Source: Alistipes sp. (GTDB lineage Bacteria > Bacteroidota > Bacteroidia > Bacteroidales > Rikenellaceae). From it: DNA of 64,000 nt. A program made the position numbers and the translations under genes. The notes beneath the pieces are model-generated. The model ran no database searches. It was not told the DNA's origin and was given only the letters and a program-made list of their open reading frames with translations. This document shows positions 1 to 64,000 of the stretch, in pieces. The stretch covers positions 85,247 to 149,246 of the forward strand of contig JBGVMU010000003.1 of the NCBI GenBank assembly GCA_045124955.1, in the 5' to 3' direction. Positions within the stretch are counted from its first letter, which is position 1, and each line of letters starts with the position of its first letter.

Positions 1-915
1 GTAGCGACCATCCACACTCTCGATATATACGATACGCTGTGTGCCGGTGTAGTCGATACGCTGTGTGGTGATTGGAACATTTGGAGCTGCATTTCCCGAC
101 TGCGAGTCGCTGATGATGTAACCCTCGATACAGATATCCTCGGTGATATCACGCTCGCCCTTTTGACGCATCTCGGCAAACGAAACGATGTCGTCTGCAA
201 TGCTTATCTCCTTATCTTGTGTCACCAAGATGTCGGTCATAATGGTCTCGTTCCAATCGTCGGTATAGGAGAAGCGGATTGTCGCCTTACGCATACTCTT
301 GGCATTCGGGTTTGGCTCGACATCGAATTTAAGGGTGTTATTCACGCAAGTAATGTTCGAAATCCAATCCACCTTGTCGAAGATATCCTTGTCGAAGATA
401 TCAATCTGCAACTCATCGAACTCGATGCTACTTTTGAGCAGTGTAGAGAGCTGACCACCCTGGTAGCCGGCAAGCATTGCACGCTTCGACACTTCGAGGG
501 TGCTCGATTTGCGGCCCTTCTGCTTGATGAATACGGTGTCAATACGGTTCTCGGCTTCGAGTGTGATGAGTGCCATACGGCGCACACCATCGTTGCGATC
601 CACCATAGTGAAGATTGTGCCGTCGCCATTTAACGATAGGCCGGAGTAGGAGGCATCGGCCTTACTCTCGCCAATGCGTACCCAATCTGCACCCTTGGCA
701 ACCTTCGCAGTATAGGGTTGCGAGGCATATACTCCAAACTCCTTGATACCGCCCGTATACTCAACCGAGATGGTGTTGGTGTTGTTGGTATCACCCTCGA
801 TGTAGGCACCCAACTCGGGCGAAGGAACATAGTCCGCCTCATCTATCTGGCACGACACGAATAGAAGTGTCGTAGCCGAGAGTAATATAGTGAGAAATCC
901 TTTAATCTTGTTCAT
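1..915 (-). CDS. BACON + DUF5689-like surface lipoprotein, 3'-truncated by the window edge (absent from the ORF track)
   Basis: Hand translation from ATG at 915 is open to base 1: MNKIKGFLTILLSATTLLFVSCQID (lipobox Cys), two BACON-like segments (RRMALITLEAENRIDTVFIKQKG; MRKATIRFSYTDDW), then IEGYIISDSQSGNAAPN...IDYTGTQRIVYIESVDGRY, similar to the neighbouring gene. Confidence 0.85.
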   Translation of the reverse strand, partial: MNKIKGFLTILLSATTLLFVSCQIDEADYVPSPELGAYIEGDTNNTNTISVEYTGGIKEFGVYASQPYTAKVAKGADWVRIGESKADASYSGLSLNGDGTIFTMVDRNDGVRRMALITLEAENRIDTVFIKQKGRKSSTLEVSKRAMLAGYQGGQLSTLLKSSIEFDELQIDIFDKDIFDKVDWISNITCVNNTLKFDVEPNPNAKSMRKATIRFSYTDDWNETIMTDILVTQDKEISIADDIVSFAEMRQKGERDITEDICIEGYIISDSQSGNAAPNVPITTQRIDYTGTQRIVYIESVDGRY

Positions 916-930
916 AACAGATATTTTCGA

Positions 931-3090
931 TTACTTGTTATACTTGATTGTGATGGCTGCCAGATAGAGTGGCACAACCTTGCTTGCCGAGAAACTTCCA
1001 CCTTCCGGATGGGTTTTCGTAGCACAACGCAAGGTGTGAGGTACTATGCGGAGGTATGCCTTCTCGGCACCACAAATCTCTGCCGGCAGACGGAATGAGC
1101 GTTGCGCCAATCCGTGAGTACCGAACTTTATGCAGTCCGAAAGCCACCAAGCTGCAGGGTGGATGTCGAACTCCGAATTCTCGACTACGGTGTAGCTCTG
1201 GCCGTCGAGCGAATACTCGATGCGCCAATTAGCAGGGAAGTTCAGACCTGCTCCATTGGTAGACTGACCGCCTGCCCAATATGCGAGGTTGATAGATGCT
1301 CCTGCGCCAAGCGATGTGGCTGGGAACTCCACAACCAAGCCCTTGAAATCGCCTTTGTCGTCTACCCAAGAGGCATTGTAGCAACAAGCAGTCTTACGGG
1401 TCGTTACTTTTGCATCTGTTCCGGATATGAGCGTATTGAAGCAGGTGTTGATGGCAGGCACGGTGCCCAACTCGTGATAGAGCTTGCCTTCGCCATACTT
1501 TGGCACTACCTTATTCTCGGCATCGAGTGTTACCGCTTCGTCCAACCAATGCCACTCGACATAGGTCTTCGAGAAGTTGTCCTCCTCCGATGCGTTAAAC
1601 TGCAAGCAACTCTCGTCGTAAGGACGAATCACGAACTTGCCGAGCGAGCCACTGACATTGTTCTCCTCGCCGCTGTTATCGCCATACATAGGGGATGTCT
1701 CGTAGGTGAGGATACCCTTAACATTGCCCTTGCCGAGCGGTGCCTCTTGACCCTTGCGTACCCATTCGAGGGCCTGCTTGTGGGTGAACATCATATAGAT
1801 GGTGTTACCCTCGCTGTCACGAAGAAGTGTAGGATAGTAGTCGCAGTAGTAGCGATAACCATCGGTGGTGTTGTATAACGCACCCTTGTTGTAGACAAGC
1901 TCCACATCCTTGATTGTGACGATGCGGTAGTAGTCATCCGAGGTGAGCTCCGAGAGTTTGCGCTCACGAACAGGAACATCTCCCTCGGCGCCGGTTATGA
2001 GTGACACAACATTGCGAGAACGCACATTCGAGAGTTCGTAACGACCCTCGCCGAGCTTTGTGAGGGTGCAACCATCAATACGAATTTGGGCCGATGCATA
2101 CTGTGGAATGATGTTATCCTTACCTGTGAGCATCGAGACCTTCAATGAGTACTTCATATCGTGGCTGACGATGTATGTAGTGCCGTCGTTGATGTTTGTG
2201 TCGGTGGCAGAGAAGCTCGAACCCGACCAAGCGCTCTGTTTGTTCATCGCTGCGTTGGTGTTCTCGGGGAAAGAGAGGTTGATGCCACTAATCTTGATGC
2301 CGTTTATCTCCTCCTCGTTGGCGGCAATAGTCCAGCTATTTGTACCACTCTCGGTTGTGGCGGTGGTAAAGCGCTCGAAGAGCTCCTCCCAAGTAATCTC
2401 AACCGATGATGTTGTACCCTGAGTGATGTTCACATACGAAGGACCATATACAGCCTTCGTATAAGGGTCTGTGAAGGTTATACCCAAGCGTGCCGAACGC
2501 TCTGCCTCGGTATCGTTGAGTGCAACATCGAGAGCTAACTGCTCGCCCTGCATTCTAATGTTGCTAATCCAATTTTTGCTCTCGCCGAGATACTCCACCT
2601 CGTCGAGTATGATGTGCTTGTAGAGGTCGTTCGAGATGTTCGAGTCGAGAGCCAAGTAGTAGGTAGTTGCACTATTCTCGATGATCATCTCTCCATCCTC
2701 GGCACGGAAGCGGAATATGATATCCTTACCATCCTGAACAACCATTATGCGCTTGGTTGCGTTGCCACTATGCACAAGGATGTAGGCACGACGAATGGCA
2801 TCGTTGTTGGCCTTGTAGGTGAAGAGCATTCGTCCCGAACCGTTGCCCTGGGCATTGGTCAGGGTTGCCCAGTCGTAGTCGTCTTCGAGCTCTGCTGTCC
2901 AAGCCGAGTCGGAATAGACCGAAATGGGTGTTGAGCCCTCTTCGACTTTGAGCTTAATGCAGTTGGTCTCCGAGTCGTCGTTGTTTACACCGAAGCCCTC
3001 CCACTCGAAGTCCTTGTTGCACGACGGCACAAGCATTGCCAAAGCAACGACTGCCAAAATATATTTAATCATCTGTTTCATAACTTTCAT
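931..3090 (-). CDS. BACON + DUF5689-like surface lipoprotein (719 aa)
   Basis: Lipobox MLVPSC, BACON-like repeats (WTAELEDDYDWATL...RRAYILV), OB-like middle region (YRIVTIKDVEL, LLRDSEGN); directly downstream of susD. Confidence 0.75.
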   Translation of the reverse strand: MKVMKQMIKYILAVVALAMLVPSCNKDFEWEGFGVNNDDSETNCIKLKVEEGSTPISVYSDSAWTAELEDDYDWATLTNAQGNGSGRMLFTYKANNDAIRRAYILVHSGNATKRIMVVQDGKDIIFRFRAEDGEMIIENSATTYYLALDSNISNDLYKHIILDEVEYLGESKNWISNIRMQGEQLALDVALNDTEAERSARLGITFTDPYTKAVYGPSYVNITQGTTSSVEITWEELFERFTTATTESGTNSWTIAANEEEINGIKISGINLSFPENTNAAMNKQSAWSGSSFSATDTNINDGTTYIVSHDMKYSLKVSMLTGKDNIIPQYASAQIRIDGCTLTKLGEGRYELSNVRSRNVVSLITGAEGDVPVRERKLSELTSDDYYRIVTIKDVELVYNKGALYNTTDGYRYYCDYYPTLLRDSEGNTIYMMFTHKQALEWVRKGQEAPLGKGNVKGILTYETSPMYGDNSGEENNVSGSLGKFVIRPYDESCLQFNASEEDNFSKTYVEWHWLDEAVTLDAENKVVPKYGEGKLYHELGTVPAINTCFNTLISGTDAKVTTRKTACCYNASWVDDKGDFKGLVVEFPATSLGAGASINLAYWAGGQSTNGAGLNFPANWRIEYSLDGQSYTVVENSEFDIHPAAWWLSDCIKFGTHGLAQRSFRLPAEICGAEKAYLRIVPHTLRCATKTHPEGGSFSASKVVPLYLAAITIKYNK

Positions 3091-3102
3091 CTCAATTTTG
3101 CA

Positions 3103-4809
3103 TTACATACCGTACTTCTTGTACTCGTCGTTGGTGAGAACGCCACCCGAGAGGGCTACCTCCTTATCAGGAATAGGGTAGTACTCGTGACAAGGCAACA
3201 TATTGTTCTTCATTGTGCCATAATCCGAACAGTTCGATACCTGCTCGAACCATATGCCCCAACGAACCAACTCGAATTTACGCTGGAACTCACCTACAAG
3301 CTCTCGTCCGTGCTCCTTCTGAATCTCGTTCATCAGAGCAAGCTTGCTCTTGAAGTTCGCCTGGTTCAGGTCGCCCAAGCCGGCACGACGGCGCACCTTG
3401 TTCAGGTACTCGACAGCCTTGGTACGGTCGCCCAATTCGAGGTGGCACTCTGCTGCCATAATCAATGCTCCTGCATAGCGGAACACCTTCAAGTTATTTC
3501 CGTCGGCAGTAGATTGAATGTTCGGACACCAGAACTTATCTCCCATCCAAGGGCGAGATTGAGGGGTAAATTTAGTACCTCGTGGATTACCTCCCGATGC
3601 ATTCCAAAAGAATTGCCACTCCTTCTCTCCCTCATCGTTGTAGGTTTCGTATCCCCACGCCATATTTATCTTGGAGCGGTGGTCGAATACTCCGTTGATA
3701 AAGTCGGGATCATCAGCCGAGAGTTTGTCATACTCGGTGTATGGCTGCAACTGCTGGTAGAAGTATTGGTTAGGGCGGTACGCCGTATAGGTACGGGCGT
3801 TGTCGCCAATCAAATCGATTTTCAAACCGCTATACCAAATCTCAGGCTCTTTGCCTACAGGTACTTGGTCTTCGGGTTGCACGGCTCTGGTCGGCATAAA
3901 GAAGCAGGCAATCTGGCTGGTAACCTTCAAACCATCCTCGTCGTAGATGTTTGCCACCTCGAAGATAGACTCCTTGGTGTATTTGTTGCGGAAGCAGATG
4001 TCCGAGATAGGGTATTGCTTCAAGTCGCCATAGATAGCTTCGAGGTGCTCGATAGCCGTAAGAGCCTTCTTAAACCACATCTCACTATTTGGCGTATCCT
4101 TCGAGCCATTCCACATAGCCAACTTTGCGCAAACCATCCAGCCGAATGCTGCACCCATACGGTAGTCACGCTTCTCGGGGTTGTCGTAGGTGCGCTCCTG
4201 TACTACACCATCCTTAACGAGGAGGTCGAGCAACTCATCCACGATGTAGCCACGAGTCTCGATGGCCGACATACGAGGGAGTTTTGCAACTCGATCCTGA
4301 TCCTCTACGGTTTCGACAGGGTAGGTGTAGAACGGAACATCGCCGAATATGGAGGTGAGCAGATAGTAGTACATACCACGCAATGCCGCCGCCTCGGCCA
4401 TCAACTCGTTGTACTCGGTAGTCGATAGGTTGCCGTCGTTGTAGGCACGCTTCAATGCGGCGATGATGTTGTTGCAACGCATCACGCCACGATAGCCTTG
4501 GGTCCAACCTGTGCTACCATAACGAGGGTTGGCAGGCGAGATGTCGAGCTGCGCATCGAGTGTTCCCGACTGACAATAGAGAAGATCCGAAACCGACTCG
4601 GTGGCCAAGAGGAATGGGCCGTTATACATCGAGCGGAATGGAGGGTAGCAACCACGAAGACCCGTAACGCACTGCGAATAGTTCTTGTAGTAGGTTGCTG
4701 TCTGATAGTTCGACTGCATATTCTCCTCCAAAGAGCAGGCGGAGAGGAACATTGCCGATACGATGGCAATGATAGCAGAAGCGAATGTATATAGTTTTCT
4801 GTTTTTCAT
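3103..4809 (-). CDS. susD: RagB/SusD family outer-membrane lipoprotein
   Basis: Lipobox FLSAC; EAAALRGMYYYLLTSIFGDVPF, FRYAGALIMAAEC, EHGRELVGEFQRKFELVRWG motifs; follows susC. Confidence 0.95.
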   Translation of the reverse strand: MKNRKLYTFASAIIAIVSAMFLSACSLEENMQSNYQTATYYKNYSQCVTGLRGCYPPFRSMYNGPFLLATESVSDLLYCQSGTLDAQLDISPANPRYGSTGWTQGYRGVMRCNNIIAALKRAYNDGNLSTTEYNELMAEAAALRGMYYYLLTSIFGDVPFYTYPVETVEDQDRVAKLPRMSAIETRGYIVDELLDLLVKDGVVQERTYDNPEKRDYRMGAAFGWMVCAKLAMWNGSKDTPNSEMWFKKALTAIEHLEAIYGDLKQYPISDICFRNKYTKESIFEVANIYDEDGLKVTSQIACFFMPTRAVQPEDQVPVGKEPEIWYSGLKIDLIGDNARTYTAYRPNQYFYQQLQPYTEYDKLSADDPDFINGVFDHRSKINMAWGYETYNDEGEKEWQFFWNASGGNPRGTKFTPQSRPWMGDKFWCPNIQSTADGNNLKVFRYAGALIMAAECHLELGDRTKAVEYLNKVRRRAGLGDLNQANFKSKLALMNEIQKEHGRELVGEFQRKFELVRWGIWFEQVSNCSDYGTMKNNMLPCHEYYPIPDKEVALSGGVLTNDEYKKYGM

Positions 4810-4830
4810 CTTATGTGCATCTTTTGAGGG

Positions 4831-7800
4831 TTAGTAACGAATTTGAACACTGAATATGATGGTGCGAGCCTTCGGATAAGCACCATTATCCATACGACGA
4901 ATGGTCGAGCCGCTGGAATTTGTCGATACATCAGGGTCGTAGCCGTTGTAGTTCTTCCACAAGAAGAGGTTCTCGCCACTTGCGCTGACGGTGATGTCAC
5001 GCAGGTGCTTGGTCTTCTTGCGAAGGTCGAAGGTGTAACCCAAGGAGATGTTCTTCAAACGGATGTACGAAGCATCGTAGACCATACTCGAACTTGGCAA
5101 TTCGTCACTGCGATATGCGCCAGGGATGTTCGACTCAGGATTTCGTACCGGATGCCAAGCATCGAGCATATAGCGATATTGGTTGGTGTAGGAGCTACCC
5201 TTCATCCACAACTCCGAGAGATTGTAGATCTTACCTCCGAGCGAGTAGTTGAAATAGACGCTCAAACGGAACTTTCCGATGTGGAAGGTGTTCTGCAAAC
5301 CTCCGTAGAGGATAGGGTCTGCCGAACCGAGATATACGAGGTCATCCTCGTTGAGTGCTCCGTCGTGGTTGGTATCCACATAGTAGGCATAACCAGGCTT
5401 GTAGCGGCTCGAACTACTCGATACGTAGGCCTTTGTCTCGGTGTTGCGGTTAATCTGATCCTGAGTGTGCCATACGCCAGCCTGCTGGAAGCCCCACAAT
5501 GCATTGAGTGGATAGCCATTGACATATCCGTACATCATATAGGAGTTGTTTGTAGGCGAAGAGTAGGCTGCGATATAGTCGCTCGAACCTGTGTCGAGTA
5601 CCAATTGCGAGTTGTGCGCAATGGTGAAGGTTGTATCCCAACTAAACTTCTTGCGTGTGATGTTGTGCGAGGTGATGCTGAACTCTACACCCTTATTCTC
5701 GGTTGCACCAATATTGGTGTAGCGAGAGTCGAAACCGGTGCTTGTAGGGAGCTTCACCGAGAGCAACAAGTCGGTAGTGAGGGAGTAGTAAGCCTCCAAC
5801 GAGAACTCCAATCGCTTATCCAATACCGAGAAGTCGATACCTGCGTTATACATAGTGGTCTTCTCCCAAGTCAAATCCTTGCTCTCCAAGCGAGAAGGAT
5901 AGACCGCCAACGGCTGGTTATAGCCGAAGAGGTAACCACTTGTGCTGCTCGACAACGCCTCCATCGAACGATAGTACGAGATAGCATCGTTACCCGAAAC
6001 ACCCGCACTGAGTCGCAACGAGAGGTCGTCTAACCAATTCACCTGCTTCATAAACGGCTCCTTCGAAATCATCCACTTGAATGCTCCCGACGGGAAGAAG
6101 GCGTATTTGTTGTTGGCGGCAAAGTTCGACGAGCCATCGACACGAGCCGTAAAGGTGAAGTAGTAGCGCTTCTTGTAGTTGTAGTTGAAACGGCCAAGCA
6201 CCGAATTACGGGTACGCTCGTTGAACGAAGATGCCGGCGAGAGGTTATTCTTATCGGGAATAGCCTCCATATTGTTCCACTTGATATCGTCGCTCAAATA
6301 GCCCGTACCCTTCAACGAGAAGTTGTGCTGTTGGAACTTCTCCACGGTGAAGCCAACCATCAAATCCAAGTTGTGCAGACGGCGGATAGTGCGCTTATAG
6401 CTCAGCGTATTTTCGTTGGTGAGTCGATACTCGTCGGTCTCGGCACGATAGGCCACAGCACCCTGGTTGATAGCCTCGTAGGTCGGACGAGTCGATGGGT
6501 AGAACTCGTAGGTGTGACGCTGGAACACATAGTAGTTGAAACGAGAACGGAATGTCAAGCCCTTTGCCAAGTTGATAGTGATATTTGGCGAGAGGGTAAA
6601 CATCTTTCGTGTAGTCTCGTTGGTAATGAGGTGTGCGTCCAAGTATGGCGAGTTGTATGGCTGACCACCATCGAAACCTGTACCCCAGAGGATATTCACG
6701 GTGTCGGTAGGCGACTGCATAGGGTTGAGGAAGATGGCTCCATTCCAATAGTTAACGCCACCCACAGCAACCTTGTTGTTGTCGTTCATACGGTACTCGT
6801 AGTTCATATTGATGCCCAAGCGCAACCACTTGAAGAGCTGATACTGCGCATTCAGACGACCTGTCAAACGCTCCATACCCGAGCAGATGATGATACCGTC
6901 ATTCTTGTGGTAGCCAAACGAGGTGAAGTAGTTGTACTTCTTCGATCCGCCCGAAACGCTCAAATTGTAGTTCTGGTACATACCCGTGCGAGTGATGACA
7001 TCCTGCCAATCGGTACCCTTGCCATAGGCATTAGGGTCGAGGTACTTGTAGTCACTCTCCGGCTTTGTGCCAGGGCCTCCCGAGTTGTTGAGGTGCACAT
7101 CGTTGCGGTATTGAGCAAACTCCGATGCGTTCATCACATCGAGCTTGCGAGGCAACTGCGAGAATCCGAGGTCGGTCTTGAAGGTGATACGAGGCTTCGA
7201 GCCCGAGTCGGAACCACCCTTTGTGGTCACGATGATTACACCATTAGCACCTCTTGCTCCGTAGATAGCGGTCGACGAGGCATCCTTCAATACCGAGATA
7301 GACTTGATATCCGAAGGGTTGAGGTCGCCCAAGTCCGATACACCGTCCATCACGCCATCCACCACGATGAGTGGCTCGTTCGAGGCGGTGATTGAGCGAG
7401 TACCACGAATACGAATTGAGGTCGAAGCGCCAGGCTCACCTGTTGTCGACATAATATCGGCACCTGCAACACGACCCTGCAACGCCTGGTCGATTGACGA
7501 AACGGGAGCGTCGGCAATCTCCGACATCTTAACCGTAGAAACCGAGCCTGTCAAGTCGCTCTTCGCCACCGAGCCATAACCGATAACCACAACCTCATCC
7601 ACCTTGACATTGTCCTGCGCAAGGGCGATGTTGATGGTGGTGCGAGAGTTGATTTTAACCTTTTGCGAAGTGTAACCGAGGTACTGCACCTCCAACACTC
7701 CGTTTGCAGGCACTTGGAGGGTATATTTACCCTGCAAGTCTGAGGATGTTCCGATGGTTGTTCCCTCAACCGATACGGCAGCACCTACGAGTGCCTGCTT

Positions 7801-7944
7801 GTTCGAGGCGTCCGTAATCGTTCCGCTGACGGTAATCTTCTTATCCTGCGCCAATGCCGATGCCGGAAGGAGCAGTGTCGCCGCCATAAACATCAGGGCA
7901 ACGAAGCGTGCGGAGCCTGTGATATGTTTGAATATATGTTTCAT
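4831..7944 (-). CDS. susC: SusC/RagA TonB-dependent outer-membrane transporter
   Basis: CarboxypepD-like N-terminus, plug motifs IRIRGTRS and DIKSISVLKDASSTAIYGARGANGVIIVTTK, LTWEKT, YIRLKNISLGY, YPKART. Confidence 0.97.
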   Translation of the reverse strand: MKHIFKHITGSARFVALMFMAATLLLPASALAQDKKITVSGTITDASNKQALVGAAVSVEGTTIGTSSDLQGKYTLQVPANGVLEVQYLGYTSQKVKINSRTTINIALAQDNVKVDEVVVIGYGSVAKSDLTGSVSTVKMSEIADAPVSSIDQALQGRVAGADIMSTTGEPGASTSIRIRGTRSITASNEPLIVVDGVMDGVSDLGDLNPSDIKSISVLKDASSTAIYGARGANGVIIVTTKGGSDSGSKPRITFKTDLGFSQLPRKLDVMNASEFAQYRNDVHLNNSGGPGTKPESDYKYLDPNAYGKGTDWQDVITRTGMYQNYNLSVSGGSKKYNYFTSFGYHKNDGIIICSGMERLTGRLNAQYQLFKWLRLGINMNYEYRMNDNNKVAVGGVNYWNGAIFLNPMQSPTDTVNILWGTGFDGGQPYNSPYLDAHLITNETTRKMFTLSPNITINLAKGLTFRSRFNYYVFQRHTYEFYPSTRPTYEAINQGAVAYRAETDEYRLTNENTLSYKRTIRRLHNLDLMVGFTVEKFQQHNFSLKGTGYLSDDIKWNNMEAIPDKNNLSPASSFNERTRNSVLGRFNYNYKKRYYFTFTARVDGSSNFAANNKYAFFPSGAFKWMISKEPFMKQVNWLDDLSLRLSAGVSGNDAISYYRSMEALSSSTSGYLFGYNQPLAVYPSRLESKDLTWEKTTMYNAGIDFSVLDKRLEFSLEAYYSLTTDLLLSVKLPTSTGFDSRYTNIGATENKGVEFSITSHNITRKKFSWDTTFTIAHNSQLVLDTGSSDYIAAYSSPTNNSYMMYGYVNGYPLNALWGFQQAGVWHTQDQINRNTETKAYVSSSSSRYKPGYAYYVDTNHDGALNEDDLVYLGSADPILYGGLQNTFHIGKFRLSVYFNYSLGGKIYNLSELWMKGSSYTNQYRYMLDAWHPVRNPESNIPGAYRSDELPSSSMVYDASYIRLKNISLGYTFDLRKKTKHLRDITVSASGENLFLWKNYNGYDPDVSTNSSGSTIRRMDNGAYPKARTIIFSVQIRY

Positions 7945-7966
7945 AATCTCTTGCTATTTCGAAACC

Positions 7967-8950
7967 TTACTCATAGATGTTGAACTCGGCCAATACAGGG
8001 TAGTGATCCGAATACTTCCAAACACCCGAGCCATTGTTGATTGCCACACCATTTGGCGAGTACATAATCTTCTCCATATGGGCAAAGCCATAGAGGAAGT
8101 CGATGGATTTGAGAGACTTACGCATTGACTCTGTGCCGAAGATGTAGTCGATATACGACTTGGTGTAGTTGTTCATCTCTGCCCACAAATCGTAGTAGGA
8201 GTTCTTGCGCACCTCACGGTCAACATCGTCGCCCGAGCCATCGTTGAAGTCGCCCATCATCAACCAATTCTGCTCGGTGTAGTGAGCCTCCGAGTTGATG
8301 GTCTCGGCCATATAGAAATTCACCTCGTTCATACGAATGGTGTTTGCGTTGTTCACATTCGATGGTTGCAAGTGCAGATTTACCAAATTGACAACATAGC
8401 TATCCGAGAAGTGAACCTTGGCGTGAACAGCACCGTGCGAAACCTTCACCTGGCTGTTGCCACGCAAGCGTGAAACGAGCTCGATAGGGTACTTCGAGGT
8501 AATAACCACAGGGTAGTTGTCGAGGTATGGGCCCATAACCACATATTTGTGTCCCCAGCGCTCTGCCAACTCGACCCAGCCCGCAGGATTATCCCACTTC
8601 GCCTCTTTATCCTTCTGGTCGGCATAAGGGAGGTAGCGACCATAGTGTGAGAGGTTCTTGCCGTCGACATCCCAGTGGGTTGCCGCCTCCTGAATGCAGA
8701 ATACATCGGGATTAATCTCGTTGATGTAGGCTACGAAGTTGTTGTAGTTGTTGAATTGGTCACACCACATTCCATCCTGAATATTCCAACTGAGGAGTTT
8801 GAACGAGCCGTTGAATACTGCCGACTCGGACTCCACTGCAAGAGGTGTGTCGCCCGACACCTGCTTTGTTCCGCAGGATGCGAGCACAAGCGTAGCAACC
8901 ATCGCACAGATGATAGCTACTATGTTCTTAAATTTAGAATTCGTCATCAT
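7967..8950 (-). CDS. Endonuclease/exonuclease/phosphatase (EEP) family lipoprotein
   Basis: Start reassigned to ATG 8950 (MMTNSKFKNIVAIICAMVATLVLASC, lipobox), overlapping the upstream stop by 17 nt. Full motif set present: SWNIQDG, IQE, NLHL, GDFND, IDYIF, SDHYPV. Confidence 0.9.
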   Translation of the reverse strand: MMTNSKFKNIVAIICAMVATLVLASCGTKQVSGDTPLAVESESAVFNGSFKLLSWNIQDGMWCDQFNNYNNFVAYINEINPDVFCIQEAATHWDVDGKNLSHYGRYLPYADQKDKEAKWDNPAGWVELAERWGHKYVVMGPYLDNYPVVITSKYPIELVSRLRGNSQVKVSHGAVHAKVHFSDSYVVNLVNLHLQPSNVNNANTIRMNEVNFYMAETINSEAHYTEQNWLMMGDFNDGSGDDVDREVRKNSYYDLWAEMNNYTKSYIDYIFGTESMRKSLKSIDFLYGFAHMEKIMYSPNGVAINNGSGVWKYSDHYPVLAEFNIYE

Positions 8951-9653
8951 CTTCGCCAGGTTTAATAGGTTCAAACATCTCTGGAACGACCGGCTTTGCC
9001 ACCTGCAAAATCTCCGCCGTGGAGGTGAAGGTGTCGCCCCACGCATCGGTATAAGCGATTGTGGCGGTAGCCTTGCGGTCTGTATCCTCGCTCTCGTTCT
9101 TGCTGTGAGCAATCACGATTTCGGTTCCATTTGTACTGATTCGATGGCTTGTAATCCATTCGCAATCGCCCGTGATGGAGTACTCGATGTCGCCAGCCTC
9201 GTAGATCGAGAGGTTGGTGTTTATGGTCAAGACATTCTCCTCCGAGTTGTGGGTGAATACAAACTGCTTCTCACGGAACTCCAACTTCGGAGTGATACCG
9301 CTCTGGCGGAAGTAGATTGTCACCGAGGTGAATTGGTCGGCCGTGATGACGGTGAATACCGCCTGACGACGCAAGCCTCGACGCACACCATCGAACTTAT
9401 TCTCCTTGTACTTAACCGAGAATGCGCCGATGCCATCTCCGTGGTCAGGGCCTACGAATTCGCACCACTCCTTCGATGCCTCATCCATCGTTACGCTCCA
9501 CTTTCCCGTAGTAGTCACGCCGAACGAGTGAATACCCTCGTCGGCAGTAACAACGACAATCTGGTCGCTATTTTGTGTTATAATCTCCTCCTCTTGGCAG
9601 CCACACGCCACAATAAGCAGTGTGGCAAGGAGCAATTTCATCATCTTTTTCAT
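8934..9653 (-). CDS. BACON-domain lipoprotein (two domains)
   Basis: Lipobox IVACGC; KWSVTMDEASKEWC, RQAVFTV and WITS...DRKATATI BACON-like patterns; acidic C-terminus FEPIKPGEDDDEF. Confidence 0.8.
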   Translation of the reverse strand: MKKMMKLLLATLLIVACGCQEEEIITQNSDQIVVVTADEGIHSFGVTTTGKWSVTMDEASKEWCEFVGPDHGDGIGAFSVKYKENKFDGVRRGLRRQAVFTVITADQFTSVTIYFRQSGITPKLEFREKQFVFTHNSEENVLTINTNLSIYEAGDIEYSITGDCEWITSHRISTNGTEIVIAHSKNESEDTDRKATATIAYTDAWGDTFTSTAEILQVAKPVVPEMFEPIKPGEDDDEF

Positions 9654-9665
9654 ATTACGCTCCTC

Positions 9666-12600
9666 CTATTTTTTGATACAACGAACTCCCATTGCAGTTA
9701 CTGGTGCCCAAGAACCCGTGTTAACAGTGCGTGCTCCAGCACCCTTACCCCAATAGATGAACAACTGCTTCGAATCGTTAGTTGTAGCTCCTGCAATATT
9801 GGCATTAGGGCTATTCACAGTTGTCCACAAACCATAGTATTGGCGCAAACCGCTTACGGCGTGCCACAAGAACTCGCCTTCACGCTCGATGTAGTAACCA
9901 CCCTTGCAGTTGCCCTCGGCAGCCAAGTGCGCTGTAGGAGGTGTTGCTGTATTCAACGCCTTGAGGTCTTCAACGATGGTTGCAGTCAGTGGCAACTCAT
10001 AGCCATAAGGGCACGGATCGTACTGCTTGTGCTTCTCGTCGGAGTAGTTCCACGAAGCCTTTTCGTGTGAAGGGTCCATACTCCAGATTTTATTCCAATG
10101 GCGCTGTGTAGTATTGTTTGTCTGACAACCGATAAAGAGCGGTGACTTTGTAGCCGAAGCGTTTGTCTCCCAGAATGCCTGGGTAATGCTGCTGGTAAAT
10201 CTCTTCATAACAGATACCGGTATTGCACCTCCTGCACCTCCTGCACCACCTACGGTGATGAGATCGGCCGATGGGTAGTAGTAGGTTGGAGTATTCTCGC
10301 CCGACTGACCCAAACGATTTGCCCACGCCTCAGCGGTGTAGTTTATTGCGTAAGGGAATGGCGATGGACGACCCCACTGATAGAGCATACCGCCCGAAGC
10401 GAGAAAGTCGGCATCGGTCATAGCCTCCATCTCGGCCTTCGAGGTTGGCACCTTCAATGCACCAAGGTTACGGTCGTAGTAGGTGTTTGCGCCCAAGACC
10501 ACATCCTTTGGCTGACCTGCGCCAGGGCACCACAAGTGCCAAGCCCAGAGCACCATACCATTCTCTATGGTGACAATCGAAGCGTTACCCTCCGAGCCGT
10601 CGTAGTAGAACGACACACTCTGGCTATTGTTGCAGGTGTGAACATTCGAAATCATACCTTTGTTCAACTCGAAGAGTGTTCCTGCGATAGCGTTTTTGCT
10701 GATTACGGCAGTGCCATCCTCGTCATTGTCGTAGCCACCCTTAATCTTGGCATCGAACATATACCAGCCCTTCTTGTTAGGCATAACGAAGCAGTTTGCA
10801 TACTTGCCACCCTCGGTGAGGTTGGTGCATTTGATTGTCGAAATGGCTGTCTCGCTGCACACAGCACGCTCTGTGGTGAGTGCTGCCACGCTCTTGATGG
10901 TAGCACCCAAAGTGCCATCCACTGCAATCGACAACTCCTCCGCATCGTAAGTTGCAGCAGGAATAGCCACATAGAACACCTGGTTTGCTCCGTTGCTGAT
11001 TGCCACAGGGCTCTCCATAACAAGGCGGATGTTGTTTTTAGCCGAAGTAAAGAGCACGGTCGGCTCCTCCTCGTAGCTCATATCCACATCGGCAACGCCC
11101 GCCAAAGGCTTGCTCTTGCTGGTGATGTCGATACCCCAAATTTGGCAGTCGTAGTTTGCCACCACCTCGATTGCGAGGATAGAGGTGAGGAGGTTGAGCT
11201 GTGCCACACCCTCCTTGCTACGACCAACATATATCTGCGACTCCTTCGCCACAGCCTCCTCGGTGTAGAGCTGACTCTCGGGGAAGGTTATTGTAGCCTT
11301 GGTGCCAAGCGACTTAACGGCCGATGCAGGATATGCCACATTGAACGGCTCGTTAGGTGTTCCTACGGCAACAACTCGGTTTCTCTTGCTGCCCGCAGCA
11401 CCGAGTATCGTCGATACGATGCCCTTGCCTCGTGCCTCGTTGTAGATCGAGAGCTGGTCACCCTCGCTCCACGCCACCTTTCCGTACTCAACATCTTCGA
11501 GTACGATGTCGATAGTCTGGTAGGTGATATCCTCGGCGATAGTCGCCAAGTTCATTCGCTTGATTATGACCTTCTCGGCAACCGTAGCCGTGAGTGTCTC
11601 GCCATTGTCGGCGGTCACGGTCACTGCCAAGTCGTCGTACTCGCCTGCCGGCAACGAGATGTAGAACATCTTCGGAGCATCGAGCGAAGCCTCCGGTAAC
11701 TCGGCACTTGCATCCAAGGTGATAATCTGCTTTGCACCCGACTCCGCCTCCGAGCAGAGGTAGTCGTTTGCTGTGTCGAATACGAGTCTGCCCGCCAAAG
11801 GCTTCGACGAGCTGACTTCGATATGTCTGATTTTGAGATTTGCCTTAACATTTACCGCCAACACACCCATAACATACTCGAACGAGAGCTTCTCGCCTGT
11901 GGCAGCCTTTGCTACCATAAGTGGCGTATTCTCAATGAATTGTGAGAGCAACGATGGGTTGTAGGTCTGCTTGCTGTCGGTCGATATGGTGAGCTTACCC
12001 TCCGAAAGCGATGTTTGTGCATTGTATGGATAGTATGCCACGATGTCGCCGCTGGCTGTTGCGCCCACGAACTGCGCCTCGGCTTTGCCCACCGATGACG
12101 ACTCGATGGTGTAGAGGGTATTCTTCGAATCCTCGCTGAATACGCCTATTGTCGCATCCTTTGCCCAGGTGCGAGGGGTAGCCTCTACCAACTCGCCAAG
12201 CGTGAGCGACTCGAAGTCGGCAACGATAGTGCCACTCGACATCGCCTCGCCACACTGCAACGAGGTCACTCGCTTCACGGTGTATGCGCCATTGAGTTTT
12301 TTGGATATCTCGCCTTTGTCTGTCTTGACCGTGATTGCAAGGTCGGTGTAGGTTGCCGATGGAAGGAGTGCGTGGATGAGCGCAGGAGCCTCATCGGTTG
12401 CTACAACGCCCTCGCCACAATCTACGGTGAGCGAGTAGAGCGAACGAGCCACTGCCGAAGCCTCCATATCGTTCTCGAAGTCGAATGCTATGCGTCCTGC
12501 CAATGGTTGGCTACTGCTCGAAAGGGTTATGGAGCGAACAGTGAAGTTGCCCTTGACCTGAATGGCCAAAGAGCCGTAGAGATAGCCGAAATCGACAACG

Positions 12601-13052
12601 CCGTCGGTGGATTTTGCCACATAGAGGTTGTTGTGCTGCTCGAATTGAGCAACGAGGTCGGCATTGTAGTTTTGGGTATCGGGCAAGGTGAGCGAGATCT
12701 TCGAACCTTCGGCCGTAACATCCTTATCGTAAGGGTAGTAGGCGTAGATGTCGCCCTTGACCTCTGCTCCGTAGAAGAGTCCTTCGGCAGCTCCGTCGTA
12801 GGAGTTGAAGAGCGAATATTTGGCATTCTCGCCACCCTCTTTGCCGAATACTCCGATGTGGGTTAATGTGTTCCAGGTGTGGGATGTTTCGCTCTCCAAC
12901 AGAGCCTCCGCAGTCGTGATTTTCAGCTGCGAGGTTGTGGCTGTGAGCGTTGTACGACCATTGGTTGGCACTTCGTCCACACCATTGTCGGGTGTGACAC
13001 ACCCCGAAAGAGATAGAACCACACAAAGTATCGTGAAGTAAAATCTTTTCAT
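9666..13052 (-). CDS. Fimbrillin/type V pilin-like lipoprotein with three tandem pilin modules and a FISUMP/C-type-lectin-like head (1128 aa)
   Basis: Lipobox LSGC; three repeats of W...IGVF/WSEGDQLSIY, LAGR/LAGV and LP-A--Y-D motifs; head motifs ANCF, WAWHLW, YDRNLGA, YQWGRPSPF, DPCPYGY, GVRCIKK. Confidence 0.8.
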   Translation of the reverse strand: MKRFYFTILCVVLSLSGCVTPDNGVDEVPTNGRTTLTATTSQLKITTAEALLESETSHTWNTLTHIGVFGKEGGENAKYSLFNSYDGAAEGLFYGAEVKGDIYAYYPYDKDVTAEGSKISLTLPDTQNYNADLVAQFEQHNNLYVAKSTDGVVDFGYLYGSLAIQVKGNFTVRSITLSSSSQPLAGRIAFDFENDMEASAVARSLYSLTVDCGEGVVATDEAPALIHALLPSATYTDLAITVKTDKGEISKKLNGAYTVKRVTSLQCGEAMSSGTIVADFESLTLGELVEATPRTWAKDATIGVFSEDSKNTLYTIESSSVGKAEAQFVGATASGDIVAYYPYNAQTSLSEGKLTISTDSKQTYNPSLLSQFIENTPLMVAKAATGEKLSFEYVMGVLAVNVKANLKIRHIEVSSSKPLAGRLVFDTANDYLCSEAESGAKQIITLDASAELPEASLDAPKMFYISLPAGEYDDLAVTVTADNGETLTATVAEKVIIKRMNLATIAEDITYQTIDIVLEDVEYGKVAWSEGDQLSIYNEARGKGIVSTILGAAGSKRNRVVAVGTPNEPFNVAYPASAVKSLGTKATITFPESQLYTEEAVAKESQIYVGRSKEGVAQLNLLTSILAIEVVANYDCQIWGIDITSKSKPLAGVADVDMSYEEEPTVLFTSAKNNIRLVMESPVAISNGANQVFYVAIPAATYDAEELSIAVDGTLGATIKSVAALTTERAVCSETAISTIKCTNLTEGGKYANCFVMPNKKGWYMFDAKIKGGYDNDEDGTAVISKNAIAGTLFELNKGMISNVHTCNNSQSVSFYYDGSEGNASIVTIENGMVLWAWHLWCPGAGQPKDVVLGANTYYDRNLGALKVPTSKAEMEAMTDADFLASGGMLYQWGRPSPFPYAINYTAEAWANRLGQSGENTPTYYYPSADLITVGGAGGAGGAIPVSVMKRFTSSITQAFWETNASATKSPLFIGCQTNNTTQRHWNKIWSMDPSHEKASWNYSDEKHKQYDPCPYGYELPLTATIVEDLKALNTATPPTAHLAAEGNCKGGYYIEREGEFLWHAVSGLRQYYGLWTTVNSPNANIAGATTNDSKQLFIYWGKGAGARTVNTGSWAPVTAMGVRCIKK

Positions 13053-13175
13053 ACGAGTTAGTCTTTACTATATATATAATATAGGTATGGTTGGTTTTGT
13101 AGGTTGCTCTTGTTGGGTGCAGAGCCTTTGGGGCGGAGCACCTCGTCGAGCTTGCGACATAGTCGCAATGGGTAT

Positions 13176-13208
13176 AAAGACGGGGCGGGCGATCCTACGC
13201 CCCGTCTT
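13176..13208 (-). terminator. Stem-loop between the two fimbrillin-like genes (probable terminator/attenuator)
   Basis: AAGACGGG(GCGG)GCG...CGCCCGTCTT hairpin 15 nt after the stop at 13224; only a short T tail on the minus strand. A second perfect hairpin TTGCGAC-ATA-GTCGCAA lies at 13152-13168. Confidence 0.55.
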
Positions 13209-13223
13209 GAAAATCGTAGTATA

Positions 13224-15458
13224 TTAGAACTTACCTCTACGGCAACGAACATTGTAACCCTGAGCGTTTACAGTCTTACTTGCGTTTGGGTTGAGAAGAC
13301 CTGGTGCAGTATAGTTACTACCAACCTCACCGAATGCCATTGCACCACCATTACCAATGGTATAAGTCTTACCGCCATTTGCAACGGTGTAAGTATTGGT
13401 ATTGTTGGTGTTTACAACATAGATGTAACCGCAGTTAGAATACTGACCCGCAACACCTGTAATACCTGATGTTCTGTTACCTGCGCAAGGCCAATACATA
13501 GGAACAGCGTTATCATCCTTATCCTTGCAGCCATTGTAATACATACCATAGAACTTGTAGCCCGACTTGTAGGTAGCATCATCCTCGGCAGCACGAGCAT
13601 AGCCAAACTTAGCCTTCACGGCATCGCTTGTGGTAGCATACCAATAGAGGATAGAGTAGTTCTCCATAATATATCCCGGAGGGCACGGATCGTGAGCAGT
13701 CTTGTACTTCATCATCTCATCGTGGTTGTTATCGTTGATACTATTCCAAAGACGATAATTACCCTCTGAAACAACCACACTTATTGGTGAAGTTTTGCCT
13801 TGCTGGTTAATAATGTTTGACAAGTTCCAAGTATCCTTATTACCCTCATATGCTCGGTACTCGTAGTTTGGCAAGGTGATACCATTGTGAACATAGAGTG
13901 TCTGACCCTCCTCGGTAAATGTAGACTCGAAGATATTTGCCGCGCTTTGCGATGTTGCCCAATACTGGCTATACTGCGAGAAACCATACGCTACATCGCA
14001 ACGAGTGTTGTGGAGAGTTTCAATCTTCTCCTTAGTCTTGTCGCCCAAGCTCTTAATACGAGGGAGTGGATTGCAACTCTGATACTGGAAATAGACACCA
14101 CAAGCGTCGTTTGCGTTCTCCAAGGCAATTGTGTTGTTGAATGCCACATTCTGACTTGAAAGAGTCAAGGTAGAGGTTGTCTGGATATCAGAAGTAGGAG
14201 TCCAAGTAGCACCTATAACACGGTCCATCATGTAGTAAGCAACGTTCGCATTCTTACCCGAACCCATAATCTTCAAGGTCTTAGGTGCATCGGTAATCCA
14301 AATGTGCCAGTGCCAAATAATAGCATTATTAGCCTGACCACCATTGGTGAGTACAACCAAAGCATTACCCTTCTTACCGTTGGTCTTGAACGAAATCTTG
14401 TTGGTTGCTGGGTCGTAGTGCAAGTCGTAAACCATACCAGCCTCCTCAGCCCACTTAATCTCGGCAGTAACACCGCCCTTGAGAACAGCGCCGTCAGCCA
14501 AGATACAAGGGAACTCATACGAACCTGCTGTTGGAGGAACCATATAGCAACGAGCGTAGTCCTCGTATGCCTTGCCTGTTGTACCTGCCAACGAAACAGG
14601 GTTTGCAGGAGTATGAGCAGCCAAATTGATGTGAGATGCGCTAATAGGCTTGATAGCCGAACGAGTTACGGTGTGAGGCTTGGTTGCATAAACTGCTTGC
14701 GAGCCCTTGTCGGTGATGAATACAAGACCCATATTCTCGTACTCGCCCTCAGGCAATGCGATATAGAGCTCCTCGCCATTTGTGATATCCAATCCCTCCT
14801 TGTAGGTATACTTCAAGTAAGAGAAAGCAGCATTGTTGGTAGCCATTGCTACATTGCCATCCTTGCCAACCTCCTTCGAGAGGTTGAGAGTCGCCAACTG
14901 TGCGATTGGGTGGAACTCCGATGATGTACGGCAGGTTGAACGAACGATAACGCTCTGCAACTTACCCTCTCCCTTTACAGGAACCTTGATGTAGCCGAGC
15001 AAGTTCTTGAATGTGATGTACTCACCCTCAACAACGCCCTTCATAGGGTTCTGGTCGAAGATTGCCTCAGCGCTTGCAAGGTTTGTTACATTGTAAGGCA
15101 AGTTGAACTTTGCTGTTGTGCCGTCGAGAGTTGGCCTGTTCGACATATAGATGATATATGCAGTGTTCGACGGAATAGCTATGGTGCTATTGGTGTGATC
15201 TACGGTGTAGGTGTTTGCGTCGAGCGCAAGTGCGCCACCCTCGCCTTGGAGAACAGCATAAACCTTGTCGCCCTCGCTCCAAGCGAGCTTTCCGCTAACA
15301 TCGTCACGGTCGAGACGGGTATCCTCGAAGACGAGGTTCTTAACTACGAGCTCTCCTGCCTCGATACCGCCATTGTTTACTACATCATTTGTAAAATCTT
15401 TGGTACAGCCTGCAAACATTAGTGCCACGGCTGAAATTGCTAATAAAATCTTTTTCAT
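13224..15458 (-). CDS. Fimbrillin/type V pilin-like lipoprotein with FISUMP-like head (744 aa)
   Basis: Lipobox FAGC, EDTR|L propeptide-like site, WSEGDKVY motif; head motifs ARCYMV, WHWHIW, MDRVIGA, HDPCPPGY, WPCAGNR, YNVRCRR. Confidence 0.82.
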   Translation of the reverse strand: MKKILLAISAVALMFAGCTKDFTNDVVNNGGIEAGELVVKNLVFEDTRLDRDDVSGKLAWSEGDKVYAVLQGEGGALALDANTYTVDHTNSTIAIPSNTAYIIYMSNRPTLDGTTAKFNLPYNVTNLASAEAIFDQNPMKGVVEGEYITFKNLLGYIKVPVKGEGKLQSVIVRSTCRTSSEFHPIAQLATLNLSKEVGKDGNVAMATNNAAFSYLKYTYKEGLDITNGEELYIALPEGEYENMGLVFITDKGSQAVYATKPHTVTRSAIKPISASHINLAAHTPANPVSLAGTTGKAYEDYARCYMVPPTAGSYEFPCILADGAVLKGGVTAEIKWAEEAGMVYDLHYDPATNKISFKTNGKKGNALVVLTNGGQANNAIIWHWHIWITDAPKTLKIMGSGKNANVAYYMMDRVIGATWTPTSDIQTTSTLTLSSQNVAFNNTIALENANDACGVYFQYQSCNPLPRIKSLGDKTKEKIETLHNTRCDVAYGFSQYSQYWATSQSAANIFESTFTEEGQTLYVHNGITLPNYEYRAYEGNKDTWNLSNIINQQGKTSPISVVVSEGNYRLWNSINDNNHDEMMKYKTAHDPCPPGYIMENYSILYWYATTSDAVKAKFGYARAAEDDATYKSGYKFYGMYYNGCKDKDDNAVPMYWPCAGNRTSGITGVAGQYSNCGYIYVVNTNNTNTYTVANGGKTYTIGNGGAMAFGEVGSNYTAPGLLNPNASKTVNAQGYNVRCRRGKF

Positions 15459-15479
15459 AGTCTTAATGTTTTTAGGTTG

Positions 15480-15626
15480 TTAGAATTCGTTGTCGGCATC
15501 TTTCTCCGGAATATCTTCGAATGAAGAGGAAGAGGAGAGGGCAAAACCCGACTCTACTTTGACGGTTAATGCGTCCAATGCGGGGGCATCGTAGCAACCA
15601 TCCGATAGTAAATGCTTTTTGTTCAT
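15480..15626 (-). CDS. 48-aa small acidic peptide at the head of the operon (below the ORF-track cutoff)
   Basis: MNKKHLLSDGCYDAPALDALTVKVESGFALSSSSSFEDIPEKDADNEF*. Its leader AACCTAAAACATT-ATG matches the AACCTAAAAACATT upstream of the next gene. Confidence 0.75.
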   Translation of the reverse strand: MNKKHLLSDGCYDAPALDALTVKVESGFALSSSSSFEDIPEKDADNEF

Positions 15627-15723
15627 AATGTTTTAGGTTTAATAAGTTAAAATTTGATATTTTGTTGTATTTAATTTCTTGTCCTTGTAATTGATTGATA
15701 GTCAAGTTATTAAAGCCGAAATA

Positions 15724-15842
15724 CCCCCCCCCCCGAAAAATTTTCGGGGAGGGCATTTCTCCTATTGTGTTATTTTCTAATTCAAAGTAAACGATTTTTT
15801 GCGAGATTTCCAAATTTTTTTTTGTTTTTTTTCGGGGGGGGG
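15724..15842. repeat. Inverted homopolymer repeats C11-GAAAAA ... TTTTTC-G9 flanking the promoter
   Basis: 15726-15740 CCCCCCCCCGAAAAA is the exact reverse complement of 15828-15842 TTTTTCGGGGGGGGG; 87 bp lie between them. Confidence 0.85.
15783..15814 (-). promoter_or_regulatory. Candidate housekeeping-type promoter for the 15.6-kb surface-protein operon
   Basis: On the minus strand TTTG-N20-TTACTTTG, one mismatch from the Bacteroidota -33 TTTG / -7 TAnnTTTG consensus. Confidence 0.5.
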
Positions 15843-15954
15843 ATTATTGGGGGTTACTGGGGTTACTGGGGGCGCTCACTCTGTTCGCTTGTCGGGGTGC
15901 GCTGAAAGTTTCTCCCATTAGTCCCATTGGTCTTATTAGTCCCATTGGTCCCAT
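15843..15954 (-). repeat. Scaffold repeat copy (AAACTTTCAGCGC anchor + cargo) followed by a 9-mer CCCATTRGT array
   Basis: The reverse complement of 15843-15911 starts AAACTTTCAGCGCACCCC, like 55226 and 63711; 9-mer array at 15914-15954. Confidence 0.7.
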
Positions 15955-16006
15955 CCAGCTCTCAACTTTTTCCCTCCGCAAAATGCAGATAATCCCAAAA
16001 AATTCG

Positions 16007-16014
16007 TATATTTG
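16007..16014 (+). promoter_or_regulatory. -7 promoter box TATATTTG for the PHP gene
   Basis: Exact TAnnTTTG match 29 nt upstream of ATG 16044. Confidence 0.65.
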
Positions 16015-16043
16015 TAATTCGAGAAACCAAATAAACTAACAAT

Positions 16044-17243
16044 ATGAAGAGAATTTTCCTATTTATGGTTGCCGCAATGGCAGGAGTTGCTGCTTCGGCG
16101 CAGTACTATGTAGATGAGGTAAATAAGGACATACTCCATATCCGCCAACCTCGCAACGAGAATCGCACCGAGTTTGTGGTGCCGAGCGTGGATGGTTACA
16201 CCGCATACAAGGCGGATCTTCACACTCATACCATCTTCTCGGATGGTCACTTCTCGATGGAGGCCCGTGTTCGTGAGGCGTGGATGAATGGTCTGGATGT
16301 TATGGCTGTTACCGAGCATCTCGAACATCGCCCACACGAGAAGAACCTCGTGAAGTATCTCAAAGGTTACACCAAGGGTGCCGAGGCGAAGAACTACGCC
16401 TTTGTTTCGAGAAACCGTCCTGCATCGGGAGCCGATATTATGGTCGATTTGAATGCCCCTGTCGAGATAGCACGCAAGGAGGCAGAGAAGTATGGTTTGG
16501 CTATCATTCCGGGTATAGAGATTACCCGCAAAGAGGGTGGCGAGTATAGCCACTTCAATGCCCTCTTCACCACGGACAACAACACCATCTATGCACCCGA
16601 GACTATGCAGTCGTTGCGCAATGCCAAGGCGCAGAATGCGTTGGTTATGCACAACCATCCGGGTTGGACTCACAAGGATATGAAGCCTACTGCGTTCGAG
16701 AAAGAGGTCTATAAGGCGGGCTTGCTCGATGGTATCGAGGTTATGAATACCGCAGAGTTCTATCCTCAGGCTATTACCCGTGCCGAGAAATATGGCCTTT
16801 TCCTCTCGTCGAACTCCGATATTCACTACGCATCGGAAGGCTCATATCGTAACTTTGGCGAGCAACGCAATATGACCATTATCTTTGCGAAGGATATGTC
16901 GTTGGCATCGTTGCGTGAGGCTCTCGAAGCACACCGCACAATCGCCTACTCGTATGGTACGGTTGTGGGTAGCGAGGAGTTGCTCCGCAAGCTCTTCTTG
17001 GCGTCGGTTTCGGTTCGCAAGTCGGGCTTGGACTACAAGGGCCGCACCCACTACATCCTCACCAACAACAGTTCGATAAGTTGGTTGCTCCGTCGTGAGA
17101 ACAATGACCTGGTGGAGTTGAAGGGTAACTCGTCGATTCTTGTTCGTTTGAGCAGTTCGAAATCGAATGTCTATACCGTGGTCAATGCGTGGTACGGCGA
17201 GGATAAGCACCTCGTGGTAGACCTCTTTGGCGAGAAGAAGTAG
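16044..17243 (+). CDS. Secreted PHP-domain (polymerase/histidinol phosphatase-like) phosphoesterase
   Basis: Signal peptide ending ASA|Q; metal motifs DLHTHTIFSDG, VTEH, GIEIT, HFNAL, HNHP, SNSDIH. Confidence 0.88.
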   Translation: MKRIFLFMVAAMAGVAASAQYYVDEVNKDILHIRQPRNENRTEFVVPSVDGYTAYKADLHTHTIFSDGHFSMEARVREAWMNGLDVMAVTEHLEHRPHEKNLVKYLKGYTKGAEAKNYAFVSRNRPASGADIMVDLNAPVEIARKEAEKYGLAIIPGIEITRKEGGEYSHFNALFTTDNNTIYAPETMQSLRNAKAQNALVMHNHPGWTHKDMKPTAFEKEVYKAGLLDGIEVMNTAEFYPQAITRAEKYGLFLSSNSDIHYASEGSYRNFGEQRNMTIIFAKDMSLASLREALEAHRTIAYSYGTVVGSEELLRKLFLASVSVRKSGLDYKGRTHYILTNNSSISWLLRRENNDLVELKGNSSILVRLSSSKSNVYTVVNAWYGEDKHLVVDLFGEKK

Positions 17244-17344
17244 CGCAATTGCGCCTTAAATAGCGAGTTTTGCCCATTTCCTACTCGGCTTACGCACTTT
17301 TTTTGTATCTTTGCCCGTTGAATGTAGAGAAAAAGAGTGAAGAT

Positions 17345-17701
17345 ATGAATACAATTTGGGATATTATTAAGCAAAATATATTCACTATTATAATCATTGT
17401 AACGCTTATTGTTGCAATGCCGTGGTTGGGCTACCTCTTTCTGATACCGCTCATCTTGGTGGTGATTTTCGGAGCGATGTTGGCGTGGAAGGTGCATAAG
17501 TTGCGCAGCCAGATGTACGATGAAGCACAGCGCCAGCAGGGCTACCAGCAGGAGCAACAGCAGGGCTGGTGGGGTCGTAGCCACTCTCGCAACGAGGGCG
17601 ATGTTACGGTGGTGCAGACCGAGCAGACCGAGCAGCATGTGAGCGACGAGGTGGGCGAGTATGTCGACTTCAAGGAGATCAAGGAGGATAAATCGAAATA
17701 G
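17345..17701 (+). CDS. DUF4834-like small membrane protein
   Basis: Start reassigned to ATG 17345 (TATCTTTG box at 17306-17313); two hydrophobic segments and C-terminal GEYVDFKEIK. Confidence 0.7.
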   Translation: MNTIWDIIKQNIFTIIIIVTLIVAMPWLGYLFLIPLILVVIFGAMLAWKVHKLRSQMYDEAQRQQGYQQEQQQGWWGRSHSRNEGDVTVVQTEQTEQHVSDEVGEYVDFKEIKEDKSK

Positions 17702-17739
17702 TAACCGCTCGCCCGAAAGGGTGCAAAGTGGATAGAGAT

Positions 17740-18489
17740 ATGAAGATTTTAGGCAAATTTTTTGGTGCGATAGGTCGCTATGTGATGCTTTTGGGCAAGG
17801 TATTCTCTCGCCCGGAAAAGATGAACATATACTACCGCCGAACAATTAACGAGATTGAGGCTCTCGGTATCAACTCGATACCGTTGGTTGCTATTATTTC
17901 AATCTTTATCGGAGCAGTTATCACCCTGCAAATGGCCCTCACCTTGGAGTCGCCGTTTATTCCGAAGTTTATGATTGGCTATGCCACCCGTGAAACGATG
18001 TTCTTGGAGTTCTCGTCGACCGTCATCGCCATCATCTTGGCAGGTAAGGTCGGCTCGAATATCGCCTCGGAGATAGGTACAATGCGCATCACCGAACAGA
18101 TTGATGCATTGGAGATTATGGGCGTGAATTCGGCATCGTACCTGATTATGCCTAAGGTTATTGCTACGGTATTATCGTTTCCTTTATTGGCACTATTCAG
18201 TATGATAATCGGAACGGTCGGAGGATACATTATTGCGATGACAGGCGTAGTCTTGCCAGCGGAGTATATCGAGGGTCTACACTACTACTTCATCGTGGGC
18301 GAGATAACCTACTCGTTGATTAAAATGGCGGTATTCGCATTCCTTATCACCTCTATATCAGCCTTCTATGGCTACTACGCTGCGGGTAACTCGTTGGAGG
18401 TAGGTCGTGCTTCGACTCGTGCAGTAGTGACAAGTTCAATTGCGATTATGATTTCAAACCTCATCATTACTCAGTTAATGAGAGGATAG
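17740..18489 (+). CDS. mlaE: MlaE-family ABC transporter permease
   Basis: LAGKVGSNIASEIGTMRITEQIDALEIMG and VGRASTRAVV motifs; likely start ATG 17740. Confidence 0.92.
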   Translation: MKILGKFFGAIGRYVMLLGKVFSRPEKMNIYYRRTINEIEALGINSIPLVAIISIFIGAVITLQMALTLESPFIPKFMIGYATRETMFLEFSSTVIAIILAGKVGSNIASEIGTMRITEQIDALEIMGVNSASYLIMPKVIATVLSFPLLALFSMIIGTVGGYIIAMTGVVLPAEYIEGLHYYFIVGEITYSLIKMAVFAFLITSISAFYGYYAAGNSLEVGRASTRAVVTSSIAIMISNLIITQLMRG

Positions 18490-18504
18490 TATGGCTAAAA
18501 GAGT

Positions 18505-19257
18505 ATGATTAAGGGAGAACATATATACAAATCTTTCGATGGTCGCACCATCTTGGAGGATATCTCGGTTGAGTTCGAGGCGGGAAAGACAAACCTTATC
18601 ATTGGTCGTAGTGGCTCGGGTAAGACCGTGCTTCTGAAAACCCTTGTCGGACTCCACGAGCCCGATAGTGGCAGCATCTACTACGACGAGAAGAACTATA
18701 CAGCCCTCTCATTTGCCGAGCGAAAACTCGTGCGCCGTGAGGTGGGTATGATTTTCCAGGGCGGAGCACTTCTCGACTCATCGACCGTATATGAGAATGT
18801 GCGTTTGCCTCTCGATATGTTCACCGACAAATCCTCTGCCGAGAAGGATAAGCGAGTGAAGGAGTGTCTTGCTCGTGTGGAGCTCTCCCACGCAGGTCAC
18901 CTCTATCCATCCGAGCTCTCCGGTGGTATGATTAAGCGTGCCGCTATTGCCCGTGCAATCGTTCTCAATCCAAAATACCTCTTCTGCGACGAGCCTAACT
19001 CCGGTCTCGACCCGCAGACCTCAATCGTGATTGATAACCTCATCCACGACATCACAGTGGAGTATAATATCACCACAATCATCAACACCCACGATATGAA
19101 CTCCGTTATGGAGATTGGCGAGAAAATCGTCTATATCCATCAGGGTAAAAAGTGGTGGGAAGGCACCAAAGACGATATTCTCCACGCCGACAACAAAGAA
19201 CTTAATGACTTTGTGTTTGCTTCTGCAATGGCAAAACGAGCAAAACAAGTACTCTAA
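18505..19257 (+). CDS. mlaF: MlaF/Mkl-type ABC transporter ATP-binding protein
   Basis: Walker A GRSGSGKT, LSGGM, CDEPNSGLDP; adjacent to mlaE. Confidence 0.9.
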   Translation: MIKGEHIYKSFDGRTILEDISVEFEAGKTNLIIGRSGSGKTVLLKTLVGLHEPDSGSIYYDEKNYTALSFAERKLVRREVGMIFQGGALLDSSTVYENVRLPLDMFTDKSSAEKDKRVKECLARVELSHAGHLYPSELSGGMIKRAAIARAIVLNPKYLFCDEPNSGLDPQTSIVIDNLIHDITVEYNITTIINTHDMNSVMEIGEKIVYIHQGKKWWEGTKDDILHADNKELNDFVFASAMAKRAKQVL

Positions 19258-19360
19258 TAGGCTCTTTTTGCACAAACCTTCGGACAGCGAGTTCCTCACA
19301 TACGCCAAAGTATGCTGCGGACTCGCTGCCTTGTTTTGCGCAAAAATAGCTCTATTATAG
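19253..19360. repeat. ~120-bp palindromic element, copy A
   Basis: Core CTCACATAC-GCCAAA-GTATGCTGCG within an extended stem with imperfect terminal inverted repeats; overlaps the mlaF stop. Confidence 0.8.
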
Positions 19361-19428
19361 CACTTGTTTACATCTTGGGAGCTGCCTAAAAGCGATTTAA
19401 TCTTGCCGGTCGCCCGAAAACAATTTTC

Positions 19429-20856
19429 CTACTCTCGGATAGTCTGTGCATCGAAGGCGAAGGCGATGAAGATCATTATCGAGAAGGCGAGCAGTGACGA
19501 GCCTCCGTAGGATATCAGAGGAAGTGGAATTCCCATAACAGGCACAATGCCCATAGTCATACCTATATTTATAAGTGTATGGAACAGGAGTATCGAGGCG
19601 ACGATATAGCAATAGACTCGACCGAAGGTCTCTCGTTGTCGGTCGCCCATACGCATAAGGCGGAAGATGAAGAGCATAATCAGCGTAAGCACCGTGATCG
19701 CCCCCACAAAGCCGAACTCCTCGCCTATGGTGCAGAAGATAAAGTCGGTATGTTTCTCGGGCACCAAGCCGTAGCGGATATGTGAGCCTTGCAGATAGCC
19801 CTTACCGAAGAATCCGCCCGAGCCGATAGCAATCTTCGACTGGCGCACATTGTAGTTGAGCGATGCGTCGTCTGTTATGCCGAGGAAGGTCTTAATTCGG
19901 TTTTGCTGGTGCGGTTTCATCACATTGAACATCGCATTCGAGGTTGGTGTAATCATCACCGACACCACAAAGAGCAACACCATTATATATATATTGCGCA
20001 GGCGTGAGCGGTAGGCATATACACAGACACCCACCATCGACAATAGCGTGGTCGAGAGCAATACCGTATAGTAATCGACCGAGATTGTAGGCACTGCACT
20101 CAATAACAAAAAGAGCAGTGTGCTACCACCAAAGAGCGATGCGAGATAGATGATGCTGTTGCGCCAATTGCGGTTGGCGAAGCACTCCGATAGTGTAAAG
20201 ACCAATATCAACGCCACGAGCAACACCGTAGGCGAATAGAGGAACGACAACAAGAAGAGTGCTGCAATAAATATAATAGGTATGCAGAGCCACTTGTTCA
20301 GCCCCTCACGATAGAGCATAAAGACAAAGGAGCAGAGCACCAAGCCCGAGCCTGTATCGTTCTGCAAATAGGTTATCGCAAGCGGCACAAGCAGTAGCAG
20401 TGCCACATTTACAAGGCTGCGGAACGAGGATATCGAGAAGCTGAACTCACTCATCAGGCGTGCCGTTGCCAGAGCGATGGCAATCTTGGCAAACTCCATT
20501 GTTTGAAGGCGTATCGGGCCAAACTCAAACCACGCCTTTGCGCCATTTACGGTGCGACCAAAGAGGAGTGTCGCCACCAAAGCCAATATGGCAGCCGCAT
20601 AGAGGAAATAGGCAATCTTATGCCACAGACTGCGGTCGAGAAGCATAATGACTACGCCCATAACGAGCGATATGCCGAGCCAGACTATCTGCTTGATGTA
20701 GTTGTGCGAGAAGGCAAAGAAGTTTTCGCTACCCTCGACCCACGATGCCGAGAATACCGCCACGACACCCACCATAACGAGCAATAGGTAGAGGAGCAGT
20801 GCCACACTATCGACACTGCCGAACAACGACTCTCTCTTTCTCTGTCCGTACTGCAT
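19429..20856 (-). CDS. rodA: Rod shape-determining protein RodA (SEDS family)
   Basis: GAKAWF, QTMEFAK, QSKIAIGSGG, PEKHTDFIF, GIPLPLISYGGSS. Confidence 0.97.
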   Translation of the reverse strand: MQYGQRKRESLFGSVDSVALLLYLLLVMVGVVAVFSASWVEGSENFFAFSHNYIKQIVWLGISLVMGVVIMLLDRSLWHKIAYFLYAAAILALVATLLFGRTVNGAKAWFEFGPIRLQTMEFAKIAIALATARLMSEFSFSISSFRSLVNVALLLLVPLAITYLQNDTGSGLVLCSFVFMLYREGLNKWLCIPIIFIAALFLLSFLYSPTVLLVALILVFTLSECFANRNWRNSIIYLASLFGGSTLLFLLLSAVPTISVDYYTVLLSTTLLSMVGVCVYAYRSRLRNIYIMVLLFVVSVMITPTSNAMFNVMKPHQQNRIKTFLGITDDASLNYNVRQSKIAIGSGGFFGKGYLQGSHIRYGLVPEKHTDFIFCTIGEEFGFVGAITVLTLIMLFIFRLMRMGDRQRETFGRVYCYIVASILLFHTLINIGMTMGIVPVMGIPLPLISYGGSSLLAFSIMIFIAFAFDAQTIRE

Positions 20857-22673
20857 TACTTCTTTCTATACATCGGATAGGCAATCTTGCGCTTCTTGAC
20901 ATACTCGACCAAGTGTGGTCGGCAGATTGTATCCGTCAAATATTTCTCCTCTATAAGCGATGCGATAGGTACCGCCATCTCGGCACCGAAACCTCCGTGC
21001 TCGACATATACGGCGATAGCAATCTTCGGGTTGTTGCGTGGCGCAAACGAGATAAAGGTCGAGTGGTCCTCGCCCTTCGAGTTCTGCGCCGTACCCGTCT
21101 TACCACATACATTCAACCCTTTGAGGTATGCACCCTGGCAAGTACCATCCTTATTCACACCTCGCCACATACCCTCGACGATATGGTCGAAGTGCTTGGC
21201 ATCGACCTTCGTATATTGTTTCTGGTAGAATCGTGTATCGAGCGAGTCTTGACCCTCAATCTCACGCACGATATGCGGAATGTAGTAGTAGCCACGATTT
21301 GCCACTATCGCTGCCAAGTTTGCCATCTGCAAAGGCGTGCAGCCCAACTCTCCCTGACCAATCGAGAGCGAAAGCAGTGTCAGTGCATTCCACGACTTGC
21401 GATAGCGTTTGTCGTAGAACTCTCGTGTAGGGACATAGCCCGCACCCTCGCCCAAGAAGTCGGAGTCGAGTTTGCGACCAAAGCCAAACGAGAGGACATA
21501 ATCACGCCACGCCTCGAAGCCATCTTTGGCAATCTCGTACTCTCGCTTGTTTTCGAGGATATTTCTGAAAACATAGCAGAAGTAGGCGTTGCACGATGTA
21601 GCAATCGCATAACTCAACGCCAAAGGCGAGCGGTGTTCGTGGCAACCGATATGCTCGCCACCAAGGTGGTAACCCATATTGCACGAATATTGGTAGTGTG
21701 GGCGCAAAACACCCTCCTGCATACCTATCAAGCCCGTAACGAGTTTGAAGGTCGAGCCTGGCGGATAGCGAGATTTTACGGCACGATTCCACAACGGCAT
21801 TCGGGGGTTGTTTATCTCCTTGGCGTAGTTGTTTCCACGCTCCTTTCCAATCACAAGTTCGTCGGGGTTGAAGGTTGGCGAGGATACCATTGTCAAAATC
21901 TCGCCCGTCGATGGCTCGATAGCAACCACTGCACCCACCTTATCCTGCATCAACTCCTCGGCCAACTGTTGCAACTCGGCATCGATGGTGCAGACTATCG
22001 ACTTGCCAGCCACAGGCTCCTTCAAGACGGTATTTCGCTCGGCTTGTGGAGCATATATATCCTGCAAAACGACACCCTTCTCGCCACGCAATACCTCCTC
22101 GTAGGCGAGCTCCAAACCCTCCATACCGATGTAGTCGCCCACCGAGTAAGAGTCATCCTTCTCGATTTTCGCCTTTGTAACCTCGTTGATACTACCCAAG
22201 AGATTACCGCCAATCTTGCGAGGGTATTGGCGCACGGTGCGCTGCGAGGTGTAGAAGCCGCCAATATTCATCTCGTCGAGCAACAGTTTCTGCTCCACGG
22301 TGATAGGGTAACGAGTCAGACGATTCTCCCTTCGATATGGCGACTGCGAAATCTTCTTTACAAGAGCCTCCTTCGACATACCTACAAGGTGGCTGACACG
22401 CAGAGTATCGAAGCCCGACTTAGGCATATCCTTGCGCACAATGCTGACATCGTAGCAGAGTCTATTCTGCGCCAACAACTCGCCATTGCGGTCGTAAATC
22501 TCGCCACGAGGCGGATAGAGCACCACATTTCGGAGATAGTTGCGGTCGGACAACTCGTCGTAGCGGTCGTCGACGAGCTGGATGTAACCCACACGCAATC
22601 CGAGGATTGCAAATATTACAATTACGATAATTCTTGCCACAAGAGCTCGTGGCGACAATCCTCCCTCTCTCAT
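20856..22673 (-). CDS. mrdA: Penicillin-binding protein 2
   Basis: PPRGEIYDRNG, YPPGSTFK (SxxK), SCN (SxN), KTG motif; located in the mre operon. Confidence 0.96.
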   Translation of the reverse strand: MREGGLSPRALVARIIVIVIFAILGLRVGYIQLVDDRYDELSDRNYLRNVVLYPPRGEIYDRNGELLAQNRLCYDVSIVRKDMPKSGFDTLRVSHLVGMSKEALVKKISQSPYRRENRLTRYPITVEQKLLLDEMNIGGFYTSQRTVRQYPRKIGGNLLGSINEVTKAKIEKDDSYSVGDYIGMEGLELAYEEVLRGEKGVVLQDIYAPQAERNTVLKEPVAGKSIVCTIDAELQQLAEELMQDKVGAVVAIEPSTGEILTMVSSPTFNPDELVIGKERGNNYAKEINNPRMPLWNRAVKSRYPPGSTFKLVTGLIGMQEGVLRPHYQYSCNMGYHLGGEHIGCHEHRSPLALSYAIATSCNAYFCYVFRNILENKREYEIAKDGFEAWRDYVLSFGFGRKLDSDFLGEGAGYVPTREFYDKRYRKSWNALTLLSLSIGQGELGCTPLQMANLAAIVANRGYYYIPHIVREIEGQDSLDTRFYQKQYTKVDAKHFDHIVEGMWRGVNKDGTCQGAYLKGLNVCGKTGTAQNSKGEDHSTFISFAPRNNPKIAIAVYVEHGGFGAEMAVPIASLIEEKYLTDTICRPHLVEYVKKRKIAYPMYRKK

Positions 22674-22676
22674 AAC

Positions 22677-23186
22677 CTATGCCGACAAGCGTTTCATAAA
22701 GAGCGAAAGGATGATGTTGTCGAGTACCAACGAACAGAGCGTACTGCACACGATGCGCAATACGAGGGTACCGAAATTGTCGAATGATAACCACTCCACA
22801 AAGTAGAATAGCAGAGAATGAAGTGCTACCATCATTATGAAGTAGCGATGAAAGCGCACTCCGAGTCGCTTAACCGACGGCACACCCTCCTCCTTTGATA
22901 TGGAGGATAGACCACCCAGCGCAAAGAGCAGTGGGCGACGGAAGAAGGCTATCGGCAGAGTGACCATTGTGTTCAGACCTGCCGTACCCATTGTGATATC
23001 CATCAACACACCGAGCAACAGACCCACACCGAGCATCTTCCACTGCGACGACTCGATGGGCATAAGCAATATCAGCACGATATAGACCATAGGGGCTACG
23101 AGCGGCGACATCGAGAGGTTGTTCAGCACGAACACCTGCACGAAAAGCACCACCAAAGTAAGCATTATGTATACTCTTGCCCTCAT
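22677..23186 (-). CDS. mreD: Rod shape-determining protein MreD
   Basis: Hydrophobic 169-aa protein between mreC and mrdA. Confidence 0.85.
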   Translation of the reverse strand: MRARVYIMLTLVVLFVQVFVLNNLSMSPLVAPMVYIVLILLMPIESSQWKMLGVGLLLGVLMDITMGTAGLNTMVTLPIAFFRRPLLFALGGLSSISKEEGVPSVKRLGVRFHRYFIMMVALHSLLFYFVEWLSFDNFGTLVLRIVCSTLCSLVLDNIILSLFMKRLSA

Positions 23187-23194
23187 AGTTTTTT

Positions 23195-23323
23195 AATTGA
23201 CAATTGACAATTGATAATTGACAATTATAGGTATTTTTATTTTTAACTACTCACTACTCACTACTCACTGCTCACTGCTCACTACTCACTGCTCACTGCT
23301 CACTGCTCACTGCTCACTACTCA
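23195..23323. repeat. Two heptamer arrays between mreC and mreD: (AATTGAC)x5 and (CTRCTCA)x11
   Basis: Arrays at 23195-23229 and 23247-23323; the second runs in phase into the mreC stop codon. Confidence 0.95.
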
Positions 23324-24148
23324 CTAATGGTAGGTTTTTTCTTCGAGTGCTTGTGCCTCGCCGGCACCTGTGTTGCGCACCAATACCACATTGTAGAGTC
23401 GGTTCATATCTGCCGCAAGGCGCACCTTGCAGTTGTAGGATGTACCATTCTCGGCAAGCTCTATCTCTTCGATATTTCCGATTATCGCCTCCTTAGGGAA
23501 GTAGTGCGAGAAACCTGCGGCACGCACCAAGTTGTCTTTCTGCACCTTGGCATACTTGGACAACTCCACAAAGTCTATAATCTGCGTATCGCCACCACGC
23601 CACGCCACCGAGCCGTGACTACCATCCTCTGCCAACACTCCGCCAAGACGGAAATCGACATTCAAGAGCGTCTTTGCCACGGCGAAGTTCTCCGAGCAAT
23701 CGACCACCACACCTACGGCATAACCCTCGGGGGTCATCACTGCCATATCGGCAAATACTCCGTCTTGAAAGCCCTTGTCGAGGGTGATAAAGTTGCGACG
23801 ACGATTTGTGGTTGAGGATATCACACGGGCCGAGAGGTACTCATACCTCTGCAATACCCCCTCGACTGCCAATTTCTCCTCGGGTTGCATAGCTTCGAGG
23901 GTGCGAATGCGGTTTTCGAGCGTAGCGATATGCTCGGTCAAACGGGTATTCTCCTTGCGGAGCGCAAAGTAGTTCGATATTCCAGCAAAGGTTGATTGCA
24001 CCGCACCCACCACCGTATTTGACCACACAAGCAGGCGAGCCTGTGTATATGGCGTCGAATAGGCGTAACAGCGAATGGCGATAATCTCCAAAATGATAAA
24101 GACTATCGCCACTGCGGTTTTGCGTATGAAGTATATCAACTTCTGCAT
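23324..24148 (-). CDS. mreC: Rod shape-determining protein MreC
   Basis: Coiled coil LRKENTRL, ARVISST...FITLDKG, FPKEAIIG. Confidence 0.95.
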   Translation of the reverse strand: MQKLIYFIRKTAVAIVFIILEIIAIRCYAYSTPYTQARLLVWSNTVVGAVQSTFAGISNYFALRKENTRLTEHIATLENRIRTLEAMQPEEKLAVEGVLQRYEYLSARVISSTTNRRRNFITLDKGFQDGVFADMAVMTPEGYAVGVVVDCSENFAVAKTLLNVDFRLGGVLAEDGSHGSVAWRGGDTQIIDFVELSKYAKVQKDNLVRAAGFSHYFPKEAIIGNIEEIELAENGTSYNCKVRLAADMNRLYNVVLVRNTGAGEAQALEEKTYH

Positions 24149-24155
24149 CTTGAAA

Positions 24156-24279
24156 AAAATTATTCTGATTGGTAAATTTTGCGCTGCTCTTCGGTAAGCG
24201 AAATCCTCACATACCTCTTAGTATGCTGCGGTTTCGCTTCCTCGTTTATCGCAAAATTTCCTCAATCATCTCTAATTTT
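24156..24279. repeat. ~123-bp palindromic element, copy B (between mreB and mreC)
   Basis: AAAATTATTCTGATT...CTCACATAC-CTCTTA-GTATGCTGCG...AATCATCTCTAATTTT. Confidence 0.85.
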
Positions 24280-24297
24280 GTTTTTTGCTATCAGATT

Positions 24298-25317
24298 TTA
24301 TCGCATCAAGAACGAGAAGCGGTTAATATTTTTCAATGCGATGTTCGTACCTCGAACTACTGCACGCAACGGATCCTCTGCAATGTGGAACGGAATACCT
24401 GTCTTCTTCGAAAGACGGCGGTCGAGGCCCTTAATCAAAGCACCACCACCTGCGAGGTAGATACCATTGCGAACAACATCGGTATAGAGCTCGGCAGGCA
24501 TCTCCTGCAACACCTTCATAAGTGCTGCGTCGAGCTTTACGAGCGACTTGTCGAGTGCGTAGGCAATCTCGTTGTACGACAAGGTGATTGTCTGCGGAAG
24601 ACCTGTGAGCATACTTGGACCTGTAACTACGAAGTCCTCGGGAGCATCCTCCAACTCAGGTACTGCTGCACCAATCTTACACTTAATCTCCTCGGCAGTA
24701 CGCTCACCGATGCGCACGCTGTGCTGGTGGCGAACATACTCCATAATATCGGTTGTAAACTCATCACCCGCAACCTCGATGGACTCCGAACATACGATAC
24801 CGCCCAACGAGATACAAGCGATCTCAGAGGTACCACCACCTATGTCGATAATCATATTACCCTCTGGTGCCTCTACATCGATACCTGCACCGAGAGCAGC
24901 AGCCATAGGCTCGAAGATCATCGCAACCTCACGGCCACCGGCGTGCTCTGCCGAGTCACGCACGGCACGAATAGCAACATCGGTTGAACCCGAAGGGATG
25001 CAGATAACCATTTTGAGCGAAGGCGAGAAGAGCGAGCTTCTGGTCTTAATCTTGCGAATCATACCACGCAACATCAACTCCGTAGCGTTGAAGTCGGCGA
25101 TAACACCATCCTTCAACGGGCGGATGGTGCGAAGGTTAGGGTTGGTACGACCGATGAAGGCGTGAGCCTTGCGACCGAGCTCTACCAACTGGCCGGTCTG
25201 CACATTTACCGCAACGACAGATGGCTCATCAACTACCACCTCGTCGTTATAAACAATCAGAGTATTGGCTGTACCAAGGTCGATAGCCAACTCCTGTGTC
25301 AATGAAAAAAGTCCCAT
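24298..25317 (-). CDS. mreB: Rod shape-determining protein MreB
   Basis: AIDLGTANT, RPLKDGVIADF, IDIGGGT, LAGGGAL. Confidence 0.98.
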   Translation of the reverse strand: MGLFSLTQELAIDLGTANTLIVYNDEVVVDEPSVVAVNVQTGQLVELGRKAHAFIGRTNPNLRTIRPLKDGVIADFNATELMLRGMIRKIKTRSSLFSPSLKMVICIPSGSTDVAIRAVRDSAEHAGGREVAMIFEPMAAALGAGIDVEAPEGNMIIDIGGGTSEIACISLGGIVCSESIEVAGDEFTTDIMEYVRHQHSVRIGERTAEEIKCKIGAAVPELEDAPEDFVVTGPSMLTGLPQTITLSYNEIAYALDKSLVKLDAALMKVLQEMPAELYTDVVRNGIYLAGGGALIKGLDRRLSKKTGIPFHIAEDPLRAVVRGTNIALKNINRFSFLMR

Positions 25318-25365
25318 AAGTGTATCTATTTTTATCTAAATTTTATTCCAAACTCCAACTTTTGA

Positions 25366-25426
25366 CAAAGATAGTGAAAAGTTATATAACTTTTCCTAAT
25401 TTTATACGAATTTTTTACTATCTTTG
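25366..25426. promoter_or_regulatory. Back-to-back promoters of mreB and pgi with a central 20-bp perfect palindrome
   Basis: TATCTTTG on the minus strand (25366-25373) and on the plus strand (25419-25426); GAAAAGTTATATAACTTTTC at 25376-25395. Confidence 0.7.
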
Positions 25427-25476
25427 ACAATCATTTTTGAGCGAAGAATTATTTCAAACTAAAAAACAATAAAATT

Positions 25477-26808
25477 ATGGCACTTTTGAAGTTGAATACC
25501 GCAAAGAGCGGTGTCGCATTTTCGGAGGAGTTGAAGGCCTCGGCTTTGGCAGCAAACGCATTGCTCCACTCGGGCAAGGGCGCAGGCAACGACTTTCTCG
25601 GTTGGGTAAATCTCCCATCGTCGATTGATAAGGCGCAGATCGACGCCATCAACGCTTGCGCAGCATCGTTGCGTGCAAAGGCTGATGTTGTAATCTGCAT
25701 CGGTATCGGTGGCTCGTACCTCGGCGCAAAGGCTGTGCTCGACGCTATGAGCAACCCATTCGAGTTGCTTCACGCAAAGCACGAGAACCCAATCGTATTG
25801 TTCGCTGGTCAGAACATCTCGGAGGACTACACCGCAGAGTTGTTGGCAGCAGTTAAGGATCACTCGATCGCTACAATCGTAATCTCGAAGTCGGGTACTA
25901 CTACCGAGCCCGCTATCGCCTTCCGTATCATCAAGGAGGAGATCGAGAAGCGTTATGGCAAGGAGGAGGCAAAGTCACGCATCGTTGCTATCACCGACCA
26001 GGCTCGTGGCGCATTGAAGACCCTCGCAACCCAGGAGGGCTACCAGACTTTCGTTATTCCTGACAATGTAGGTGGTCGCTTCTCGGTACTTACCCCTGTG
26101 GGCTTGCTCCCACTCGCAGTAGGTGGCGTGGATATCGCAAAGTTGGTTGCAGGTGCTCAGGTTATGGAGGCAGCAACTGCCGAGGGCGTAGCATTCGAGG
26201 ATAACCTCGCAGCGCAGTATGCAGCAACCCGCAATGTGTTGTATAACGCTGGCAAGAAGATTGAGATTCTCGGTTCGTATGAGCCAAAGTTGCAGAACAT
26301 CAACGAGTGGTGGAAGCAGCTCTATGGCGAGAGCGAGGGTAAAGAGGGTAAGGGTATCTTCCCTGCATCGGTAACCTTCACCGCAGACCTTCACTCTATG
26401 GGTCAGTATATCCAGGAGGGTGAGCGCACCTTGTTCGAGACTATTATCTCGGTTGAGAAGCCTGCACACGAGGTTAAGGTTGAGGCTGATGAGGCTAACC
26501 TCGACGGCTTGAACTTCTTGGCTGGCAAGCGTTTGCACGAGATTAACAAGATGGCGGAGTTGGGCGTTCAGTTGGCTCATATCGACGGTGGCGTGCCTAA
26601 TATTTTGATTCAGATTCCTGCTATCGAGGAGGAGGCAATCGGCGCATTGCTCTACTTCTTCGAGAAGGCTTGTGGTATCAGCGGCTATATGATTGAGGTT
26701 AATCCGTTCAACCAGCCAGGCGTTGAGGCGTACAAGAAGAATATGTTTGCATTGCTCGACAAACCAGGCTACGAGGAGGAGAGCAAGGCGATTAAGGCGA
26801 GACTCTAA
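25477..26808 (+). CDS. pgi: Glucose-6-phosphate isomerase
   Basis: [45 protein letters not shown]. Confidence 0.98.
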
Positions 26809-26811
26809 TTT

Positions 26812-26971
26812 TGGAGTGGAGAGTTGAAAATGGAGAGTTGAGAGTTTTTCTCGACTCTCTTTTTTTAGGGCTATTAGCCATTGGCCATTAGCCATTAGCT
26901 TTTTAGGGGTGATAGGGATAATAGGGGTAATAGGGTTTTTCTAAACTCACTAAATTCCCTAAATTCTCTAA
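26812..26971. repeat. Heptamer arrays (GGAGAGT; CCATTAG) plus a composite 9-mer element
   Basis: 26812-26845, 26871-26899 and 26894-26971; the last is the near reverse complement of 33741-33826. Confidence 0.85.
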
Positions 26972-27001
26972 TCTCCATAAATTCCCTCTCTTCCTGACTT
27001 C

Positions 27002-27124
27002 AAAATCGTAAATGGTTGAGGGAATTTTGTGCAAGGCTAGGCGTTGAGTGCGGAGCATACTTGGCGTATGTGAGCAACTCAACGACCGACGACTTGTGCA
27101 AAATTCACCAACCAGAACGATTTT
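27002..27124. repeat. ~123-bp palindromic element, copy C (opposite orientation)
   Basis: CGGAGCATAC-TTGGC-GTATGTGAG core; termini AAAATCGT...ACGATTTT; closely similar to copy E at 62407. Confidence 0.88.
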
Positions 27125-27129
27125 CCTAC

Positions 27130-27167
27130 AAAAAAAGATAGACACTCGATTGAGTGTCTATCTTTTT
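27130..27167 (-). terminator. Rho-independent terminator after rpmE2
   Basis: AAAAAGATAGACACTC-GATT-GAGTGTCTATCTTTTT hairpin with A/T tails on both sides. Confidence 0.85.
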
Positions 27168-27183
27168 CCATAGAAGAGCAAAA

Positions 27184-27444
27184 TTACTTCTTCTTATCGT
27201 AGCGCTTTGCGTAACGGCTCATAAACTTATCCACACGACCGGCGGTATCTACCAACTTCATCTTACCAGTGTAGAATGGGTGAGATGTGTTAGAGATTTC
27301 CATCTTATACACGGGATAGGTTTCGCCGTTCACCTCGATGGTCTCCTTTGTCGAAACGGCGGACCTGCACAAAAACACGTGGTCATTCGACATATCCTTG
27401 AATGCCACCAAACGATAATTCTCTGGATGAATTCCCTTTTTCAT
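27184..27444 (-). CDS. rpmE2: 50S ribosomal protein L31 type B
   Basis: MKKGIHPENY, EISNTSHPFYTGK, GRVDKF; no zinc-binding cysteine pairs. Confidence 0.97.
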   Translation of the reverse strand: MKKGIHPENYRLVAFKDMSNDHVFLCRSAVSTKETIEVNGETYPVYKMEISNTSHPFYTGKMKLVDTAGRVDKFMSRYAKRYDKKK

Positions 27445-27493
27445 CTTGAATGTGTTTTTTGTTAATTAAGTACTTAATTGCAATAATGCGGTG

Positions 27494-27541
27494 CAAAGGT
27501 AGAATAAAAAATTCAGAATGCAAAATGCAAAATGCAAAATT
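27494..27541 (-). promoter_or_regulatory. rpmE2 promoter with a (CAAAATG)x4 heptamer array across the -33 region
   Basis: TACCTTTG on the minus strand at 27494-27501; a TTTG from the array at 27521-27524 gives 19-nt spacing. Confidence 0.7.
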
Positions 27542-27584
27542 TTCTACTTTTCCACCTTTTCATCCGAAAATTGGGGGGATTTCT

Positions 27585-27770
27585 CATAGGAGATGCACCT
27601 GCGATGCTTGATAAGAGGCGGAGCAGAGCTCCTTTATGGGAGATACCGACAAGTCGGCTTGATAGGAATTGTGTCCTGGCTTATCTTGTCAAGTAGTCGC
27701 AAGACTACGCCTCCTATCAAGCAATTCTTTGAATTGCACCTCCTATCAAGGGCGCAGCACGACTCTTATA
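27585..27770. repeat. Array of CNYCTCCT-ATCAAG units each followed by a different mini-hairpin; two halves in inverted orientation
   Basis: Three units on each strand; related units at 63730-63804. Confidence 0.85.
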
Positions 27771-27826
27771 TGCTAAACAAATAGCGGCTTGGATTTCCCA
27801 AGCCGCTGTTGTTTAGTTACTCTTTT

Positions 27827-29101
27827 TTAGTCAATCATTGTAATGCCACCCATATAAGGCACAAGCACCTCCGGAACCTTAATACCCTCAGGTGTCTGGT
27901 TGTTCTCCAACAACGCTGCTACGATACGAGGCAATGCCAACGACGAGCCGTTGAGCGTGTGAGCCAACTTGGTCTTCTTGTTCGAGTCCTTGTAGCGGAG
28001 CTTCAAGCGGTTAGCCTGGAACGACTCGAAGTTCGACACCGACGAAACCTCCAACCAACGCTTCTGCGCCTCCGAATAGACCTCGAAGTCGTAGGTGAGA
28101 GCCGAAGTGAAGGACATATCGCCACCACAAAGGCGCAAGATACGATATGGCAGGCCGAGCGACTTAACCAAGCCCTCAACATGGGCTACCATACCATCGA
28201 GAGCCTCGTAAGAGTTCTCTGGCAATGCCAACTGCACGATCTCGACCTTGTCGAATTGGTGCAAGCGGTTCAAACCACGAACATCCTTACCATACGAGCC
28301 AGCCTCACGACGGAAACAAGGGGTGTAGGCGGTCATCTTCACAGGGAACTCCTTCTCGTCGAGGATTACATCACGGAAGATGTTTGTTACAGGTACCTCT
28401 GCTGTTGGCACGAGGTAGAAGTTATCAACCGTAGCGTGGTACATCTGTCCCTCCTTATCTGGCAACTGACCTGTACCGAAGCCCGAAGCCTCATTTACCA
28501 TTACAGGTGGCTCAACCTCCTGATAACCTGCGGCTGTGTTGTAGTCGAGGAAGTAGTTGATGAGGGCACGCTGCAAGCGAGCACCCTTACCCTTATATAC
28601 AGGGAAACCTGCACCTGTCAACTTAACACCGAGGTCGAAGTCGATGATGTCGTACTTCTTCGCCAACTCCCAGTGTGGAAGTGGATTCTCAGGCAACTCC
28701 GAGTAGTTCTCGTCAATCTTCACAACGAGGTTATCCTCGGCGGTCTTACCCTCGGGAACGATGTCGGCAGGGAAGTTAGGGAGCAATACGATCTGCGCCT
28801 GCAACTCTGCCGAAGCCTCCTCGTGCTTTGCCGAGAGCTCAGCCGACTTCGCCTTCAAAGCCGCAACCTGCTGCTTGCGCTCCTCGGCCTCCTCACGCTT
28901 TCCTTGTCCCATAAGCATACCAATCTCCTTGGCAGCCTTGTTCTGCTCGGCAAGGCAGTTATCCAACTCTACCTGCAAGGCCTTACGAGCATCGTCCAAC
29001 TCCTCAATCTTTGCGATAATAGGGGCAGCATCCACACCCTTCTTGGCAAGCTTCTTAATTGCCAACTCCTTATCGCCACGCAATTGTTGTAATGTAAGCA
29101 T
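27827..29101 (-). CDS. serS: Serine--tRNA ligase
   Basis: YLVPTAEVP, FRREAGSYGKDVRGLNRLHQF, EVSSVSNF, TLNGSSLALPR. Confidence 0.98.
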   Translation of the reverse strand: MLTLQQLRGDKELAIKKLAKKGVDAAPIIAKIEELDDARKALQVELDNCLAEQNKAAKEIGMLMGQGKREEAEERKQQVAALKAKSAELSAKHEEASAELQAQIVLLPNFPADIVPEGKTAEDNLVVKIDENYSELPENPLPHWELAKKYDIIDFDLGVKLTGAGFPVYKGKGARLQRALINYFLDYNTAAGYQEVEPPVMVNEASGFGTGQLPDKEGQMYHATVDNFYLVPTAEVPVTNIFRDVILDEKEFPVKMTAYTPCFRREAGSYGKDVRGLNRLHQFDKVEIVQLALPENSYEALDGMVAHVEGLVKSLGLPYRILRLCGGDMSFTSALTYDFEVYSEAQKRWLEVSSVSNFESFQANRLKLRYKDSNKKTKLAHTLNGSSLALPRIVAALLENNQTPEGIKVPEVLVPYMGGITMID

Positions 29102-29205
29102 ATACTATATCCGTTTTTAATAATTTCTGCGAAACACTATTTCAATCTGCAAATTTACAAAAAAAGTATTAAAGTGTACCTATTTTATATAAGTTTATTA
29201 GCCAC

Positions 29206-29243
29206 AAGCAAAAACTGCCCCGAAATAGGAGCAGTTTTTGCTT
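29206..29243 (-). terminator. Terminator after the beta-helix lipoprotein gene
   Basis: AAGCAAAAACTGC...GCAGTTTTTGCTT hairpin. Confidence 0.75.
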
Positions 29244-29262
29244 ATTTGTTTGGCCCAACGAA

Positions 29263-31572
29263 CTACTCGGTAGGTGGAGCCGGATAGTAGCTGGTGCCAT
29301 TATTACCAAAGATGCCGAGGCTGACATTCTTGCTGTTGCCGCCGCACCACGACATATTATTGCCGCTACCGACAGCCTCGGTAAGGGTTGTTGTCTGGCC
29401 GTCAAGAGCATTGAAGTTAAGCGTTCCGGCGCAGTGGCTGACGTGGATATTTATAATCACAGAGACATCAACACCTGTATAGTATGCACAGCCCACAACC
29501 TCACAATACTTACCCGAGGCGTAGTTGTGATTAAATTCGTTCGTGCTCTCTGCCGCTACGCCATTATAGCTATTGCCCGATACGGTGTAGTTGCTGATTG
29601 TTGTGGTGTATTCGCCCGTACCGTTCTTCTGCTGAGTTTCGGTGCGCTGCGAACGGATATCGCCGATAAACTGATTTATGTGGCGACCTGCAATGGTTGT
29701 GGTAGCGTTACCTCTGATTGATACGCCCGACTTATAGGTGTTCGCCGTCCACTTCGACTCATCCCAAACATTGGCAATCACATCCTTATCCTCCTGTCCT
29801 GTACAATTGATTTGGGTATTTGTTACCGAGCAGTTACTAATAGTTGCACTCTTTGCACTCACAAAACCAATTAAACCACCACACTCACCGGCTGTATACC
29901 ACCACTGCACTCCGTCGATTACCATTCCCGACGAAGTCCCCTCAATCTTGTAGTAGTTTACAACCTTCGGATCGTAGTTCTCGACAATGGTATTATCCAC
30001 CGAACAACCATCTATGGTTATAGCGCCTGTGCCCGAATTGGTCATATTGCCTATCAAACCTCCGACTTTGCAGACTCCTCTCACTTTGCTATCCTTGACG
30101 TGGATATTTGAGACCGTATATGGCTCGTTCGACTTCAAAACTCTCGAAACCAACACTCCTGCATAGGCGTTACCTGCTCCACCATCGTCGGTGTCGCCAT
30201 AGGCGAGCGGTGCAATACTCTTGTCGTGCTTACAGCTGATATCTGCGCCCACAAATGTGAGATTTTTGTGAGTTGTAGGCTTAGACGAGGTGCAGACGAT
30301 GAAGCCTGCGCCATAGTTCTTCGACGCATCGTGAGTGATATCCACCTTGAAATTATGGAGAGAGTGGCCTCCTCCATCGAGATAGTCTACCCGCTTGAAC
30401 GGTTTGAGGGCGTATCCTCCCATATCGATATCGGCCATAAAGATAAGCTGTTTGCTCTCGTCGAAACTCTGGCCCTGCACCTTCGCCAAATCGTATGGCG
30501 AATAGATGAGGTAGCGGGTTACGCCTCCCTCCGCCTCGGTAAGGGTTGTGGTGGAGCGCACTCCGTCCCAAGCAGCCACAAATCGAGCATCGTCGAAATA
30601 GACTTCACCTCGGCCGTAGCGCTCACCTCCGAGCAAACAATCTGTTGCCGAGGTTAAGATTGCCTTGCTGAATGCAGCTTTGTGCTCCTCGCAATAGTCA
30701 AGTCGCACCGTCTCCGCATATTTCTTACCCTTGTCGGTCAATGGAACAAGTGTAGCATCTACACCATTGCAATTTACGAAACAGAGCTTTTCATCGCCCG
30801 TATATCCGCCAAGCTGACCCACCATCTTGCCGTAAAAGTTGTTCATATTCTCCATATAGGCCTTTACGGTGGCCGAGGTAGTGCAATTGGTGAATGTGGT
30901 GGTGCTGGAGGTCTCGCCCTCTCTATCTTTTGCTATGTAACCTACCAAGCCTCCTGCCAAACCCGAATATCCCGACTCGAATGCAGTCTCAACAACTCCG
31001 CCATTTGCGTTCACGTCGTTGATATCGAACACTCCCTCGCACAACACACCTGCCACCAAACCGATTTTGCACGGAGCTACAACCGAGCAGTTGTTAAATG
31101 TAACATTACTCACAGTCAGCCCCTTCGATGCTGAGCCCACCAAGATAGCCGCACCTGTGTTCAATGTGGTATTCACTGCACAATTCGAGAACACGATGTC
31201 GTGAATATGGAGGTTATCGGCATTACCGAAGATAGATGAGGCCTCGTCGTTCATCGTTACACCGGTAATCGTCTTGCCGTTGCCGTCAATCTCGGTGCCG
31301 TCATTGAGGTTCATCGACGGAAGCGCATTATCGCCATACTCGCCCATATCTATATCCGAGTTGATGCATATTTTGGAGAACTTCTTACCGTTCAGAGTTT
31401 GGCCATAGTAGCACAACCAGCGGAACTCCTCGGCGGAGTTAATCGCAAGGCAATCGCCCTCAACAACCGCAGGAGGTGTTGTACCCGCCACGAATTTGCC
31501 GTTGCCGCCATCGTGCGTACAACCTATGATAACCAACGAGAGTAGAAGTGTTAAAAAGTAGAGGTTTTTCAT
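29263..31572 (-). CDS. Surface lipoprotein with two GLUG-like/beta-helix modules (adhesin-like, 769 aa)
   Basis: Lipobox VIIGC; duplicated module (INSAEEF..DIDMG..IDGNGKTI and IYSPYDL..DIDMG..LDGGGHSL); GGLVGY/GGLIGN/GGLIGF repeats. Confidence 0.7.
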   Translation of the reverse strand: MKNLYFLTLLLSLVIIGCTHDGGNGKFVAGTTPPAVVEGDCLAINSAEEFRWLCYYGQTLNGKKFSKICINSDIDMGEYGDNALPSMNLNDGTEIDGNGKTITGVTMNDEASSIFGNADNLHIHDIVFSNCAVNTTLNTGAAILVGSASKGLTVSNVTFNNCSVVAPCKIGLVAGVLCEGVFDINDVNANGGVVETAFESGYSGLAGGLVGYIAKDREGETSSTTTFTNCTTSATVKAYMENMNNFYGKMVGQLGGYTGDEKLCFVNCNGVDATLVPLTDKGKKYAETVRLDYCEEHKAAFSKAILTSATDCLLGGERYGRGEVYFDDARFVAAWDGVRSTTTLTEAEGGVTRYLIYSPYDLAKVQGQSFDESKQLIFMADIDMGGYALKPFKRVDYLDGGGHSLHNFKVDITHDASKNYGAGFIVCTSSKPTTHKNLTFVGADISCKHDKSIAPLAYGDTDDGGAGNAYAGVLVSRVLKSNEPYTVSNIHVKDSKVRGVCKVGGLIGNMTNSGTGAITIDGCSVDNTIVENYDPKVVNYYKIEGTSSGMVIDGVQWWYTAGECGGLIGFVSAKSATISNCSVTNTQINCTGQEDKDVIANVWDESKWTANTYKSGVSIRGNATTTIAGRHINQFIGDIRSQRTETQQKNGTGEYTTTISNYTVSGNSYNGVAAESTNEFNHNYASGKYCEVVGCAYYTGVDVSVIINIHVSHCAGTLNFNALDGQTTTLTEAVGSGNNMSWCGGNSKNVSLGIFGNNGTSYYPAPPTE

Positions 31573-31738
31573 CTTATTTTTAAATTATATGGTGCAAAGT
31601 TATGCAAATAAGTGAAAATTTAGCAAATTAGGAGTGGAAATATTCCCCATTTCGTCCCATTCTTCGCCCCTTTTTTATCGAAACTATCCACTTTGGGCGT
31701 ATAGATAGTTCCGATTTTTTACTATCTTTGCAACTGTT

Positions 31739-33559
31739 ATGACAAAGATTGAACTTCTTGCTCCGGCAAAAGACTACGACACAGCGGTTGATGCTATCGA
31801 CTGCGGTGCCGATGCTGTATATATCGGTGCAGGAAAGTTTGGTGCTCGCCACTCGGCAACCAATGCCGTGGAGGATATTGCACGAGTTGCGGAGTATGCT
31901 CATCGCTATGGCGTGAAGGTCTATGCAACGCTCAACACTCTGCTCTTCGACCACGAGTTGGAGGAGGCTCGTGAACAGGCTCTCGCCTTGATTAAGGCGG
32001 GTGTCGATGCGCTTATTGTGCAGGATATGGCGTATTGGAAGATGAATCTGCCGATAGCACTGCACGCCTCAACGCAGACCAACTGCGCCTCACCCGAGAG
32101 GGTAAAATTCTTCGAGGAGATGGGCTTTGCAAGGGCGATTTTGGAGCGGTCGTTATCGAAAAACGATATTGCCGAGATTCGCAAGGCGACAAATATCGAG
32201 TTGGAAGCCTTTGTTCACGGAGCGATTTGCGTGTCGCAGAGTGGTCGTTGTTTCTTCTCTCGCTCGACATCGGAGCGCAGTGGCAATCGTGGCGAGTGCA
32301 GCCAGCCGTGCCGCTTGGAGTACGACCTCTGCAACGACAAGGGTGAAACAATCATCAAAAGCAAGCACCTTCTTTCGGTGCGTGACCTCGACCTCTCGGC
32401 TCGATTGGGCGAGATGATTGACTTGGGTATCTGCTCGTTCAAAATCGAGGGCAGATTGAAAGACCGCACCTATGTCCGCAATATAGTAAGCCTCTACCGC
32501 CAACTCCTCGACCGAGAGATTGCCAAGCGCAACGATGTCGAGCGCAGTTCGGTGGGGCGCAGTGTGGTGGAGTTCGAGCCTAACGCCTCACGCACCTTTA
32601 CCCGTGGTGCAGGCGAATACTTCTTCGATGGCAAGTGTCGTGGTGTAGCATCGTTCGATACCCCGAAGGCTATGGGCGAGCGAATTGGCAAAGTTGCGAG
32701 AGCAGACCGCCGAGGCATCGTTCTCGACCGCAAGCACGACCTTACGACGGGCGATGGCGTATGTTTTATCTCGAATGGCTCGTTGGTCGGCACAAATGTC
32801 GTAGGCATAGAGGGAGAGCGCATTCAACTCAACCGCTACGATGGCGTGGCTGTGGGTGTAGAGCTCTTCCGCAACTACAACCGATTGTTCTCGCAAGCGG
32901 TGGAGCGCAGCCGAGTGAAGCGCACGATTGCGGTAGATTTGAATTTGAAGTTCGAGCAAGATAAAATAACCCTTACTGCGACCGACGAAACGGGTTGCGA
33001 GGGCTCGGCTATGGTGGAGCACGCATTCGAGGCGGTGCGAGATGCGGCAAAGGGCGAGGAGGCTCTGCGCCGACAACTCTCCCGTTCGGGCGATACGATG
33101 TTCGAGGTGCGTGATATCGCAATCGAAAACCTCGGCTTTGTGCCTATGTCGGTGGTAGGAGAGTTGCGCCGTGAAGCGCTTAATAACCTCGAAATCAGCC
33201 GTTTGACAGACTATGAATTCGAGTTGCACTTGGCTTCGTTTATCGACTCGACAAATCGTTGGGAGCGCAAGGCGCAATATCCGTCGAAGTTGCTCACTCC
33301 GCAAGATAATGTAACAAACCACCTTGCGAGGGAGTTCTACGCCGAGTGTGGCGTGGAGGAGATTGCCGAGGGTTTGGATTGCCGACCTTCGACTGCCGGC
33401 GAGCAGGTCATAATCTCGGACTACTGCATCCGCCGAGAGATTGGCGAGTGCTTATTGGAGCGACCACGCTTGCGAGGCGACCTCTACCTGGTGCGAGGTA
33501 CGAAGAAGTATCGTTTGTGCTTCGACTGCAAGAAGTGCCAGATGAAAGTGATAGATTAG
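31739..33559 (+). CDS. rlhA: U32-family protein with C-terminal DUF3656-like region (RlhA-type rRNA hydroxylase)
   Basis: ELLAPA, GADAVY, HASTQ, FVHGAICVSQSGRC, NRGECSQPCR, KIEGR. The 606-aa length fits the RlhA subgroup; the symbol is inferred. Confidence 0.8.
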   Translation: MTKIELLAPAKDYDTAVDAIDCGADAVYIGAGKFGARHSATNAVEDIARVAEYAHRYGVKVYATLNTLLFDHELEEAREQALALIKAGVDALIVQDMAYWKMNLPIALHASTQTNCASPERVKFFEEMGFARAILERSLSKNDIAEIRKATNIELEAFVHGAICVSQSGRCFFSRSTSERSGNRGECSQPCRLEYDLCNDKGETIIKSKHLLSVRDLDLSARLGEMIDLGICSFKIEGRLKDRTYVRNIVSLYRQLLDREIAKRNDVERSSVGRSVVEFEPNASRTFTRGAGEYFFDGKCRGVASFDTPKAMGERIGKVARADRRGIVLDRKHDLTTGDGVCFISNGSLVGTNVVGIEGERIQLNRYDGVAVGVELFRNYNRLFSQAVERSRVKRTIAVDLNLKFEQDKITLTATDETGCEGSAMVEHAFEAVRDAAKGEEALRRQLSRSGDTMFEVRDIAIENLGFVPMSVVGELRREALNNLEISRLTDYEFELHLASFIDSTNRWERKAQYPSKLLTPQDNVTNHLAREFYAECGVEEIAEGLDCRPSTAGEQVIISDYCIRREIGECLLERPRLRGDLYLVRGTKKYRLCFDCKKCQMKVID

Positions 33560-33573
33560 ACGAGAGACGAGAG
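33559..33573 (+). repeat. (GACGAGA)x2 heptamer starting at the U32 stop codon
   Basis: TAG-ACGAGAG-ACGAGAG; reverse complement of the array at 34638-34667. Confidence 0.6.
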
Positions 33574-33610
33574 TTTTTCGTCTTTTCTTTTTGGGCTTTT
33601 AGCCATTGGC

Positions 33611-33713
33611 TTTTTACATACCCCCCTCCGCTACGCTCGTCCCCCTAACTTAGGGGGACAATACCTTATCTATTCCTCCCCTAACTTAGGGGAGGTGGCA
33701 AAGCCAGAGGGGG
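33611..33713. repeat. REP-like doublet, copy 1
   Basis: Hairpins GTCCCCCTAACTTAGGGGGAC (33639-33659) and CCTCCCCTAACTTAGGGGAGG (33675-33695); inverted copy at 40399-40505. Confidence 0.88.
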
Positions 33714-33740
33714 ATTTAGTTTTTGGGGCTTTTAGTGAGC

Positions 33741-33836
33741 TTAGAGGAATTAGGGAGTTTAGCGAGTTTAGAAAAACCCTATCACCCCTATTCCCCCTAT
33801 TATCCCTATCACCCCTAAAAAGCTAACGGCTAAAAG
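33741..33836. repeat. Composite 9-mer element (inverted copy of 26894-26971 with one extra unit)
   Basis: Direct alignment by eye. Confidence 0.85.
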
Positions 33837-33851
33837 CCAATAAAAAGGTAT

Positions 33852-34223
33852 TTACTTTACCACCCAATCAACAACTCCCAACTTATTTATACTCCTAATT
33901 GCGGCGGCGACAATGGATAGAGGTGAAAGATAGAAATTCTCTTGCCTATATATATCAACTCTTTCGACACCTCGGCTTGGTTGTTCTACCTCTAATGCTA
34001 TTGTGGGAGGAGTTGCAGAAAAGTTGTAAATAGCAGATATTAGCTTGCCGCCATTTACGATTAGGGGTGCTGTTTCGCCTTTGGAATTTAGAAATAGATA
34101 GTGTCGGCACGATGCATCGGTATGGCATTTGGCGAAGAATAGAATATGCTCAGAACGATGGTGCAACATCTCAAAGGTTGGCTTCATCTCTGTTGCTCCA
34201 TTTGTATATACAGCATAGAACAT
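33852..34223 (-). CDS. Hypothetical protein or pseudogene remnant in an AT-richer island
   Basis: 123-aa ORF; upstream minus-strand promoter-like TTTG-N19-TAAATTTG (34478-34508); stops interrupt all upstream frames; no recognisable motif. Confidence 0.35.
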   Translation of the reverse strand: MFYAVYTNGATEMKPTFEMLHHRSEHILFFAKCHTDASCRHYLFLNSKGETAPLIVNGGKLISAIYNFSATPPTIALEVEQPSRGVERVDIYRQENFYLSPLSIVAAAIRSINKLGVVDWVVK

Positions 34224-34520
34224 CGTAGCCTAAATTTTCATCTCCACCAACACCCAATGGGGAAACATAAAAAAGAAAGCGTGGTGCTGAAAACTTATTT
34301 TAACGATGGGGTTCTGGAAAACCTCTGGAATAAAACAAGCAACAATCCCACGCCATACCGAGTGGTATGACACAAGAAGTCTGCCTATTCTCTCCCAACT
34401 AAAATTTTCCAGATTTCATCGTGAGAATAAACTTACACTTTCTGCGTAATTATGTCTGCAATCCGACGACTGCACCACAAATTTAGAAATAATTTTCGAG
34501 AGTTGCAAAAATAAACAATC

Positions 34521-34616
34521 CGTCATTGCGAAGGAGTGAAACGACTGTGGCAATCTCCCACAGTTAATTTAATATAATGGAGATTCCCACGCTCATTACA
34601 TTCGCTCGGAATGACG
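34521..34616. repeat. CGTCATTGCGA...GCAATCTCC...GGAGATT...GAATGACG palindromic element
   Basis: Long imperfect hairpin; a 3'-half remnant (GAGATTTC...CGCAATGACG) lies at 35612-35658. Confidence 0.75.
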
Positions 34617-34637
34617 ATCTATTATTTTTTGAAATTT

Positions 34638-34727
34638 CTCTCGTCTCTCGTCTCTCGTCTCTCGTCTTTTTATTATCTTTGCAAAAGAAAAAGCTAATGG
34701 CTAATGGCCAATAGCTAAAAGCCAAAA
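34638..34727 (+). promoter_or_regulatory. Methyltransferase promoter flanked by heptamer arrays
   Basis: (CTCTCGT)x4 at 34638-34667, TATCTTTG at 34674-34681, (GCTAATG-like)x5 at 34693-34727. Confidence 0.75.
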
Positions 34728-34732
34728 AAGGT

Positions 34733-35611
34733 ATGAACTTAACACCAAACTTTAAGGATTACGAGTTGATTGACTCGGGCGAGGGCGAGAAGTTGGAGCG
34801 ATTTGGTCGCTATACCCTGCGCCGACCTGAGCCACAGGCGGTATGGCGCAAGTCGCTCGACGAAAAGGAGTGGCAACGCCTGGCAGATGCCTCATTCCTC
34901 CGCACCGACCGTAGCGAGGAGCGTGGCGAGTGGCGCAACAAGCCGCAGATGAAGGATCGCTGGAATATCCGCTACGACTATAAGGATATGCACCTTACGA
35001 TGCGCCTGGCTTGCACCGCATTCAAGCATATCGGCATATTCCCCGAGCAGGCGGCAAATTGGAACTTTATCTACGACACTTGCCGTGCGAAGTTGGAGCG
35101 CAAGGGGGCAAAACCAAAGGTTTTGAACTTGTTTGCCTACACGGGTGGTGCAACTCTCGCAGCAGCGGCTTCGGGCGCAGAGGTTACCCATGTCGACTCC
35201 GTAAAGCAGGTGGTGACTTGGTCACGAGAGAATATGGAGTCGAGCAACCTCGAAGGCATTCGTTGGATAGTGGAGGATGCGCTGAAATTTGTTCAGCGTG
35301 AGGTGCGCCGTGGCAACCGCTACGACGGTATTATCCTCGACCCTCCGGCATACGGCCGTGGTGCAAATGGCGAGAAGTGGGTGTTGGAGCAGAATATTGC
35401 CGAGATGTTGGAGGCGTGTTCGGAGTTGCTTGCCGAGGATGGCTTCTTGGTGCTGAATTTGTACTCTATGGGACTCTCCTCGACCATTGCGAGAACGCTT
35501 GTGCATCAGATGTTTGGCGCACCTGCAAAGGAGGAGTTTGGCGAGTTATACTTCACCGATAGAGCCGATAAGGAGTTGCCATTCGGCACATACTACCGAA
35601 TGAAGCGATAA
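34733..35611 (+). CDS. Class I SAM-dependent methyltransferase (RlmI/RlmK-like)
   Basis: VLNLFAYTGG, HVDS, EDA, ILDPPAYG motifs. Confidence 0.88.
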   Translation: MNLTPNFKDYELIDSGEGEKLERFGRYTLRRPEPQAVWRKSLDEKEWQRLADASFLRTDRSEERGEWRNKPQMKDRWNIRYDYKDMHLTMRLACTAFKHIGIFPEQAANWNFIYDTCRAKLERKGAKPKVLNLFAYTGGATLAAAASGAEVTHVDSVKQVVTWSRENMESSNLEGIRWIVEDALKFVQREVRRGNRYDGIILDPPAYGRGANGEKWVLEQNIAEMLEACSELLAEDGFLVLNLYSMGLSSTIARTLVHQMFGAPAKEEFGELYFTDRADKELPFGTYYRMKR

Positions 35612-35713
35612 GAGATTTCAAGTAATACAGCTACGAGCCTACGGCTCACGCAATGACGATATATTATTAAAAAAGCCAATGGCTAATGGCTAATGGCGAA
35701 AAGCTAATTTAAG

Positions 35714-37882
35714 ATGAAAGAGAGAAAGACAAAGCGAACAAACAAGAAGAGTAAGAAGATTGGATTTAGTGACCGTGCGGGCTTTATCGTGAATGCATTT
35801 CGAGAGATGCCCGAGAAGCGGTTCACACTCAAATATTTGGCTGCCGCATCGGGTGGTGCGGACAAGGAGGGGCGCAACCTCACAAAACATATCCTCGATA
35901 CCCTGCTCGAACAGGGCTACATCGAGGCAGAGGGCAAGGGCAAATATCACCTCAGCCGTAGCAAGATGCCTCACTACGAAGGCGTTGTTGATATGGCCGC
36001 TTCGGGTGCGATGTATGTGCAGTGCGAGGGGCTGGATAGCGATGTCTTTGTTCATCAGCGCAATACCCGCAACGCTCTGAATGGCGATAGGGTGGAGGTT
36101 ATCATAACCCACACCTCACGCAACGGAGCCAAGGAGGGCGAGATTTCGAAGGTGTTGGAGCGTTCGCCTCGTTGCTATGCAGGTCGTGTGGAGATTGCAT
36201 CAAAAACTATGGCGATTGTAGTTCCCGACTCTCGCAAAATGCCCGTTGATATTGCCATTTCACTCAAAAAATACCCCGACCTCAAACAAGACGACAAGGT
36301 GGCGGTGCGCATAGTCGATTGGCGAGATGGCGACCGCTTGCCACAGGGCGAATTGGTCGATATCTTGGGTGCTGCGGGCGATAACGATGCCGAGATGCAC
36401 GCCATTTTGCTCGAATACAACTTGCCTTACAAGTTCGAGGAGCAGGTCGAGCGAGCTGCAAATGCCATTGACGGTCGCATCACCGAGCGAGATATTGCCG
36501 AGCGTAGGGATATGCGAGCGGTGCCAACCCTCACGATTGACCCGGCAGATGCAAAGGACTTCGACGATGCTCTCTCGATACAAAAGATTGGCGAGGGTAA
36601 GTGGGAGGTCGGAGTTCATATTGCCGATGTTACGCACTATGTGCGTCCCGACTCAACTATTGATGACGAGGCGATAGAGCGAGGTACTTCGGTCTATCTG
36701 GTCGATAGAACAATTCCGATGTTACCCGAGAGGTTGTGCAACGACCTCTGTTCGTTGCGCCCACACGAGGATAAGCTCGCCTTTTCTGCCATTTTCCACA
36801 TCGACGAGAAGGGAAAAATCTCGCAAGAGTGGTTCGGTCGCACCGTTATTCACTCCGACCGTCGCTTCGCCTACGAGGAGGCTCAAAAAGTTATCGAGAC
36901 GGGCGAAGGCGATATGAAGGAGGAGATTTTGACTATGCACGACCTTGCACAGACCCTCCGCAAGGAGCGTTTCCGCAAGGGTGCGATTGCCTTCTCTCGC
37001 CGTGAGGCGAAGTTCCACCTCGACGAGAAGGGCAAGCCTACGGGGGTATATTTCAAGGTGCAGAAGGAGGCAAATCAACTTATCGAGGAGTTTATGCTCC
37101 TGGCAAATCGCCGTGTGGCGGAGTTCTGCGCAAAGGCGCACGGCAAGGAGCGCACGATGATTTTCCGTGTTCACGATGTGCCAAACAGCGACAAGTTCGA
37201 GCGTTTCCGCTCGTTTATCTTGCGCTTCGGTCATATCTTCAAGTCGCCAATCGACAAGGGCAATGCCGCAGCAAAGGAGTTGAACAAGTTGCTCGCCACA
37301 ATCAAGGGCAAGCCCGAGGAGAATGTCGTTTCGACACTCGCCATCCGTTCGATGGCAAAGGCGGTATATACCACCGACAACATCGGTCACTACGGCTTGG
37401 CGTTCCCATACTATACCCACTTTACATCGCCAATTCGACGCTATCCCGATATGATGGTGCATCGTCTGTTGCAGCGCTACCTCGACGGCAAGCGTTCGGC
37501 AGATAAGGATATGCACGAGTCGTTGTGCGTGCGTTGCTCGGAGCGAGAGGTTATCGCTGCCGATGCGGAGCGTGCTTCGATAAAGTACAAAATGGTGGAG
37601 TTTATGGCGGATAAGATTGGCGAGGAGTTCGACGGTCATATCTCGGGTATGAGCGAGTGGGGTATCTTCGTGGAGTTGGAGGATTCGATTGTCGAGGGTA
37701 TGATACTTATGCGTGATATCCCTGGCGACTACTACCAATTCGACGAGGAGCGCTACGAGGTCTTCGGCCACGCCACGGGCAAGGTCTTCACCATTGGCGA
37801 CAAGGTGCGTATCCGTGTCAGGAGTGCCGACCTACGCCGAAGATTGCTCGATTTTGAATATGTGAATTCAAAATCAAATTGA
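35714..37882 (+). CDS. rnr: Ribonuclease R
   Basis: TIDPADAKDFDDA, VHIADV, SVYLVDRTIPMLP, EEFMLLAN, YTHFTSPIRRYPD, C-terminal S1 domain. Confidence 0.97.
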   Translation: MKERKTKRTNKKSKKIGFSDRAGFIVNAFREMPEKRFTLKYLAAASGGADKEGRNLTKHILDTLLEQGYIEAEGKGKYHLSRSKMPHYEGVVDMAASGAMYVQCEGLDSDVFVHQRNTRNALNGDRVEVIITHTSRNGAKEGEISKVLERSPRCYAGRVEIASKTMAIVVPDSRKMPVDIAISLKKYPDLKQDDKVAVRIVDWRDGDRLPQGELVDILGAAGDNDAEMHAILLEYNLPYKFEEQVERAANAIDGRITERDIAERRDMRAVPTLTIDPADAKDFDDALSIQKIGEGKWEVGVHIADVTHYVRPDSTIDDEAIERGTSVYLVDRTIPMLPERLCNDLCSLRPHEDKLAFSAIFHIDEKGKISQEWFGRTVIHSDRRFAYEEAQKVIETGEGDMKEEILTMHDLAQTLRKERFRKGAIAFSRREAKFHLDEKGKPTGVYFKVQKEANQLIEEFMLLANRRVAEFCAKAHGKERTMIFRVHDVPNSDKFERFRSFILRFGHIFKSPIDKGNAAAKELNKLLATIKGKPEENVVSTLAIRSMAKAVYTTDNIGHYGLAFPYYTHFTSPIRRYPDMMVHRLLQRYLDGKRSADKDMHESLCVRCSEREVIAADAERASIKYKMVEFMADKIGEEFDGHISGMSEWGIFVELEDSIVEGMILMRDIPGDYYQFDEERYEVFGHATGKVFTIGDKVRIRVRSADLRRRLLDFEYVNSKSN

Positions 37883-38034
37883 CAATTGATAGTTGATAAT
37901 TGAGAATTATAGGTAAAAGCGATGCAAAACATCGCTTTTATTTTTTTATTTGTATATCAGATGTAAATTTTAATATAAAATACCACAAATTGTCAATTGT
38001 CAATTGTCAATTATCAATTAGATTTCTAACTTTG
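37877..38034. repeat. Inverted pair of AATTGAC/AATTGTC heptamer arrays enclosing the rnr terminator and ending at the mqnC promoter
   Basis: 37877-37911 (contains the rnr TGA), terminator AAAAGCGATG-CAAAA-CATCGCTTTT at 37915-37947, array at 37988-38020, TAACTTTG at 38027-38034. Confidence 0.88.
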
Positions 38035-38038
38035 CAAT

Positions 38039-39130
38039 ATGGAACTGCACTATATTTACGATAAGGCATTTGCCGGGGAGAGGATTTCGGCAGAGGAGGC
38101 TCTGCGCTTATGGCGTGAGGCTCCGTTGCACGAGTTGGCGGAGCAGGCCGACCGCTTGCGAGCCGAGAAGGTTGCCGACCCGACAGTTGTGACTTGGCAA
38201 ATCGACCGCAACATCAACACCACGAATGTCTGCGTGTCGGGGTGTCGCTTCTGCAACTTCCACTGCAAACCTCACCAAGTCGAGAAGCACTTTATAACCC
38301 CAATCGAGGAGTATATCCGCAAGACCGAGGAGATGTTCGCCCTCGGTGGCGACCAACTTCTCTTGCAGGGCGGTATGCACCCGAAACTCGGCATAGAGTA
38401 CTACGAGGAGCTGTTCTGCGCCCTCAAAGAGCACTTCCCAACGCTTCGCCTGAACGCCCTCGGAGCACCCGAGGTGGCACATATCGCAAAGATTAGCAAC
38501 ATATCTACGCAAGAGGTCTTGGAGCGACTCCGCAATGCCGGTTTATCGTCATTGCCAGGTGCCGGAGCCGAGATTTTGGTGGAGCGAGTGCGCAAGATTA
38601 TCTCACCCGCAAAGCCGAGTGCCGAGGAGTGGCTGCGAGTGATGCACGAGGCGCACGAGATGAATATCCCGACCACCGCAACGATGATGTATGGTCATAT
38701 CGAAACAATAGAGGAGCGTATCGAACACCTTGTTCGTCTGCGTGACTTGCAGGCGGAGTGTCCCGAAGGCAACTACGGCTTTACCGCCTTTATTCCGTGG
38801 ATATTCCGCTCGGAGGGTACGCAACTCGAACAGATGGGCTACTCAACCCACTTCTCGCCAACGGAGTATCTGCGCCTGATTGCGGTGGCACGACTTGTGC
38901 TGAACAATATCCGCAATATTCAGGCGTCGTGGCTTACCGTAGGCAAGCAGACGGCACAGATAGCACTCCACGGCGGAGCGAACGATATGGGCTCGATTAT
39001 GATTGAGGAGAATGTGGTGTCGTCGGCAGGCGCACACAACCGCTTCGACCGAGAGGGCATACAGCAAGCCATTTGTGAGGCGGGCTTTACGCCACGACTG
39101 AGAAATCAACTTTATGAGTACAGAGAATAA
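38039..39130 (+). CDS. mqnC: Cyclic dehypoxanthine futalosine synthase (radical SAM)
   Basis: IDRNINTTNVCVSGCRFCNF (CX3CX2C), LLQGG, SLPGAGAEIL, TATMMYGH, GANDMGSIMIEENVV. Confidence 0.88.
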   Translation: MELHYIYDKAFAGERISAEEALRLWREAPLHELAEQADRLRAEKVADPTVVTWQIDRNINTTNVCVSGCRFCNFHCKPHQVEKHFITPIEEYIRKTEEMFALGGDQLLLQGGMHPKLGIEYYEELFCALKEHFPTLRLNALGAPEVAHIAKISNISTQEVLERLRNAGLSSLPGAGAEILVERVRKIISPAKPSAEEWLRVMHEAHEMNIPTTATMMYGHIETIEERIEHLVRLRDLQAECPEGNYGFTAFIPWIFRSEGTQLEQMGYSTHFSPTEYLRLIAVARLVLNNIRNIQASWLTVGKQTAQIALHGGANDMGSIMIEENVVSSAGAHNRFDREGIQQAICEAGFTPRLRNQLYEYRE

Positions 39131-39180
39131 AAAAACGAGCAGATGCTCGTTTTTTTTGCTATTAGCCATTAGCCATTAGC
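39129..39180. terminator. Bidirectional terminator between mqnC and rimM, followed by a (CCATTAG) array
   Basis: AAAAAAACGAGC-AGAT-GCTCGTTTTTTT; array at 39158-39180. Confidence 0.8.
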
Positions 39181-39182
39181 TT

Positions 39183-39671
39183 TTACTCTATTAGACCGTC
39201 TGGCAAGACAAATTTGATAGTCTGCTTTTCGAAGTCGATTGCGGCGATAAACTCCTCGACCGCAGGGATAAGGTGGCGTTTGCCTTTGAGCTCAATCTCG
39301 AAGAGTGGGTTGAACTCGTTATCGTAGTAGTCGACAATCTCGCCCTTCGAGCGGCCAATGCGCACCTCGAAGCCGATCAAATCATCGAAATAGAACTCGT
39401 CGCTATCCTCCTCCTCGACTTCGAGCATAAGTTCGTGGTCGAGAATCATCTCGGCACGCTTCTCGGTGTCGATGTCGGCAAATGCTACGACCGCACTGCG
39501 CTGACCACGACGAGCGAATGAATCACAAAAAAGAGGAACTACCAACTCCTCCACTTTCGTGAAGAAGGGTTGTTCCTCCCAATTGAAGTTGTCGGGCAGG
39601 GTGTCGTAGAGGTTGATTACTACCTCTCCCTTTACTCCGAAGAGCTTGGTTATGCGCCCTACCGTCAACAT
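39183..39671 (-). CDS. rimM: 16S rRNA processing protein RimM
   Basis: VGRITKLFGVKGEV, FYFDDLIG, LIPAVEEFI; follows rpsP. Confidence 0.93.
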   Translation of the reverse strand: MLTVGRITKLFGVKGEVVINLYDTLPDNFNWEEQPFFTKVEELVVPLFCDSFARRGQRSAVVAFADIDTEKRAEMILDHELMLEVEEEDSDEFYFDDLIGFEVRIGRSKGEIVDYYDNEFNPLFEIELKGKRHLIPAVEEFIAAIDFEKQTIKFVLPDGLIE

Positions 39672-39679
39672 CTTTTGAC

Positions 39680-40222
39680 CTACTCCTCAGCAGGTGTCTC
39701 GGTTGCCTCCTCAGCAGGAGCCTCCTCTGCCTCAGCAGCTGCGGCAGCAGCCTCAGCCTCAGCAGCAGCCTTGCGCTCTGCGATAGCAGCAGCACGAGCC
39801 TCCTTGATTGCAGCCTCAGCAGTAAGGCGAGCCTTCTTGTCAGCCGACTTCTCAGCCTCCAACTTGTTAACCTTAGCGGTTACCTTGCCCTCCTTCTCAC
39901 CAAGCCACTTGTTGAACTTAGCCTCAGCATCGCTCTCAGAGAAAGCGCCCTTAGCTACGCCACCGAGCAGGTGTTTCTTGTACAATACGCCCTTGTACGA
40001 AAGAATCGCACGAGCAGTATCAGTAGGTTGTGCGCCCTTCATTAACCAACCCAAAGCTTGCTCGAAGTTGAGGTCGATTGTAGCAGGATTCGTGTTTGGG
40101 TTGTAAGTACCCAACTTCTCGATGAACTTACCATCACGTGGCGCTCTGCTATCTGCAACAACAATGTGATAGAAAGCATAACCCTTCTTACCATGTCGTG
40201 CCAAACGAATTTTAACAGCCAT
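39680..40222 (-). CDS. rpsP: 30S ribosomal protein S16 with Ala/Glu-rich C-terminal extension
   Basis: [43 protein letters not shown]. Confidence 0.98.
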
Positions 40223-40287
40223 AATGCTTGTAAAATTTTAATTGTTAATAAATGGTTTTCACTAACCCACAATAGGTTAATCGGCTG

Positions 40288-40334
40288 CAAAGGTACGAAT
40301 AAAATTCAAAATGCAAAATTCAAAATGCAAAATT
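40288..40334 (-). promoter_or_regulatory. rpsP promoter with (CAAAATK)x4 heptamer array
   Basis: TACCTTTG on the minus strand at 40288-40295; array at 40301-40334. Confidence 0.7.
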
Positions 40335-40350
40335 AAACTTAAAAATTAAA

Positions 40351-40537
40351 AATTATCGGAATTATATAGTTTAGTGTTGTCAAAAACATAAAGGAATACC
40401 CCTCTGGCTTTCAGCCACCTCCCCTAACTTAGGGGAGGAATATAAAATAAAGTATTGTCCCCCTAAATTAGGGGGACGAGCGTAGCGGAGGGGGTATGTA
40501 AAAAACTACAACACTAAACTGTATAATTCCGAAAATT
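40351..40537. mobile_element. 187-bp MITE-like element: 30-bp inverted ends enclosing REP-like doublet copy 2
   Basis: 40351-40380 and 40508-40537 are reverse complements with 2 mismatches; the doublet lies at 40399-40505; no transposase present. Confidence 0.55.
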
Positions 40538-40555
40538 ATTTACCTCTGCCATAGT

Positions 40556-41083
40556 CTATTCCGCTTGTCGCTTATATATCTTGCGAACATTTTTCTCGTT
40601 TACAGTATCATAATAGTCGAACACAAGGTATTCACCATTAAAACCTGACACCGTCATTCGGGAGTTCCAATCGCCACTAAACACGAGTTGATTGCTCTCT
40701 ATATCGTAGTGCCAATCGAAAACCAACGGAGTCTCATCTTCGTCTGGGAAATAGTGCCAAGGAGCTCTTGAACCTTTACCGTCAGCCGTAAAGGTGTATG
40801 TTGTACCACGCCAACCAACACAATCACTGTTGTATTCGCCTACCACCAAGCACCATTCAGTGATTTTTCCCCAATTGTCGTCATAACGAACATCGGTATC
40901 AAGCTTCCACACGCCAGGCAACTCTTGCGCAAAGGTCGTAGCATCGAAATTTTGGCATTGAGCCACGATATTTTCAACCGCTTGTTCGTGCTTACTCTTT
41001 TGCTGCCCATCATTTGGGCTCTCGCAGGCAACCGCCACTACCATTGCTATCAACGCAATCAATACTTTTGTCTTCATAGCCAA
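40556..41083 (-). CDS. Lipocalin-like lipoprotein
   Basis: Lipobox VAVAC; LPGVWKL (GxW), YTFTADGKG, WHYD. Confidence 0.7.
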   Translation of the reverse strand: MAMKTKVLIALIAMVVAVACESPNDGQQKSKHEQAVENIVAQCQNFDATTFAQELPGVWKLDTDVRYDDNWGKITEWCLVVGEYNSDCVGWRGTTYTFTADGKGSRAPWHYFPDEDETPLVFDWHYDIESNQLVFSGDWNSRMTVSGFNGEYLVFDYYDTVNEKNVRKIYKRQAE

Positions 41084-41207
41084 TAATTTTATTAAGATGT
41101 TTGCACTACAAATTTATAAAAAATCGGCTATTTGGTTTTTGAGAATTGATATTTTTTTGATTTTTCGATAGTTTTACGATTAAAAGGCGGTATATTTGCG
41201 GTAAGAA

Positions 41208-42008
41208 ATGAGAGCGTTTATGGCTTGGAGCGAAATTTTACCACTTTTGTTGATTCCCTTCGCAGGTACTGTGATTGGTGCTGCGACGGTGCTGTTTGTT
41301 GGAGAAAAATCGGCCGACAAAGTGCGTCGTGCCCTGCTCGGCTTCGCCTCGGGCGTGATGGTGGCGGCATCGGTATGGTCGTTGCTCATCCCTGCGATGA
41401 ACGAGTCGGCAGAGATGGGGCGATTTGCTTGGGTGCCGGCAACCGTAGGTCTCCTGCTCGGTGTTCTCTTTATGCTTGCGCTCGACACCTTTACTCCGCA
41501 CCTTCACCCAGATAGTGATAAACCCGAAGGCCCTCAATCGAAGTTGGGTCGCTCGTCGATGCTCGTCTTGGCGGTTACGCTCCACAACATCCCCGAGGGT
41601 ATGGCAGTGGGCGTTGTGGCGGCAGGCGTACTGACGGGCGAGGTGGGTATGACCTTTGCCGGAGCATTGGCTCTCGCCATAGGTCTTGCCATTCAAAATA
41701 TCCCCGAGGGGGCAATTATCTCGCTTCCGCTACGCTCCTCGGGCAACTCACGCAGTCGTGCCTTTGGCTATGGCGCATTGTCGGGCTTGGTAGAGCCAAT
41801 ATCCGCTGTCCTCACCATTCTCTGCATAGAGTATCTCTCGGGCGTATTCCCATATATGCTCGCCTTTGCCGCAGGTGCGATGATATATGTTGTGGTTGAG
41901 GAACTTATCCCCGAATCGCACGACGGTCATCACTCCAACACTCCGACCATCGCCTTTGCCATAGGCTTTGCTCTGATGATGGTGCTCGATGTGGCTTTGG
42001 GGCAATAG
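41208..42008 (+). CDS. ZIP-family metal transporter (ZupT-like)
   Basis: GFASGVM, AVTLHNIPEG, AIQNIPEG, AFAAGAMIYVVVEELIPE. Confidence 0.93.
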   Translation: MRAFMAWSEILPLLLIPFAGTVIGAATVLFVGEKSADKVRRALLGFASGVMVAASVWSLLIPAMNESAEMGRFAWVPATVGLLLGVLFMLALDTFTPHLHPDSDKPEGPQSKLGRSSMLVLAVTLHNIPEGMAVGVVAAGVLTGEVGMTFAGALALAIGLAIQNIPEGAIISLPLRSSGNSRSRAFGYGALSGLVEPISAVLTILCIEYLSGVFPYMLAFAAGAMIYVVVEELIPESHDGHHSNTPTIAFAIGFALMMVLDVALGQ

Positions 42009-42117
42009 GTATAAATACCTATTTTTTCTCTCACACTCTCCTTTTTTGTATAACATGGGGCTTTTTTGGTTATATTTGTCGCTGTAAAAAGAGAAAATAG
42101 ACCCAAATTATAACTCT

Positions 42118-43335
42118 ATGTTATTGACAATCTTCAACTATGTATGGCTCATAGCTATGTTCTGCGTAGTTCCGGCAGGCGTGCTATGGTTGTGCCGTAA
42201 GTATCCGATTTGCGACAAAATCGGTCCTGTGATGCTTCTCTACGCTATCGGACTCGTGATTGCGAATATCCCGATGCCGGCAGAGATTAAGACCTTGCAG
42301 GGAATTATCCCAACAATTATGATTCCGTTGGCTATTCCGATGATGCTCTTCGGTTGCACCTTCAAGACCAGCGAACTCTCGCTCCAAGTCAGATTGGTAG
42401 CGAGTGGTGTTATCTCGGTATGTTTGGCAGTCGTAGGTGGCTATCTGCTCTTTGGCGAAGACATACATCAGGGCGCAGAGATTGGAGGTATGTTGGCAGG
42501 AAAGTGCACGGGAGGTACGCTCAATGCTGCGGCAATCAAGGAGGGCTTGCGCATTAGCGACAGCACCTATATCTTGCTCACCACCTACGATATCGTAATC
42601 TGTTTCTTCTACTTCGTATTCCTCTTGGCAGGCGGTATTCGTCTGTTCCGTTGGCTCTATGGCGAGAAGACTCGACTCGATATCTCGGAGGAGGATGCCG
42701 AGGCTATCAAGGAGGAGATGAAGGCGGTGAAGGCCAACCCATACAAGGGTTTGTGGTCGAAGGCGGGATTTAAGCAGATTTTCAAAGTTCTTGCTACAAC
42801 GATTGTTGTGGTTATTGTTGCTGCGGGTATGTCCTACCTTATTGGTTGGATCTTCGATGCCGACCTTGCGAACTTTATGAACGAGAAGAAGGGTGGTTGG
42901 TTTATGGCTCCATTTATCCTTATGCTTACCACTATCGGTATCGGTCTTTCGTTCTGCAAGCCTATCCAGAAGTTCGACAAGAGCTACGACCTGGGAATGT
43001 ACCTTATATATATATTCTCTATGGCGATAGCCTCGATGGCAGACCTCTCGAACTTGCAGATTATGGAGAACTTGAATATGATTGCATTCCTCACATTCGC
43101 AATCTTCGTTTCGTTGTTCATCCACGCCATCATCTGCCGCTTCTTCAAGGTTAATGCCGACTCTATGGTAATCTCGTCGGTGGCATTTATCAACTCGCCA
43201 CCATTTGTGCCGATGATTGCCAACGCAATGAAGAATCGTGCCGCCCTCGTTACGGGTATCACAGCCGGACTTATGGGCTATGCCGTAGGTAACTACCTCG
43301 GTATCTTGATGGCCAAATTATTACATTTACTCTAA
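42118..43335 (+). CDS. DUF819-like multi-pass membrane protein
   Basis: Many TM segments; PLAIPMMLF, TGGTLN, INSPPFVP, GITAGLMGYAVGNYLG. Confidence 0.78.
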   Translation: MLLTIFNYVWLIAMFCVVPAGVLWLCRKYPICDKIGPVMLLYAIGLVIANIPMPAEIKTLQGIIPTIMIPLAIPMMLFGCTFKTSELSLQVRLVASGVISVCLAVVGGYLLFGEDIHQGAEIGGMLAGKCTGGTLNAAAIKEGLRISDSTYILLTTYDIVICFFYFVFLLAGGIRLFRWLYGEKTRLDISEEDAEAIKEEMKAVKANPYKGLWSKAGFKQIFKVLATTIVVVIVAAGMSYLIGWIFDADLANFMNEKKGGWFMAPFILMLTTIGIGLSFCKPIQKFDKSYDLGMYLIYIFSMAIASMADLSNLQIMENLNMIAFLTFAIFVSLFIHAIICRFFKVNADSMVISSVAFINSPPFVPMIANAMKNRAALVTGITAGLMGYAVGNYLGILMAKLLHLL

Positions 43336-43352
43336 TTTAATACGACACTATT

Positions 43353-44861
43353 ATGCGTAAAATTTTTGCTTTGGCAGTTAGTGCCATATTGCTTGTTTCG
43401 ACAACCGCCTCGGCAGAGCCGAAGATAGACGAAAGACGAGAGACGAAAGACGAGAGACAAGAGACGAAAGACGAAAGAAAAAGTACAACCGAAGCAGCCG
43501 ACACAAAGAAGCAGATTGTGAAGAAGGGTTGGAACTTTGCTCCATTCCCATCTATCGGCTACAATAGCGACACAGGTTTTCAGATTGGTGCTTTGTGCGA
43601 GATCTTCGACTATGGCGACGGCTCGACCTATCCGGGCTACCGCCACAAGTTCAATGTCGATTTGTCGTGGACAACAAAAAATCAGGTTAAGTTACACTTC
43701 TTCTACGACTCGAAATACCTTATCCCTAAGGTGCGTCTTACGGCGGCTGTGACCTATCTGAACTCGCAGATGTATCCGTTTATGGGCTTCAATGGCAGCG
43801 CTTCGCCCTACTACGACTTCCTCGCAAGTGGCAAGAAGCAGGACTATGGCGTTGCGATGTATAATGTAAAGCGCAATATGATGCGTGTTATGGCGGACTT
43901 CCAGGGTAATATCACCTCGCCAAAGTTCCGCTGGGCAGCAGGTATTTCGTATTGGTGGTACGATGTGCAGGATGTATCGTTGAAGAAGTATAAGTTCGGC
44001 GAGACCGCAGCAAACTACCTCGAATCGCAGGATATCCACTCGCAGTCGCTCTGGAAGTTGTACCAGAAGGCGGGTCTTATCCACGCAAACGAGGCAGACG
44101 GTGGTCACCACATCGAGTTGAAGGCGGGTTTGGTCTACGATAGCCGTGAGCACGAGGCTGACCCTACACGAGGTATCTGGGCAGAGGTTTATGCCTACGG
44201 CTCGCCAGATATCCTCAATGGTCGTGGCAAGGATGGTTACCACTACCTCAAATTGGCTGCTCACTTCCGCCACTATGTGCCTATTTGGAAGGATAAGATT
44301 GTATTTGCCTACCACCTCGCATATCAGGGCTTGTTGGCTGGTCGTGCGCCATACTACACCTTGCAGAATATCAATACCCTCTACCTCCGCCAGATTATCT
44401 CTGACGGTTTGGGAAGTATCAACACAGTGCGTGGTGTGCCATACAACAGCGTGATTGGCGATGGTTATGCGTGGGCAAACTTCGAGATGCGATTTAAGCT
44501 CGTGTCGTTCCGCTTTATCAAGCAGAACTTCTACCTCGCAACCAACCCATTCTTCGATATGGGTGCGTGCATTCAGCCTTATCGCCTCGACGAGATGCGC
44601 TCGGTGCTTACAAATAATGAGTTATCGCAAGCAGAGAAAGACCTCATCTACACAGGTCAGAAGGAGAAGTTGCATATGAGTGCGGGTGTTGGTTTGAAGT
44701 TGGCTATGAACCGCAACTTTATCCTCTCGGCAGAGGTTGCAGTACCACTCAACACCAAGATCTACACCTCTACCGATGTAAGCAAGGGTTTCAACGGAGA
44801 GATAAAGATGAAGAACTCCTACAAGCCGGGTGTGAATATTGGTTTGAATTATATATTCTAA
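43353..44861 (+). CDS. Omp85/BamA-TamA-like outer-membrane beta-barrel without obvious POTRA domains
   Basis: Signal peptide ASA|E; barrel begins at GWNFAPFP; YDSREHEADPTRG, TVRGVP loop motif, C-terminal NIGLNYIF. Confidence 0.75.
   Translation: MRKIFALAVSAILLVSTTASAEPKIDERRETKDERQETKDERKSTTEAADTKKQIVKKGWNFAPFPSIGYNSDTGFQIGALCEIFDYGDGSTYPGYRHKFNVDLSWTTKNQVKLHFFYDSKYLIPKVRLTAAVTYLNSQMYPFMGFNGSASPYYDFLASGKKQDYGVAMYNVKRNMMRVMADFQGNITSPKFRWAAGISYWWYDVQDVSLKKYKFGETAANYLESQDIHSQSLWKLYQKAGLIHANEADGGHHIELKAGLVYDSREHEADPTRGIWAEVYAYGSPDILNGRGKDGYHYLKLAAHFRHYVPIWKDKIVFAYHLAYQGLLAGRAPYYTLQNINTLYLRQIISDGLGSINTVRGVPYNSVIGDGYAWANFEMRFKLVSFRFIKQNFYLATNPFFDMGACIQPYRLDEMRSVLTNNELSQAEKDLIYTGQKEKLHMSAGVGLKLAMNRNFILSAEVAVPLNTKIYTSTDVSKGFNGEIKMKNSYKPGVNIGLNYIF
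43428..43476 (+). repeat. (GACGARA)x7 heptamer array inside the Omp85-like CDS
   Basis: gacgaaa-gacgaga-gacgaaa-gacgaga-gacaaga-gacgaaa-gacgaaa encodes DERRETKDERQETKDER. Confidence 0.92.
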
Positions 44862-44881
44862 ATCTGATAGTTGATATAGAT

Positions 44882-44921
44882 AGAGATGGCGACCAAGAAA
44901 TTGGTCGCCATCTCTGTTTTT
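44882..44921. terminator. Terminator between the convergent Omp85-like and MATE genes
   Basis: AGAGATGGCGACCAA-GAAA-TTGGTCGCCATCTCT followed by T residues. Confidence 0.85.
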
Positions 44922-44941
44922 ATCTGTCTTGATAGGGTAGT

Positions 44942-46369
44942 CTATTGCACCTTCAACTCCATACGCTTAATCTTGCGTATCTGCCATACAAAGAGGATGA
45001 ATGCCAAGAGGATAGATGCACTATCGGCAATAGGCATCGAGATCCATACGCCATAGGCTCCGAGGTGTCGAGGTAAGAGCCACAACATCGGCAAGAGGAA
45101 GAGCAACTGTCGGGTGAGCGACATAAAGATTGCCAACGGTGCCTTGCCGATATATTGGAAGAAACCACCTACAACAATCTGGAAGCCCACGAGCGGGAAC
45201 ATCATCAAGATGAGTCGCATACCCTGTGCCGACGCCTCGATGAGAAGGCTCTCGTCGCCACCTCGTGACGAATCGACAAAGGCACGAGCGATAATGTGCG
45301 GTATGCTCTCGCCCAAGGCAAAGCCGAGCGTGGCGATTGTCACTCCGCAACCGATAGTCATAAATACCGTCTTGCGCACTCGGGCAAAGTTCTTTGCTCC
45401 GTAGTTATAGCCCACGATAGGCTGCATACCCTGATTCAGACCCTGCACCACCATAATAAAGAGCAACGCCACACGATTGACAATGCCGTAGGCTCCGACA
45501 TACAAATCGGATGCACCTTGCTCTCTCGGTACTATGTCGTGTGCGCCCAAACCACCAAATTGCAACATCGCAGTATTGACAAATGCCGCAACCATCGAGG
45601 CGCAGATGTTCATCAAAAACGGAGCAAGTCCTATCGAGAGGATATTGCCTACAATCTTCCAATCGAAGTGAAACGCCTCACGCTTGAAGCGCAGGAACGA
45701 CTTCTTCGAGCAGAAGTGTGACAGAGCAAGCAGGAAGCAGACAAACTGCGAGATTACCGTAGCCGCAGCCGAGCCCTGAATGCCCCAATGGAATACGAAT
45801 ATAAAGAGCGGATTGAGAACGAGATTTATCGCCACCGAGGTGAGCATTATCGCCATCGACTTGCGAGGGTTGCCCGAGGCACGAATCATATCGTTCATAC
45901 CGAGGTAGAGGTGCTGGGTGATGTTTCCGAGCAGGATTATGCGCATAAACTGTCGGGCATACTCCAAGGTCTCGGCCGACGCCTTACCTCCGCTGAACAG
46001 CACCAAAATCTCGTTGAGGAAGGTGAGCATAAGCACCATTATCGTGAAGCCGATAACGATGTTTAGAAGTACGGCATTGCATAAGGTCTTCTCGGCAGCT
46101 CGTTTGTTGCCCTCGCCCAGACGCAACGATATGCGGGCACCTGCGCCCACACCAACCATCGCTCCGAAGGCTGCGCCGATATTCATAATCGGCATCGTAA
46201 TAGCCATACCTGCAATGGCGGCTCCTCCAACTCCGTGACCCACGAAGGCACTATCAATAAGGTGATATAGCGATGACGAAGCCATCGCTATAATCGCCGG
46301 CGTTGCGTAGTTGAATAGCAACTTGCCGATATTATCAGTACCTAACGAGAGTGTCGCTGACTTGTTCAT
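44942..46369 (-). CDS. MATE-family efflux transporter
   Basis: IDSAFVGHGVG, RASGNPRKSM, NLVLNPLFIFVFHWGIQGSAAATVISQ, QPIVGYNYGA. Confidence 0.95.
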   Translation of the reverse strand: MNKSATLSLGTDNIGKLLFNYATPAIIAMASSSLYHLIDSAFVGHGVGGAAIAGMAITMPIMNIGAAFGAMVGVGAGARISLRLGEGNKRAAEKTLCNAVLLNIVIGFTIMVLMLTFLNEILVLFSGGKASAETLEYARQFMRIILLGNITQHLYLGMNDMIRASGNPRKSMAIMLTSVAINLVLNPLFIFVFHWGIQGSAAATVISQFVCFLLALSHFCSKKSFLRFKREAFHFDWKIVGNILSIGLAPFLMNICASMVAAFVNTAMLQFGGLGAHDIVPREQGASDLYVGAYGIVNRVALLFIMVVQGLNQGMQPIVGYNYGAKNFARVRKTVFMTIGCGVTIATLGFALGESIPHIIARAFVDSSRGGDESLLIEASAQGMRLILMMFPLVGFQIVVGGFFQYIGKAPLAIFMSLTRQLLFLLPMLWLLPRHLGAYGVWISMPIADSASILLAFILFVWQIRKIKRMELKVQ

Positions 46370-46375
46370 AGCATA

Positions 46376-46498
46376 AAAATCGTTCTGATTGGCTCTTTTT
46401 GCACCTTACTTGCAGTGAAAATGCTCACATACGCCCAAGTATGCTCCGCTTCTCACTACTGCGTAACGCACAAAAATAGCCTAATCATCGACGATTTT
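46376..46498. repeat. ~123-bp palindromic element, copy D (between TolC and MATE)
   Basis: AAAATCGTTCTGATTGG...CTCACATAC-GCCCAA-GTATGCTCCG...ACGATTTT. Confidence 0.85.
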
Positions 46499-46518
46499 GG
46501 ATATTCTATAGATAAAAA

Positions 46519-47931
46519 CTATCGTTTTCCGTTTTCCGTCTTTAGCTTTCCGTTCTTCTTGCATTTGAAGATTGGGTTCTTCTCGGTAGCAGGCTCGATG
46601 CTTGTGTCGATACCGCCACCCAAAGCACGGTAGAGGTTGATAACACCCTGAATACCCTCAAAGCGGTCCGAAACCTGCTGCAATCGTGCCGAAAGCAACG
46701 ACTGCTGGGCGGTCAAAACCTCCAAGTAGGTAGCCTCCGAGTGGCTCATCAGCTGACGAGTACTATATACCGAACTCTCCAAAGTCTCGATCTGGCGAAT
46801 ACGCAAGTTGGTCTTGCTGCGAGCCGAACGGCACTGCGCCAATGCGGTATTCACCTCGCTACCAGCCTCCAATAACTTGTGTTCGAATTCGAGCAAAGCC
46901 TCCTTCTGCTGCGACTGTGCAATCTTGTAGTTTGCACGGTTTGCGCCAGCGTTGAAGATTGGTTGTACCAACTTACCCACGAACGAGAGTACCCAGGTTG
47001 CAGGGCTGCCCTCGAATGCGCCCTCGCCTGTGATGGTGAGCGAAGGGTAGAGCTTTGCGTGAGCGATGTTGGTGTTGTGGTATGCGATGCGGAGGTTATA
47101 CTCTGCCTGCTGAACATCGGGACGACGAGAGAGCAACTGCGCAGGTACGCCTACAAACAACTCCTGCTTGAAATCTACGCCATTCAACTCGCCACGAGGG
47201 AAGTCCTGTGGAGGAACACCCAACAAGAGTGCGAGAGAGTTTTGTGCCTTAACCAAGCTGTACTCCAAATCGTGCAACGATGCATCGATTGAGCAACTGT
47301 TAGCCTCGGTACGGGATACCGAAGCCTCGTTGGTCATACCCGCCTCCTTCATAGCCTTCATTGTGCGGACATTATCCTTCCACGAAGCCGAAGTTGCACG
47401 AGAGATGCGAAGCTGTGCATCGAGCATAAGGAGTGTATAGTAGTTGTTGGCGATAGCCGATACGAGTGCAGTCTGCACGCTACGACGATAGAGGCGGTTG
47501 TACTCCAATGTCGCCTCGGCCTTGCGCTTGGCGTTGATGTTGCGTGCCAAGATATCAATCTCCCAGCTCGCCTTTACAGGCAAGGTATAGGCGAATGATT
47601 GGTTCACGCCGGCACCAATCTGCGGCTCGAAGTTGAACGACGGAATAAACGCCAACTTTGCCGACTGCAATGCCAACTCCGCCTGCGAAACACGCTCTGC
47701 TGCCAACAGCATATCGATATTGTTCTTCAAGCCCTGCTCGATATAGCCCTGCAAGTACTTGTCGGTGAAGAACTCTCGCCACGAGATATCCGCAATGGTG
47801 GTGGTATCCGCCTTCTCGATGTTGCCATAGAGATTCTTGGTCGAGATCTCCTCGGGGCGGCTATATTTCTTGTAGATGGTGCAACTTGTGAAGAGAGTTG
47901 CAATACCCAATATTAAGAGAATCTTTTTCAT
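46519..47931 (-). CDS. TolC/OprM-family efflux outer-membrane lipoprotein
   Basis: Lipobox FTSC; SWEIDI, LLSRRPDV, YLEVLTAQ, LYRALGGG. The last ~12 codons are an ACGGAAA heptamer array. Confidence 0.95.
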   Translation of the reverse strand: MKKILLILGIATLFTSCTIYKKYSRPEEISTKNLYGNIEKADTTTIADISWREFFTDKYLQGYIEQGLKNNIDMLLAAERVSQAELALQSAKLAFIPSFNFEPQIGAGVNQSFAYTLPVKASWEIDILARNINAKRKAEATLEYNRLYRRSVQTALVSAIANNYYTLLMLDAQLRISRATSASWKDNVRTMKAMKEAGMTNEASVSRTEANSCSIDASLHDLEYSLVKAQNSLALLLGVPPQDFPRGELNGVDFKQELFVGVPAQLLSRRPDVQQAEYNLRIAYHNTNIAHAKLYPSLTITGEGAFEGSPATWVLSFVGKLVQPIFNAGANRANYKIAQSQQKEALLEFEHKLLEAGSEVNTALAQCRSARSKTNLRIRQIETLESSVYSTRQLMSHSEATYLEVLTAQQSLLSARLQQVSDRFEGIQGVINLYRALGGGIDTSIEPATEKNPIFKCKKNGKLKTENGKR

Positions 47932-50900
47932 TACTCTTTCTCCTCGTTTGTGTTAGTATCTTTCGCTTTAATAGGTTTAATCTTCTCCTGCAACCACTGG
48001 AAGATGATGAAGAGAGCCGGCAATATGAACAAGAGTGCCAAGGTTCCGATAACCATACCTCCCACGACGCCCGAGCCGATGGTGTTGTTTCCGTTTGCAC
48101 CTACACCGGTCGAGAACATCAACGGAATCATACCGATAACCATTGTCAATACGGTCATAAGGATAGGGCGGAAACGCTCCTTGGTTGCTGCGTATGTCGC
48201 CATTGCGAGCGACATACCCTGCTCACGCTTCTCGCTTGCGAACTCGGTAATCAGGATGGCGGTCTTAGACAACAAACCGATAAGCATAATCAAACCTGTT
48301 TGGAGGTAGATATTGTTCTCTACGCCCATCATTCGAGCAAAGAGGAACGAACCCATCAAGCCGAATGGAACCGAAAGGATAACCGCCAACGGAATCATAT
48401 AACTCTCGTACAGACCTGCCAAGATGAGGTAGATAAGCAAGATACAGATACCGAAGATGATGGCAGTATTGTTGCTTTCGGCCTGCTCCTCACGAGCAAT
48501 ACCGGCGTAGTCATAACCATATCCCACAGGCAAGACCTCTTTTGCAACCTCTGCAACGGCCTTCAATGCCTCACCTGACGAACGACCCTCGGCAGCACGA
48601 CCCGAAACACTGATTGCTGGGAACATATTGAATCGCTGCATACGCTCCGGAGCATAGATACGCTCGATGGTCACGAACTGACCGATTGGAGCCATCTCCT
48701 CGCCAATGCGCACGAAGATGTTGTTCAACGAGTGCTTGTCGGTACGGTAGTCAGGGTGAGCCTGAATACGCACCTGATAGAGCTTGGTAAATTTGTTGAA
48801 ACGGGTAGACATTGTACCTCCGTAGTAACCGCTCAATACCTGCAATACCTCCTTTGTCGAGGTGCCTGCTCGCTTACACTTCACGGCATCCACGGTGATC
48901 TGATACTGCGGATAGTTTGGCTTAAATGCGGTATAAACCGAGCCAATCTCATCACGCTCCTTCAATCCGTTAATCAGGCCCATTGTAACATCGTACAACT
49001 CCTCGATTGTACCACCCTTGCGATCCTGCAAGTAGAGTGTAAATCCTCCCGCAGCACCGAAGCCCGGAATCATCGCAGGGGTTGAGGTTGTTACTGTACC
49101 CTCGTTGAACTTACTTGCATACTGCTTGATGCGCTCCTGTACGGCACCTACGCTGTGCTCCTTGCCCTTACGCTCATCCCAATGTTTGAGTCGGAAGTTG
49201 AAGCTACCATACGAAGGACCTGTCGCATCACCGCTACCTGCCAGCTTACTATATGCACGCACCTCCTCCATATCTTTGAGGATGTCGTTGTCGATACGGT
49301 CGAGAATCTTCTTGGTTTGCAACAACGATGTTCCCGGAGGGGTGGTAATCTTCATATTGATTGTACCCATATCCTCACGAGGCACCAAACCTGTCTTGGT
49401 TGTGGTCATAAAGTAGTAGAGCAAACCGCAAGCGGAAACCAGCAAGAGCAATGCCAACCAACGATGACGCAAGAAGAAGGTTACACCACGCAAATATCTT
49501 CTACGAACAGCCTCGAATGAGCCATCCATAGCCATACCGATGCGGCGACCGAAGGATACCTCCTTGTCGTTGCCGTGCTCATCTTTTGGTCGAAGCAATA
49601 TTGCGCACAATGCCGGCGAGAGGGTCAAGGCGTTCAACGCCGAGATACCTACCGCTACCGCCATAGTAATACCGAACTGCGTGTAGAATACACCCGAGGT
49701 ACCGCCCATAAACGATGTTGGGATAAATACCGCCATAAATACGAGCGTACAGGTGATAATTGCCGATGTGATACCATCCATCGCATCGATAGTCGCTTTG
49801 TATGGCGACTTGTAGCCTGCGTCGAACTTGGTATGCACCGCCTCAACCACGATAATCGCATCATCCACAACCACACCAATCGAGAGCACCAATGCAAAGA
49901 GGGTGAGGAGGTTGATACTGAAATCGAAGAGGAAGAGGAACATAAATGTTCCGACAATCGACACGAGGGTGGCAATGAGTGGAATCATTGTCGAGCGGAA
50001 GTCACGCAAGAAGAGGAACACCACGAGTGTTACCAATACGATAGCCTCCAAGAGGGTGCGCACCACATTGTAGATAGAGGCGTAGAGGAAGTCGTTGGTA
50101 CTCTCCAAGATGACCATCTCCATATCGACAGGGAAGTCCTCTTTTGCCTGTTCGAGGAAGGCGTCGATAGCGTTAATAACCTCGGTTGCATTCGAGTCTG
50201 GAGTCTGATAGATTACGAACTCTGTTCCCGGACAACCATTAACCTCACATTGGTATTGGTATGATTGGTTTCCTAACTCGATAGTTGCAACATCTTTCAA
50301 ACGCAACACCTCACCATTCGAAAGCGCACGAATTACGATATTCTCGAACTCGCTGATATTCTCCAAACGACCCTTGTAACGCATCGAGTATTGGAAGGTC
50401 TGGTCGGAACTCTCACCGAGCGAACCTGCTGCCGATTCGAGGTTCTGCTCACCTACGGCAGTGGCGATATCCTTTGGCACGAGTTTGTACTGCGCCATAA
50501 TATCGGGCTTCAACCAGATACGCATCGAGTAGTCCGAACCACGCACCTCGACATCACCCACACCCGGAATACGGGAGATTGCAGGCACGAGGTTAATCTT
50601 GATGTAATTCACGATAAAGGTTCGGTCGTAGGAGCCATTCGGGCTGTAAATGGCCACACGCTCCAAGATACTTGTCTGACGCTTTCTTACGGTGATACCC
50701 GCCTCGACAGCCTCCGACGGAAGCTGCTTTGTTGCACGAGATACACAGTTCTGCACATTGACAGCCGCCATATCGGCACTTGTGCCGTGCTTGAAGTATA
50801 CATTCACACTACCGCTACCATTGTTCGAGCAGGTCGATGACATATAGGTCATATTCTCCACTCCGTTGATAGCCTCTTCGAGTGGTACGATAACACTCTT

Positions 50901-51077
50901 CTGGAAGGTCTCGGCGCTTGCTCCCGGGTAGGATGCCGATACGAAAATTGTTGGCGGAGCGATGTTTGGATATCGCTCGATAGGCAACGATGCCAATCCG
51001 ATAAGACCTCCGATGACGATAACGATCGAGATAACGGTCGAGAGTACCGGGCGGTCGATAAAGGTTTTAATATTCAT
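47931..51077 (-). CDS. RND efflux permease (HAE1 type)
   Basis: YPNIAPP, VVDDAIIVVE, IGLLSKTAILITE, RFRPILMT. Confidence 0.97.
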   Translation of the reverse strand: MNIKTFIDRPVLSTVISIVIVIGGLIGLASLPIERYPNIAPPTIFVSASYPGASAETFQKSVIVPLEEAINGVENMTYMSSTCSNNGSGSVNVYFKHGTSADMAAVNVQNCVSRATKQLPSEAVEAGITVRKRQTSILERVAIYSPNGSYDRTFIVNYIKINLVPAISRIPGVGDVEVRGSDYSMRIWLKPDIMAQYKLVPKDIATAVGEQNLESAAGSLGESSDQTFQYSMRYKGRLENISEFENIVIRALSNGEVLRLKDVATIELGNQSYQYQCEVNGCPGTEFVIYQTPDSNATEVINAIDAFLEQAKEDFPVDMEMVILESTNDFLYASIYNVVRTLLEAIVLVTLVVFLFLRDFRSTMIPLIATLVSIVGTFMFLFLFDFSINLLTLFALVLSIGVVVDDAIIVVEAVHTKFDAGYKSPYKATIDAMDGITSAIITCTLVFMAVFIPTSFMGGTSGVFYTQFGITMAVAVGISALNALTLSPALCAILLRPKDEHGNDKEVSFGRRIGMAMDGSFEAVRRRYLRGVTFFLRHRWLALLLLVSACGLLYYFMTTTKTGLVPREDMGTINMKITTPPGTSLLQTKKILDRIDNDILKDMEEVRAYSKLAGSGDATGPSYGSFNFRLKHWDERKGKEHSVGAVQERIKQYASKFNEGTVTTSTPAMIPGFGAAGGFTLYLQDRKGGTIEELYDVTMGLINGLKERDEIGSVYTAFKPNYPQYQITVDAVKCKRAGTSTKEVLQVLSGYYGGTMSTRFNKFTKLYQVRIQAHPDYRTDKHSLNNIFVRIGEEMAPIGQFVTIERIYAPERMQRFNMFPAISVSGRAAEGRSSGEALKAVAEVAKEVLPVGYGYDYAGIAREEQAESNNTAIIFGICILLIYLILAGLYESYMIPLAVILSVPFGLMGSFLFARMMGVENNIYLQTGLIMLIGLLSKTAILITEFASEKREQGMSLAMATYAATKERFRPILMTVLTMVIGMIPLMFSTGVGANGNNTIGSGVVGGMVIGTLALLFILPALFIIFQWLQEKIKPIKAKDTNTNEEKE

Positions 51078-51098
51078 CTTTTGAACTACTTTTCGGGG

Positions 51099-52229
51099 TT
51101 ATTTTTTCTTCGGAGCGATAATGTCCTTAATCTTAACCTTTGCACCGTCACGCAAGATTCCGATACCCTCGACTACGATTGTATCGCCCTCCATAAGGCC
51201 TGACTCTACGATAAACTCTTTACCGTTGCTAATCTCGAATACGCCGATAATCTTAGCCTTTGCGATGCCGTTCTCAACCTTGTAAGCATAGACCTTATCC
51301 TGTACCTCGTAGGTTGCGTGCTGCGGAATAACTACGCAACCCTCCTGGCGGTGAGGCAAGATGATTGTACCCGAACCTCCCGAGATGAGCAATCGCTTCT
51401 TGTTAGGGAACTTTGCACGGATAGTTACCGAACCGGTAGTTGGGTCGATGATACCTGAGATAGCCTCGATACGGCCCTTCTCCGAGTAGATTGTACCGTC
51501 GCTGAGCTGCAACTCTACATCAGGCATATCCTGCAAAGCGTTCTCGATAGCACCATATTGGCGTTTGAGTGAGAGCACCTGACTTTCGCTCAACGAGAAG
51601 TAGACATACATCTCCGAGTTGTCCGATACGGTGGTGATAGGTGTCGACTCCGAAGGTCTTACGAAGGTACCAACACGGAATGGAAGAGTACCTACAACGC
51701 CATCCACAGGACTCTTGATGAGAGTGTAGGCGAGGTTGTTGCTTGCGGTGAGCTCGTCAGCCTTTGCCTGAGCAAGCTCTGCCTTCGAAGCTGCAAGGTT
51801 TGTGCGAGCCATACGAAGATCGAACTCCGATACGATATCCTGCTCGAAGAGTACCTCTTTTGCTGCGGCAGAGAGCTGCGATGCCTCGACCAATGCCTGC
51901 TTTACCTCGACTTTTGCCTCTGCGGTTGCGAGAGCGGCCAAGTATTGAGCCTGGTCGATAACGAAAAGGGTCTGTCCCTGCTTAACAATCGAACCCTCCT
52001 TTACCTTGATGTCGGTGATGTATCCCTCGACTTTTGTACGGATATCGACATCCTGTTTACCTCGGATAGTTGCCGAGTAGGTTGAACTGAGTTTGCGAGA
52101 TGCAGTTTCGAGAATCATCGCATTGTACTCACGAGTCTGTTTGGTCTTGGTAGTCTCCTCCTTGCAACCTACGAAGAGGCTCGAAAGAGCGACACATACC
52201 ATCAAGCTGAATAGTAGTTTTTTTGTCAT
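51099..52229 (-). CDS. RND periplasmic adaptor subunit
   Basis: Start reassigned to MTKKLLF (52229), lipobox FVGC; IRTKVEGYI, IKSPVDG, IDPTTGS. Confidence 0.93.
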   Translation of the reverse strand: MTKKLLFSLMVCVALSSLFVGCKEETTKTKQTREYNAMILETASRKLSSTYSATIRGKQDVDIRTKVEGYITDIKVKEGSIVKQGQTLFVIDQAQYLAALATAEAKVEVKQALVEASQLSAAAKEVLFEQDIVSEFDLRMARTNLAASKAELAQAKADELTASNNLAYTLIKSPVDGVVGTLPFRVGTFVRPSESTPITTVSDNSEMYVYFSLSESQVLSLKRQYGAIENALQDMPDVELQLSDGTIYSEKGRIEAISGIIDPTTGSVTIRAKFPNKKRLLISGGSGTIILPHRQEGCVVIPQHATYEVQDKVYAYKVENGIAKAKIIGVFEISNGKEFIVESGLMEGDTIVVEGIGILRDGAKVKIKDIIAPKKK

Positions 52230-52365
52230 TTTGTATGTTTTTTTTAATTTTGAATTATCGTTTGTGGTTAAAATCACGCAAAAGTACGAAAAAAAATGCA
52301 TAAAACAAAGAGGAGCAATTATAAATAATTGCCCCTTCTCGAACTATGAATGTTTCGTTTTTATG

Positions 52366-53601
52366 CTATTTCAACTCCTCGTAGAGCATCGCTATGGCGT
52401 ATGCTGTTGCTCTCGAAATGATTTGTGAGCGGTCTGTGCCGCAGTTTTTAAGCACTGCATAACATCTGTTAGGCGTGGCCACGCCTATCCATACTGTGCC
52501 CACCGGCTTCTCCTTGCTACCGCCTGTCGGACCGGCTATGCCGGTGGTTGAAATGGCAAAATCTGCCCCCGAAATGGCTCTTGCACCCTGCGCCATTGCT
52601 TTGGCTACCTGCTCCGATACAGCTCCAAAATGCGTAATATCGGACATTTCAACACCCAAAACCTTATTTTTTGACTCGTTGCTGTACGACATCACTCCGC
52701 AGAGAAAATATGCCGAAGCCCCAGCTTGCGCAGTGAATTTTGATGCAATTGCTCCGCCTGTGCAACTCTCGGCAGTGGCGAGGGACAAGCCTTTGTTTAT
52801 TAGGATGTTATGCACTAACTCTTCGACCGAAGCCTCCTCGAAACCTGCGATATTGTCGGGGATTATCGAGCGCAACTCCTCGAACAAGTTGTCAATTTCG
52901 TGGCGCACCTCCTTGCCCTCGACCTCGTATGCCGAAAGGCGCAGTCGCACCACATTTGGAGCAGGGAGATAGGCGAGTCGGATATAGTCGGGTAGAGCCT
53001 CTTCCCACTTGGCGATGCGCTCCGCCAAAATCGACTCGGCAATGCCGAAGGTTATCATCGTGCGATGGACAATCTCACGCAACTCGAAACGAGCCTTCAA
53101 GCGTGGCATAACCTCCTCATCTATGAGGTGTTGCATCTCGAATGGAACGCCAGGAAGCGACACCACTACACGCCCATTCTGCTCAAACCACATACCCGGG
53201 GCAGTGCCGTGGGCATTGTGCAGTACGGTGCAACACTCGGGCACCATTGCCTGACCTCGGTTGAGGTCGTTGAAGGCGATATTTCGCACCGCCAGCAGTG
53301 TGCGGATATGTTCGGCTTCCGTTTCGTCGTAGCGGAGTGTCGAGCCGAAGTAGTCGCACAGCGTATGCTTGGTGATGTCATCTTTTGTAGGGCCCAAACC
53401 ACCCGTGATAATCACAACCTCGCTCTGCGAGAGTGCTCGGTCGAGTGTCTCGACAATTTGGGTGCGGTTGTCGCCTATCGATGTGCGCTCGGCAACCACA
53501 ATGCCGTGGGCATTCAGCGCACGAGAGATATAGCGGGAGTTGGTGTCGAGAATCTGTCCAATCAAAATCTCGTCACCTATGGTAATAATTGTTGCTTTCA
53601 T
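52366..53601 (-). CDS. cinA: CinA family protein (molybdopterin-binding + NMN deamidase domains)
   Basis: ITIGDEIL, GGLGPTKDD, LPGVP, TAESCTGG, TTGIAGPTGG. Confidence 0.95.
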   Translation of the reverse strand: MKATIITIGDEILIGQILDTNSRYISRALNAHGIVVAERTSIGDNRTQIVETLDRALSQSEVVIITGGLGPTKDDITKHTLCDYFGSTLRYDETEAEHIRTLLAVRNIAFNDLNRGQAMVPECCTVLHNAHGTAPGMWFEQNGRVVVSLPGVPFEMQHLIDEEVMPRLKARFELREIVHRTMITFGIAESILAERIAKWEEALPDYIRLAYLPAPNVVRLRLSAYEVEGKEVRHEIDNLFEELRSIIPDNIAGFEEASVEELVHNILINKGLSLATAESCTGGAIASKFTAQAGASAYFLCGVMSYSNESKNKVLGVEMSDITHFGAVSEQVAKAMAQGARAISGADFAISTTGIAGPTGGSKEKPVGTVWIGVATPNRCYAVLKNCGTDRSQIISRATAYAIAMLYEELK

Positions 53602-53604
53602 CCT

Positions 53605-54711
53605 TTATTGTTGATTTTCGGTCGTTTCCTCGGCTACGACTTCGGAGTTACTCTGCACTTCGGGTGTTGCTTCGGCAGTTGCTTCTGGGGCGATAAGGCT
53701 TCGGCAGAGGTCGCCGGCAAAGCCTGCTCCATTATAGACAAAACCCGTATAGACCTGTACGAGGGTTGCGCCTGCATCCATCATTCGCTTGACATCCTCG
53801 CCCGTCATCAAACCGCCTACTCCGATGATTGGGTAGGTGCCGTTGCAACGCTCATATACTCGGCGCACAACCTCTATTGCTCGCTCGGTCAGAGGCTCGC
53901 CACTCACCGCTCCGACGCCCCTTTTTCGCAGCTCCTCCTTCGAGGTTTTAAGCCCCTCGGGGTGGGTTGTGGCGTTGGTAGCGATAATTCCGTCGAGCGG
54001 AGTATCGACCATAATATCGGTCATCAAATCAATCTCCTCGTTGGTCAAATCGGGCGATATTTTCAGGAGTATCGGGCGATATTGAGTTTGTCCTCGGCGG
54101 AAGTCGAAGAGTGGTTCGAGAATCTTCATTATGCTCTCTCGGGTGCGAGGTACATACTGCTTGTGGGTGGTGTTGTAGCTCACATTCACGGCAAAGTAGT
54201 CGAGGTACTGATAGAGGTTGCGGAATACTCGCAGATAGTCCATTGCCGCCTCCTCGGGAGGTGTGACGGTGTTTTTGCCGATGTTGCAACCGAGAATTAT
54301 GCCTTCGTGTCCCTTGCGAACATTCTCTATTACCGCTTCGAAGCCCTTCGAAGCCAAACCTATGCGGTTGATAATGGCTTTATCCTCGGGGAGTTCGAAG
54401 ATTCTCGGCTTAGGGTTGCCCTGCTGTGGGCGAGGGGTGACCGTTCCAATCTCCACAAAGCCGAAGCCGAGTGCCGAGAGTGGGCGGAAAATCTCGCCAT
54501 TGCGGTCGTAGCCGGCGGCGATGCCTATCGGATTGCGGAAGTGAAGACCGAAGACTTCACGCTCCAAACGCTCATCCTCAACGGCATAAATCTTGTGCAT
54601 AAACCACTTTGCCAACGGCATTTTGTCGGCAATACGGAGCATCCAAACCGAGAGCGAATGGGCTCGTTCGGCTCCGAAAAAGCGGGATATGAAGTGTAAA
54701 ATCTTACGCAT
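53605..54711 (-). CDS. pyrD: Quinone-type dihydroorotate dehydrogenase-like protein with a non-canonical active-site loop
   Basis: Start reassigned to MRKILHF (54711); NPIGIAAG, GFGFVEIGTVTP, NIGKN, LKISPD, IIGVGG present; catalytic loop reads NVSYNT. Confidence 0.75.
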   Translation of the reverse strand: MRKILHFISRFFGAERAHSLSVWMLRIADKMPLAKWFMHKIYAVEDERLEREVFGLHFRNPIGIAAGYDRNGEIFRPLSALGFGFVEIGTVTPRPQQGNPKPRIFELPEDKAIINRIGLASKGFEAVIENVRKGHEGIILGCNIGKNTVTPPEEAAMDYLRVFRNLYQYLDYFAVNVSYNTTHKQYVPRTRESIMKILEPLFDFRRGQTQYRPILLKISPDLTNEEIDLMTDIMVDTPLDGIIATNATTHPEGLKTSKEELRKRGVGAVSGEPLTERAIEVVRRVYERCNGTYPIIGVGGLMTGEDVKRMMDAGATLVQVYTGFVYNGAGFAGDLCRSLIAPEATAEATPEVQSNSEVVAEETTENQQ

Positions 54712-54718
54712 AACGGCG

Positions 54719-54765
54719 CAAAGGTATGCAAATAAACGGAAAACTGAAAGCGGAAAACGGAAAAC
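54719..54765 (-). promoter_or_regulatory. pyrD-like promoter with (RCGGAAA)x4 array directly upstream
   Basis: TACCTTTG on the minus strand at 54719-54726, 7 nt from the ATG; array at 54736-54765. Confidence 0.7.
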
Positions 54766-54780
54766 TTTTGTTTTTCGTTT

Positions 54781-54947
54781 GGAGCGAAAAGCGGAACCGC
54801 TGCGATTAAGTCGAGCGCAGAGAGGGCTTGCACACTCTGCCGAGACGGAGCAGTGAAGCCCGAAGGGCAACCGACGCAGCGGAGCGAGAGCAGAGGGTGC
54901 TTGCACACTATGCCGAGCCGCAAGGAGGAAAAGCCTGCGAAGCAGGA
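54781..54947. repeat. Element with a 19-bp direct repeat GCTTGCACACTMTGCCGAG and GAA-loop mini-hairpins
   Basis: Repeats at 54826-54844 and 54899-54917; hairpins GCCC-GAA-GGGC and CCTGC-GAA-GCAGG. Confidence 0.7.
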
Positions 54948-54970
54948 TTAAAACGGAAAACTTTCAATTT

Positions 54971-55270
54971 AGTGAGTAGAGAGTAGAGAGTAGTGAGTAG
55001 TGAGAACGGAAAACGGAAAGCGGAAAGCGGAAAACCCTCAGCGCCCCCTTAATAGCCCTTAATAGCCTTTAACAGCCTTTAATTCGTTGCGCCGTGATAA
55101 GGGTAGGAGTCTGCACAACCCCAAAAACCCTCAGCGCCCCCTTAATAGCCCTTAATAGCCCTTAATAGCCTTTAACAGCCCTTAATTCGTTGCGCCGTGA
55201 TAAGGGTAGGAGTCCGCACAACCCCAAAAGCCTTTCAGCGCACCCTATTACCCCTATAATTCGTTGCGCC
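54971..55270 (+). repeat. Fused heptamer array (9 units) followed by three tandem scaffold copies with 10-mer/9-mer cargo
   Basis: 54971-55033; scaffolds at 55031-55122 (3 x TAAYAGCCYT), 55123-55225 (4 units) and 55226-55270 (one 9-mer). Confidence 0.9.
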
Positions 55271-55297
55271 TTTCCCACCATCAGAGTTCCGAAAACC

Positions 55298-56293
55298 CTA
55301 AAAATACTCCTCTCGGTAGTGGTAGTTGTTGCGCAGTTGCTCGAATTGTTCGGGGTTGTTGCGCAGGGCTTTGCTCTCGGTGGCGAGGTCGCAATAGTTG
55401 ACGATTGTAGCACACATCTCCTCCCACGAAATCGGTTTTGGCGTAACCGCTTCGACCTCGCTTGGTCGCCACTCTTTGAGTGGAAGGTCGAAGTGACGAG
55501 CCAACGCCTGCACTGCCAAAGCGGTGGCATTTGCCTTGCCCTGTGCCGAGTAGCCCGCAATATGGGGCGTTGCAACGAGCGACTTTGCGAGGTAGTCGCT
55601 GTCGATATTAGGCTCGTTTTCCCACACATCGGTGATGTAGGTGAGGTCGTTGCGCCTTGTCGCCTCGGTCGCCACGCACTCCCCTCGTGAGGCGTTTATA
55701 AGGGTTGCTCCCGAGTGCAAGAGCGATATATTTTCGGTATCTATCAGGTGCTCGGTTGTCGGGTCGAGCGGAGTGTGGATAGTTACTATGTCCGACTCTC
55801 GTAAAACCTCTTCGAGCGATACGAAATCGAGCTGCTCACGCTCCTGACGGGGAGGGTCCGAGCAGATGGTGCGAAACCCCCACGCTTCGGCATACTCCTT
55901 CACCAATTTGCCCACATTTCCTACGCCTACGATGCCCAAGGTGCGCTCTTGCGGAGCGAAATTATCTCGCTTGGCAACCATCGACAAAGCGGCTGCCACC
56001 CACTGCAAAACACCTCTTGCATTGCAACCTGCCGAGGTCGAAACGACGATGTTGTGCGCTCGACAATAGTCGAGGTCGATATGGTCGAAGCCGATTGTGG
56101 CGGTGGCGATAAACTGCACCTTCGAGCCTTCGAGCAGTGAGCCATCGCAACGGGTGCGGGTGCGCACAATCAGCGCATCGGCATCTCGTACCAACTCGCT
56201 CGTAAAGGCGTAGCCGTCGATATACTCCACCTCGGCAAAGGGCTCCAATACCCCCTTCAAAAATGGAATTGCCCGATCGATTAAAACTCTCAT
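55298..56293 (-). CDS. pdxB: Erythronate-4-phosphate dehydrogenase
   Basis: LIVRTRTRC, ATATIGFDHID, GCNA, GIVGVGNVG, IHTPL, INASRG, DVWENEP, TPHIAGYSAQGK. Confidence 0.93.
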   Translation of the reverse strand: MRVLIDRAIPFLKGVLEPFAEVEYIDGYAFTSELVRDADALIVRTRTRCDGSLLEGSKVQFIATATIGFDHIDLDYCRAHNIVVSTSAGCNARGVLQWVAAALSMVAKRDNFAPQERTLGIVGVGNVGKLVKEYAEAWGFRTICSDPPRQEREQLDFVSLEEVLRESDIVTIHTPLDPTTEHLIDTENISLLHSGATLINASRGECVATEATRRNDLTYITDVWENEPNIDSDYLAKSLVATPHIAGYSAQGKANATALAVQALARHFDLPLKEWRPSEVEAVTPKPISWEEMCATIVNYCDLATESKALRNNPEQFEQLRNNYHYREEYF

Positions 56294-56404
56294 ATCTATA
56301 CCTTATAGTGCAAATTCACCACAAATATAGCCCCATTGTGCAACTTTTCCAATAATTTTTGTAAATTTGCGCCCTATAATATAAAGATAGGTGTCGAAGA
56401 CTCT

Positions 56405-57079
56405 ATGAAAAAAATAGTTTCACTTATAGCGGTAGTTTTGCTTTTCGGTGCGATGTTCGTGTCGTGCCATCGCACTAGCACCAAATTTACGGGGGAGTCC
56501 GATACGCTCTCCTATGTTGTGGGTTTGAATGTCGGACACGCCCTTATGGAGATGGACTCGACACTCAATGTCGATGCCATTTGTGCCGCAATTCGAGATA
56601 CCTACAACGGCACCACGAAGATGACCTTGGAGGAGGCTCGTGACTACTACCTTGCCGAGAAGACCTACTTCGTTCACGAAAAGGCACAGGCTCACCAGGA
56701 GCGTTACCTCACCGATTTGAGCAAGCGTGACCGCAAGTATGTTCGCACTCGTAGTGGTGTGACCTACAAGATTTTGGAGCTTGGCGACCAGAGCCATGTG
56801 GGCTCGATGACCTCTCGTGATACGGTGAAGATTATCTACAAACTCACCGACGAGCAGGGTAGAGTAATTGTTGAGTCGGACACCCTGCGTGACTCGTACC
56901 GCAACCTGGTTAAGGGCTTGCAGGAGGTTGTGAAGTTGGCTGGCGAGGGCGCACACTTCAATGCGTGGTTGCCGTCAAAGACCGCATACGATGTCGAGGG
57001 AAACAAGGAGTTGGGTATCGAGGCAAATGTTCTGCTCAACTACGATGTTGAGATTGTCGACATAAAATACAACAGATAA
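56405..57079 (+). CDS. Degenerate FKBP-type PPIase-like lipoprotein
   Basis: Start MKKIVSL (56405), lipobox FVSC; DTLSYVVG (FKBP_N), RTRSGVTYKIL; lacks the FD and GW active-site residues. Confidence 0.8.
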   Translation: MKKIVSLIAVVLLFGAMFVSCHRTSTKFTGESDTLSYVVGLNVGHALMEMDSTLNVDAICAAIRDTYNGTTKMTLEEARDYYLAEKTYFVHEKAQAHQERYLTDLSKRDRKYVRTRSGVTYKILELGDQSHVGSMTSRDTVKIIYKLTDEQGRVIVESDTLRDSYRNLVKGLQEVVKLAGEGAHFNAWLPSKTAYDVEGNKELGIEANVLLNYDVEIVDIKYNR

Positions 57080-57141
57080 ATAAAAAATTCGTTATATTTG
57101 CACGATTTGCAAACACAAAAACAAAAAAATATAAAAAAATT

Positions 57142-58224
57142 ATGAAAAAGACTTTTATGGCAGTTGTAGCACTCGTATGTGCTGCATTGGTTTGCTCTTG
57201 CGGCAGCAAGGGTACAAAGATTACCGAGGGTAACAAGGGTGAGATGGATTCGTTGTCGTATTGCCTCGGTGCAAACATCGGTGGTGGTATCAAGCAGCAG
57301 CTTGGCGATATTCCATTCAACATCGAGGTTGTAAAGAAGGGTATGCAGGATGGCTTGACCGAGAAGGCAAAGCAGTCGCACGACGAGGCAGTAGATGTGC
57401 TCCGCACATTCTTCTCGCAGACTCTTGGCGAGCGTCGTCAGGCTTACGAGGAGGCTTACAAGGCAGACACTACCGCAGTATTCAATGTATTCGACACTGC
57501 TGAGGAGTGCGACGAGGTATCTTATGCTTTCGGTAACGATATCGGTAGCAATGTTCGCAGCAGCAACTTCGCTATCAAGTACTACTGGTTGTTGAAGGGC
57601 TTCCAAGATGCACACGAGGGTGCAACCGAGCTCTCGCAGGAGGCTATTATGGGCTTCTTGCAGCACTACTTTATGGTAACTCGTCCAACCGAGGCAGCTG
57701 AGCGTTCGGCAAAGTGGATCGAGAAGAAGGCTAAGGGCTTTGGTGCAAAGCAGACCGAGAGCGGTTTGGTTTACAAGGTTGTGAAGGCCGGCGATATGGA
57801 GAAGGCTGCAAAGAATGACGAGGATGTAGTTAAGGTACACTATGTTGGTAAGTTGCAGGATGGTACCGTATTCGATGCATCACGCTTCGAGTATCGCTCG
57901 AAGGAGCAGCAGGATATGATCCGTATGCAGCAGCCAAGCCTCTTTGACGAGAAGGGTAACCTCTTGGAGGAGGATGAGCCAATCGAGTTCCCACTCAACC
58001 GTGTAATCAAGGGTTGGACCGAGGGTATGAAGCTCGTAGGCCCAGGCGGTAAGATTAAGTTGTATATCCCTGCTGACCTTGCTTATGGTCGTCGTGGTGC
58101 AGGTCAGTTGATCGGCCCTAACGAGGCTTTGGAGTTCGAGGTTGAGCTTGTCGAGGTTACTCCTGCCGTAGTTGAGGAGGCACCAGCAGCAGAGGAGGTT
58201 ACCGCAACAGAGAATGCAAAATAG
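57142..58224 (+). CDS. FKBP-type peptidyl-prolyl isomerase lipoprotein with two FKBP_N segments
   Basis: DSLSYCLG and VSYAFG; TESGLVYKV, VHYVGKLQDGTVFDAS, VIKGWTEG, LAYG, LEFEVEL. Confidence 0.95.
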   Translation: MKKTFMAVVALVCAALVCSCGSKGTKITEGNKGEMDSLSYCLGANIGGGIKQQLGDIPFNIEVVKKGMQDGLTEKAKQSHDEAVDVLRTFFSQTLGERRQAYEEAYKADTTAVFNVFDTAEECDEVSYAFGNDIGSNVRSSNFAIKYYWLLKGFQDAHEGATELSQEAIMGFLQHYFMVTRPTEAAERSAKWIEKKAKGFGAKQTESGLVYKVVKAGDMEKAAKNDEDVVKVHYVGKLQDGTVFDASRFEYRSKEQQDMIRMQQPSLFDEKGNLLEEDEPIEFPLNRVIKGWTEGMKLVGPGGKIKLYIPADLAYGRRGAGQLIGPNEALEFEVELVEVTPAVVEEAPAAEEVTATENAK

Positions 58225-58243
58225 TAACAATTGGATAAAAAGA

Positions 58244-58284
58244 TGTGGGGGAGTGATTTTTGAGGTCGCTCCTCCACTTTTTTT
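58244..58284 (+). terminator. Terminator after the FKBP gene
   Basis: GTGGGGGAGTGAT...GTCGCTCCTCCAC followed by T7. Confidence 0.75.
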
Positions 58285-58342
58285 GATTTGCAGAGTTCTG
58301 ACGAAAAATATGGACCTAATAGGTGGTATTCTTGCGAATGCA

Positions 58343-58608
58343 CCTATTGGTCTTATTTGTCCCATTTGTCCCATAGGTCCCATTCTTCTTTCTGCGCCAT
58401 TACACCGTGCTGGGTATGATTTTTAATACCCGCCACTGTGTGTGGCAGTTCTCAACTCTCCACTCTCAACTCACTCTTGTTTTTGCACCATTACACCTTG
58501 CTGGGTATGATTTTTAATACCCGCCACTTTATGGGTATGATGTGCGATTCTTCACTCTCCACTCTCCACTCTCCACTCTCCACTCTCAACTCTCCACTCT
58601 CAACTCTT
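58343..58608. repeat. 9-mer array, 41-bp direct duplication and (CACTCTC) heptamer arrays
   Basis: 9-mers at 58343-58383; 58397-58437 matches 58488-58528 (1 mismatch); 8 heptamers at 58553-58608 overlap the downstream stop codon. Confidence 0.88.
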
Positions 58609-59200
58609 ATCTGTGGCGGTGTAGTTTCGGCAACTCGATATATTCCGTATAGACGATGTGGGTGTGAGGGTTTGACGAGGTTATCTCCTGTCGAATGGCT
58701 TTGGTGCCATAGCGGATAAACCACCAACGATGTGGCACACGATGTATCACTTGGTGCAGGGTGTCGATGCTCTCGACGAGGCATTCGACCTCGTTGTTGC
58801 GAATTGTTCCCTCGACCCTTGTCCAACTATCGCTCCACCGAAAGAGCGAGATGGTATCTCGCAAAATAATGGTGTCTGTGCGAGGTGCCACGAACTTCGT
58901 TTTGCTCTCGGTGGCGGTGGTTGCGACGCTCTCAACTCGTCGTAGTTTTATGTCGAGCGCACGAATGCGTCGTAAATCTTCGGCGTGCAGCTTGCGATAC
59001 TCGTTGAGCCGTAGTTGCAGGGCAACCACCGATGCGGCGGAGTTGTCAAGGCGTGTTTTGTAGAATTTTGTTTCGGAGGAGAGGGCCTTGCAGTTGTTGC
59101 GAAGTCGTGCAACCTCCTTGTTGTTGTGGTGCAGAATGGCCACACAAACCATAAGCAGTAGTGTCGCCACTACCGAGTAGTAGAATAGAATTTTTCTCAT
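58607..59200 (-). CDS. DUF6549-like single-TM coiled-coil protein
   Basis: Start MRKILF (59200); N-terminal TM, LRNN coiled coil, WSDSWTRVEG, DTLHQVIHRVPHRWWFIRYGTKAIRQEI. Confidence 0.65.
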   Translation of the reverse strand: MRKILFYYSVVATLLLMVCVAILHHNNKEVARLRNNCKALSSETKFYKTRLDNSAASVVALQLRLNEYRKLHAEDLRRIRALDIKLRRVESVATTATESKTKFVAPRTDTIILRDTISLFRWSDSWTRVEGTIRNNEVECLVESIDTLHQVIHRVPHRWWFIRYGTKAIRQEITSSNPHTHIVYTEYIELPKLHRHR

Positions 59201-59271
59201 ATATAAAAGGGATTTTGATGCAAATATAGTAGCACAAAATCCCTTTGTCAATATACAAAATGTAGAAAACT

Positions 59272-59976
59272 CTATCTCACCTCTCTCTCTGCTATCTTTT
59301 CGGCAATCTTCGATGCGACAAGATCCATCAGGTAGTGCGAGTCGAAAGCCTTCAACGCTACGATGCCACGATAGTCGATATAGAGCAACTCCTTTACCTT
59401 GGCGATGTCGGTCAAGAGAATCGGCTCCTTCGACACCTTTCGCCCCATACTCTTGATGACCTCGTAGGCGAGCTCCGCTTCTACACTCTCCGTCTGCGAA
59501 AAGCGTACCTCATCCTCGAATATGGCAATTGCGGTTGTGCCATCTATCGCCAAGACTTCGTCCTGCTCGTTTGCCCACAATGGCACGCCGTGATCCGTTG
59601 CCAAGGAGGTTGTGTGGTTGAGGTCGAGCAGAGCCCTCTTTGCCGAGGTGTTCTCGGTGAGTAACTCGCCCGAGATGCGACAAACAAAGGTCGAAGGGCG
59701 TATAGCACGAAGCGAAAATTCGTCGTATAGTATCGTTGCGCACACCACATCCAACTCTCCGTCGTGGTCGTATTGGATATATACGGCATTTCTCTTCTCT
59801 GCCGAGAAGTGGTTGCTATGCAATGTCTCGCCAATAACCTTGCGCAACTTGTCATGCTCCACCGAGAATGGCATAAAGAGGTGCTTGCGAGCAAGCGCAT
59901 CGAGGCGAGCATAGTGCTCCTCGAAGTGCATAGGCTCGAAGCCATTGGTGCGGATATATTCGTAAATATATGCCAT
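59272..59976 (-). CDS. Degenerate class IV aminotransferase/PabC-like protein
   Basis: Start ATG 59976 overlaps the holA stop (TAATG); HFEEHYARL and NEQDEVL patterns; no L-x-G-I-T-R motif. Confidence 0.55.
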   Translation of the reverse strand: MAYIYEYIRTNGFEPMHFEEHYARLDALARKHLFMPFSVEHDKLRKVIGETLHSNHFSAEKRNAVYIQYDHDGELDVVCATILYDEFSLRAIRPSTFVCRISGELLTENTSAKRALLDLNHTTSLATDHGVPLWANEQDEVLAIDGTTAIAIFEDEVRFSQTESVEAELAYEVIKSMGRKVSKEPILLTDIAKVKELLYIDYRGIVALKAFDSHYLMDLVASKIAEKIAEREVR

Positions 59977-61043
59977 TAGAGCATCATTATTTTGAGGATG
60001 AACTCTCGCAACAACTCTCCATTCGAGGCTCCGCCATCGTCGATACCCTTGCTCTTGGCATCGTACTCGGCACACAAACCGATAATCTTGAATACTTTGT
60101 TGTTTGGCCAGAGTGGCGCTCGTCGGCTAATCTCTTTCAGGAAATATGGCGAATTGAGTCGCATAGCACGGCACATCTCGCTCTGGTCGGGTAGTGCTAC
60201 GCCTCGACGACGGGCATCCCAACATATATAATTATAAGTAAAGAGTTGTCGGAACGAGTCGTACAACACCTTCACACTCAACAATAGCGGATAAGCCTTT
60301 GGGTTTTCGCCCATATATTGGGCTATGGTGAGAGCCTTATCTATCTGGCGGTCGAGCACAGCGTTGCTCAACTCGTAGTTGTTGAATTGGCGTGAAATGC
60401 CGATATATTGCTCGATATCCTTATCGGTAATGGTGGTCTGACCGCTCGGCAACGACACAATCATCTTCTCCAACTCGTTGCTTATCTTGGATATATCCAC
60501 GCCGAGGTGTGCCACCAAAATCTTACTCGATGAGTAGTCGAGTTTGAGTCCCTTTGTGGCAGCAAAGCCTGAGAGCCACTTCTCCGCCTCGTAATCTCGT
60601 GGCGAGATGGAGTCGAAGACCACGCCCTTAGCCTTGATGCTCTTGTAGAGCGGAGTGCGACGATCCATAGCCTTGCCCTTGTGGCACAAGACCAGAATGG
60701 TCGAGGGTTGTGGCGTTGCACAATAGGCGTTGAGCAGCTCTATTTTGTCGAGTTGCTGAGCCTCCTTCACGATTATAGCCTCGTACTCGCCCATCATAGG
60801 CAACTGACGGCAGTAGCTCGCTACCGTACCTCCGTCGGTGTCGTTTCCATAGACCACAATCTGGTTGAAGGCACGCATCGATTCATCCATAATCGACTCG
60901 GTCAAAGCATCGCACAAAGCGTCGATAAAGTAGAACTCCTCGCCCTGCAAAAGGTATATGGGAGCAAACTTTCGAGCCTTGATATCGCCCATTAAGCGGT
61001 GAAATTCGGCATCGCACGAAGCAAATGTAACTTTCTCGGCCAT
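59976..61043 (-). CDS. holA: DNA polymerase III subunit delta
   Basis: PIYLLQGEEFYFID, QLPMMGEYEAIIVKEAQ, ISNELEK, GISRQFNNYEL. Confidence 0.92.
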   Translation of the reverse strand: MAEKVTFASCDAEFHRLMGDIKARKFAPIYLLQGEEFYFIDALCDALTESIMDESMRAFNQIVVYGNDTDGGTVASYCRQLPMMGEYEAIIVKEAQQLDKIELLNAYCATPQPSTILVLCHKGKAMDRRTPLYKSIKAKGVVFDSISPRDYEAEKWLSGFAATKGLKLDYSSSKILVAHLGVDISKISNELEKMIVSLPSGQTTITDKDIEQYIGISRQFNNYELSNAVLDRQIDKALTIAQYMGENPKAYPLLLSVKVLYDSFRQLFTYNYICWDARRRGVALPDQSEMCRAMRLNSPYFLKEISRRAPLWPNNKVFKIIGLCAEYDAKSKGIDDGGASNGELLREFILKIMML

Positions 61044-61049
61044 ACTGTG

Positions 61050-62402
61050 CTATATAGAGTATTTTGTGATTTTGAGAATATTCTCGGTGTTGTTGCCTAC
61101 TCTGAAACGCTCGTCGGTGCGACGACCTACAATCCATACGATATCTTCGCCCGATACCAATACGAATTGTCGCTTGCGCTCCACGATTGGCACCTTCTGG
61201 TCGGTCAGGTAGTCGCCAACCTTCTTTCTGCCTGCCATTCCGAACGGAATAAACGAGTCGCCCTCACGCCAACGACGCAGACGAAGCGGATATTGCAACT
61301 TCGCCTCATCGAGCAGAGCCACATCGCTTGGCAGATGGTATTCATTTACATTGTCGATGTCGGTATGCTCGTAGTAGAGTACCGAATTTCCGCAGTAGGA
61401 GCGCATATCGCCACGCTCAACCACCACCTCGCAGTCGTCTTCATCCTCGATAGGAGCAATCATAATATTACCTCGGTCGAGGTATGCAACATAGTTGCGA
61501 GAGTAGAAGCGACGATCGGTAACTCCTCGCTTCAAAGCCTTGTTCAACTCCTCCACGACATCGCCCTTGAAGCCGTATGACGAGTTCAACAACTCGTAGA
61601 TGACAAAATCTCTCGGGTACATCGGGTCGATGGCTCCCACCTCGATGGTGTCTATTCCATTTTCGCTGTGCAGAGCAACCTCTCGGATGCGGTCGATTGC
61701 CACATCGATAAATCGCTGTGCGTCGTTCAGTCGGTAGAGGTTTCCACGCATCAGGGCGGTAAATCGAGGGTTTATCTCCTGTAACATTGGGAGCAAACCC
61801 AAGCGAATCTTGTTGCGCAGATACTTTGTCGAGCGATTTGACGAGTCCTCACGATAAGGTATGTTGTTTTGCAGGGCATACTCCAAGATATCCTTGCGTG
61901 TGGCGTAGAGCAGCGGGCGCACAACCCTGCCATATTGGCGATTTATGCCTGTAAGACCTCGCAAGCCCGTACCTCGCAGAAGGTTTATGAAAAATGTCTC
62001 GATAGAGTCGTTGGCGTGGTGAGCCACCGCAATTACGGCATACCCCTCCTCACGGCACAACTCGTTGAACCACTCGTAGCGCAGACGGCGAGCAGTCATC
62101 TCCATCGAGTCGCCCGTGCGTGCCATCTCGCCCTCGGTGTCGAAGCGCTTGTTGTGGCATACAATGCCCAACTTCTCGCACTCTTTCAATACCATCTCGG
62201 TGTCGGCATCGCTCTCCTCACCTCGCAAACCAAAGTTGCAGTGCGCAACACCGATATTGTAGCCCAAGCGGACAAATATCGAGAGCATAACCATCGAATC
62301 GACTCCACCCGATACGGTGAGCAGAATCTTATCCTCGTGCGAGAAGAGTTCGTGCCTCTCGACATATCTTTCGAATGCTTTTAGTAAAACCTCCGTCTGC
62401 AT
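61050..62402 (-). CDS. tilS: tRNA(Ile)-lysidine synthetase
   Basis: Start reassigned to MQTEVL (62402); VSGGVDSM, AHCNF, ARRLRY, AHHANDSIETF, RPLL, RNKIR, TilS_C region. Confidence 0.96.
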   Translation of the reverse strand: MQTEVLLKAFERYVERHELFSHEDKILLTVSGGVDSMVMLSIFVRLGYNIGVAHCNFGLRGEESDADTEMVLKECEKLGIVCHNKRFDTEGEMARTGDSMEMTARRLRYEWFNELCREEGYAVIAVAHHANDSIETFFINLLRGTGLRGLTGINRQYGRVVRPLLYATRKDILEYALQNNIPYREDSSNRSTKYLRNKIRLGLLPMLQEINPRFTALMRGNLYRLNDAQRFIDVAIDRIREVALHSENGIDTIEVGAIDPMYPRDFVIYELLNSSYGFKGDVVEELNKALKRGVTDRRFYSRNYVAYLDRGNIMIAPIEDEDDCEVVVERGDMRSYCGNSVLYYEHTDIDNVNEYHLPSDVALLDEAKLQYPLRLRRWREGDSFIPFGMAGRKKVGDYLTDQKVPIVERKRQFVLVSGEDIVWIVGRRTDERFRVGNNTENILKITKYSI

Positions 62403-62406
62403 AATA

Positions 62407-62529
62407 AAAATTATTCTGATTTGTAAATTTTGCACCTTGTGTCGGTCGTTGAGTTGCTCACATAGGCTTACTATGCTGCGCACTCATCGCCTAACAACGC
62501 ACAAAATTTCCTAAATCACCTCTAATTTT
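62407..62529. repeat. ~123-bp palindromic element, copy E (between murB and tilS)
   Basis: Core CTCACATAG-GCTTA-CTATGCTGCG, a compensatory C-G/G-C swap relative to the other copies. Confidence 0.88.
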
Positions 62530-62558
62530 TTAGTTTGTATCCAAGATACTTAATACAT

Positions 62559-62592
62559 CAATTGTCAATTGTCAATTATCAATTGTCAATTT
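62559..62592. repeat. (AATTGTC) heptamer array after the murB stop
   Basis: Four to five units ending 4 nt before the stop at 62597. Confidence 0.9.
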
Positions 62593-62596
62593 GTTT

Positions 62597-63607
62597 TTAT
62601 AAAACATTCACTTCTGGTGAAATCTCTATTCCGAACTTCTCTTTTACGGTTGCGACAACCTTGTGCGCAAAGGCGATAACCTCGCCACCCGTAGCACCTC
62701 CGAGATTTACCAAAACCAATGCCTGACGCTCGTGTACGCCGACATTACCTTCGTGGTAGCCCTTCAATCCCGACTTGTCGATAAGCCAACCTGCCGCAAG
62801 CTTCACCTTGCCCTCCTCGGCAGCAGGGTAGTGCGGCATTTCGGGGTACTCTGCCAGCAATCGCTCGGCAACCTCACGCTCTACGATGGGGTTTTTGAAG
62901 AAGCTTCCCGCATTGCCCAAAACGGCAGTGTCAGGCAACTTCGAGCGACGGATAGAGCAGATTGCATCACGAATATTTGCAAGAGTTGCGCCACCTCGTG
63001 CCTCGATTTCACGAACGACATCGCCATAGCCAAGACGAGGGTTTGCCACCTTCGACAACTCGATTTCGATGGCGGTGATGATGACACGACCCTTCAACGA
63101 GTGCTTGAATACGCTCTCTCGGTAGCCGAAACCGCAATGCTCGGCTGCGAGGGTTATGAAGTTGTTGCCCTCGACAAAGTACATATCGACGCTCTTGATT
63201 GCATCCTTCGCCTCTACGCCGTATGCACCAATATTCTGCACAGGTGCAGCACCCGCCTTGCCGGGGATAAGCGAGAGGTTTTCGATGCCCCAAAGGTTGC
63301 GCTCTACGCTCCACGCCACCAAGTCATCCCACTCGACACCTGCGCCCACCTTTACACGAACTGCCGTGTCGCTCTCGCCAATCACGGTTATGCTCTTGTC
63401 GCAAGGGGTGATAAGCAGTGCGTCGACATCCTGCGTGAAGAGGATGTTGTTGCCACCGCTCAACACATACCAACTCTCGGGTTGGTACTTCGCAAAGATT
63501 TCGGGCAACTCCTCGGCGTGGTCGAACTCCACAAGATGTTTTGCCGTTTGTCGAACATGGAACGAATTGCGCTCCGAGATGTCGATATTTTGGTAGTAGC
63601 GTATCAT
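62597..63607 (-). CDS. murB: UDP-N-acetylmuramate dehydrogenase
   Basis: LSGGNNILF, ENLSLIPG, APVQNIGAYG, FGYRESVFK, GNAGSFFKNP, QALVLVN, EVN. Confidence 0.97.
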   Translation of the reverse strand: MIRYYQNIDISERNSFHVRQTAKHLVEFDHAEELPEIFAKYQPESWYVLSGGNNILFTQDVDALLITPCDKSITVIGESDTAVRVKVGAGVEWDDLVAWSVERNLWGIENLSLIPGKAGAAPVQNIGAYGVEAKDAIKSVDMYFVEGNNFITLAAEHCGFGYRESVFKHSLKGRVIITAIEIELSKVANPRLGYGDVVREIEARGGATLANIRDAICSIRRSKLPDTAVLGNAGSFFKNPIVEREVAERLLAEYPEMPHYPAAEEGKVKLAAGWLIDKSGLKGYHEGNVGVHERQALVLVNLGGATGGEVIAFAHKVVATVKEKFGIEISPEVNVL

Positions 63608-63635
63608 TTTGTTATCGTAGCACTATTTTATAGTG

Positions 63636-63895
63636 CAAAGATAATAAAATGAGCGGAAAACGGAAAACGGAAAGCGGAAAACTTTTAATTTAGAGAGTAG
63701 TGAGTAGTTAAAAACTTTCAGCGCTCCCTATCAAGCAGTTGCAAACTGCGCCTCTTATCAAGGGCGTAGCCCGCCTCCTATCAAGCACCGTAGGTGCGCC
63801 TCCTATAATCGTTGCGCCGAGATAAGGGTAGGAGTTCGCAAGCCGCAAAAAAAAGGAGAGTCGATCTCTCAACTCTCCACTCTAAACTCTCAACT
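63636..63895. repeat. murB promoter followed by a composite repeat homologous to 54736-55270
   Basis: TATCTTTG on the minus strand at 63636-63643; (RCGGAAA)x4 at 63653-63682; AGWGAGT units; scaffold at 63710-63840 with three ATCAAG-hairpin units; (CTCTCMA) array at 63866-63895. Confidence 0.88.
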
Positions 63896-63901
63896 GCTCT
63901 A

Positions 63902-64000
63902 TTACTGTGCAGGTGCCTCTGGCGCAACCTCTGCCTGTGGGCAAGCCTGTGGGCAAGCCTTTGGGCACTCAGCCTTCTTCTCGCACTCTACGCACTCGGT
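63902..64000 (-). CDS. C-terminal 32 aa of a gene entering from the right edge (Cys-rich tail)
   Basis: TECVECEKKAECPKACPQACPQAEVAPEAPAQ*; codon usage matches the host genes. Confidence 0.65.
   Translation of the reverse strand, partial: TECVECEKKAECPKACPQACPQAEVAPEAPAQ

What the first reader, a model, noticed from the sequence alone, without database searches (positions are those of the whole stretch)
23195..63895. Heptamer arrays of many sequence types obey one position and strand rule at gene boundaries
Seen: about 20 tandem arrays, all with a 7-nt period but at least seven different units (AATTGAC, AGTGAGY, GGAGAGT, GACGARA, RCGGAAA, CAAAATG, GCTAATG). Nine lie at or within ~25 nt of a stop codon (mreC, pgi, U32, rnr, rimM, tolC, DUF6549-like, murB, right-edge gene), all with the purine-richer strand as sense; five of these overlap or abut the stop codon. 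Six lie just upstream of a TAnnTTTG box (rpmE2, methyltransferase, mqnC, rpsP, pyrD-like, murB), all with the complementary strand as sense. The purine-rich strand therefore reads away from the adjacent gene. Exceptions: 26871, 34693, 35675. Established: cyanobacterial STRR elements are also intergenic heptamer arrays. Inference: random slippage would not fix both period and polarity across unrelated units, so a dedicated repeat-generating mechanism or a protein-binding/termination function is plausible.
Basis: partly seen in the sequence, partly recalled or inferred. Interest (0 to 1): 0.78.

Follow-up and report, generated by a model that had tools for sequence, protein, structure and literature searches.

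The report
Oriented heptamer repeat blocks between genes
The spaces between genes in this Alistipes-like gut bacterium hold blocks of about 32 bases made of 7-base repeats, and these blocks point away from the neighbouring gene; the pattern is real and recurs in related genomes, but the same rule was already published for other bacteria, and ordinary constraints from promoters, terminators and the genetic code probably explain it.

Summary
The window has about 25 period-7 arrays of seven or more unit families. Nine touch a stop codon with the purine-rich strand as sense. Six end 5-10 nt before a TAnnTTTG promoter box with the T-rich strand as sense.

The rule replicates in independent Bacteroidota genomes:
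- Arrays 0-5 nt from an ORF end: 43 purine-rich against 3.
- 20 of 22 MAGs are majority-consistent.
- 14 of 15 promoter-fused arrays are T-rich in sense.

It is not new in kind. Rehm et al. 2015 described the same polarity, stop-codon overlap and roughly 4-unit preference for G-rich heptamers in Xanthomonas and Nostoc. Period 7 is the known dominant class of long bacterial simple repeats.

What is added here:
- The rule holds for units that cannot form G-quadruplexes.
- Arrays behave as modules of about 32 nt with fixed ends. They are dispersed and swapped between strains.
- Arrays at 3' ends are often translated as hydrophilic tails or form the 5' arm of terminators.
- Arrays at 5' ends carry the -33 TTG/TTTG motif.

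My best reading is slippage-made modules filtered or recruited by neighbouring signals. No dedicated repeat-writing mechanism was found, and none is excluded.

The parts
23195..23226 (+). (AATTGAC)4.6; 8 nt upstream of the mreD-like start, so T-richer in that gene's sense; followed by AATTATAGGTA, as in the copy at 37877
23246..23326 (-). (GAGTAGT/GAGCAGT)11.6; overlaps the mreC stop codon (TAG lies in the first unit); purine-rich in mreC sense; inside the mreC-mreD spacer, with no significant fold
26814..26846 (+). (GGAGAGT/TGAGAGT)4.7; 5 nt after the pgi stop; its last units form the 5' arm of a terminator-like hairpin (26832-26860) followed by TTTTTTT
26860..26995 (+). Composite module: (GCCATTA)3.9 - T5 - (TAGGGGTRA)3.6 - T4 - (CTAAAYTCN)3.9. 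A second, inverted copy lies at 33725-33850. The two 9-mer arrays pair with each other in the fold.
27508..27540 (+). (GCAAAAT)4.7, which reads (TTTTGCA)n in rpmE sense; ends 6 nt before the rpmE -7 box TACCTTTG; its last unit supplies TTTG at a 19-nt spacing
33558..33583 (+). (AGACGAG)2.3 overlapping the U32 peptidase stop (TAG lies in the first unit), and the 5' arm of a terminator-like hairpin followed by TTTCTTTTT
33725..33850 (-). Second copy of the composite 7/9/9-mer module, inverted relative to 26860-26995
34637..34667 (-). (TCTCTCG)4.4 on the + strand; ends 6 nt before the methyltransferase -7 box TATCTTTG; pyrimidine-rich in sense
34693..34718 (+).
35678..35708 (+).
37877..37908 (+). 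(AATTGAC)4.6 overlapping the rnr stop (TGA lies in the first unit); left arm of a 143-nt inverted-array module (37877-38019)
37911..37943 (+). Terminator-like hairpin with a T-run, enclosed by the two AATTGAC arrays
37988..38019 (-). (AATTGTC)4.6 on the + strand; right arm of the module; ends 7 nt before the mqnC -7 box TAACTTTG. The whole 156-nt spacer is absent in L002 and L007.
39161..39180 (-). (ATTAGCC)2.9 on the + strand, 2 nt from the rimM stop. This spacer carries entirely different arrays in L001, L002, L004 and L008.
40301..40354 (+). (AAAATTC/AAAATGC)7.9, which reads (TTTTGCA/TTTTGAA)n in rpsP sense; ends 5 nt before the rpsP -7 box TACCTTTG; replaced by (GTTTTCC)n in L004
43427..43478 (+). 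(AGACGAA)7.4 inside the Omp85-family ORF; encodes the linker IDERRETKDERQETKDERK after the signal peptide; L004 has 6 more units, in frame
46523..46554 (-). (GAAAACG)4.6 in tolC sense; encodes the tolC C-terminus NGKLKTENGKR, with the stop directly after the array
54734..54765 (+). (AAACGGA)4.6, which reads (GTTTTCC)n in pyrD sense; ends 7 nt before the pyrD-like -7 box TACCTTTG
54970..55035 (+). (TAGTGAG)5.0 directly followed by (AACGGAA)4.4, mid-spacer; the same junction grammar as at 63654-63710
58450..58472 (-). (TCTCAAC)3.3 on the + strand, mid-spacer downstream of DUF6549
58549..58607 (-). (GGAGAGT/TGAGAGT)8.4 in DUF6549 sense; abuts the stop codon
62558..62591 (-). (AATTGAC)4.9 in murB sense, 5 nt after the murB stop
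63654..63682 (+). (CGGAAAA)4.1, which reads (GTTTTCC)n in murB sense; ends 10 nt before the murB -7 box TATCTTTG
63855..63895 (-). (GGAGAGT/TGAGAGT)4.3 at 63866-63895, 3 nt after the right-edge gene's stops (TAA TAG). Its last unit is the 5' arm of the hairpin 63878-63855, which is followed by TTTTTTTT.

Best explanation
WHAT IT IS. These are STRR- or LSSR-type short tandem-repeat modules. They are blocks of 4-5 heptamers, about 32 nt long, drawn from a limited vocabulary of units that Alistipes-like, Rikenellaceae and Bacteroidaceae genomes share.

HOW THE BLOCKS ARISE AND MOVE.
- Shown: they change size by 7-nt slippage. The Omp85-family linker differs by 6 units, in frame. Copy number differs between L001 and L002.
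- Shown: they are dispersed or exchanged as modules with fixed ends. A composite module occurs twice. Whole spacers differ between strains whose flanking genes are 91-100% identical. CGGAAAA runs end in one fixed phase.
- Inferred: the period-7 preference is the general slippage bias proposed for bacteria.

WHY THEY ARE ORIENTED (inferred). Polarity is imposed by the neighbouring signals.

(a) At an ORF's 3' end the array often overlaps the coding sequence, so only the purine-rich sense strand is tolerated. By the genetic code, that strand either contains stop codons or encodes hydrophilic tails. The complementary strand is open and hydrophobic. The A-rich strand can also serve as the A-tract and 5' arm of terminator hairpins, which are often bidirectional and are closed by a CCGTTTT-type complement plus a T-run.

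(b) At promoters the T-rich strand is kept or recruited. It carries the TTG/TTTG -33 motif about 19 nt from TAnnTTTG, and it merges with the T-run just upstream of the box. This would explain the fixed gap of 4-10 nt.

Inverted pairs with the purine-rich array first satisfy both constraints at once.
For: PERIOD AND SPREAD
- Period-7 excess in the window and in 1.13 Mb of related loci: 478 period-7 arrays against 190 for period 9 and fewer than 115 for any other period.
- Loci chosen for one (CGGAAAA)3 hit carry about 2 further heptamer arrays of other units per 8 kb.

POLARITY IN INDEPENDENT BACTEROIDOTA LOCI
- 3' ends 42:9 and 5' ends 3:18.
- Excluding the query unit: 42 of 58 arrays consistent.
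- By MAG 20:2. After collapsing shared flanks, 3' ends 31:7.
- The bias is confined to arrays at ORF ends. At 0-5 nt it is 43 purine-rich against 3. At 16-40 nt it is 0 against 5.

TRANSLATION
- Of the 43 purine-rich arrays at 0-5 nt, 13 contain the stop codon and 10 are read through (KTENGKR-type tails and linkers). Only 1 pyrimidine-rich array overlaps a stop.
- Window examples: the tolC C-terminus and the Omp85-family linker.
- Across 56 distinct units, the purine-rich strand has a stop in 34, with mean hydropathy -1.20. The pyrimidine-rich strand has a stop in 15, with mean hydropathy +0.78.

TERMINATORS
- Three 3' arrays are the 5' arm of a hairpin followed by a T-run.
- The rnr|mqnC fold has z=-8.6.
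- Exact reverse-complement partners within 100 nt lie after the purine-rich array in 43 cases and before it in 16.
- Acidobacterial examples are stop-(AAAACGG)n-loop-(CCGTTTT)n hairpins.

PROMOTERS
- 15 of 26 arrays lying within 150 nt upstream of a TAnnTTTG box end 4-10 nt before it, and 14 of those 15 are T-rich in sense.
- At rpmE the last array unit gives TTTG at the same 19-nt spacing as in relatives that have no array there.
- The promoter consensus is taken from PMC7366714.

MODULE BEHAVIOUR.
Against: - No expression data are available. Promoter and terminator roles are inferred from sequence alone.
- (GTTTTCC)n and (TCTCTCG)n arrays offer no good TTTG at -33.
- About 13 T-rich arrays sit 6-15 nt before an ATG with no -7 box between. 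Promoter compatibility cannot explain these.
- Several arrays have no fold and no obvious signal: mreC|mreD, and 54970-55035 (z about 0).
- After collapsing related loci, the 5' half is 11:4, p=0.12.
- Simple slippage does not predict a length mode at about 32 nt or a fixed end phase. These fit a defined element or a bound protein better.
- Recurrent unit families are few. Seven of eight have the purine-rich array first, so the purine formulation is weak at the family level.
- In other phyla the purine rule is absent overall.
Confidence: 0.45

Rival explanations
1. The arrays are operator-like binding sites for proteins that read contiguous heptads. On DNA this could be ribbon-helix-helix repressors, like the omega repressor, or activators and silencers, as at the Vibrio ctxAB TTTTGAT heptads. 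On RNA it could be OB-fold proteins (cold-shock domain or S1 domain) that bind about 7 nt per domain. Polarity and the roughly 4-unit length would then reflect how an oligomer docks next to RNA polymerase or the ribosome.
For: - Length mode of 4-5 units, not a geometric decline.
- Fixed end phase of CGGAAAA runs.
- Fixed 4-10 nt register to the -7 box.
- A limited, shared vocabulary of units across genera.
- Arrays keep their copy number across strains with 97-98% identical flanks.
- Published proposals of S1, cold-shock or unidentified binding partners for heptamer repeats (PMC4679880; bioRxiv 10.1101/2022.06.06.494920).
Against: - At least seven unrelated unit families, plus a long tail of unique units, would need many readers.
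- The unit can be swapped at one promoter: rpsP has TTTTGCA in most strains and GTTTTCC in L004.
- The array can be absent from orthologous promoters while the protein is 100% identical.
- No candidate binding-protein gene was seen in the window.
Confidence: 0.17
2. The arrays are the terminal inverted repeats, or internal modules, of small non-autonomous mobile or mosaic elements comparable to MITEs, REP/BIME or Neisseria NIME. Polarity follows from geometry: an element that fills a spacer always presents its outer ends to the flanking genes. Solo arrays would be remnants or chimeras.
For: - The 143-nt rnr|mqnC module has 25-32-nt inverted array arms and is present in some strains and absent in others.
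- Two AATTGAC arrays share the flank AATTATAGGTA.
- A 115-nt composite module occurs in two inverted copies.
- Spacers are swapped wholesale between close strains.
- About 30% of arrays have an exact reverse-complement partner within 100 nt.
- Array ends have a fixed phase.
- Other true MITEs are active in the same genomes.
Against: - No target-site duplication was found at the rnr|mqnC module. There the gene termini are replaced rather than interrupted.
- Most window arrays have no partner of the same unit.
- The rule holds for arrays without partners, 27:6 at 3' ends.
- In the U32-methyltransferase spacer the module order is not nested (pairs I2 and I5).
- In-situ growth is seen in a coding linker.
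- No transposase was linked to the arrays.
Confidence: 0.17
3. A dedicated repeat-writing process lays down purine-rich heptamer tracts 5'->3', for example reiterative extension of 3' ends at breaks or nicks in spacers. Tracts on both sides of a spacer would then point inward, whatever the orientation of the genes.
For: - The rule reduces to 'purine-rich on the left, pyrimidine-rich on the right' in every spacer, independent of gene strand.
- Defined block length and end phase.
- A related polarity is reported in distant phyla (PMC4692102) and seen in Acidobacteriota.
Against: - There is no gradient of degeneracy along the arrays.
- No candidate enzyme was found.
- The bias fades beyond about 15 nt from ORF ends, which points to selection by neighbouring signals.
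- Recurrent unit vocabularies are not predicted.
- There is no purine rule in most other phyla.
Confidence: 0.05
4. Non-B DNA or RNA structure, namely G-quadruplexes, explains position and strand. This was proposed for the Xanthomonas and Nostoc heptamers.
For: The polarity and the roughly 4-unit preference match those G-rich repeats (PMC4692102).
Against: None of the heptamer units here has a G3 tract. No GGGAATC or GGGGATT arrays are present.
Confidence: 0.02
5. Neutral slippage debris with no real polarity: the rule is a small-sample or annotation artefact.
For: - The window alone gives only p of about 0.04.
- Purine assignment is marginal (4:3) for the AATTGAC and GCTAATG units.
- My gene calls are home-made.
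Against: - The rule replicates in independent genomes with p of about 1e-4 after de-duplication and also by MAG.
- Non-array spacer sequence shows no such asymmetry.
- The gap to the -7 box is sharply peaked.
Confidence: 0.03

Closest known systems
G-rich heptamer repeats GGGAATC (Xanthomonas) and GGGGA(C/T)T (Nostoc), Rehm et al. 2015, PMC4692102
   Same: - Intergenic heptamer arrays, mostly between co-directional genes.
- The purine-rich (G-rich) strand is sense within 50 bp of the stop codon or overlapping it, and antisense within 50 bp upstream of an ORF.
- Preference for about 4 units.
- Mostly transcribed.
   Different: - One unit per genome there, against at least seven families here.
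- Their explanation is the G-quadruplex, and the units here have no G-tracts.
- Here there is also a fixed 4-10 nt register to the Bacteroidetes -7 box, plus translated arrays.
Cyanobacterial STRR (short tandemly repeated repetitive) heptamers. Calothrix/Anabaena, from my own knowledge; mentioned in PMC4692102.
   Same: Several heptamer families per genome, tandem, intergenic, function unresolved.
   Different: - The STRR units CCCCAGT, TTGGTCA and CAACAGT are absent as arrays.
- Different phylum.
- As far as I know, no strand rule has been described for STRR as a class.
Long simple sequence repeats (LSSR) of 5-11 nt, with heptanucleotides dominant. Mrazek, Guo and Shah 2007, as summarised in PMC4679880.
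   Same: Excess of period 7 over many unrelated units. A slippage origin is proposed.
   Different: That survey did not report polarity, a fixed block length, or modular dispersal. Bacteroidales were not among its top genomes.
TAACTGA direct repeats in Beggiatoaceae, cyanobacteria and five Bacteroidetes (MacGregor 2015, PMC4679880)
   Same: Oriented heptamer arrays close to start codons, or after stops in the reverse orientation. Other heptamers are noted in the same spacers in Gramella and Aequorivita.
   Different: A single unit, absent here. Mostly 2-6 copies directly before the ATG. Proposed to act in translation.
TTTTGAT heptad repeats upstream of the Vibrio cholerae ctxAB promoter (bioRxiv 10.1101/2021.05.14.444153)
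   Same: T-rich heptads on the sense strand directly upstream of a promoter's core. Copy number differs between strains.
   Different: A single locus with known binders (ToxT and H-NS). A sigma-70 promoter, not a genome-wide family.
REP/BIME and Neisseria NIME mosaic intergenic elements (from my own knowledge)
   Same: Spacers after stop codons are filled with mosaics of short motifs in alternating orientation. The mosaics vary between strains and are often structured.
   Different: Their units are 20-40-nt palindromes, not tandem arrays of 7-10 nt. No RAYT-type gene was examined here.

Membership tests
Heptanucleotide LSSR class (Mrazek 2007) | Head-to-tail tandem repeats of a 5-11-nt unit, longer than chance | tested here: met
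   14 exact period-7 runs against 0 for most other periods
Heptanucleotide LSSR class (Mrazek 2007) | Period 7 is the dominant class, spread over many unrelated units | tested here: met
   478 period-7 arrays in 1.13 Mb; 56 distinct units
G-quadruplex-forming heptamer repeats (Rehm 2015) | The unit carries a G3-4 tract, so four units can form a quadruplex | tested here: not met
   Units listed have no GGG; one search finds no GGGAATC or GGGGATT
G-quadruplex-forming heptamer repeats (Rehm 2015) | Purine-rich (G-rich) strand is sense at or over the stop codon, and antisense within 50 bp upstream of an ORF | tested here: met
G-quadruplex-forming heptamer repeats (Rehm 2015) | Preference for about 4 units | tested here: met
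   length mode of 32-35 nt
Cyanobacterial STRR | Several families of tandem heptamers in intergenic DNA | tested here: met
Cyanobacterial STRR | Consensus units CCCCAGT, TTGGTCA, CAACAGT | tested here: not met
   no tandem dimers. Only a 9-mer at 15839-15872 contains ACTGGGG.
Cyanobacterial STRR | Host is a (heterocystous) cyanobacterium | tested here: not met
   the window is 79-90% identical to an 'Alistipes sp.' MAG over three genes
MITE | Terminal inverted repeats | tested here: met
   pair I4: arms 37877-37901 and 37988-38012, 88% complementary. This applies to the rnr|mqnC module only.
MITE | Target-site duplication at the insertion | tested here: not met
   no duplication. The last codons of rnr and the first codons of mqnC are replaced.
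MITE | Presence/absence polymorphism between strains | tested here: met
   present in the window, L001, L004, L005 and L009; absent in L002 and L007
REP/BIME-type mosaic elements | The unit is an imperfect palindrome of 20-40 nt, mobilised by a RAYT transposase | tested here: not met
   The arrays are direct repeats of 7-10 nt. Presence of a RAYT gene was not tested.
Phase-variable contingency SSR | Unit gain or loss between close strains that switches a reading frame or changes promoter spacing | tested here: inconclusive
   Arrays are identical across strains with 97-98% identical flanks. The Omp85-family array differs by 6 units and stays in frame. Copy number differs between L001 and L002 at mqnC|rimM.
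Intrinsic (Rho-independent) terminator | G+C-containing hairpin followed by a T-run directly after a gene | tested here: met
   26832-26860, 33558-33583 and 63878-63855 use array units as the 5' arm. Applies to 3 of 9 stop-adjacent arrays. Function is not shown.
Bacteroidetes sigma-ABfr promoter | -7 box TAnnTTTG with TTTG/TTG about 19 nt upstream | tested here: met
   the box lies 5-10 nt after six window arrays. TTTG inside the array sits at 19 nt for rpmE and at 18 nt for rpsP by my reading of the sequence. The fit is weak for GTTTTCC and TCTCTCG arrays. Consensus from PMC7366714.

The most novel reading that the evidence does not exclude
Heptamer blocks are a sequence-independent 'punctuation' system. 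They have a defined period (7), a defined size (about 4.5 units, about 32 nt) and defined ends. A dedicated reader or writer, not yet identified, places them at the edges of transcription units. The system would be shared by distant phyla: Bacteroidota, Acidobacteriota, Xanthomonas and cyanobacteria. The polarity published for G-rich repeats would then be one instance of a general rule unrelated to quadruplexes.
Probability: 0.12. Interest if true: 0.85.

Novelty: new variant of a known kind. Interest (0 to 1): 0.48.

Why it matters
- The published explanation for the polarity of heptamer repeats is the G-quadruplex. If the composite explanation here is right, that explanation is unnecessary. 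The same rule appears with units that cannot form quadruplexes, and it points instead to genetic-code, terminator and promoter constraints.

- The findings bear on how Bacteroidales genomes are annotated. Array-encoded C-terminal tails, N-terminal linkers and start or stop positions vary between strains.

- Promoters and terminators in these gut bacteria appear to be built partly from resizable repeat modules. Such modules could tune expression and speed up the turnover of intergenic DNA.

- The fixed block size and fixed end phase remain unexplained. They would be worth a direct search for a binding protein.

Tried and rejected
- **Rfam.** A scan of the whole window at gathering thresholds found no family.
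- **G-quadruplex.** Rejected because the units lack G-tracts.
- **Membership of STRR, TAACTGA, GGGAATC or the ctx-type TTTTGAT repeats.** Those units are absent as arrays.
- **Arrays simply inherit local base composition.** Non-array spacer sequence near 3' and 5' ends shows no purine asymmetry. This test is coarse: it does not separate A-tracts and T-runs at terminators and promoters.
- **Polar growth away from the gene.** There is no degeneracy gradient along the arrays.
- **Polarity due only to hairpin partners.** The rule holds for arrays without an exact reverse-complement partner. An earlier partner criterion allowing one mismatch was too lax to mean anything.
- **A universal purine rule.**
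  - Not seen in 69 loci from other phyla with a self-trained gene caller.
  - The exceptions are the CGGAAAA unit at 3' ends (31:13) and the Acidobacteriota (23:3 for arrays of any unit at either gene end).
- **Period-9 and period-10 arrays obeying the same rule.** Too few lie near gene ends to test.
- **The sigma-70 promoter scan.** It does not apply to Bacteroidetes, and its TTGACA hits inside AATTGAC arrays are artefacts of the unit.
- **Literature on such arrays in Alistipes.** Nothing found.

Full report

Yes. Tandem Repeats Finder lists 25 period-7 arrays in the window, 23 of them in 23195-63895. A scan for exact periodic runs finds 14 at period 7, 5 at 14, 1 at 21, 3 at 9, 1 each at 10 and 12, and none at any other period from 1 to 30.

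The arrays fall into at least seven unit families: AATTGAC, GAGTAGT, GGAGAGT, GAGACGA, CGGAAAA, GCAAAAT and GCTAATG.

All nine arrays of the stop-codon class check out:
- They overlap the stop of mreC, U32 and rnr.
- They abut the stop of DUF6549.
- They lie 2-5 nt from the stops of rimM, pgi, murB and the right-edge gene.
- The tolC array encodes the last 11 codons of the gene.

All six arrays of the promoter class end 5-10 nt before a TAnnTTTG box. The three exceptions are all GCTAATG arrays. This unit is only 4:3 in purines.

- The same spacers hold 9- and 10-nt arrays, so the period is not strictly fixed.
- One array (43427) is coding.
- Several arrays lie mid-spacer.

**2. Is it more than chance, and does it hold outside the window?**

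The window alone is weak: 15 of 20 arrays consistent, p=0.04. I gathered two further sets:
- Ten loci of 20.5 kb from relatives with an identical S16 protein.
- 117 loci of up to 8 kb from GTDB species genomes that contain (CGGAAAA)3. These include 48 from Bacteroidota.

I called genes with a codon model trained on the window's Pfam-confirmed genes.

Results in the independent Bacteroidota loci:
- Arrays within 40 nt of a 3' end are purine-rich in sense 42:9.
- Arrays within 40 nt of a 5' end are 3:18.
- Without the query unit, and including the window's own arrays, 42 of 58 arrays are consistent.
- By genome, 20 of 22 non-tied MAGs are majority-consistent.
- After collapsing arrays with shared flanks, 3' ends are 31:7 (p=1e-4). 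5' ends are 11:4 (p=0.12).

Non-array spacer sequence shows no such asymmetry.

In 69 loci from other phyla there is no overall purine rule (61:42 and 16:19). Two exceptions stand out. CGGAAAA arrays follow stops 31:13, and arrays of any unit in Acidobacteriota are 23:3 consistent.

**3. What the rule really is.**

The statement 'the purine-rich strand reads away from the gene at both ends' has an equivalent form that ignores gene orientation. In each spacer, arrays on the left are purine-rich (R) on the top strand and arrays on the right are pyrimidine-rich (Y). This holds for 81% of arrays in tandem spacers.

The bias is very local:

| Distance from ORF end | R | Y |
|---|---|---|
| 0-5 nt | 43 | 3 |
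| 6-15 nt | 6 | 1 |
| 16-40 nt | 0 | 5 |

On the promoter side, 15 of 26 arrays lying within 150 nt upstream of a TAnnTTTG box end exactly 4-10 nt before it. Fourteen of those 15 are T-rich in sense. Arrays further away are mixed.

**4. Anatomy.**

(a) *Translation.* Of the 43 R arrays at ORF ends, 18 follow the stop, 13 contain it, and 10 are read through.
- The tolC C-terminus ends ...NGKLKTENGKR*.
- The Omp85-family protein carries an array-encoded linker, IDERRETKDERQETKDERK, after its signal peptide. In L004 this linker has 6 extra units, in frame. In L001, L007 and L008 it is an ordinary Lys/Glu-rich linker.
- Across 56 distinct units, the R strand has a stop in 34, with mean hydropathy -1.20. 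The Y strand has a stop in 15, with mean hydropathy +0.78.

(b) *Terminators.*
- At pgi, U32 and the right-edge gene, the array units are the 5' arm of a hairpin followed by a T-run.
- The two AATTGAC arrays between rnr and mqnC form a long stem around a terminator (z=-8.6).
- About 30% of arrays have an exact reverse-complement 7-mer within 100 nt. The purine-rich array comes first in 43 cases and second in 16.
- Many Bacteroidaceae and Acidobacteriota spacers read stop-(AAAACGG)n-loop-(CCGTTTT)n.
- Other arrays have no fold: mreC|mreD, the region upstream of rpsP, and 54940-55050.

(c) *Promoters.*
- At rpmE the last TTTTGCA unit places TTTG 19 nt before TACCTTTG.
- Relatives with the same L31 protein but no array have TTTG or TTG at the same 19-nt spacing.
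- At rpsP all ten relatives keep a heptamer array. L004 has GTTTTCC in place of TTTTGCA.

(d) *Module behaviour.*
- Array length has its mode at 32-35 nt. It does not decline geometrically, as the 9- and 10-mers of other phyla do.
- CGGAAAA runs end in the phase ...GGAAAAC|T in 46 of 75 cases.
- A 115-nt composite of one 7-mer array and two 9-mer arrays occurs twice, in inverted orientation.
- Two AATTGAC arrays share the flank AATTATAGGTA.
- The mqnC|rimM spacer is 52, 251, 116, 48 or 206 nt long in different strains. It holds different arrays in each, although the flanks are 79-100% identical (91-100% except L008).
- The 156-nt rnr|mqnC spacer is absent in L002 and L007. There the genes abut and have different termini.
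- There is no degeneracy gradient along the arrays.

**5. What is already known.**

- Mrazek et al. 2007 found heptanucleotides to be the commonest long simple repeat in most repeat-rich bacteria and proposed polymerase slippage. I take this from its summaries in PMC4679880 and PMC4692102.
- Rehm et al. 2015 (PMC4692102) reported, for GGGAATC in Xanthomonas and GGGGAYT in Nostoc, the same polarity. The G-rich strand is antisense within 50 bp upstream of an ORF and sense within 50 bp of the stop or overlapping it. They also reported a preference for about 4 units, and they interpreted both through G-quadruplexes.
- MacGregor 2015 (PMC4679880) described oriented TAACTGA arrays, including in five Bacteroidetes.
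- A Nostoc preprint (10.1101/2022.06.06.494920) reports effects of heptamer repeats near promoters and start codons.
- I found no paper on such arrays in Alistipes.
- The window's organism is a relative of an 'Alistipes sp.' MAG: serS is 90% identical, the methyltransferase 86% and U32 79%.

**6. Explanation.**

The best-supported reading has three steps.
- Arrays arise and change size by 7-nt slippage. The size changes are shown. The reason for a period of 7 is inferred.
- They behave as modules that are copied or swapped between spacers. The pattern is shown. The mechanism is unknown.
- Their orientation is filtered or exploited by their neighbours.
  - At ORF ends only the strand that contains stops or encodes hydrophilic residues is tolerated. 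It also serves as the A-rich 5' arm of terminators.
  - At promoters the T-rich strand supplies the -33 TTG/TTTG and merges with the T-run before the -7 box.

I give this a confidence of 0.45, because several observations fit a defined element or a bound protein better:
- the block size;
- the fixed end phase;
- T-rich arrays directly before an ATG with no promoter box between;
- poor -33 matches in GTTTTCC arrays.

Rivals and their weights: heptad-reading proteins 0.17, termini of mobile or mosaic elements 0.17, a dedicated writer 0.05, G-quadruplex 0.02, artefact 0.03.

**7. Caveats.**

- The gene calls are my own.
- The related loci were chosen through one unit and include some orthologous spacers. 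I handled this.
- Recurrent unit families are few. Seven of eight have the purine-rich array first, so 'purine' may not be the true determinant.
- No expression data were available.

**8. Verdict.**

This is a new variant of a known kind: oriented heptamer repeats, here with many units, none of them G-quadruplex-forming, and fused to promoters and terminators in Bacteroidales.

Noticed in passing
window 40348-40540: A MITE of about 190 nt with 33-nt terminal inverted repeats (AAAAATTATCGGAATTATATAGTTTAGTGTTGT). It is flanked by an 8-bp duplication, ATAATTTT, and is absent at this site in L002. Another copy sits inside the rnr|mqnC spacer of L001, L005 and L009. An internal fragment lies at about 33600-33700.
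   Followed up: partly
window about 19265-19350, 24170-24262, 27020-27112, 46383-46480, 62425-62512: A REP-like palindromic element of about 85-90 nt (TTTTGCGC...CTCACATAC...GTATGCTGCG...GCAAAA) in five spacers. It folds strongly (z=-7.6 for the MatE|TolC spacer). Related copies occur in Alistipes MAG loci L020, L074, L077 and L089.
   Followed up: partly
window 27590-27770, 63715-63850, 55046-55246: The motif CCTCCTATCAAG alternates with small variable hairpins (period about 23 nt). There is also a 103-nt tandem duplication that carries (CCCTTAATAG)n 10-mer arrays. No Rfam match.
   Followed up: no
window 43353-43560; L004 6139-7689: The Omp85-family protein has a heptamer array in frame, directly after its signal peptide. 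Relatives differ by 6 units (14 aa), or have an ordinary Lys/Glu-rich linker instead. A change of one or two units would shift the frame, so phase variation is possible.
   Followed up: partly
L016 1272, L055 2433, L124 1832, L067 4606: (AAAACGG)n arrays lie in frame inside long ORFs, as KTENGKRKTEN-type linkers. L055 and L124 are orthologous.
   Followed up: partly
window 39683-39771: The S16 gene (rpsP) encodes 180 aa, against a 62-aa S16 domain. Its 3' part holds repeats of period 24, 12 and 3 nt, giving a low-complexity C-terminal extension.
   Followed up: no
window 15839-15954: 9- and 10-mer arrays lie left of the finding's range. (GGGGTTACT)n contains ACTGGGG, the reverse complement of the cyanobacterial STRR1 unit. 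(TCCCATTAG)n follows it.
   Followed up: no
window 33560-34732; L062 3744-3800: The U32-methyltransferase spacer is 1173 nt here but only about 85 nt in Alistipes MAG L062. The extra DNA holds arrays, a MITE fragment and an ORF of 123 aa (33852-34223, minus strand) with no Pfam match.
   Followed up: no
window 25362-25430: An inverted pair of -7 boxes (CAAAGATAGT / ACTATCTTTG). These look like back-to-back divergent promoters for mreB and pgi.
   Followed up: no
L001 about 11100-11240 (mqnC|rimM spacer) and window 54790-54950: A dispersed element of about 135 nt (ACCGACGCAGCGGAGCGAGAGCAGAGGG...GCCTGCG.AGCAGGATTAA) is inserted inside heptamer arrays and flanked by direct copies of the array unit. 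Related cores follow AAAACGG arrays in Bacteroidaceae loci L079, L119 and L122.
   Followed up: partly

Follow-up and report, generated by a model that had tools for sequence, protein, structure and literature searches.

Two loci in the window, the 64,000-nt stretch of Alistipes DNA analysed here (C3:85247-149246 of a 2.10-Mb host genome, a MAG in 31 contigs, 48% G+C and 97% complete), consist of a constant segment, (C)GCCTCCTATCAAG, in turn with short hairpins. Inspection of the window places them at 27584-27772 and 63717-63840 (Table 1). The hairpins of both loci have perfect stems of 4-7 bp that start at the first base past the unit (G)CCTCCTATCAA; because they open with the final G of ...CAAG and close with C, the unit left single-stranded is about 11 nt, (G)CCTCCTATCAA. 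The 27.6-kb locus, a dyad without clamps, separates two minus-strand genes, serS and rpmE; it follows the terminator-like hairpin of serS and is upstream of rpmE's TAccTTTG promoter box. The 63.7-kb locus occupies a terminator-to-next-promoter gap upstream of murB. It is a lone arm between GC clamps, a BOX-like scaffold with a hairpin-bearing cargo that has been swapped between species. Arrays of the window are also found in Alistipes sp. RGIG9004, from water deer, and RGIG5438, from sheep.

A sequence-only reading of the window had listed eight hairpins at these loci, and all eight are present. Three of them (CCGAC-TT-GTCGG, GAGC-TCT-GCTC and CATC-GCA-GGTG, the last holding a T.G pair) are there, but as minus-strand readings, the 27.6-kb locus having its left half inverted.

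Table 1. Repeat features of the window, with coordinates counted from its first base
Feature	Position	Strand	Remarks
Heptamer array (TGCAAAA)x3	27519..27540	+	In the ~290-nt block absent from the closest relative, G001
Family B gene-less two-armed ('dyad') array	27584..27772	.	Left arm inverted, right arm forward
Hairpin GCATC-GCA-GGTGC	27595..27607	-	CACC type, one T.G pair; outermost module, arm Y
Unit GCCTCTTATCAA (+ strand reading TTGATAAGAGGC)	27608..27619	-	Arm Y
Hairpin GGAGC-TCT-GCTCC	27620..27632	-	Arm Y
Degenerate unit TATCTCCCATAAA	27633..27645	-	Arm Y
Hairpin GCCGAC-TT-GTCGGT	27645..27658	-	G.T at foot; innermost module, arm Y
Unit ATTCCTATCAA	27659..27669	-	Arm Y
Short dyad centre, 23 nt	27670..27692	.	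Joins both halves
Hairpin GTAGTC-GCAA-GACTAC	27693..27708	+	Innermost module, arm X
Unit GCCTCCTATCAA	27709..27720	+	Arm X
Hairpin GCAATTC-TTT-GAATTGC	27721..27737	+	Arm X
Unit ACCTCCTATCAA	27738..27749	+	Arm X
Decayed GGGC-type hairpin GGGC-GCA-GCAC, then degenerate terminal unit GACTCTTATATG	27750..27772	+	
Terminator-like hairpin directly past serS stop codon	27775..27815	-	In the block absent from G001
Three tandem elements	55037..55292	+	Clamps as in family A; hairpin-less cargo (CCCTTAATAG and CCCTATTAC units)
Heptamer arrays (CGGAAAR)n and (AGTGAGT)n	63654..63709	+	Between murB promoter and family A element
Family A element: clamp TTCAGCGC, three unit-plus-hairpin modules, clamp TTGCGCC, tail GAGATAAGGGTAGGAGTTCGCA	63717..63840	+	Single forward arm
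Hairpin GCAGTT-GCA-AACTGC	63735..63749	+	
Hairpin GGGC-GTA-GCCC	63762..63772	+	Holds d(GCGTAGC) minihairpin core
Hairpin GCACC-GTA-GGTGC	63785..63797	+	

Units and hairpin modules

The window has 5 copies of the strict unit, YCTCYTATCAAG, where 0.96 would be expected; relaxing the search to an 11-mer with 2 mismatches allowed gives no enrichment there (28 against 28.7 expected). A genome-wide search for the unit, suggested by the sequence-only reading, identified about 13 unit-bearing intergenic loci in the 2.1-Mb host genome, with 18 exact copies of YCTCCTATCAAG and 0 of the reversed control. Across the genus (301 genomes), the host (G000, 18 copies) and RGIG9004 (G020, 8 copies) are the only ones to stand out in YCTCCTATCAAG copy number.

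Self-complementary spacers recur at other loci. Among 92 inter-unit spacers of CTCCTATCAA-type arrays, gathered from several Alistipes genomes, 65 contain a perfect stem of 4 bp or longer, and in 60 of these 65 the stem starts at the first base after ...CAA; the other 27 spacers include chance unit pairs, mostly inside genes. Taken on the strand where the unit reads CCTCC..., GNA makes up 27 of 50 triloops against about 6% expected, and its complement TNC 2 of 50. The enrichment of GNA loops suspected earlier is thus borne out on one strand, with P-values that are inflated because array copies are related. Pyrimidine-rich loops (TCT, TTT, CCC) are regular instead in two hairpin types, GCAATTC and GGAGC.

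The hairpin modules are 9-17 nt long, with stems of 4-7 bp, and fall into about 8 types (GCAGTY, GGGC, GCACC, GCCGAC, GGAGC, GCAATTC, GTAGTC and AGGC) whose order is fixed inside each element family. Spacer sequence therefore does not vary freely, as had been supposed, but recurs in these few types and in conserved order. What did hold is that self-complementarity is kept where the sequence does vary, since two-sided, pairing-preserving changes are found in five hairpin types: CAGTT/AACTG to CAGTC/GACTG; GCCGAC/GTCGGC to GCCAAC/GTTGGC; GTAGTC/GACTAC to GTAGCC/GGCTAC and to ATAGTC/GACTAT; GGGC/GCCC to AGGC/GCCT; and GCAATTC to GCAATC in both arms. Such changes could stem from quasi-palindrome correction instead of selection. 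As a test of the folding strand, a curated tally of single mismatches gave 8 G.T against 4 A.C, which is not significant; a genome-wide census of one-mismatch hairpins was swamped by chance hairpins within genes, and only its loop counts were kept.

Hairpin modules also sit between units of other sequence, namely CCCCAGTAA(A/G), CCCCGTTAA, CCCCATAAA and ATGCCATTAA in the host genome and CGCCATAGAA and AATGTCATTT in other species. Because hairpin types recur between these other units, it is the linker that is the variable part across families. All units that share hairpins are C-rich, G-poor and end in AA, and there are hairpin-less arrays with like units, such as CCCTTAATAG and CCTCTAACAAC. 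The 27.6-kb locus accordingly belongs to a modular, non-coding family of repeats in ruminant-gut Alistipes, in which arrays of ~11-nt, C-rich, G-poor units ending in AA (here CCTCCTATCAA) have optional mini-hairpins between them, drawn from a small common repertoire with oriented GNA loops. This modularity extends to the clamps. Forty-three elements have the form YTYAGCGC-cargo-YTGCGCC-tail, the cargo being 3-5 units, and the tandem elements near 55 kb of the window carry the family A clamps around hairpin-less cargo; the clamped scaffold therefore accepts interchangeable cargo.

The hairpins form a small common repertoire and are not acquired spacers, and the earlier proposal that a structure-recognising enzyme built the array finds no support. 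Two familiar kinds of array were also rejected. CRISPR arrays have repeats of 23-50 nt, unique spacers, and cas genes or a leader; here the constant part is just 11-14 nt and the "spacers" are 9-17-nt palindromes recurring at other loci. An array of iterons or other dsDNA-binding sites does not fit either, in that the unit spacing varies from 23 to 30 bp, hence there is no helical phasing.

Four-helix-bundle cassettes in the host genome

Both arms of the 27.6-kb dyad, with hairpin types in identical order, flank a 182-aa gene at C24:40364-40912. The upstream arm of this cassette is inverted (GGGC, GCAATC, GTAGCC) and the downstream arm is forward (GCCGA, GAGC, GCACC and two further modules), and the gene's own TAccTTTG promoter lies inside the arms. 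Its protein matches TIGR04258 with 61 bits, TIGR02436 with 28 bits (above the cut-off) and PF05635 with 27.6 bits (below the gathering score), and matches PDB 2GSC weakly. The dyad arms are thus homologous to the arms of a four-helix-bundle cassette, S23p/Avd-like and with a TIGR04258 suffix domain. In the full cassette (C24:40.2-41.05 kb) the gene and its promoter take the position of the dyad centre, and no four-helix-bundle gene lies between the dyad arms, the centre being only 23 nt. The gene is present in the homologous C24 cassette, and the 27.6-kb copy is therefore a gene-less relative and not a full member.

The host genome has five four-helix-bundle genes, each between inverted arrays of a different unit. 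Around the C24 gene these are CTCCTATCAA units with hairpins. A paralog with 70% identity has large hairpin-bearing arrays of CCCCAGTAAAG and CCCCGTTAA units, among whose hairpins are bare GCGTAGC and GCGCAGC, and one with 54% identity has CCCTTAATA and CCTTTAACA units that lack hairpins. The two canonical TIGR02436 genes are flanked by (CGGAAAR)n ... (YTTTCCG)n and by (AGCCATT)n ... (AATGGCT)n, respectively. To score inverted flanks, the 350 nt upstream of a gene were aligned locally with the reverse-complemented 350 nt downstream. Scores of the five genes run from 12 to 28.5, where the null over 1464 genes has a median of 9 and a 95th percentile of 12; when the null is restricted to the 214 genes whose spacers reach 120 nt or more on each side, their tail fractions are 0.17, 0.11, 0.056, 0.028 and 0.009. 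The association of arrays with these genes is enriched, but not exclusive or one-to-one, because the arrays are far more numerous and bracket ordinary genes too, a pyrE-like gene for example. Hundreds of array loci face five genes in the host genome: AGCCATT accounts for about 100 loci, CGGAAAR for 85, and six families of 9-11-nt units together for 114. The ATGYCATT family (10 loci) flanks no four-helix-bundle gene in the host genome.

At the 27.6-kb dyad, the inverted arms of short tandem units are predicted to be able to pair, in a fold with long-range unit pairing of the arms and most local hairpins retained. As RNA the fold is predicted at -72 to -74 kcal/mol (z = -4.5 to -6.4), and as DNA at -34 kcal/mol (z = -3.4 to -4.2). 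In the cassettes the forward arm begins 0-10 nt past the stop codon and is therefore probably in the 3' UTR.

Distribution in other genomes

Orthologs of the C24 gene, with 79-86% identity, occur in six other Alistipes genomes (G254, G060, G005, G153, G174 and G001), each of which has two or three exact matches to the linker, and CTCCTATCAA-type arrays lie on both sides of the ortholog in all six. None of 12 linker-free genomes has an ortholog of at least 79% identity, and five further genomes with two linker matches have no homolog. RGIG9004, whose assembly is 85% complete, has dispersed CTCCTATCAA arrays and eight linker matches; its closest homolog, of only 74% identity, is flanked by GGGATAATA/CCCTATTAT units. 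Since both flanks of the C24 locus are common to five of the six ortholog species, the cassette is a resident and not a recent arrival. Other Alistipes genomes hold 20 suffix-type relatives with full flanks, each with its own unit; their inverted-flank scores exceed the 95th percentile of the all-gene null in 14 and the 99th in 7.

Across the order, sampled as one genome per genus, TIGR04258 genes are present in 7 of 61 genomes, where they lie in or beside short-unit arrays, several of them inverted, with no hairpins. In two of these other genera (G027 and G320) the gene-flanking unit is dispersed at roughly 35 loci each, counting the places listed, with 96 matches against 0 for the reversed control in the former and 128 against 3 in the latter; the dispersed units include gene-less inverted pairs.

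An Odoribacteraceae 21-mer (L013; unit CTCYTATCAA with GAGAAA-GG-TTTCTC), which sits at a contig end, may be related. Other matches to the array pattern outside Alistipes, an archaeal 13-mer tandem (L008) and those in Ignavibacteria (L012), Arsenophonus (L015) and a cyanobacterium (L011), are plain tandem repeats or chance.

Turnover, orientation and alternative explanations

The arrays turn over fast. The rpmE gene of G001 is 100% identical to that of the host, the identity reaching upstream to the TAccTTTG promoter box, and G001 is without the whole block of ~290 nt that comprises the heptamers, the dyad and the serS terminator. No target-site duplication is found at this filled/empty pair; the ~290-nt block is replaced. 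A MITE would have terminal inverted repeats and a target-site duplication at a clean insertion; inverted ends, TGTAGGAGGC/GGCTCCTACA, are present in locus L001. In the murB spacer, G001 has kept the family A element, but its heptamers and tail differ and one hairpin shows two changes that are not compensated; RGIG9004 has the scaffold with a different cargo (CCCCAGTAAG units and GGGCG-GAA-CGCCC); and G060 has an empty site.

Such turnover is what would be expected of a neutral by-product, in which arrays arise and are homogenised in untranscribed spacers through slippage, unequal recombination and quasi-palindrome correction, and neither units nor hairpins have a function. The hundreds of loci with many unit types, the quick gain, loss and cargo swaps between close relatives, the lack of an orientation preference described below, and the decay of some copies (GGGC-GCA-GCAC in the window, GCATC-GTA-GGTAC in G001) are all in keeping with neutrality. 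It is nonetheless judged unlikely, given that identical hairpin types at exact unit junctions, with a fixed loop orientation, persist across species and unit families, and that the enrichment of arrays around one protein family extends to several genera.

The orientation of the arrays bears on two explanations that invoke transcripts. Counted over all 11-nt families with tandem copies merged, arrays show no preference relative to neighbouring genes (7/9, 9/3, 20/19, 15/10 and 3/7), which speaks against their acting strand-specifically in host transcripts. Of the 43 clamped elements, 29 have an upstream gene co-directional with the C-rich strand and 11 have one that runs the opposite way; this bias vanished once all families were counted and tandem copies merged.

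It is quite unlikely that the array is a structured non-coding RNA, whether a 3' UTR stabiliser or a small RNA or protein sponge that works like CsrB, with single-stranded CCUCCUAUCAA motifs shown between hairpins. The layout, in which the single-stranded motifs are conserved and the stems around them vary, does recall sponge RNAs, the folding z-scores are strongly negative, and the forward arm of the cassettes, probably in the 3' UTR, would suit a stabiliser. Apart from the random orientation, however, no Bacteroidetes-type promoter precedes the dispersed copies, and each of the two window loci falls in the gap from a terminator to the following promoter. Against Rfam 15 no match at the gathering score or at E<=1 stands as a family, the best (E = 0.19 and 0.77) being at chance level.

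A very unlikely variant on transcription is that the arrays are rut-like, their C-rich, G-poor units of 11-nt period loading the Rho hexamer while the hairpins loop out like the boxB that separates rutA from rutB in phage lambda tR1, so that a dyad would stop transcription leaving either way. The units are almost G-free, with 3-6 per array, the downstream cassette arm is C-rich on the sense strand, and the 29-to-11 bias of the clamped elements points the same way; the orientation becomes random on the fuller count (7/9, 20/19 and 15/10), and most copies follow an intrinsic terminator.

The sequence-only reading had looked to REP/BIME-like elements, with ssDNA hairpins recognised or mobilised by a RAYT or IS200/IS605-type HUH enzyme; these would share with the arrays their form as extragenic, hairpin-rich mosaics with constant linkers and enriched, one-stranded d(GNA) triloops, and a Bacteroidetes-specific RAYT subclass with "atypical secondary structures" has been published (PMC6006769), but this identity is highly improbable, because the 97%-complete genome has no Y1_Tnp or RAYT gene (no PF01797 match at E<=0.001, as against matches in 6 of 14 control genomes), the arrays have no GTAG/CGTC rule and no Rfam match, and their families are defined by units and not by hairpins. 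REPs carry GTAG or CGTC tags and palindromes of 20-40 bp (PMC3733652), as against stems of 4-7 bp here and a GTAG start in just one of the about 8 hairpin types (GTAGTC/GTAGCC).

An empty form of a four-helix-bundle cassette

The reading preferred here starts from the homology of the dyad arms. Because the two arms bracket a four-helix-bundle gene elsewhere in the genome, and do so around orthologs in six species, the 27.6-kb locus is taken to be an empty form of the cassette. That it is an empty, hairpin-punctuated variant of an intervening-sequence-like four-helix-bundle cassette, with a putative role as branched hairpin and protein platform, is considered somewhat probable. Were the dyad to become single-stranded, in read-through RNA or as transient ssDNA, unit-to-unit pairing of its arms would give a branched hairpin, ~190 nt in size, from which the mini-hairpins project sideways. 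In a lone arm, such as that upstream of murB, the hairpins may keep the units exposed as single-stranded segments at even spacing. Exposed units of this kind would be a plausible platform for an oligomeric four-helix-bundle protein, their putative ligand. Copies probably spread and swap cargo through recombination between arrays rather than by HUH transposition, and may be tolerated chiefly in terminator-to-next-promoter gaps.

A more far-reaching version, tentative and rather doubtful, is that four-helix-bundle proteins and short-unit arrays make up one protein-repeat system in which each paralog reads its own unit. Alistipes might then have added a second layer, portable GNA-loop mini-hairpins that insert exactly at unit junctions, whatever the unit, and fix the single-stranded parts; dispersed gene-less dyads and clamped arrays would be trans-acting sites for these proteins that mark transcription-unit boundaries.

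Relation to known elements

The known systems closest to the cassette are the ORF-bearing intervening sequences of 23S rRNA genes in Coxiella burnetii and Leptospira, in which a PF05635/TIGR02436 gene likewise lies within a stem of inverted short-tandem-repeat flanks, gene-less forms exist and no mobility enzyme is known. That of C. burnetii has an S23p ORF and tandem heptamers and is excised by RNase III, and the solved Xanthomonas S23p is a pentameric toroid (PMC4990558); PF05635 resembles Avd (PMC10053308). Unlike these intervening sequences, the Alistipes element occupies ordinary intergenic spacers (serS-rpmE, murB) and not helix 25 or 45 of 23S rRNA, its units are ~11 nt with mini-hairpins between them and not heptamers, its protein has a TIGR04258 suffix domain and its gene a promoter inside the arms, and the 27.6-kb copy is gene-less.

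With the BIME/REP mosaics of enterobacteria and pseudomonads the arrays share extragenic hairpins, conserved linker motifs, clusters in either orientation and fast turnover, but they have no RAYT and no GTAG/CGTC tag, their hairpins are optional and 9-17 nt long, and it is the linker that defines the family. Fixed ends around a variable tandem middle, non-coding and intergenic, give the family A scaffold (TTCAGCGC...TTGCGCC and tail) the look of Streptococcus pneumoniae BOX, boxA-(boxB)n-boxC. The likeness is architectural only and holds for the 63.7-kb copy, not for the 27.6-kb dyad; unlike BOX, family A has cargo that is interchangeable between unit families and hairpin modules between its units. 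The d(GCGNAGC) DNA minihairpins, reportedly described by Hirao and colleagues, are a structural motif and not a genetic element. GGGC-GTA-GCCC, GCACC-GTA-GGTGC and the bare GCGTAGC/GCGCAGC in the arms of the C2 paralog are precisely C-GNA-G triloop hairpins, whereas pyrimidine-rich loops (TCT, TTT, CCC) are just as regular in two Alistipes hairpin types.

The intergenic heptamer arrays of Xanthomonas and Nostoc, GGGAATC among them, offer a further parallel, with hundreds of short-unit arrays per genome and some inverted pairs (PMC4692102). Theirs are G-rich heptamers that have been studied as quadruplexes, with no hairpin modules and no clamps. Xanthomonas too has S23p-family four-helix-bundle genes, the solved S23p structure being from X. 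campestris.

Implications

The repeat types of the host genome share parts, in that BOX-like clamped elements and hairpin arrays use common units and hairpin modules, and clamped or hairpin arrays and heptamer arrays alike bracket four-helix-bundle genes. In the annotation of gut Bacteroidales MAGs, such arrays could be mistaken for CRISPR-like arrays. The PF05635/TIGR02436 proteins (S23p, and Avd of diversity-generating retroelements) are widespread, and outside those retroelements we know of no function for them. The 27.6-kb locus links a repeat that is dispersed and gene-less to the flanking arms of a four-helix-bundle gene, and thereby offers a candidate ligand for the protein: arrays of 3-6 units, ~11 nt each, that would be held single-stranded between stable mini-hairpins.

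Modules between the units

The place usually held by a hairpin between units is taken at three loci by the module GCGAsCAaCGrGAGCG (table), whose stem is only 3 bp, and which looks like a conserved module rather than a hairpin. In the murB spacer of Alistipes sp. RGIG9004 (L124), the cargo of the GC-clamped element mixes CCCCAGTAAG units with CCCCTATTAAG units, and also includes one hairpin, GGGCG-GAA-CGCCC, and one module that is not a hairpin, CGAACGGAGTGAGCG. About seven GGAGATA heptamers in a row adjoin the element. Nine tandem copies of a 21-nt repeat, TCTCYTATCAAGAGAAAGGTT, lie at the start of an Odoribacteraceae MAG contig (L013). Each consists of the same CTCYTATCAA unit and, after it, a GAGAAA-GG-TTTCTC hairpin, here in another family of the order; the repeat may be related to the Alistipes arrays.

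Heptamer arrays

Heptamer arrays saturate the Alistipes genome (G000), nearly all of them outside called genes. The purine-rich strand is the sense strand of the gene ending at the array in 37 of 49 AGTGAGT and 49 of 71 GAGAGTT cases. Inverted arrays of one same heptamer, for example (ATTGACA)n ... (TGTCAAT)n, also bracket ordinary genes, including a pyrE-like gene, a secreted protein and a response-regulator-like gene, among others. In the FLSHclust CRISPR survey, the figure on CRISPR-linked genes carries '23S rRNA IVP' in its abbreviation list (PMC10910872); it is possible that arrays of this kind, where they flank four-helix-bundle genes, were classed there as CRISPR-like.

Features by location (C2, C5, C17, C18, other contigs of G000)
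Feature	Location	Loci
AGCCATT array	G000 genome-wide	~100
CGGAAAR array	G000 genome-wide	85
GAGAGTT array	G000 genome-wide	84
ATTGACA array	G000 genome-wide	78
AGTGAGT array	G000 genome-wide	50
GACGARA array	G000 genome-wide	33
Heptamer arrays, examples	window 27519-27540, 63654-63709	
Bracketed ordinary genes	C5:202429-203058, C5:77320-78093, C18:5984-7126, C2:85874-86986	
GCGAsCAaCGrGAGCG module	C2:73836, C17:40816, C5:95934	
21-nt repeat	L013:54-240	
rpmE-side identity	window 27184-27510 vs L038 (G001)	

The rpmE-serS spacer

Between G000 and its closest relative, G001, identity is 100% over rpmE and upstream as far as the TAccTTTG box of the promoter, but only 93.6% in the neighbouring serS, a disparity suggestive of recent recombination with its breakpoint in the rpmE-serS spacer.

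Follow-up and report, generated by a model that had tools for sequence, protein, structure and literature searches.

Intergenic spacers in a clade of gut Alistipes/Rikenellaceae harbour a family of small repeats, specific to that clade, in which two constant ends enclose an exchangeable tandem array. In the window, i.e. the whole stretch of 64,000 nt of Alistipes sp. DNA analysed here (contig JBGVMU010000003.1, positions 85,247 to 149,246), we found three tandem copies at 55 kb together with a fourth copy and a partial reversed one, which on balance, and with some reservation, we regard as a non-coding, dispersed, modular repeat of the non-autonomous kind. Whole elements are inserted, lost or replaced as discrete units in intergenic spacers, and unit number, cargo family and right-end core all vary between orthologous copies. 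The placement of the copies avoids promoters and terminators.

The window is ordinary Bacteroidota chromosome with a G+C content of 49.8%, and its genes are of the housekeeping type (SusC/D, mreBCD-pbp2-rodA, pgi, serS, RNase R, rimM, an AcrAB-TolC-like pump, cinA, pyrD, a pdxB-like gene, two FKBP genes, holA, tilS and murB). Two anchor sequences recur in its spacers, as a preliminary description of this DNA had pointed out. The right anchor TTGCGCCGWGATAAGGGTAGGAGT has three matches in the 64-kb window, at 55087, 55190 and 63812, all on the + strand, where shuffled sequence is expected to give 0. The left anchor AAAACYYTCAGCGCNCCCT occurs exactly at 55031, 55124 and 63711, and with 2 mismatches at 55228 and, in reversed orientation, at 15894-15912, against an expectation of 0.1 in the 64 kb; both recurrences are thus far above chance. 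Using a profile built from copies in other genomes, we find exactly 4 right ends in the 64 kb, namely 3 of a type 1 with a G-rich core and 1 of a type 2 with a C-rich core. The element copies and the sequences around them are as follows:

15843-15912, - strand: reversed partial copy, a left end plus CAGTAACCC-type cargo with a GCGAACAGAGTGAGCGC insert, without right anchor
27590-27775, strand unassigned: ATCAAG+hairpin units in inverted and direct orientation, no scaffold anchors
53605-54711, - strand: pyrD (dihydroorotate dehydrogenase), downstream of the 55-kb cluster in the direction of transcription
54719-54726: -7 promoter box of pyrD, CAAAGGTA, reading TACCTTTG on the - strand
54734-54765, + strand: (AAACGGA) x4.6 array, on the - strand directly upstream of the pyrD -7 box
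54766-54950, + strand: GC-rich element of ~185 nt, bounded by direct repeats AACGGAAAACTTT(T/C)
54951-54969, + strand: one CGGAAAA unit plus linker ACTTTCAATT, the conserved end-piece of CGGAAAA arrays
54970-55004, + strand: heptamer array (TAGWGAG) x5, from TRF and the sequence
55005-55032, + strand: heptamer array (RCGGAAA) x4, with no spacer from the TAGWGAG array, running into the left end of element A
55031-55049, + strand: left end of element A, AAAACCCTCAGCGCCCCCT, core GCGC at 55041-55044, 0 mismatches
55050-55086, + strand: cargo of element A, 3 x 10-mer (TAATAGCCCT type) plus partial unit TAATTCG, from TRF and the sequence
55087-55123, + strand: right end of element A, type 1 with G-rich core, TTGCGCCGTGATAAGGGTAGGAGTCTGCACAACCCCA, nhmmer E 1.8e-11
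55124-55227, + strand: element B, a 103-nt tandem duplicate of A, with left end 55124-55142, cargo 55143-55189 (4 x 10-mer plus partial unit) and type-1 right end 55190-55227
55228-55297, + strand: element C, with left end 55228-55246, cargo 55247-55263 (a single 9-mer ATTACCCCT plus partial unit) and right end 55264-55297
55298-56293, - strand: pdxB-like 2-hydroxyacid dehydrogenase gene, its stop codon abutting element C
62597-63607, - strand: murB, downstream of element D in the direction of transcription
63654-63710, + strand: (CGGAAAA) x4, linker CTTTTAATTT and (TAGWGAG) x2.5, between the murB promoter box (63636-63643, - strand) and element D
63711-63845, + strand: element D, with left end 63711-63729, cargo 63730-63808 (three 23-25-nt ATCAAG+mini-hairpin units plus partial unit) and type-1 right end 63809-63845
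63855-63878, - strand: intrinsic terminator of a small Cys/Pro-rich ORF (ORF end 63902), its T-run adjoining the right end of element D

The tandem duplication of A and B is recovered by TRF with a period of 103, 1.9 copies and 93% matches. The stems of the three hairpins in element D differ (CAGTT/AACTG, GGGC/GCCC and GCACC/GGTGC), and every one of them carries a G-N-A triloop; the GCGAACAGAGTGAGCGC insert of the reversed copy recurs at L022 (loci fetched from other genomes are cited by such numbers). The preliminary description had listed these same cargoes, three and four 10-mers, one 9-mer and three ATCAAG-hairpin units, as well as the reversed left-anchor copy, and in both respects it was correct. 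Where it took the right anchor of the third unit to be truncated, however, 55264-55297 proves to be a full-length right end of type 2, GCGCC-TTTCCCACCATCAGAG-TTCCGAAAACC (type-2 model, E 1.7e-07), which adjoins the stop codon of the convergent pdxB-like gene and is also found at L032, L056, L013 and L010. Read along the - strand, the 55-kb locus consists of the pdxB-like stop codon, elements C, B and A (reversed), heptamers, the GC-rich element, heptamers, TACCTTTG and pyrD, and the 63.8-kb locus of the small-ORF terminator, element D (reversed), heptamers, a -7 box TATCTTTG and murB. Because the flanking genes at both loci lie on the - strand, all four full window copies are reversed with respect to transcription.

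The element shares its spacers with several other repeat families. Spacers across the whole window are dense with 7-mer and 9-mer arrays, and the window and fetched loci together (317 kb) contain 126 period-7 arrays. These flanking heptamers, as distinct from the scaffold, are tandem, confined to intergenic spacers and drawn from a small vocabulary, with AATTGAC, CGGAAAA, AGTGAGT, GCTAATG, AGACGAG and AAAATGC as recurring types. The TAGWGAG array type also occurs without any scaffold (23246-23326, reverse complement), and its copy at 54970-55004 is a separate mosaic module outside the element. Similarly, the GC-rich element at 54766-54950, which includes a terminator-like hairpin on the - strand (54934-54946), is a distinct repeat family that is present at L007 and L016 and missing from the corresponding place in L032. 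The junction between CGGAAAA array and linker is common to L007, L030, L032, L036 and position 63676 of the window. The preliminary description had the two heptamer types fused in register and the linker ACTTTYAATTT joining the same two array types at 54.96 and 63.68 kb. Indeed, at 55004/55005 a TAGWGAG stretch of 35 nt passes directly into 28 nt of RCGGAAA; the kept phase, however, means only that no spacer separates them; the linker is likewise real at 54959-54969 and 63681-63691, but elsewhere it is followed by varied modules. Nor do the 7-mer, 9-mer, 10-mer and hairpin arrays make up one single element, as had been suggested: heptamer or 9-mer arrays stand without anchors at 23.2, 26.9, 33.7-33.8, 37.9 and 62.6 kb, and ATCAAG+hairpin units do so at 27.6-27.8 kb. 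Since arrays occur without anchors and the CGGAAAA end-piece joins varied modules, the spacers are mosaics of several module families, of which the heptamer arrays, the linkers and the GC-rich element are members alongside the scaffold.

When 21 nt of the right end were searched for as an exact match, species-representative genomes yielded 30 loci, all of them in MAGs of Alistipes or Rikenellaceae that derive from sheep, yak and other guts. In metagenomes, a search with slight degeneracy added 13 real copies, next to 9 chance matches of high G+C. Outside the window the family comprises ~45 copies in Alistipes/Rikenellaceae gut genomes. Because the loci were picked by an exact 21-nt match, the conservation of the right end is partly a selection artefact; second copies met by chance inside the fetched loci are mostly diverged variants, and the exactness of the right end therefore partly reflects how the loci were found. 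All real copies have the same layout of left end, cargo, partial unit, right end and A-rich tail. The left end has the 14-nt consensus (A)AACTTTCAGCGCNCC, and the right end of ~40 nt reads TTGCGCC-[G/T]TGA-(9-nt core, G-rich or C-rich)-GAGTYCGCAAAAC plus an A-tract. Between them lies an array of one of at least six unit families, closed by a partial unit, with units of 9-10 nt or of 23-27 nt where a mini-hairpin with G-N-A loop is added. The families are TTAATAGCCC / TTACTAGCCG (at some loci preceded by an inverted array, which gives a long foldback); CTAACGCCC / CTAACAACC; TATTACCCC; CAGTAACCC, with or without mini-hairpins; CTATCAAG plus hairpin; and CTAAACTCC. Left end, n units and right end follow one another in ~50 copies, with n ranging from 1 to 5, and the element measures ~70-135 nt. 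All copies seen are intergenic, none lying inside a gene, and the elements contain no ORF. A non-autonomous, conserved scaffold with interchangeable cargo is what the preliminary description had rightly anticipated, and it is dispersed over loci and species.

That the element behaves as a unit is seen from its boundaries. Element D is 87% identical to L051 over a stretch with exact limits, from AACTTTCAGCGC to GGAGTYCGCAA; the same three differing hairpins follow one another in the same order, and the flanks are unrelated. The spacer between sufB and sufC is equally instructive. In L066 it comprises 39 nt, AGCCAAATT(AARAATT)x4-AT directly followed by the ATG, and in L017 the heptamers of L066 are accompanied by a 101-nt insert directly before the ATG, with boundaries CTTTCAGCGC...AAAAGAAAA (also written CTTTCAGCGC...GCAAAAAAAAGAAAA). 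The two form a clean empty/filled pair, and other close relatives have a different 125-nt repeat element or no repeats at this place. The L017 insert lies between AATTA and T-ATG; at most a possible single A/T is duplicated, and no target-site duplication is seen in this single clean pair. Presence/absence polymorphism at orthologous sites is found in three spacers, namely pdxB-pyrD, upstream of murB and sufB-sufC.

The content of the spacers changes between close relatives. The window's pdxB-pyrD spacer has a length of 571 nt; that of L032 has ~470 nt, in part made of other modules, and that of L060/61 has 83 nt and no scaffold. The flanking genes are nevertheless 96-99% identical among these genomes, and homology breaks off precisely at the stop codon on one side and the -7 box on the other. 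Upstream of murB, L071 (MurB 99% identical) retains element D with small changes and differs from the window in heptamer copy number in the array corresponding to 63654-63710; L073 has the same cargo with the right-end core GTGACCACCCTCGGAG versus GAGATAAGGGTAGGAG in the window; and in L075-78 an anchor-less 9-mer array replaces element D. Unit number varies as well, from 3 in A and 4 in B to 1 in C versus 3 in its L032 ortholog. Cargo differs at the orthologous sites of L016/20/33 and L021/24/27, of L010 and L034, and of L012 and L035, and the window has no scaffold before its orthologous RNase R gene. Orthologous sites, the comparison of which had been proposed, carry different cargo or none. 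Of the idea of an element that expands at a fixed site, the variable unit number stands; insertion, loss and replacement, on the other hand, affect the element as a whole. In L011 and L017 the insertion is shared and the ends are identical, with cargo 67% and sufC 94% identical. Conversely, the 165-nt spacer of L016, L020 and L033 is 98-100% identical (a handful of differences) next to genes only 77-90% identical, and is more conserved than synonymous sites, a pattern to be read either as selection acting on the entire spacer or as recent copying. Short-read assemblies break at the repeat modules, in which all Logan contigs for pdxB and murB come to an end.

Several observations weigh against reading the family as a mobile repeat. 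The terminal inverted repeat is minimal, being limited to TCAGCGC / GCGCNNTGA (an imperfect match of 7-10 nt), AAAAC... and ...GCAAAAC at the outer ends stand in direct and not in inverted orientation, and the one clean pair lacks a target duplication. No transposase, Y1 (HUH) enzymes included, turned up in a Pfam scan of the ~47 proteins of the 64-kb window, and mobility in trans is something that we infer. The spacer identity of L016, L020 and L033 fits purifying selection as well as it fits recent copying, and co-orientation near start codons could reflect function and not tolerated insertion.

Copies occur in both orientations relative to the neighbouring genes. At ~15 independent loci the genes on either side run in the direction of the element, whose end precedes the downstream ATG by 15-64 nt; of the independent copies, about two-thirds are co-oriented with a start codon at this distance. 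The promoter box TAnnTTTG, which stands 12-60 nt before the ATG of window genes, is present in 0 of 15 of these spacers versus 8 of 15 comparable window spacers (Fisher p = 0.002; the window gene list is ORF-based), and it is not found in any anchor. Terminators are likewise found in 0 of 15. Because these 15 spacers have neither promoter box nor terminator, we place the co-oriented copies in co-transcribed spacers. The reversed copies, i.e. those of the window and those on the 3' side of a multi-copy gene for a 44-aa peptide, lie after a terminator or stop codon and before the spacer's own promoter.

Such a distribution would also suit a domesticated cis-acting RNA/DNA module of co-transcribed spacers, in which the C-rich array would be a landing pad for an RNA-binding factor such as Rho (rut-like) or a cold-shock/S1-type protein, the purine-rich right end would influence how the next gene is processed or translated, and the cargo families would be alternative specificity modules. 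On the strand co-oriented with the genes the cargo is composed of 34% C and 7.6% G, the GCGC-to-GCGC distance is 45-50 nt in 15 of 23 simple copies, and these figures agree with a module of this kind, as do the place of the right end 15-64 nt before the ATG at ~15 independent loci, the missing promoter boxes and terminators, the conserved ends around diverged cargo in L011 and L017, and the conservation of the L016/20/33 spacer beyond that of synonymous sites. However, near-identical genomes lack the element with no visible compensation (L060/61, L066, L075-78), all window copies are reversed with respect to the genes, no structure or covariation was found in the copies, and at one and the same locus the right end has exchanged its G-rich core for a C-rich one. 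We know of no binding factor for the element, and consider a domesticated module rather unlikely.

We hold it to be very unlikely that an alternative sigma factor uses the right end as a non-canonical promoter, with the 9-10-nt arrays, whose spacing is about one helical turn, as activator sites, so that a swap of cargo would rewire regulation. The 5-54 nt between GCAAAAC and the ATG match the 4-51 nt that separate -7 box and ATG in the window, cargo and right end meet at a fixed junction, and the co-oriented spacers are devoid of the canonical box, all as a promoter would have it. Nevertheless, an element sits inside the tight sufBCDS operon, three tandem copies face into the 3' end of pdxB, and the same genes of close relatives manage without the element. 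The centre of the right end is most conserved, and the expected position of a -10-like box least. A promoter scan matched no sigma-70-type site, and the element has no match to the Bacteroidota promoter (-7 TAnnTTTG, TTTG near -33). Of the remaining candidates, sigma-54 was rejected since its GG-N10-GC spacing fits some copies, yet the GC of the GG/GC pair is not conserved, and an ECF-like promoter would place the most conserved bases in its spacer.

Secondary structure is confined to part of the family. As structured RNA or single-stranded DNA, elements A, B, C and D and the L017 copy fold no better than shuffles, with z-scores of simple copies from -0.16 to +0.76 on the + strand and a best - strand value of -2.8 in one copy; good folds are limited to copies with inverted arrays (L021, z = -4.5). 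A pairing of left and right end (GCGC, TCA/TGA) is accompanied by no compensating changes among the variants. In reverse complement, the C-rich core agrees with the G-rich one at 5-6 of 9 positions, and the core might accordingly be looked upon as an inverted segment; the chimeric variants TAAGCTTCG and CCACCTTCG would fit mosaic exchange as well. No known RNA family was recognised in the window (Rfam 15, 0 matches at gathering score), and permissive searching of 54600-55400 gave chance-level matches alone (E > 5). Further candidates were discarded: AGGAG as a Shine-Dalgarno sequence lies at least 15 nt away from the ATG; G-quadruplexes or i-motifs from CCC runs are at odds with cargo families in which C3 runs are missing; the in-frame stops TGA-TAA-GGG-TAG are present in one frame only; GC skew, taken as replication-strand bias, merely mirrors the gene strand; and the one viral-contig match that might suggest a phage origin is the same chromosomal region as L029.

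Hairpins nonetheless raise the question of a REP/REPIN-like system, in which a RAYT (HUH Y1) transposase would mobilise the copies through hairpins in single-stranded DNA; the preliminary description had suggested looking for such an enzyme. The stems of the hairpin cargo (4-6 bp, of varied sequence, with G-N-A triloops), the long foldbacks from inverted arrays and the dispersed as well as clustered, BIME-like occurrence of copies are what one would look for. REPs, however, are imperfect palindromes with a GTAG or CGTC tag (PMC3733652), whereas in most of our copies, A, B and C among them, a palindrome is missing (z about 0), the stems have no such tag beside them (the unit heads are CAGTAA or TATCAAG), the element ends are not hairpins and no Y1 transposase is among the window genes; we thus find a RAYT-driven system more doubtful still than a promoter. 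The resemblance to the BIMEs and REPs of Enterobacteria and Pseudomonas lies in the mosaic spacers, the small module vocabulary with conserved linkers, the tandem clustering and the sites between operon genes and after stop codons; the non-palindromic, tag-less copies and the absence of a RAYT from the window set the Alistipes family apart. Finally, independent local slippage, with the anchors as chance similarity or ordinary conserved spacer, would account for locally varying unit number, but it is hardly credible given anchors expected 0-0.1 times, identical multi-unit elements at unrelated loci and in different genomes, and the clean filled/empty pair at sufB-sufC.

Judged by architecture, the closest known kinds would be the pneumococcal BOX and the BrickBuilt of Porphyromonas gingivalis. 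BOX elements of Streptococcus pneumoniae, boxA-(boxB)n-boxC, are small, non-coding, dispersed intergenic repeats without a transposase of their own, have an internal module of 45 nt, are often co-transcribed with neighbouring genes and form a stable stem-loop as RNA. The two families share the principle of two different constant end modules around a variable number of tandem internal modules; the likeness claimed here is one of architecture, and the phylum differs. By contrast, the Alistipes units have 9-10 or 23-27 nt and not 45 nt, the ends are shorter (14 and ~40 nt), at least six unrelated-looking unit families share them, and simple copies have no stable fold. BrickBuilt, a MITE, has a spacer-free minisatellite of one to many tandem units between a 'leader' and a 'tail', is always intergenic and includes copies with partial or missing flanks; it has one 23-nt unit family, leader and tail of up to ~300 nt and small terminal inverted repeats, and is known from one species (PMC4596501). 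Both families belong to the Bacteroidales and place end segments around intergenic tandem units, but the Alistipes ends are tiny, the cargo families several and the genomes many at the species level. Intergenic heptamers are known as the STRR of cyanobacteria and as TAACTGA in Beggiatoaceae, cyanobacteria and a few Bacteroidetes (PMC4679880). Like the arrays of our spacers, these are tandem heptamers of limited vocabulary, often just upstream of start codons, but they are bare arrays of other heptamer sequences, without a two-ended scaffold with 9-10-mer or hairpin cargo (PMC4679880). In the literature we found no paper with the anchor sequence and no report of such repeats in Alistipes. New are the tiny ends, the several cargo families on one scaffold, the spread over many species and the extreme turnover of the spacers.

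If the family is indeed a non-autonomous modular repeat, its variation could arise in several ways. Unit number would change by slipped-strand mispairing, and cargo families and right-end cores may be swapped between copies by recombination or gene conversion, for which the constant ends would provide the homology. Spread might be brought about in trans by a putative enzyme, or by recombination through shared arrays. Selection on transcription would then decide where copies survive: co-oriented copies may be kept in co-transcribed spacers just upstream of start codons, and reversed ones, as in the window, only between transcription units, an orientation pattern that would result from selection against polar effects.

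A bolder, quite unlikely proposal is that an active lineage-specific system installs and rewrites short-unit arrays between the GCGC-bounded ends, so that spacers act as cassette sites; its enzyme could be an HUH nuclease, a short-template reverse transcriptase or a site-specific recombinase. If true, the spacers would be cassette sites for non-coding modules, comparable to an integron for regulatory DNA, and this would explain why they are wholly different between 96-99% identical genomes and also why they are identical in species with genes only 77-90% identical.

The scaffold, in which at least six cargo families alternate between two constant ends, is a compact study system; it could reveal the way in which BOX, BIME, BrickBuilt and similar modular repeats spread and trade parts. 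Regulatory effects are possible for copies inside operons or beside promoters, whose gain and loss may alter expression between strains. If the present description holds, an abundant clade of the herbivore gut has spacers built from a small vocabulary of short-array modules, and these spacers, turning over far faster than the genes, would represent an overlooked layer of variation.

Several further elements accompany the scaffold, the modular repeat element consisting of a left end, tandem-unit cargo and a right end, both in the window and at loci from related genomes and metagenomes (L-numbers):

Window 37883-38038: 156-nt cassette in the spacer separating RNase R from the gene that follows
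Window 54766-54950: GC-rich repeat element of ~185 nt
Window 27000-27130, 46376-46500 and 62407-62520, L064 (1019-1151) and L013: dispersed element of ~125 nt
L029, L059, L018, L025, L026, L050 and L053: gene for a ~44-aa peptide, ~100-250 nt past the right end

The GC-rich element, which lies in the pdxB-pyrD spacer, contains GCAGAGRGNGCTTGCACACTMTGCCGAG twice and has direct repeats of AACGGAAAACTTT(T/C) at both borders. It is also carried by L007 and L016, and L032 (96-98% identical) is without it at the equivalent spot. The dispersed ~125-nt element has a palindromic core (GCGGAGCATACTT..GTATGTGAGC) and matches nothing in Rfam. In the window, tilS and the MatE gene each have a copy immediately before their start codon, and in L064/65 the element fills the sufB-sufC spacer. 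Together with AATTGAC x5 it makes up the ~190 nt of the murB-tilS spacer (window 62403-62596), whereas the corresponding spacer of L071 (2512-2547), with tilS DNA 99% identical to that of the window, comprises 36 nt and contains (CGTTAGAGG) x2.

One composite module, in the order ATTAGCC 7-mers, T5, AGGGGTRAT 9-mers, T5 and CTAAAYTCC 9-mers, occurs at two loci in opposite orientations (window 26869-26990 and 33731-33845). Another repeat forms an inverted pair (33620-33705 and 40390-40500), with hairpins CCCCTAACTTAGGGGAGG / CCCCCTAACTTAGGGGGAC and ends CCCCTCCGC, and repeats of this type also come after scaffold copies of L042 and L043. The ~44-aa peptide (MRKTYIVPEVMAYEVAAERGYQ...) is encoded by a multi-copy gene with its own terminator, joined to CAGTAACCC+hairpin elements; one of its regions, L059, is filed as a viral contig.

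A heptamer array, (AGACGAA) x7.4 (window 43427-43478), is located within the N-terminal part of an Omp85-like ORF (43353-44861); this heptamer type is intergenic elsewhere. Upstream of murB, a small Cys/Pro-rich, lipoprotein-like ORF (63902-64000, - strand; also in L071 and L075-78) ends in a C-terminal AP-rich repeat, the length of which varies among close relatives. Long homopolymers, C11 and G9 (15725-15755 and 15833-15843), which are candidate slippage-prone tracts, flank the reversed partial scaffold copy, which lies upstream of a small - strand ORF.

The cassette after RNase R opens with (AATTGAY) x4.6, whose first heptamer provides the RNase R stop codon; a terminator hairpin comes next, then (AATTGTC) x4.6 in inverted orientation and lastly a promoter box, TAACTTTG. 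In L012 the spacer at this position measures only 1 nt. The cassette looks like an inserted insulator, with inverted repeats made from arrays. In the stretch 54709-54726, just 7 nt separate the end of the -7 promoter box from the ATG of pyrD, and in 38027-38041 the corresponding gap for the gene at 38039 is 4 nt, which suggests that the transcripts of both genes are leaderless or near-leaderless.
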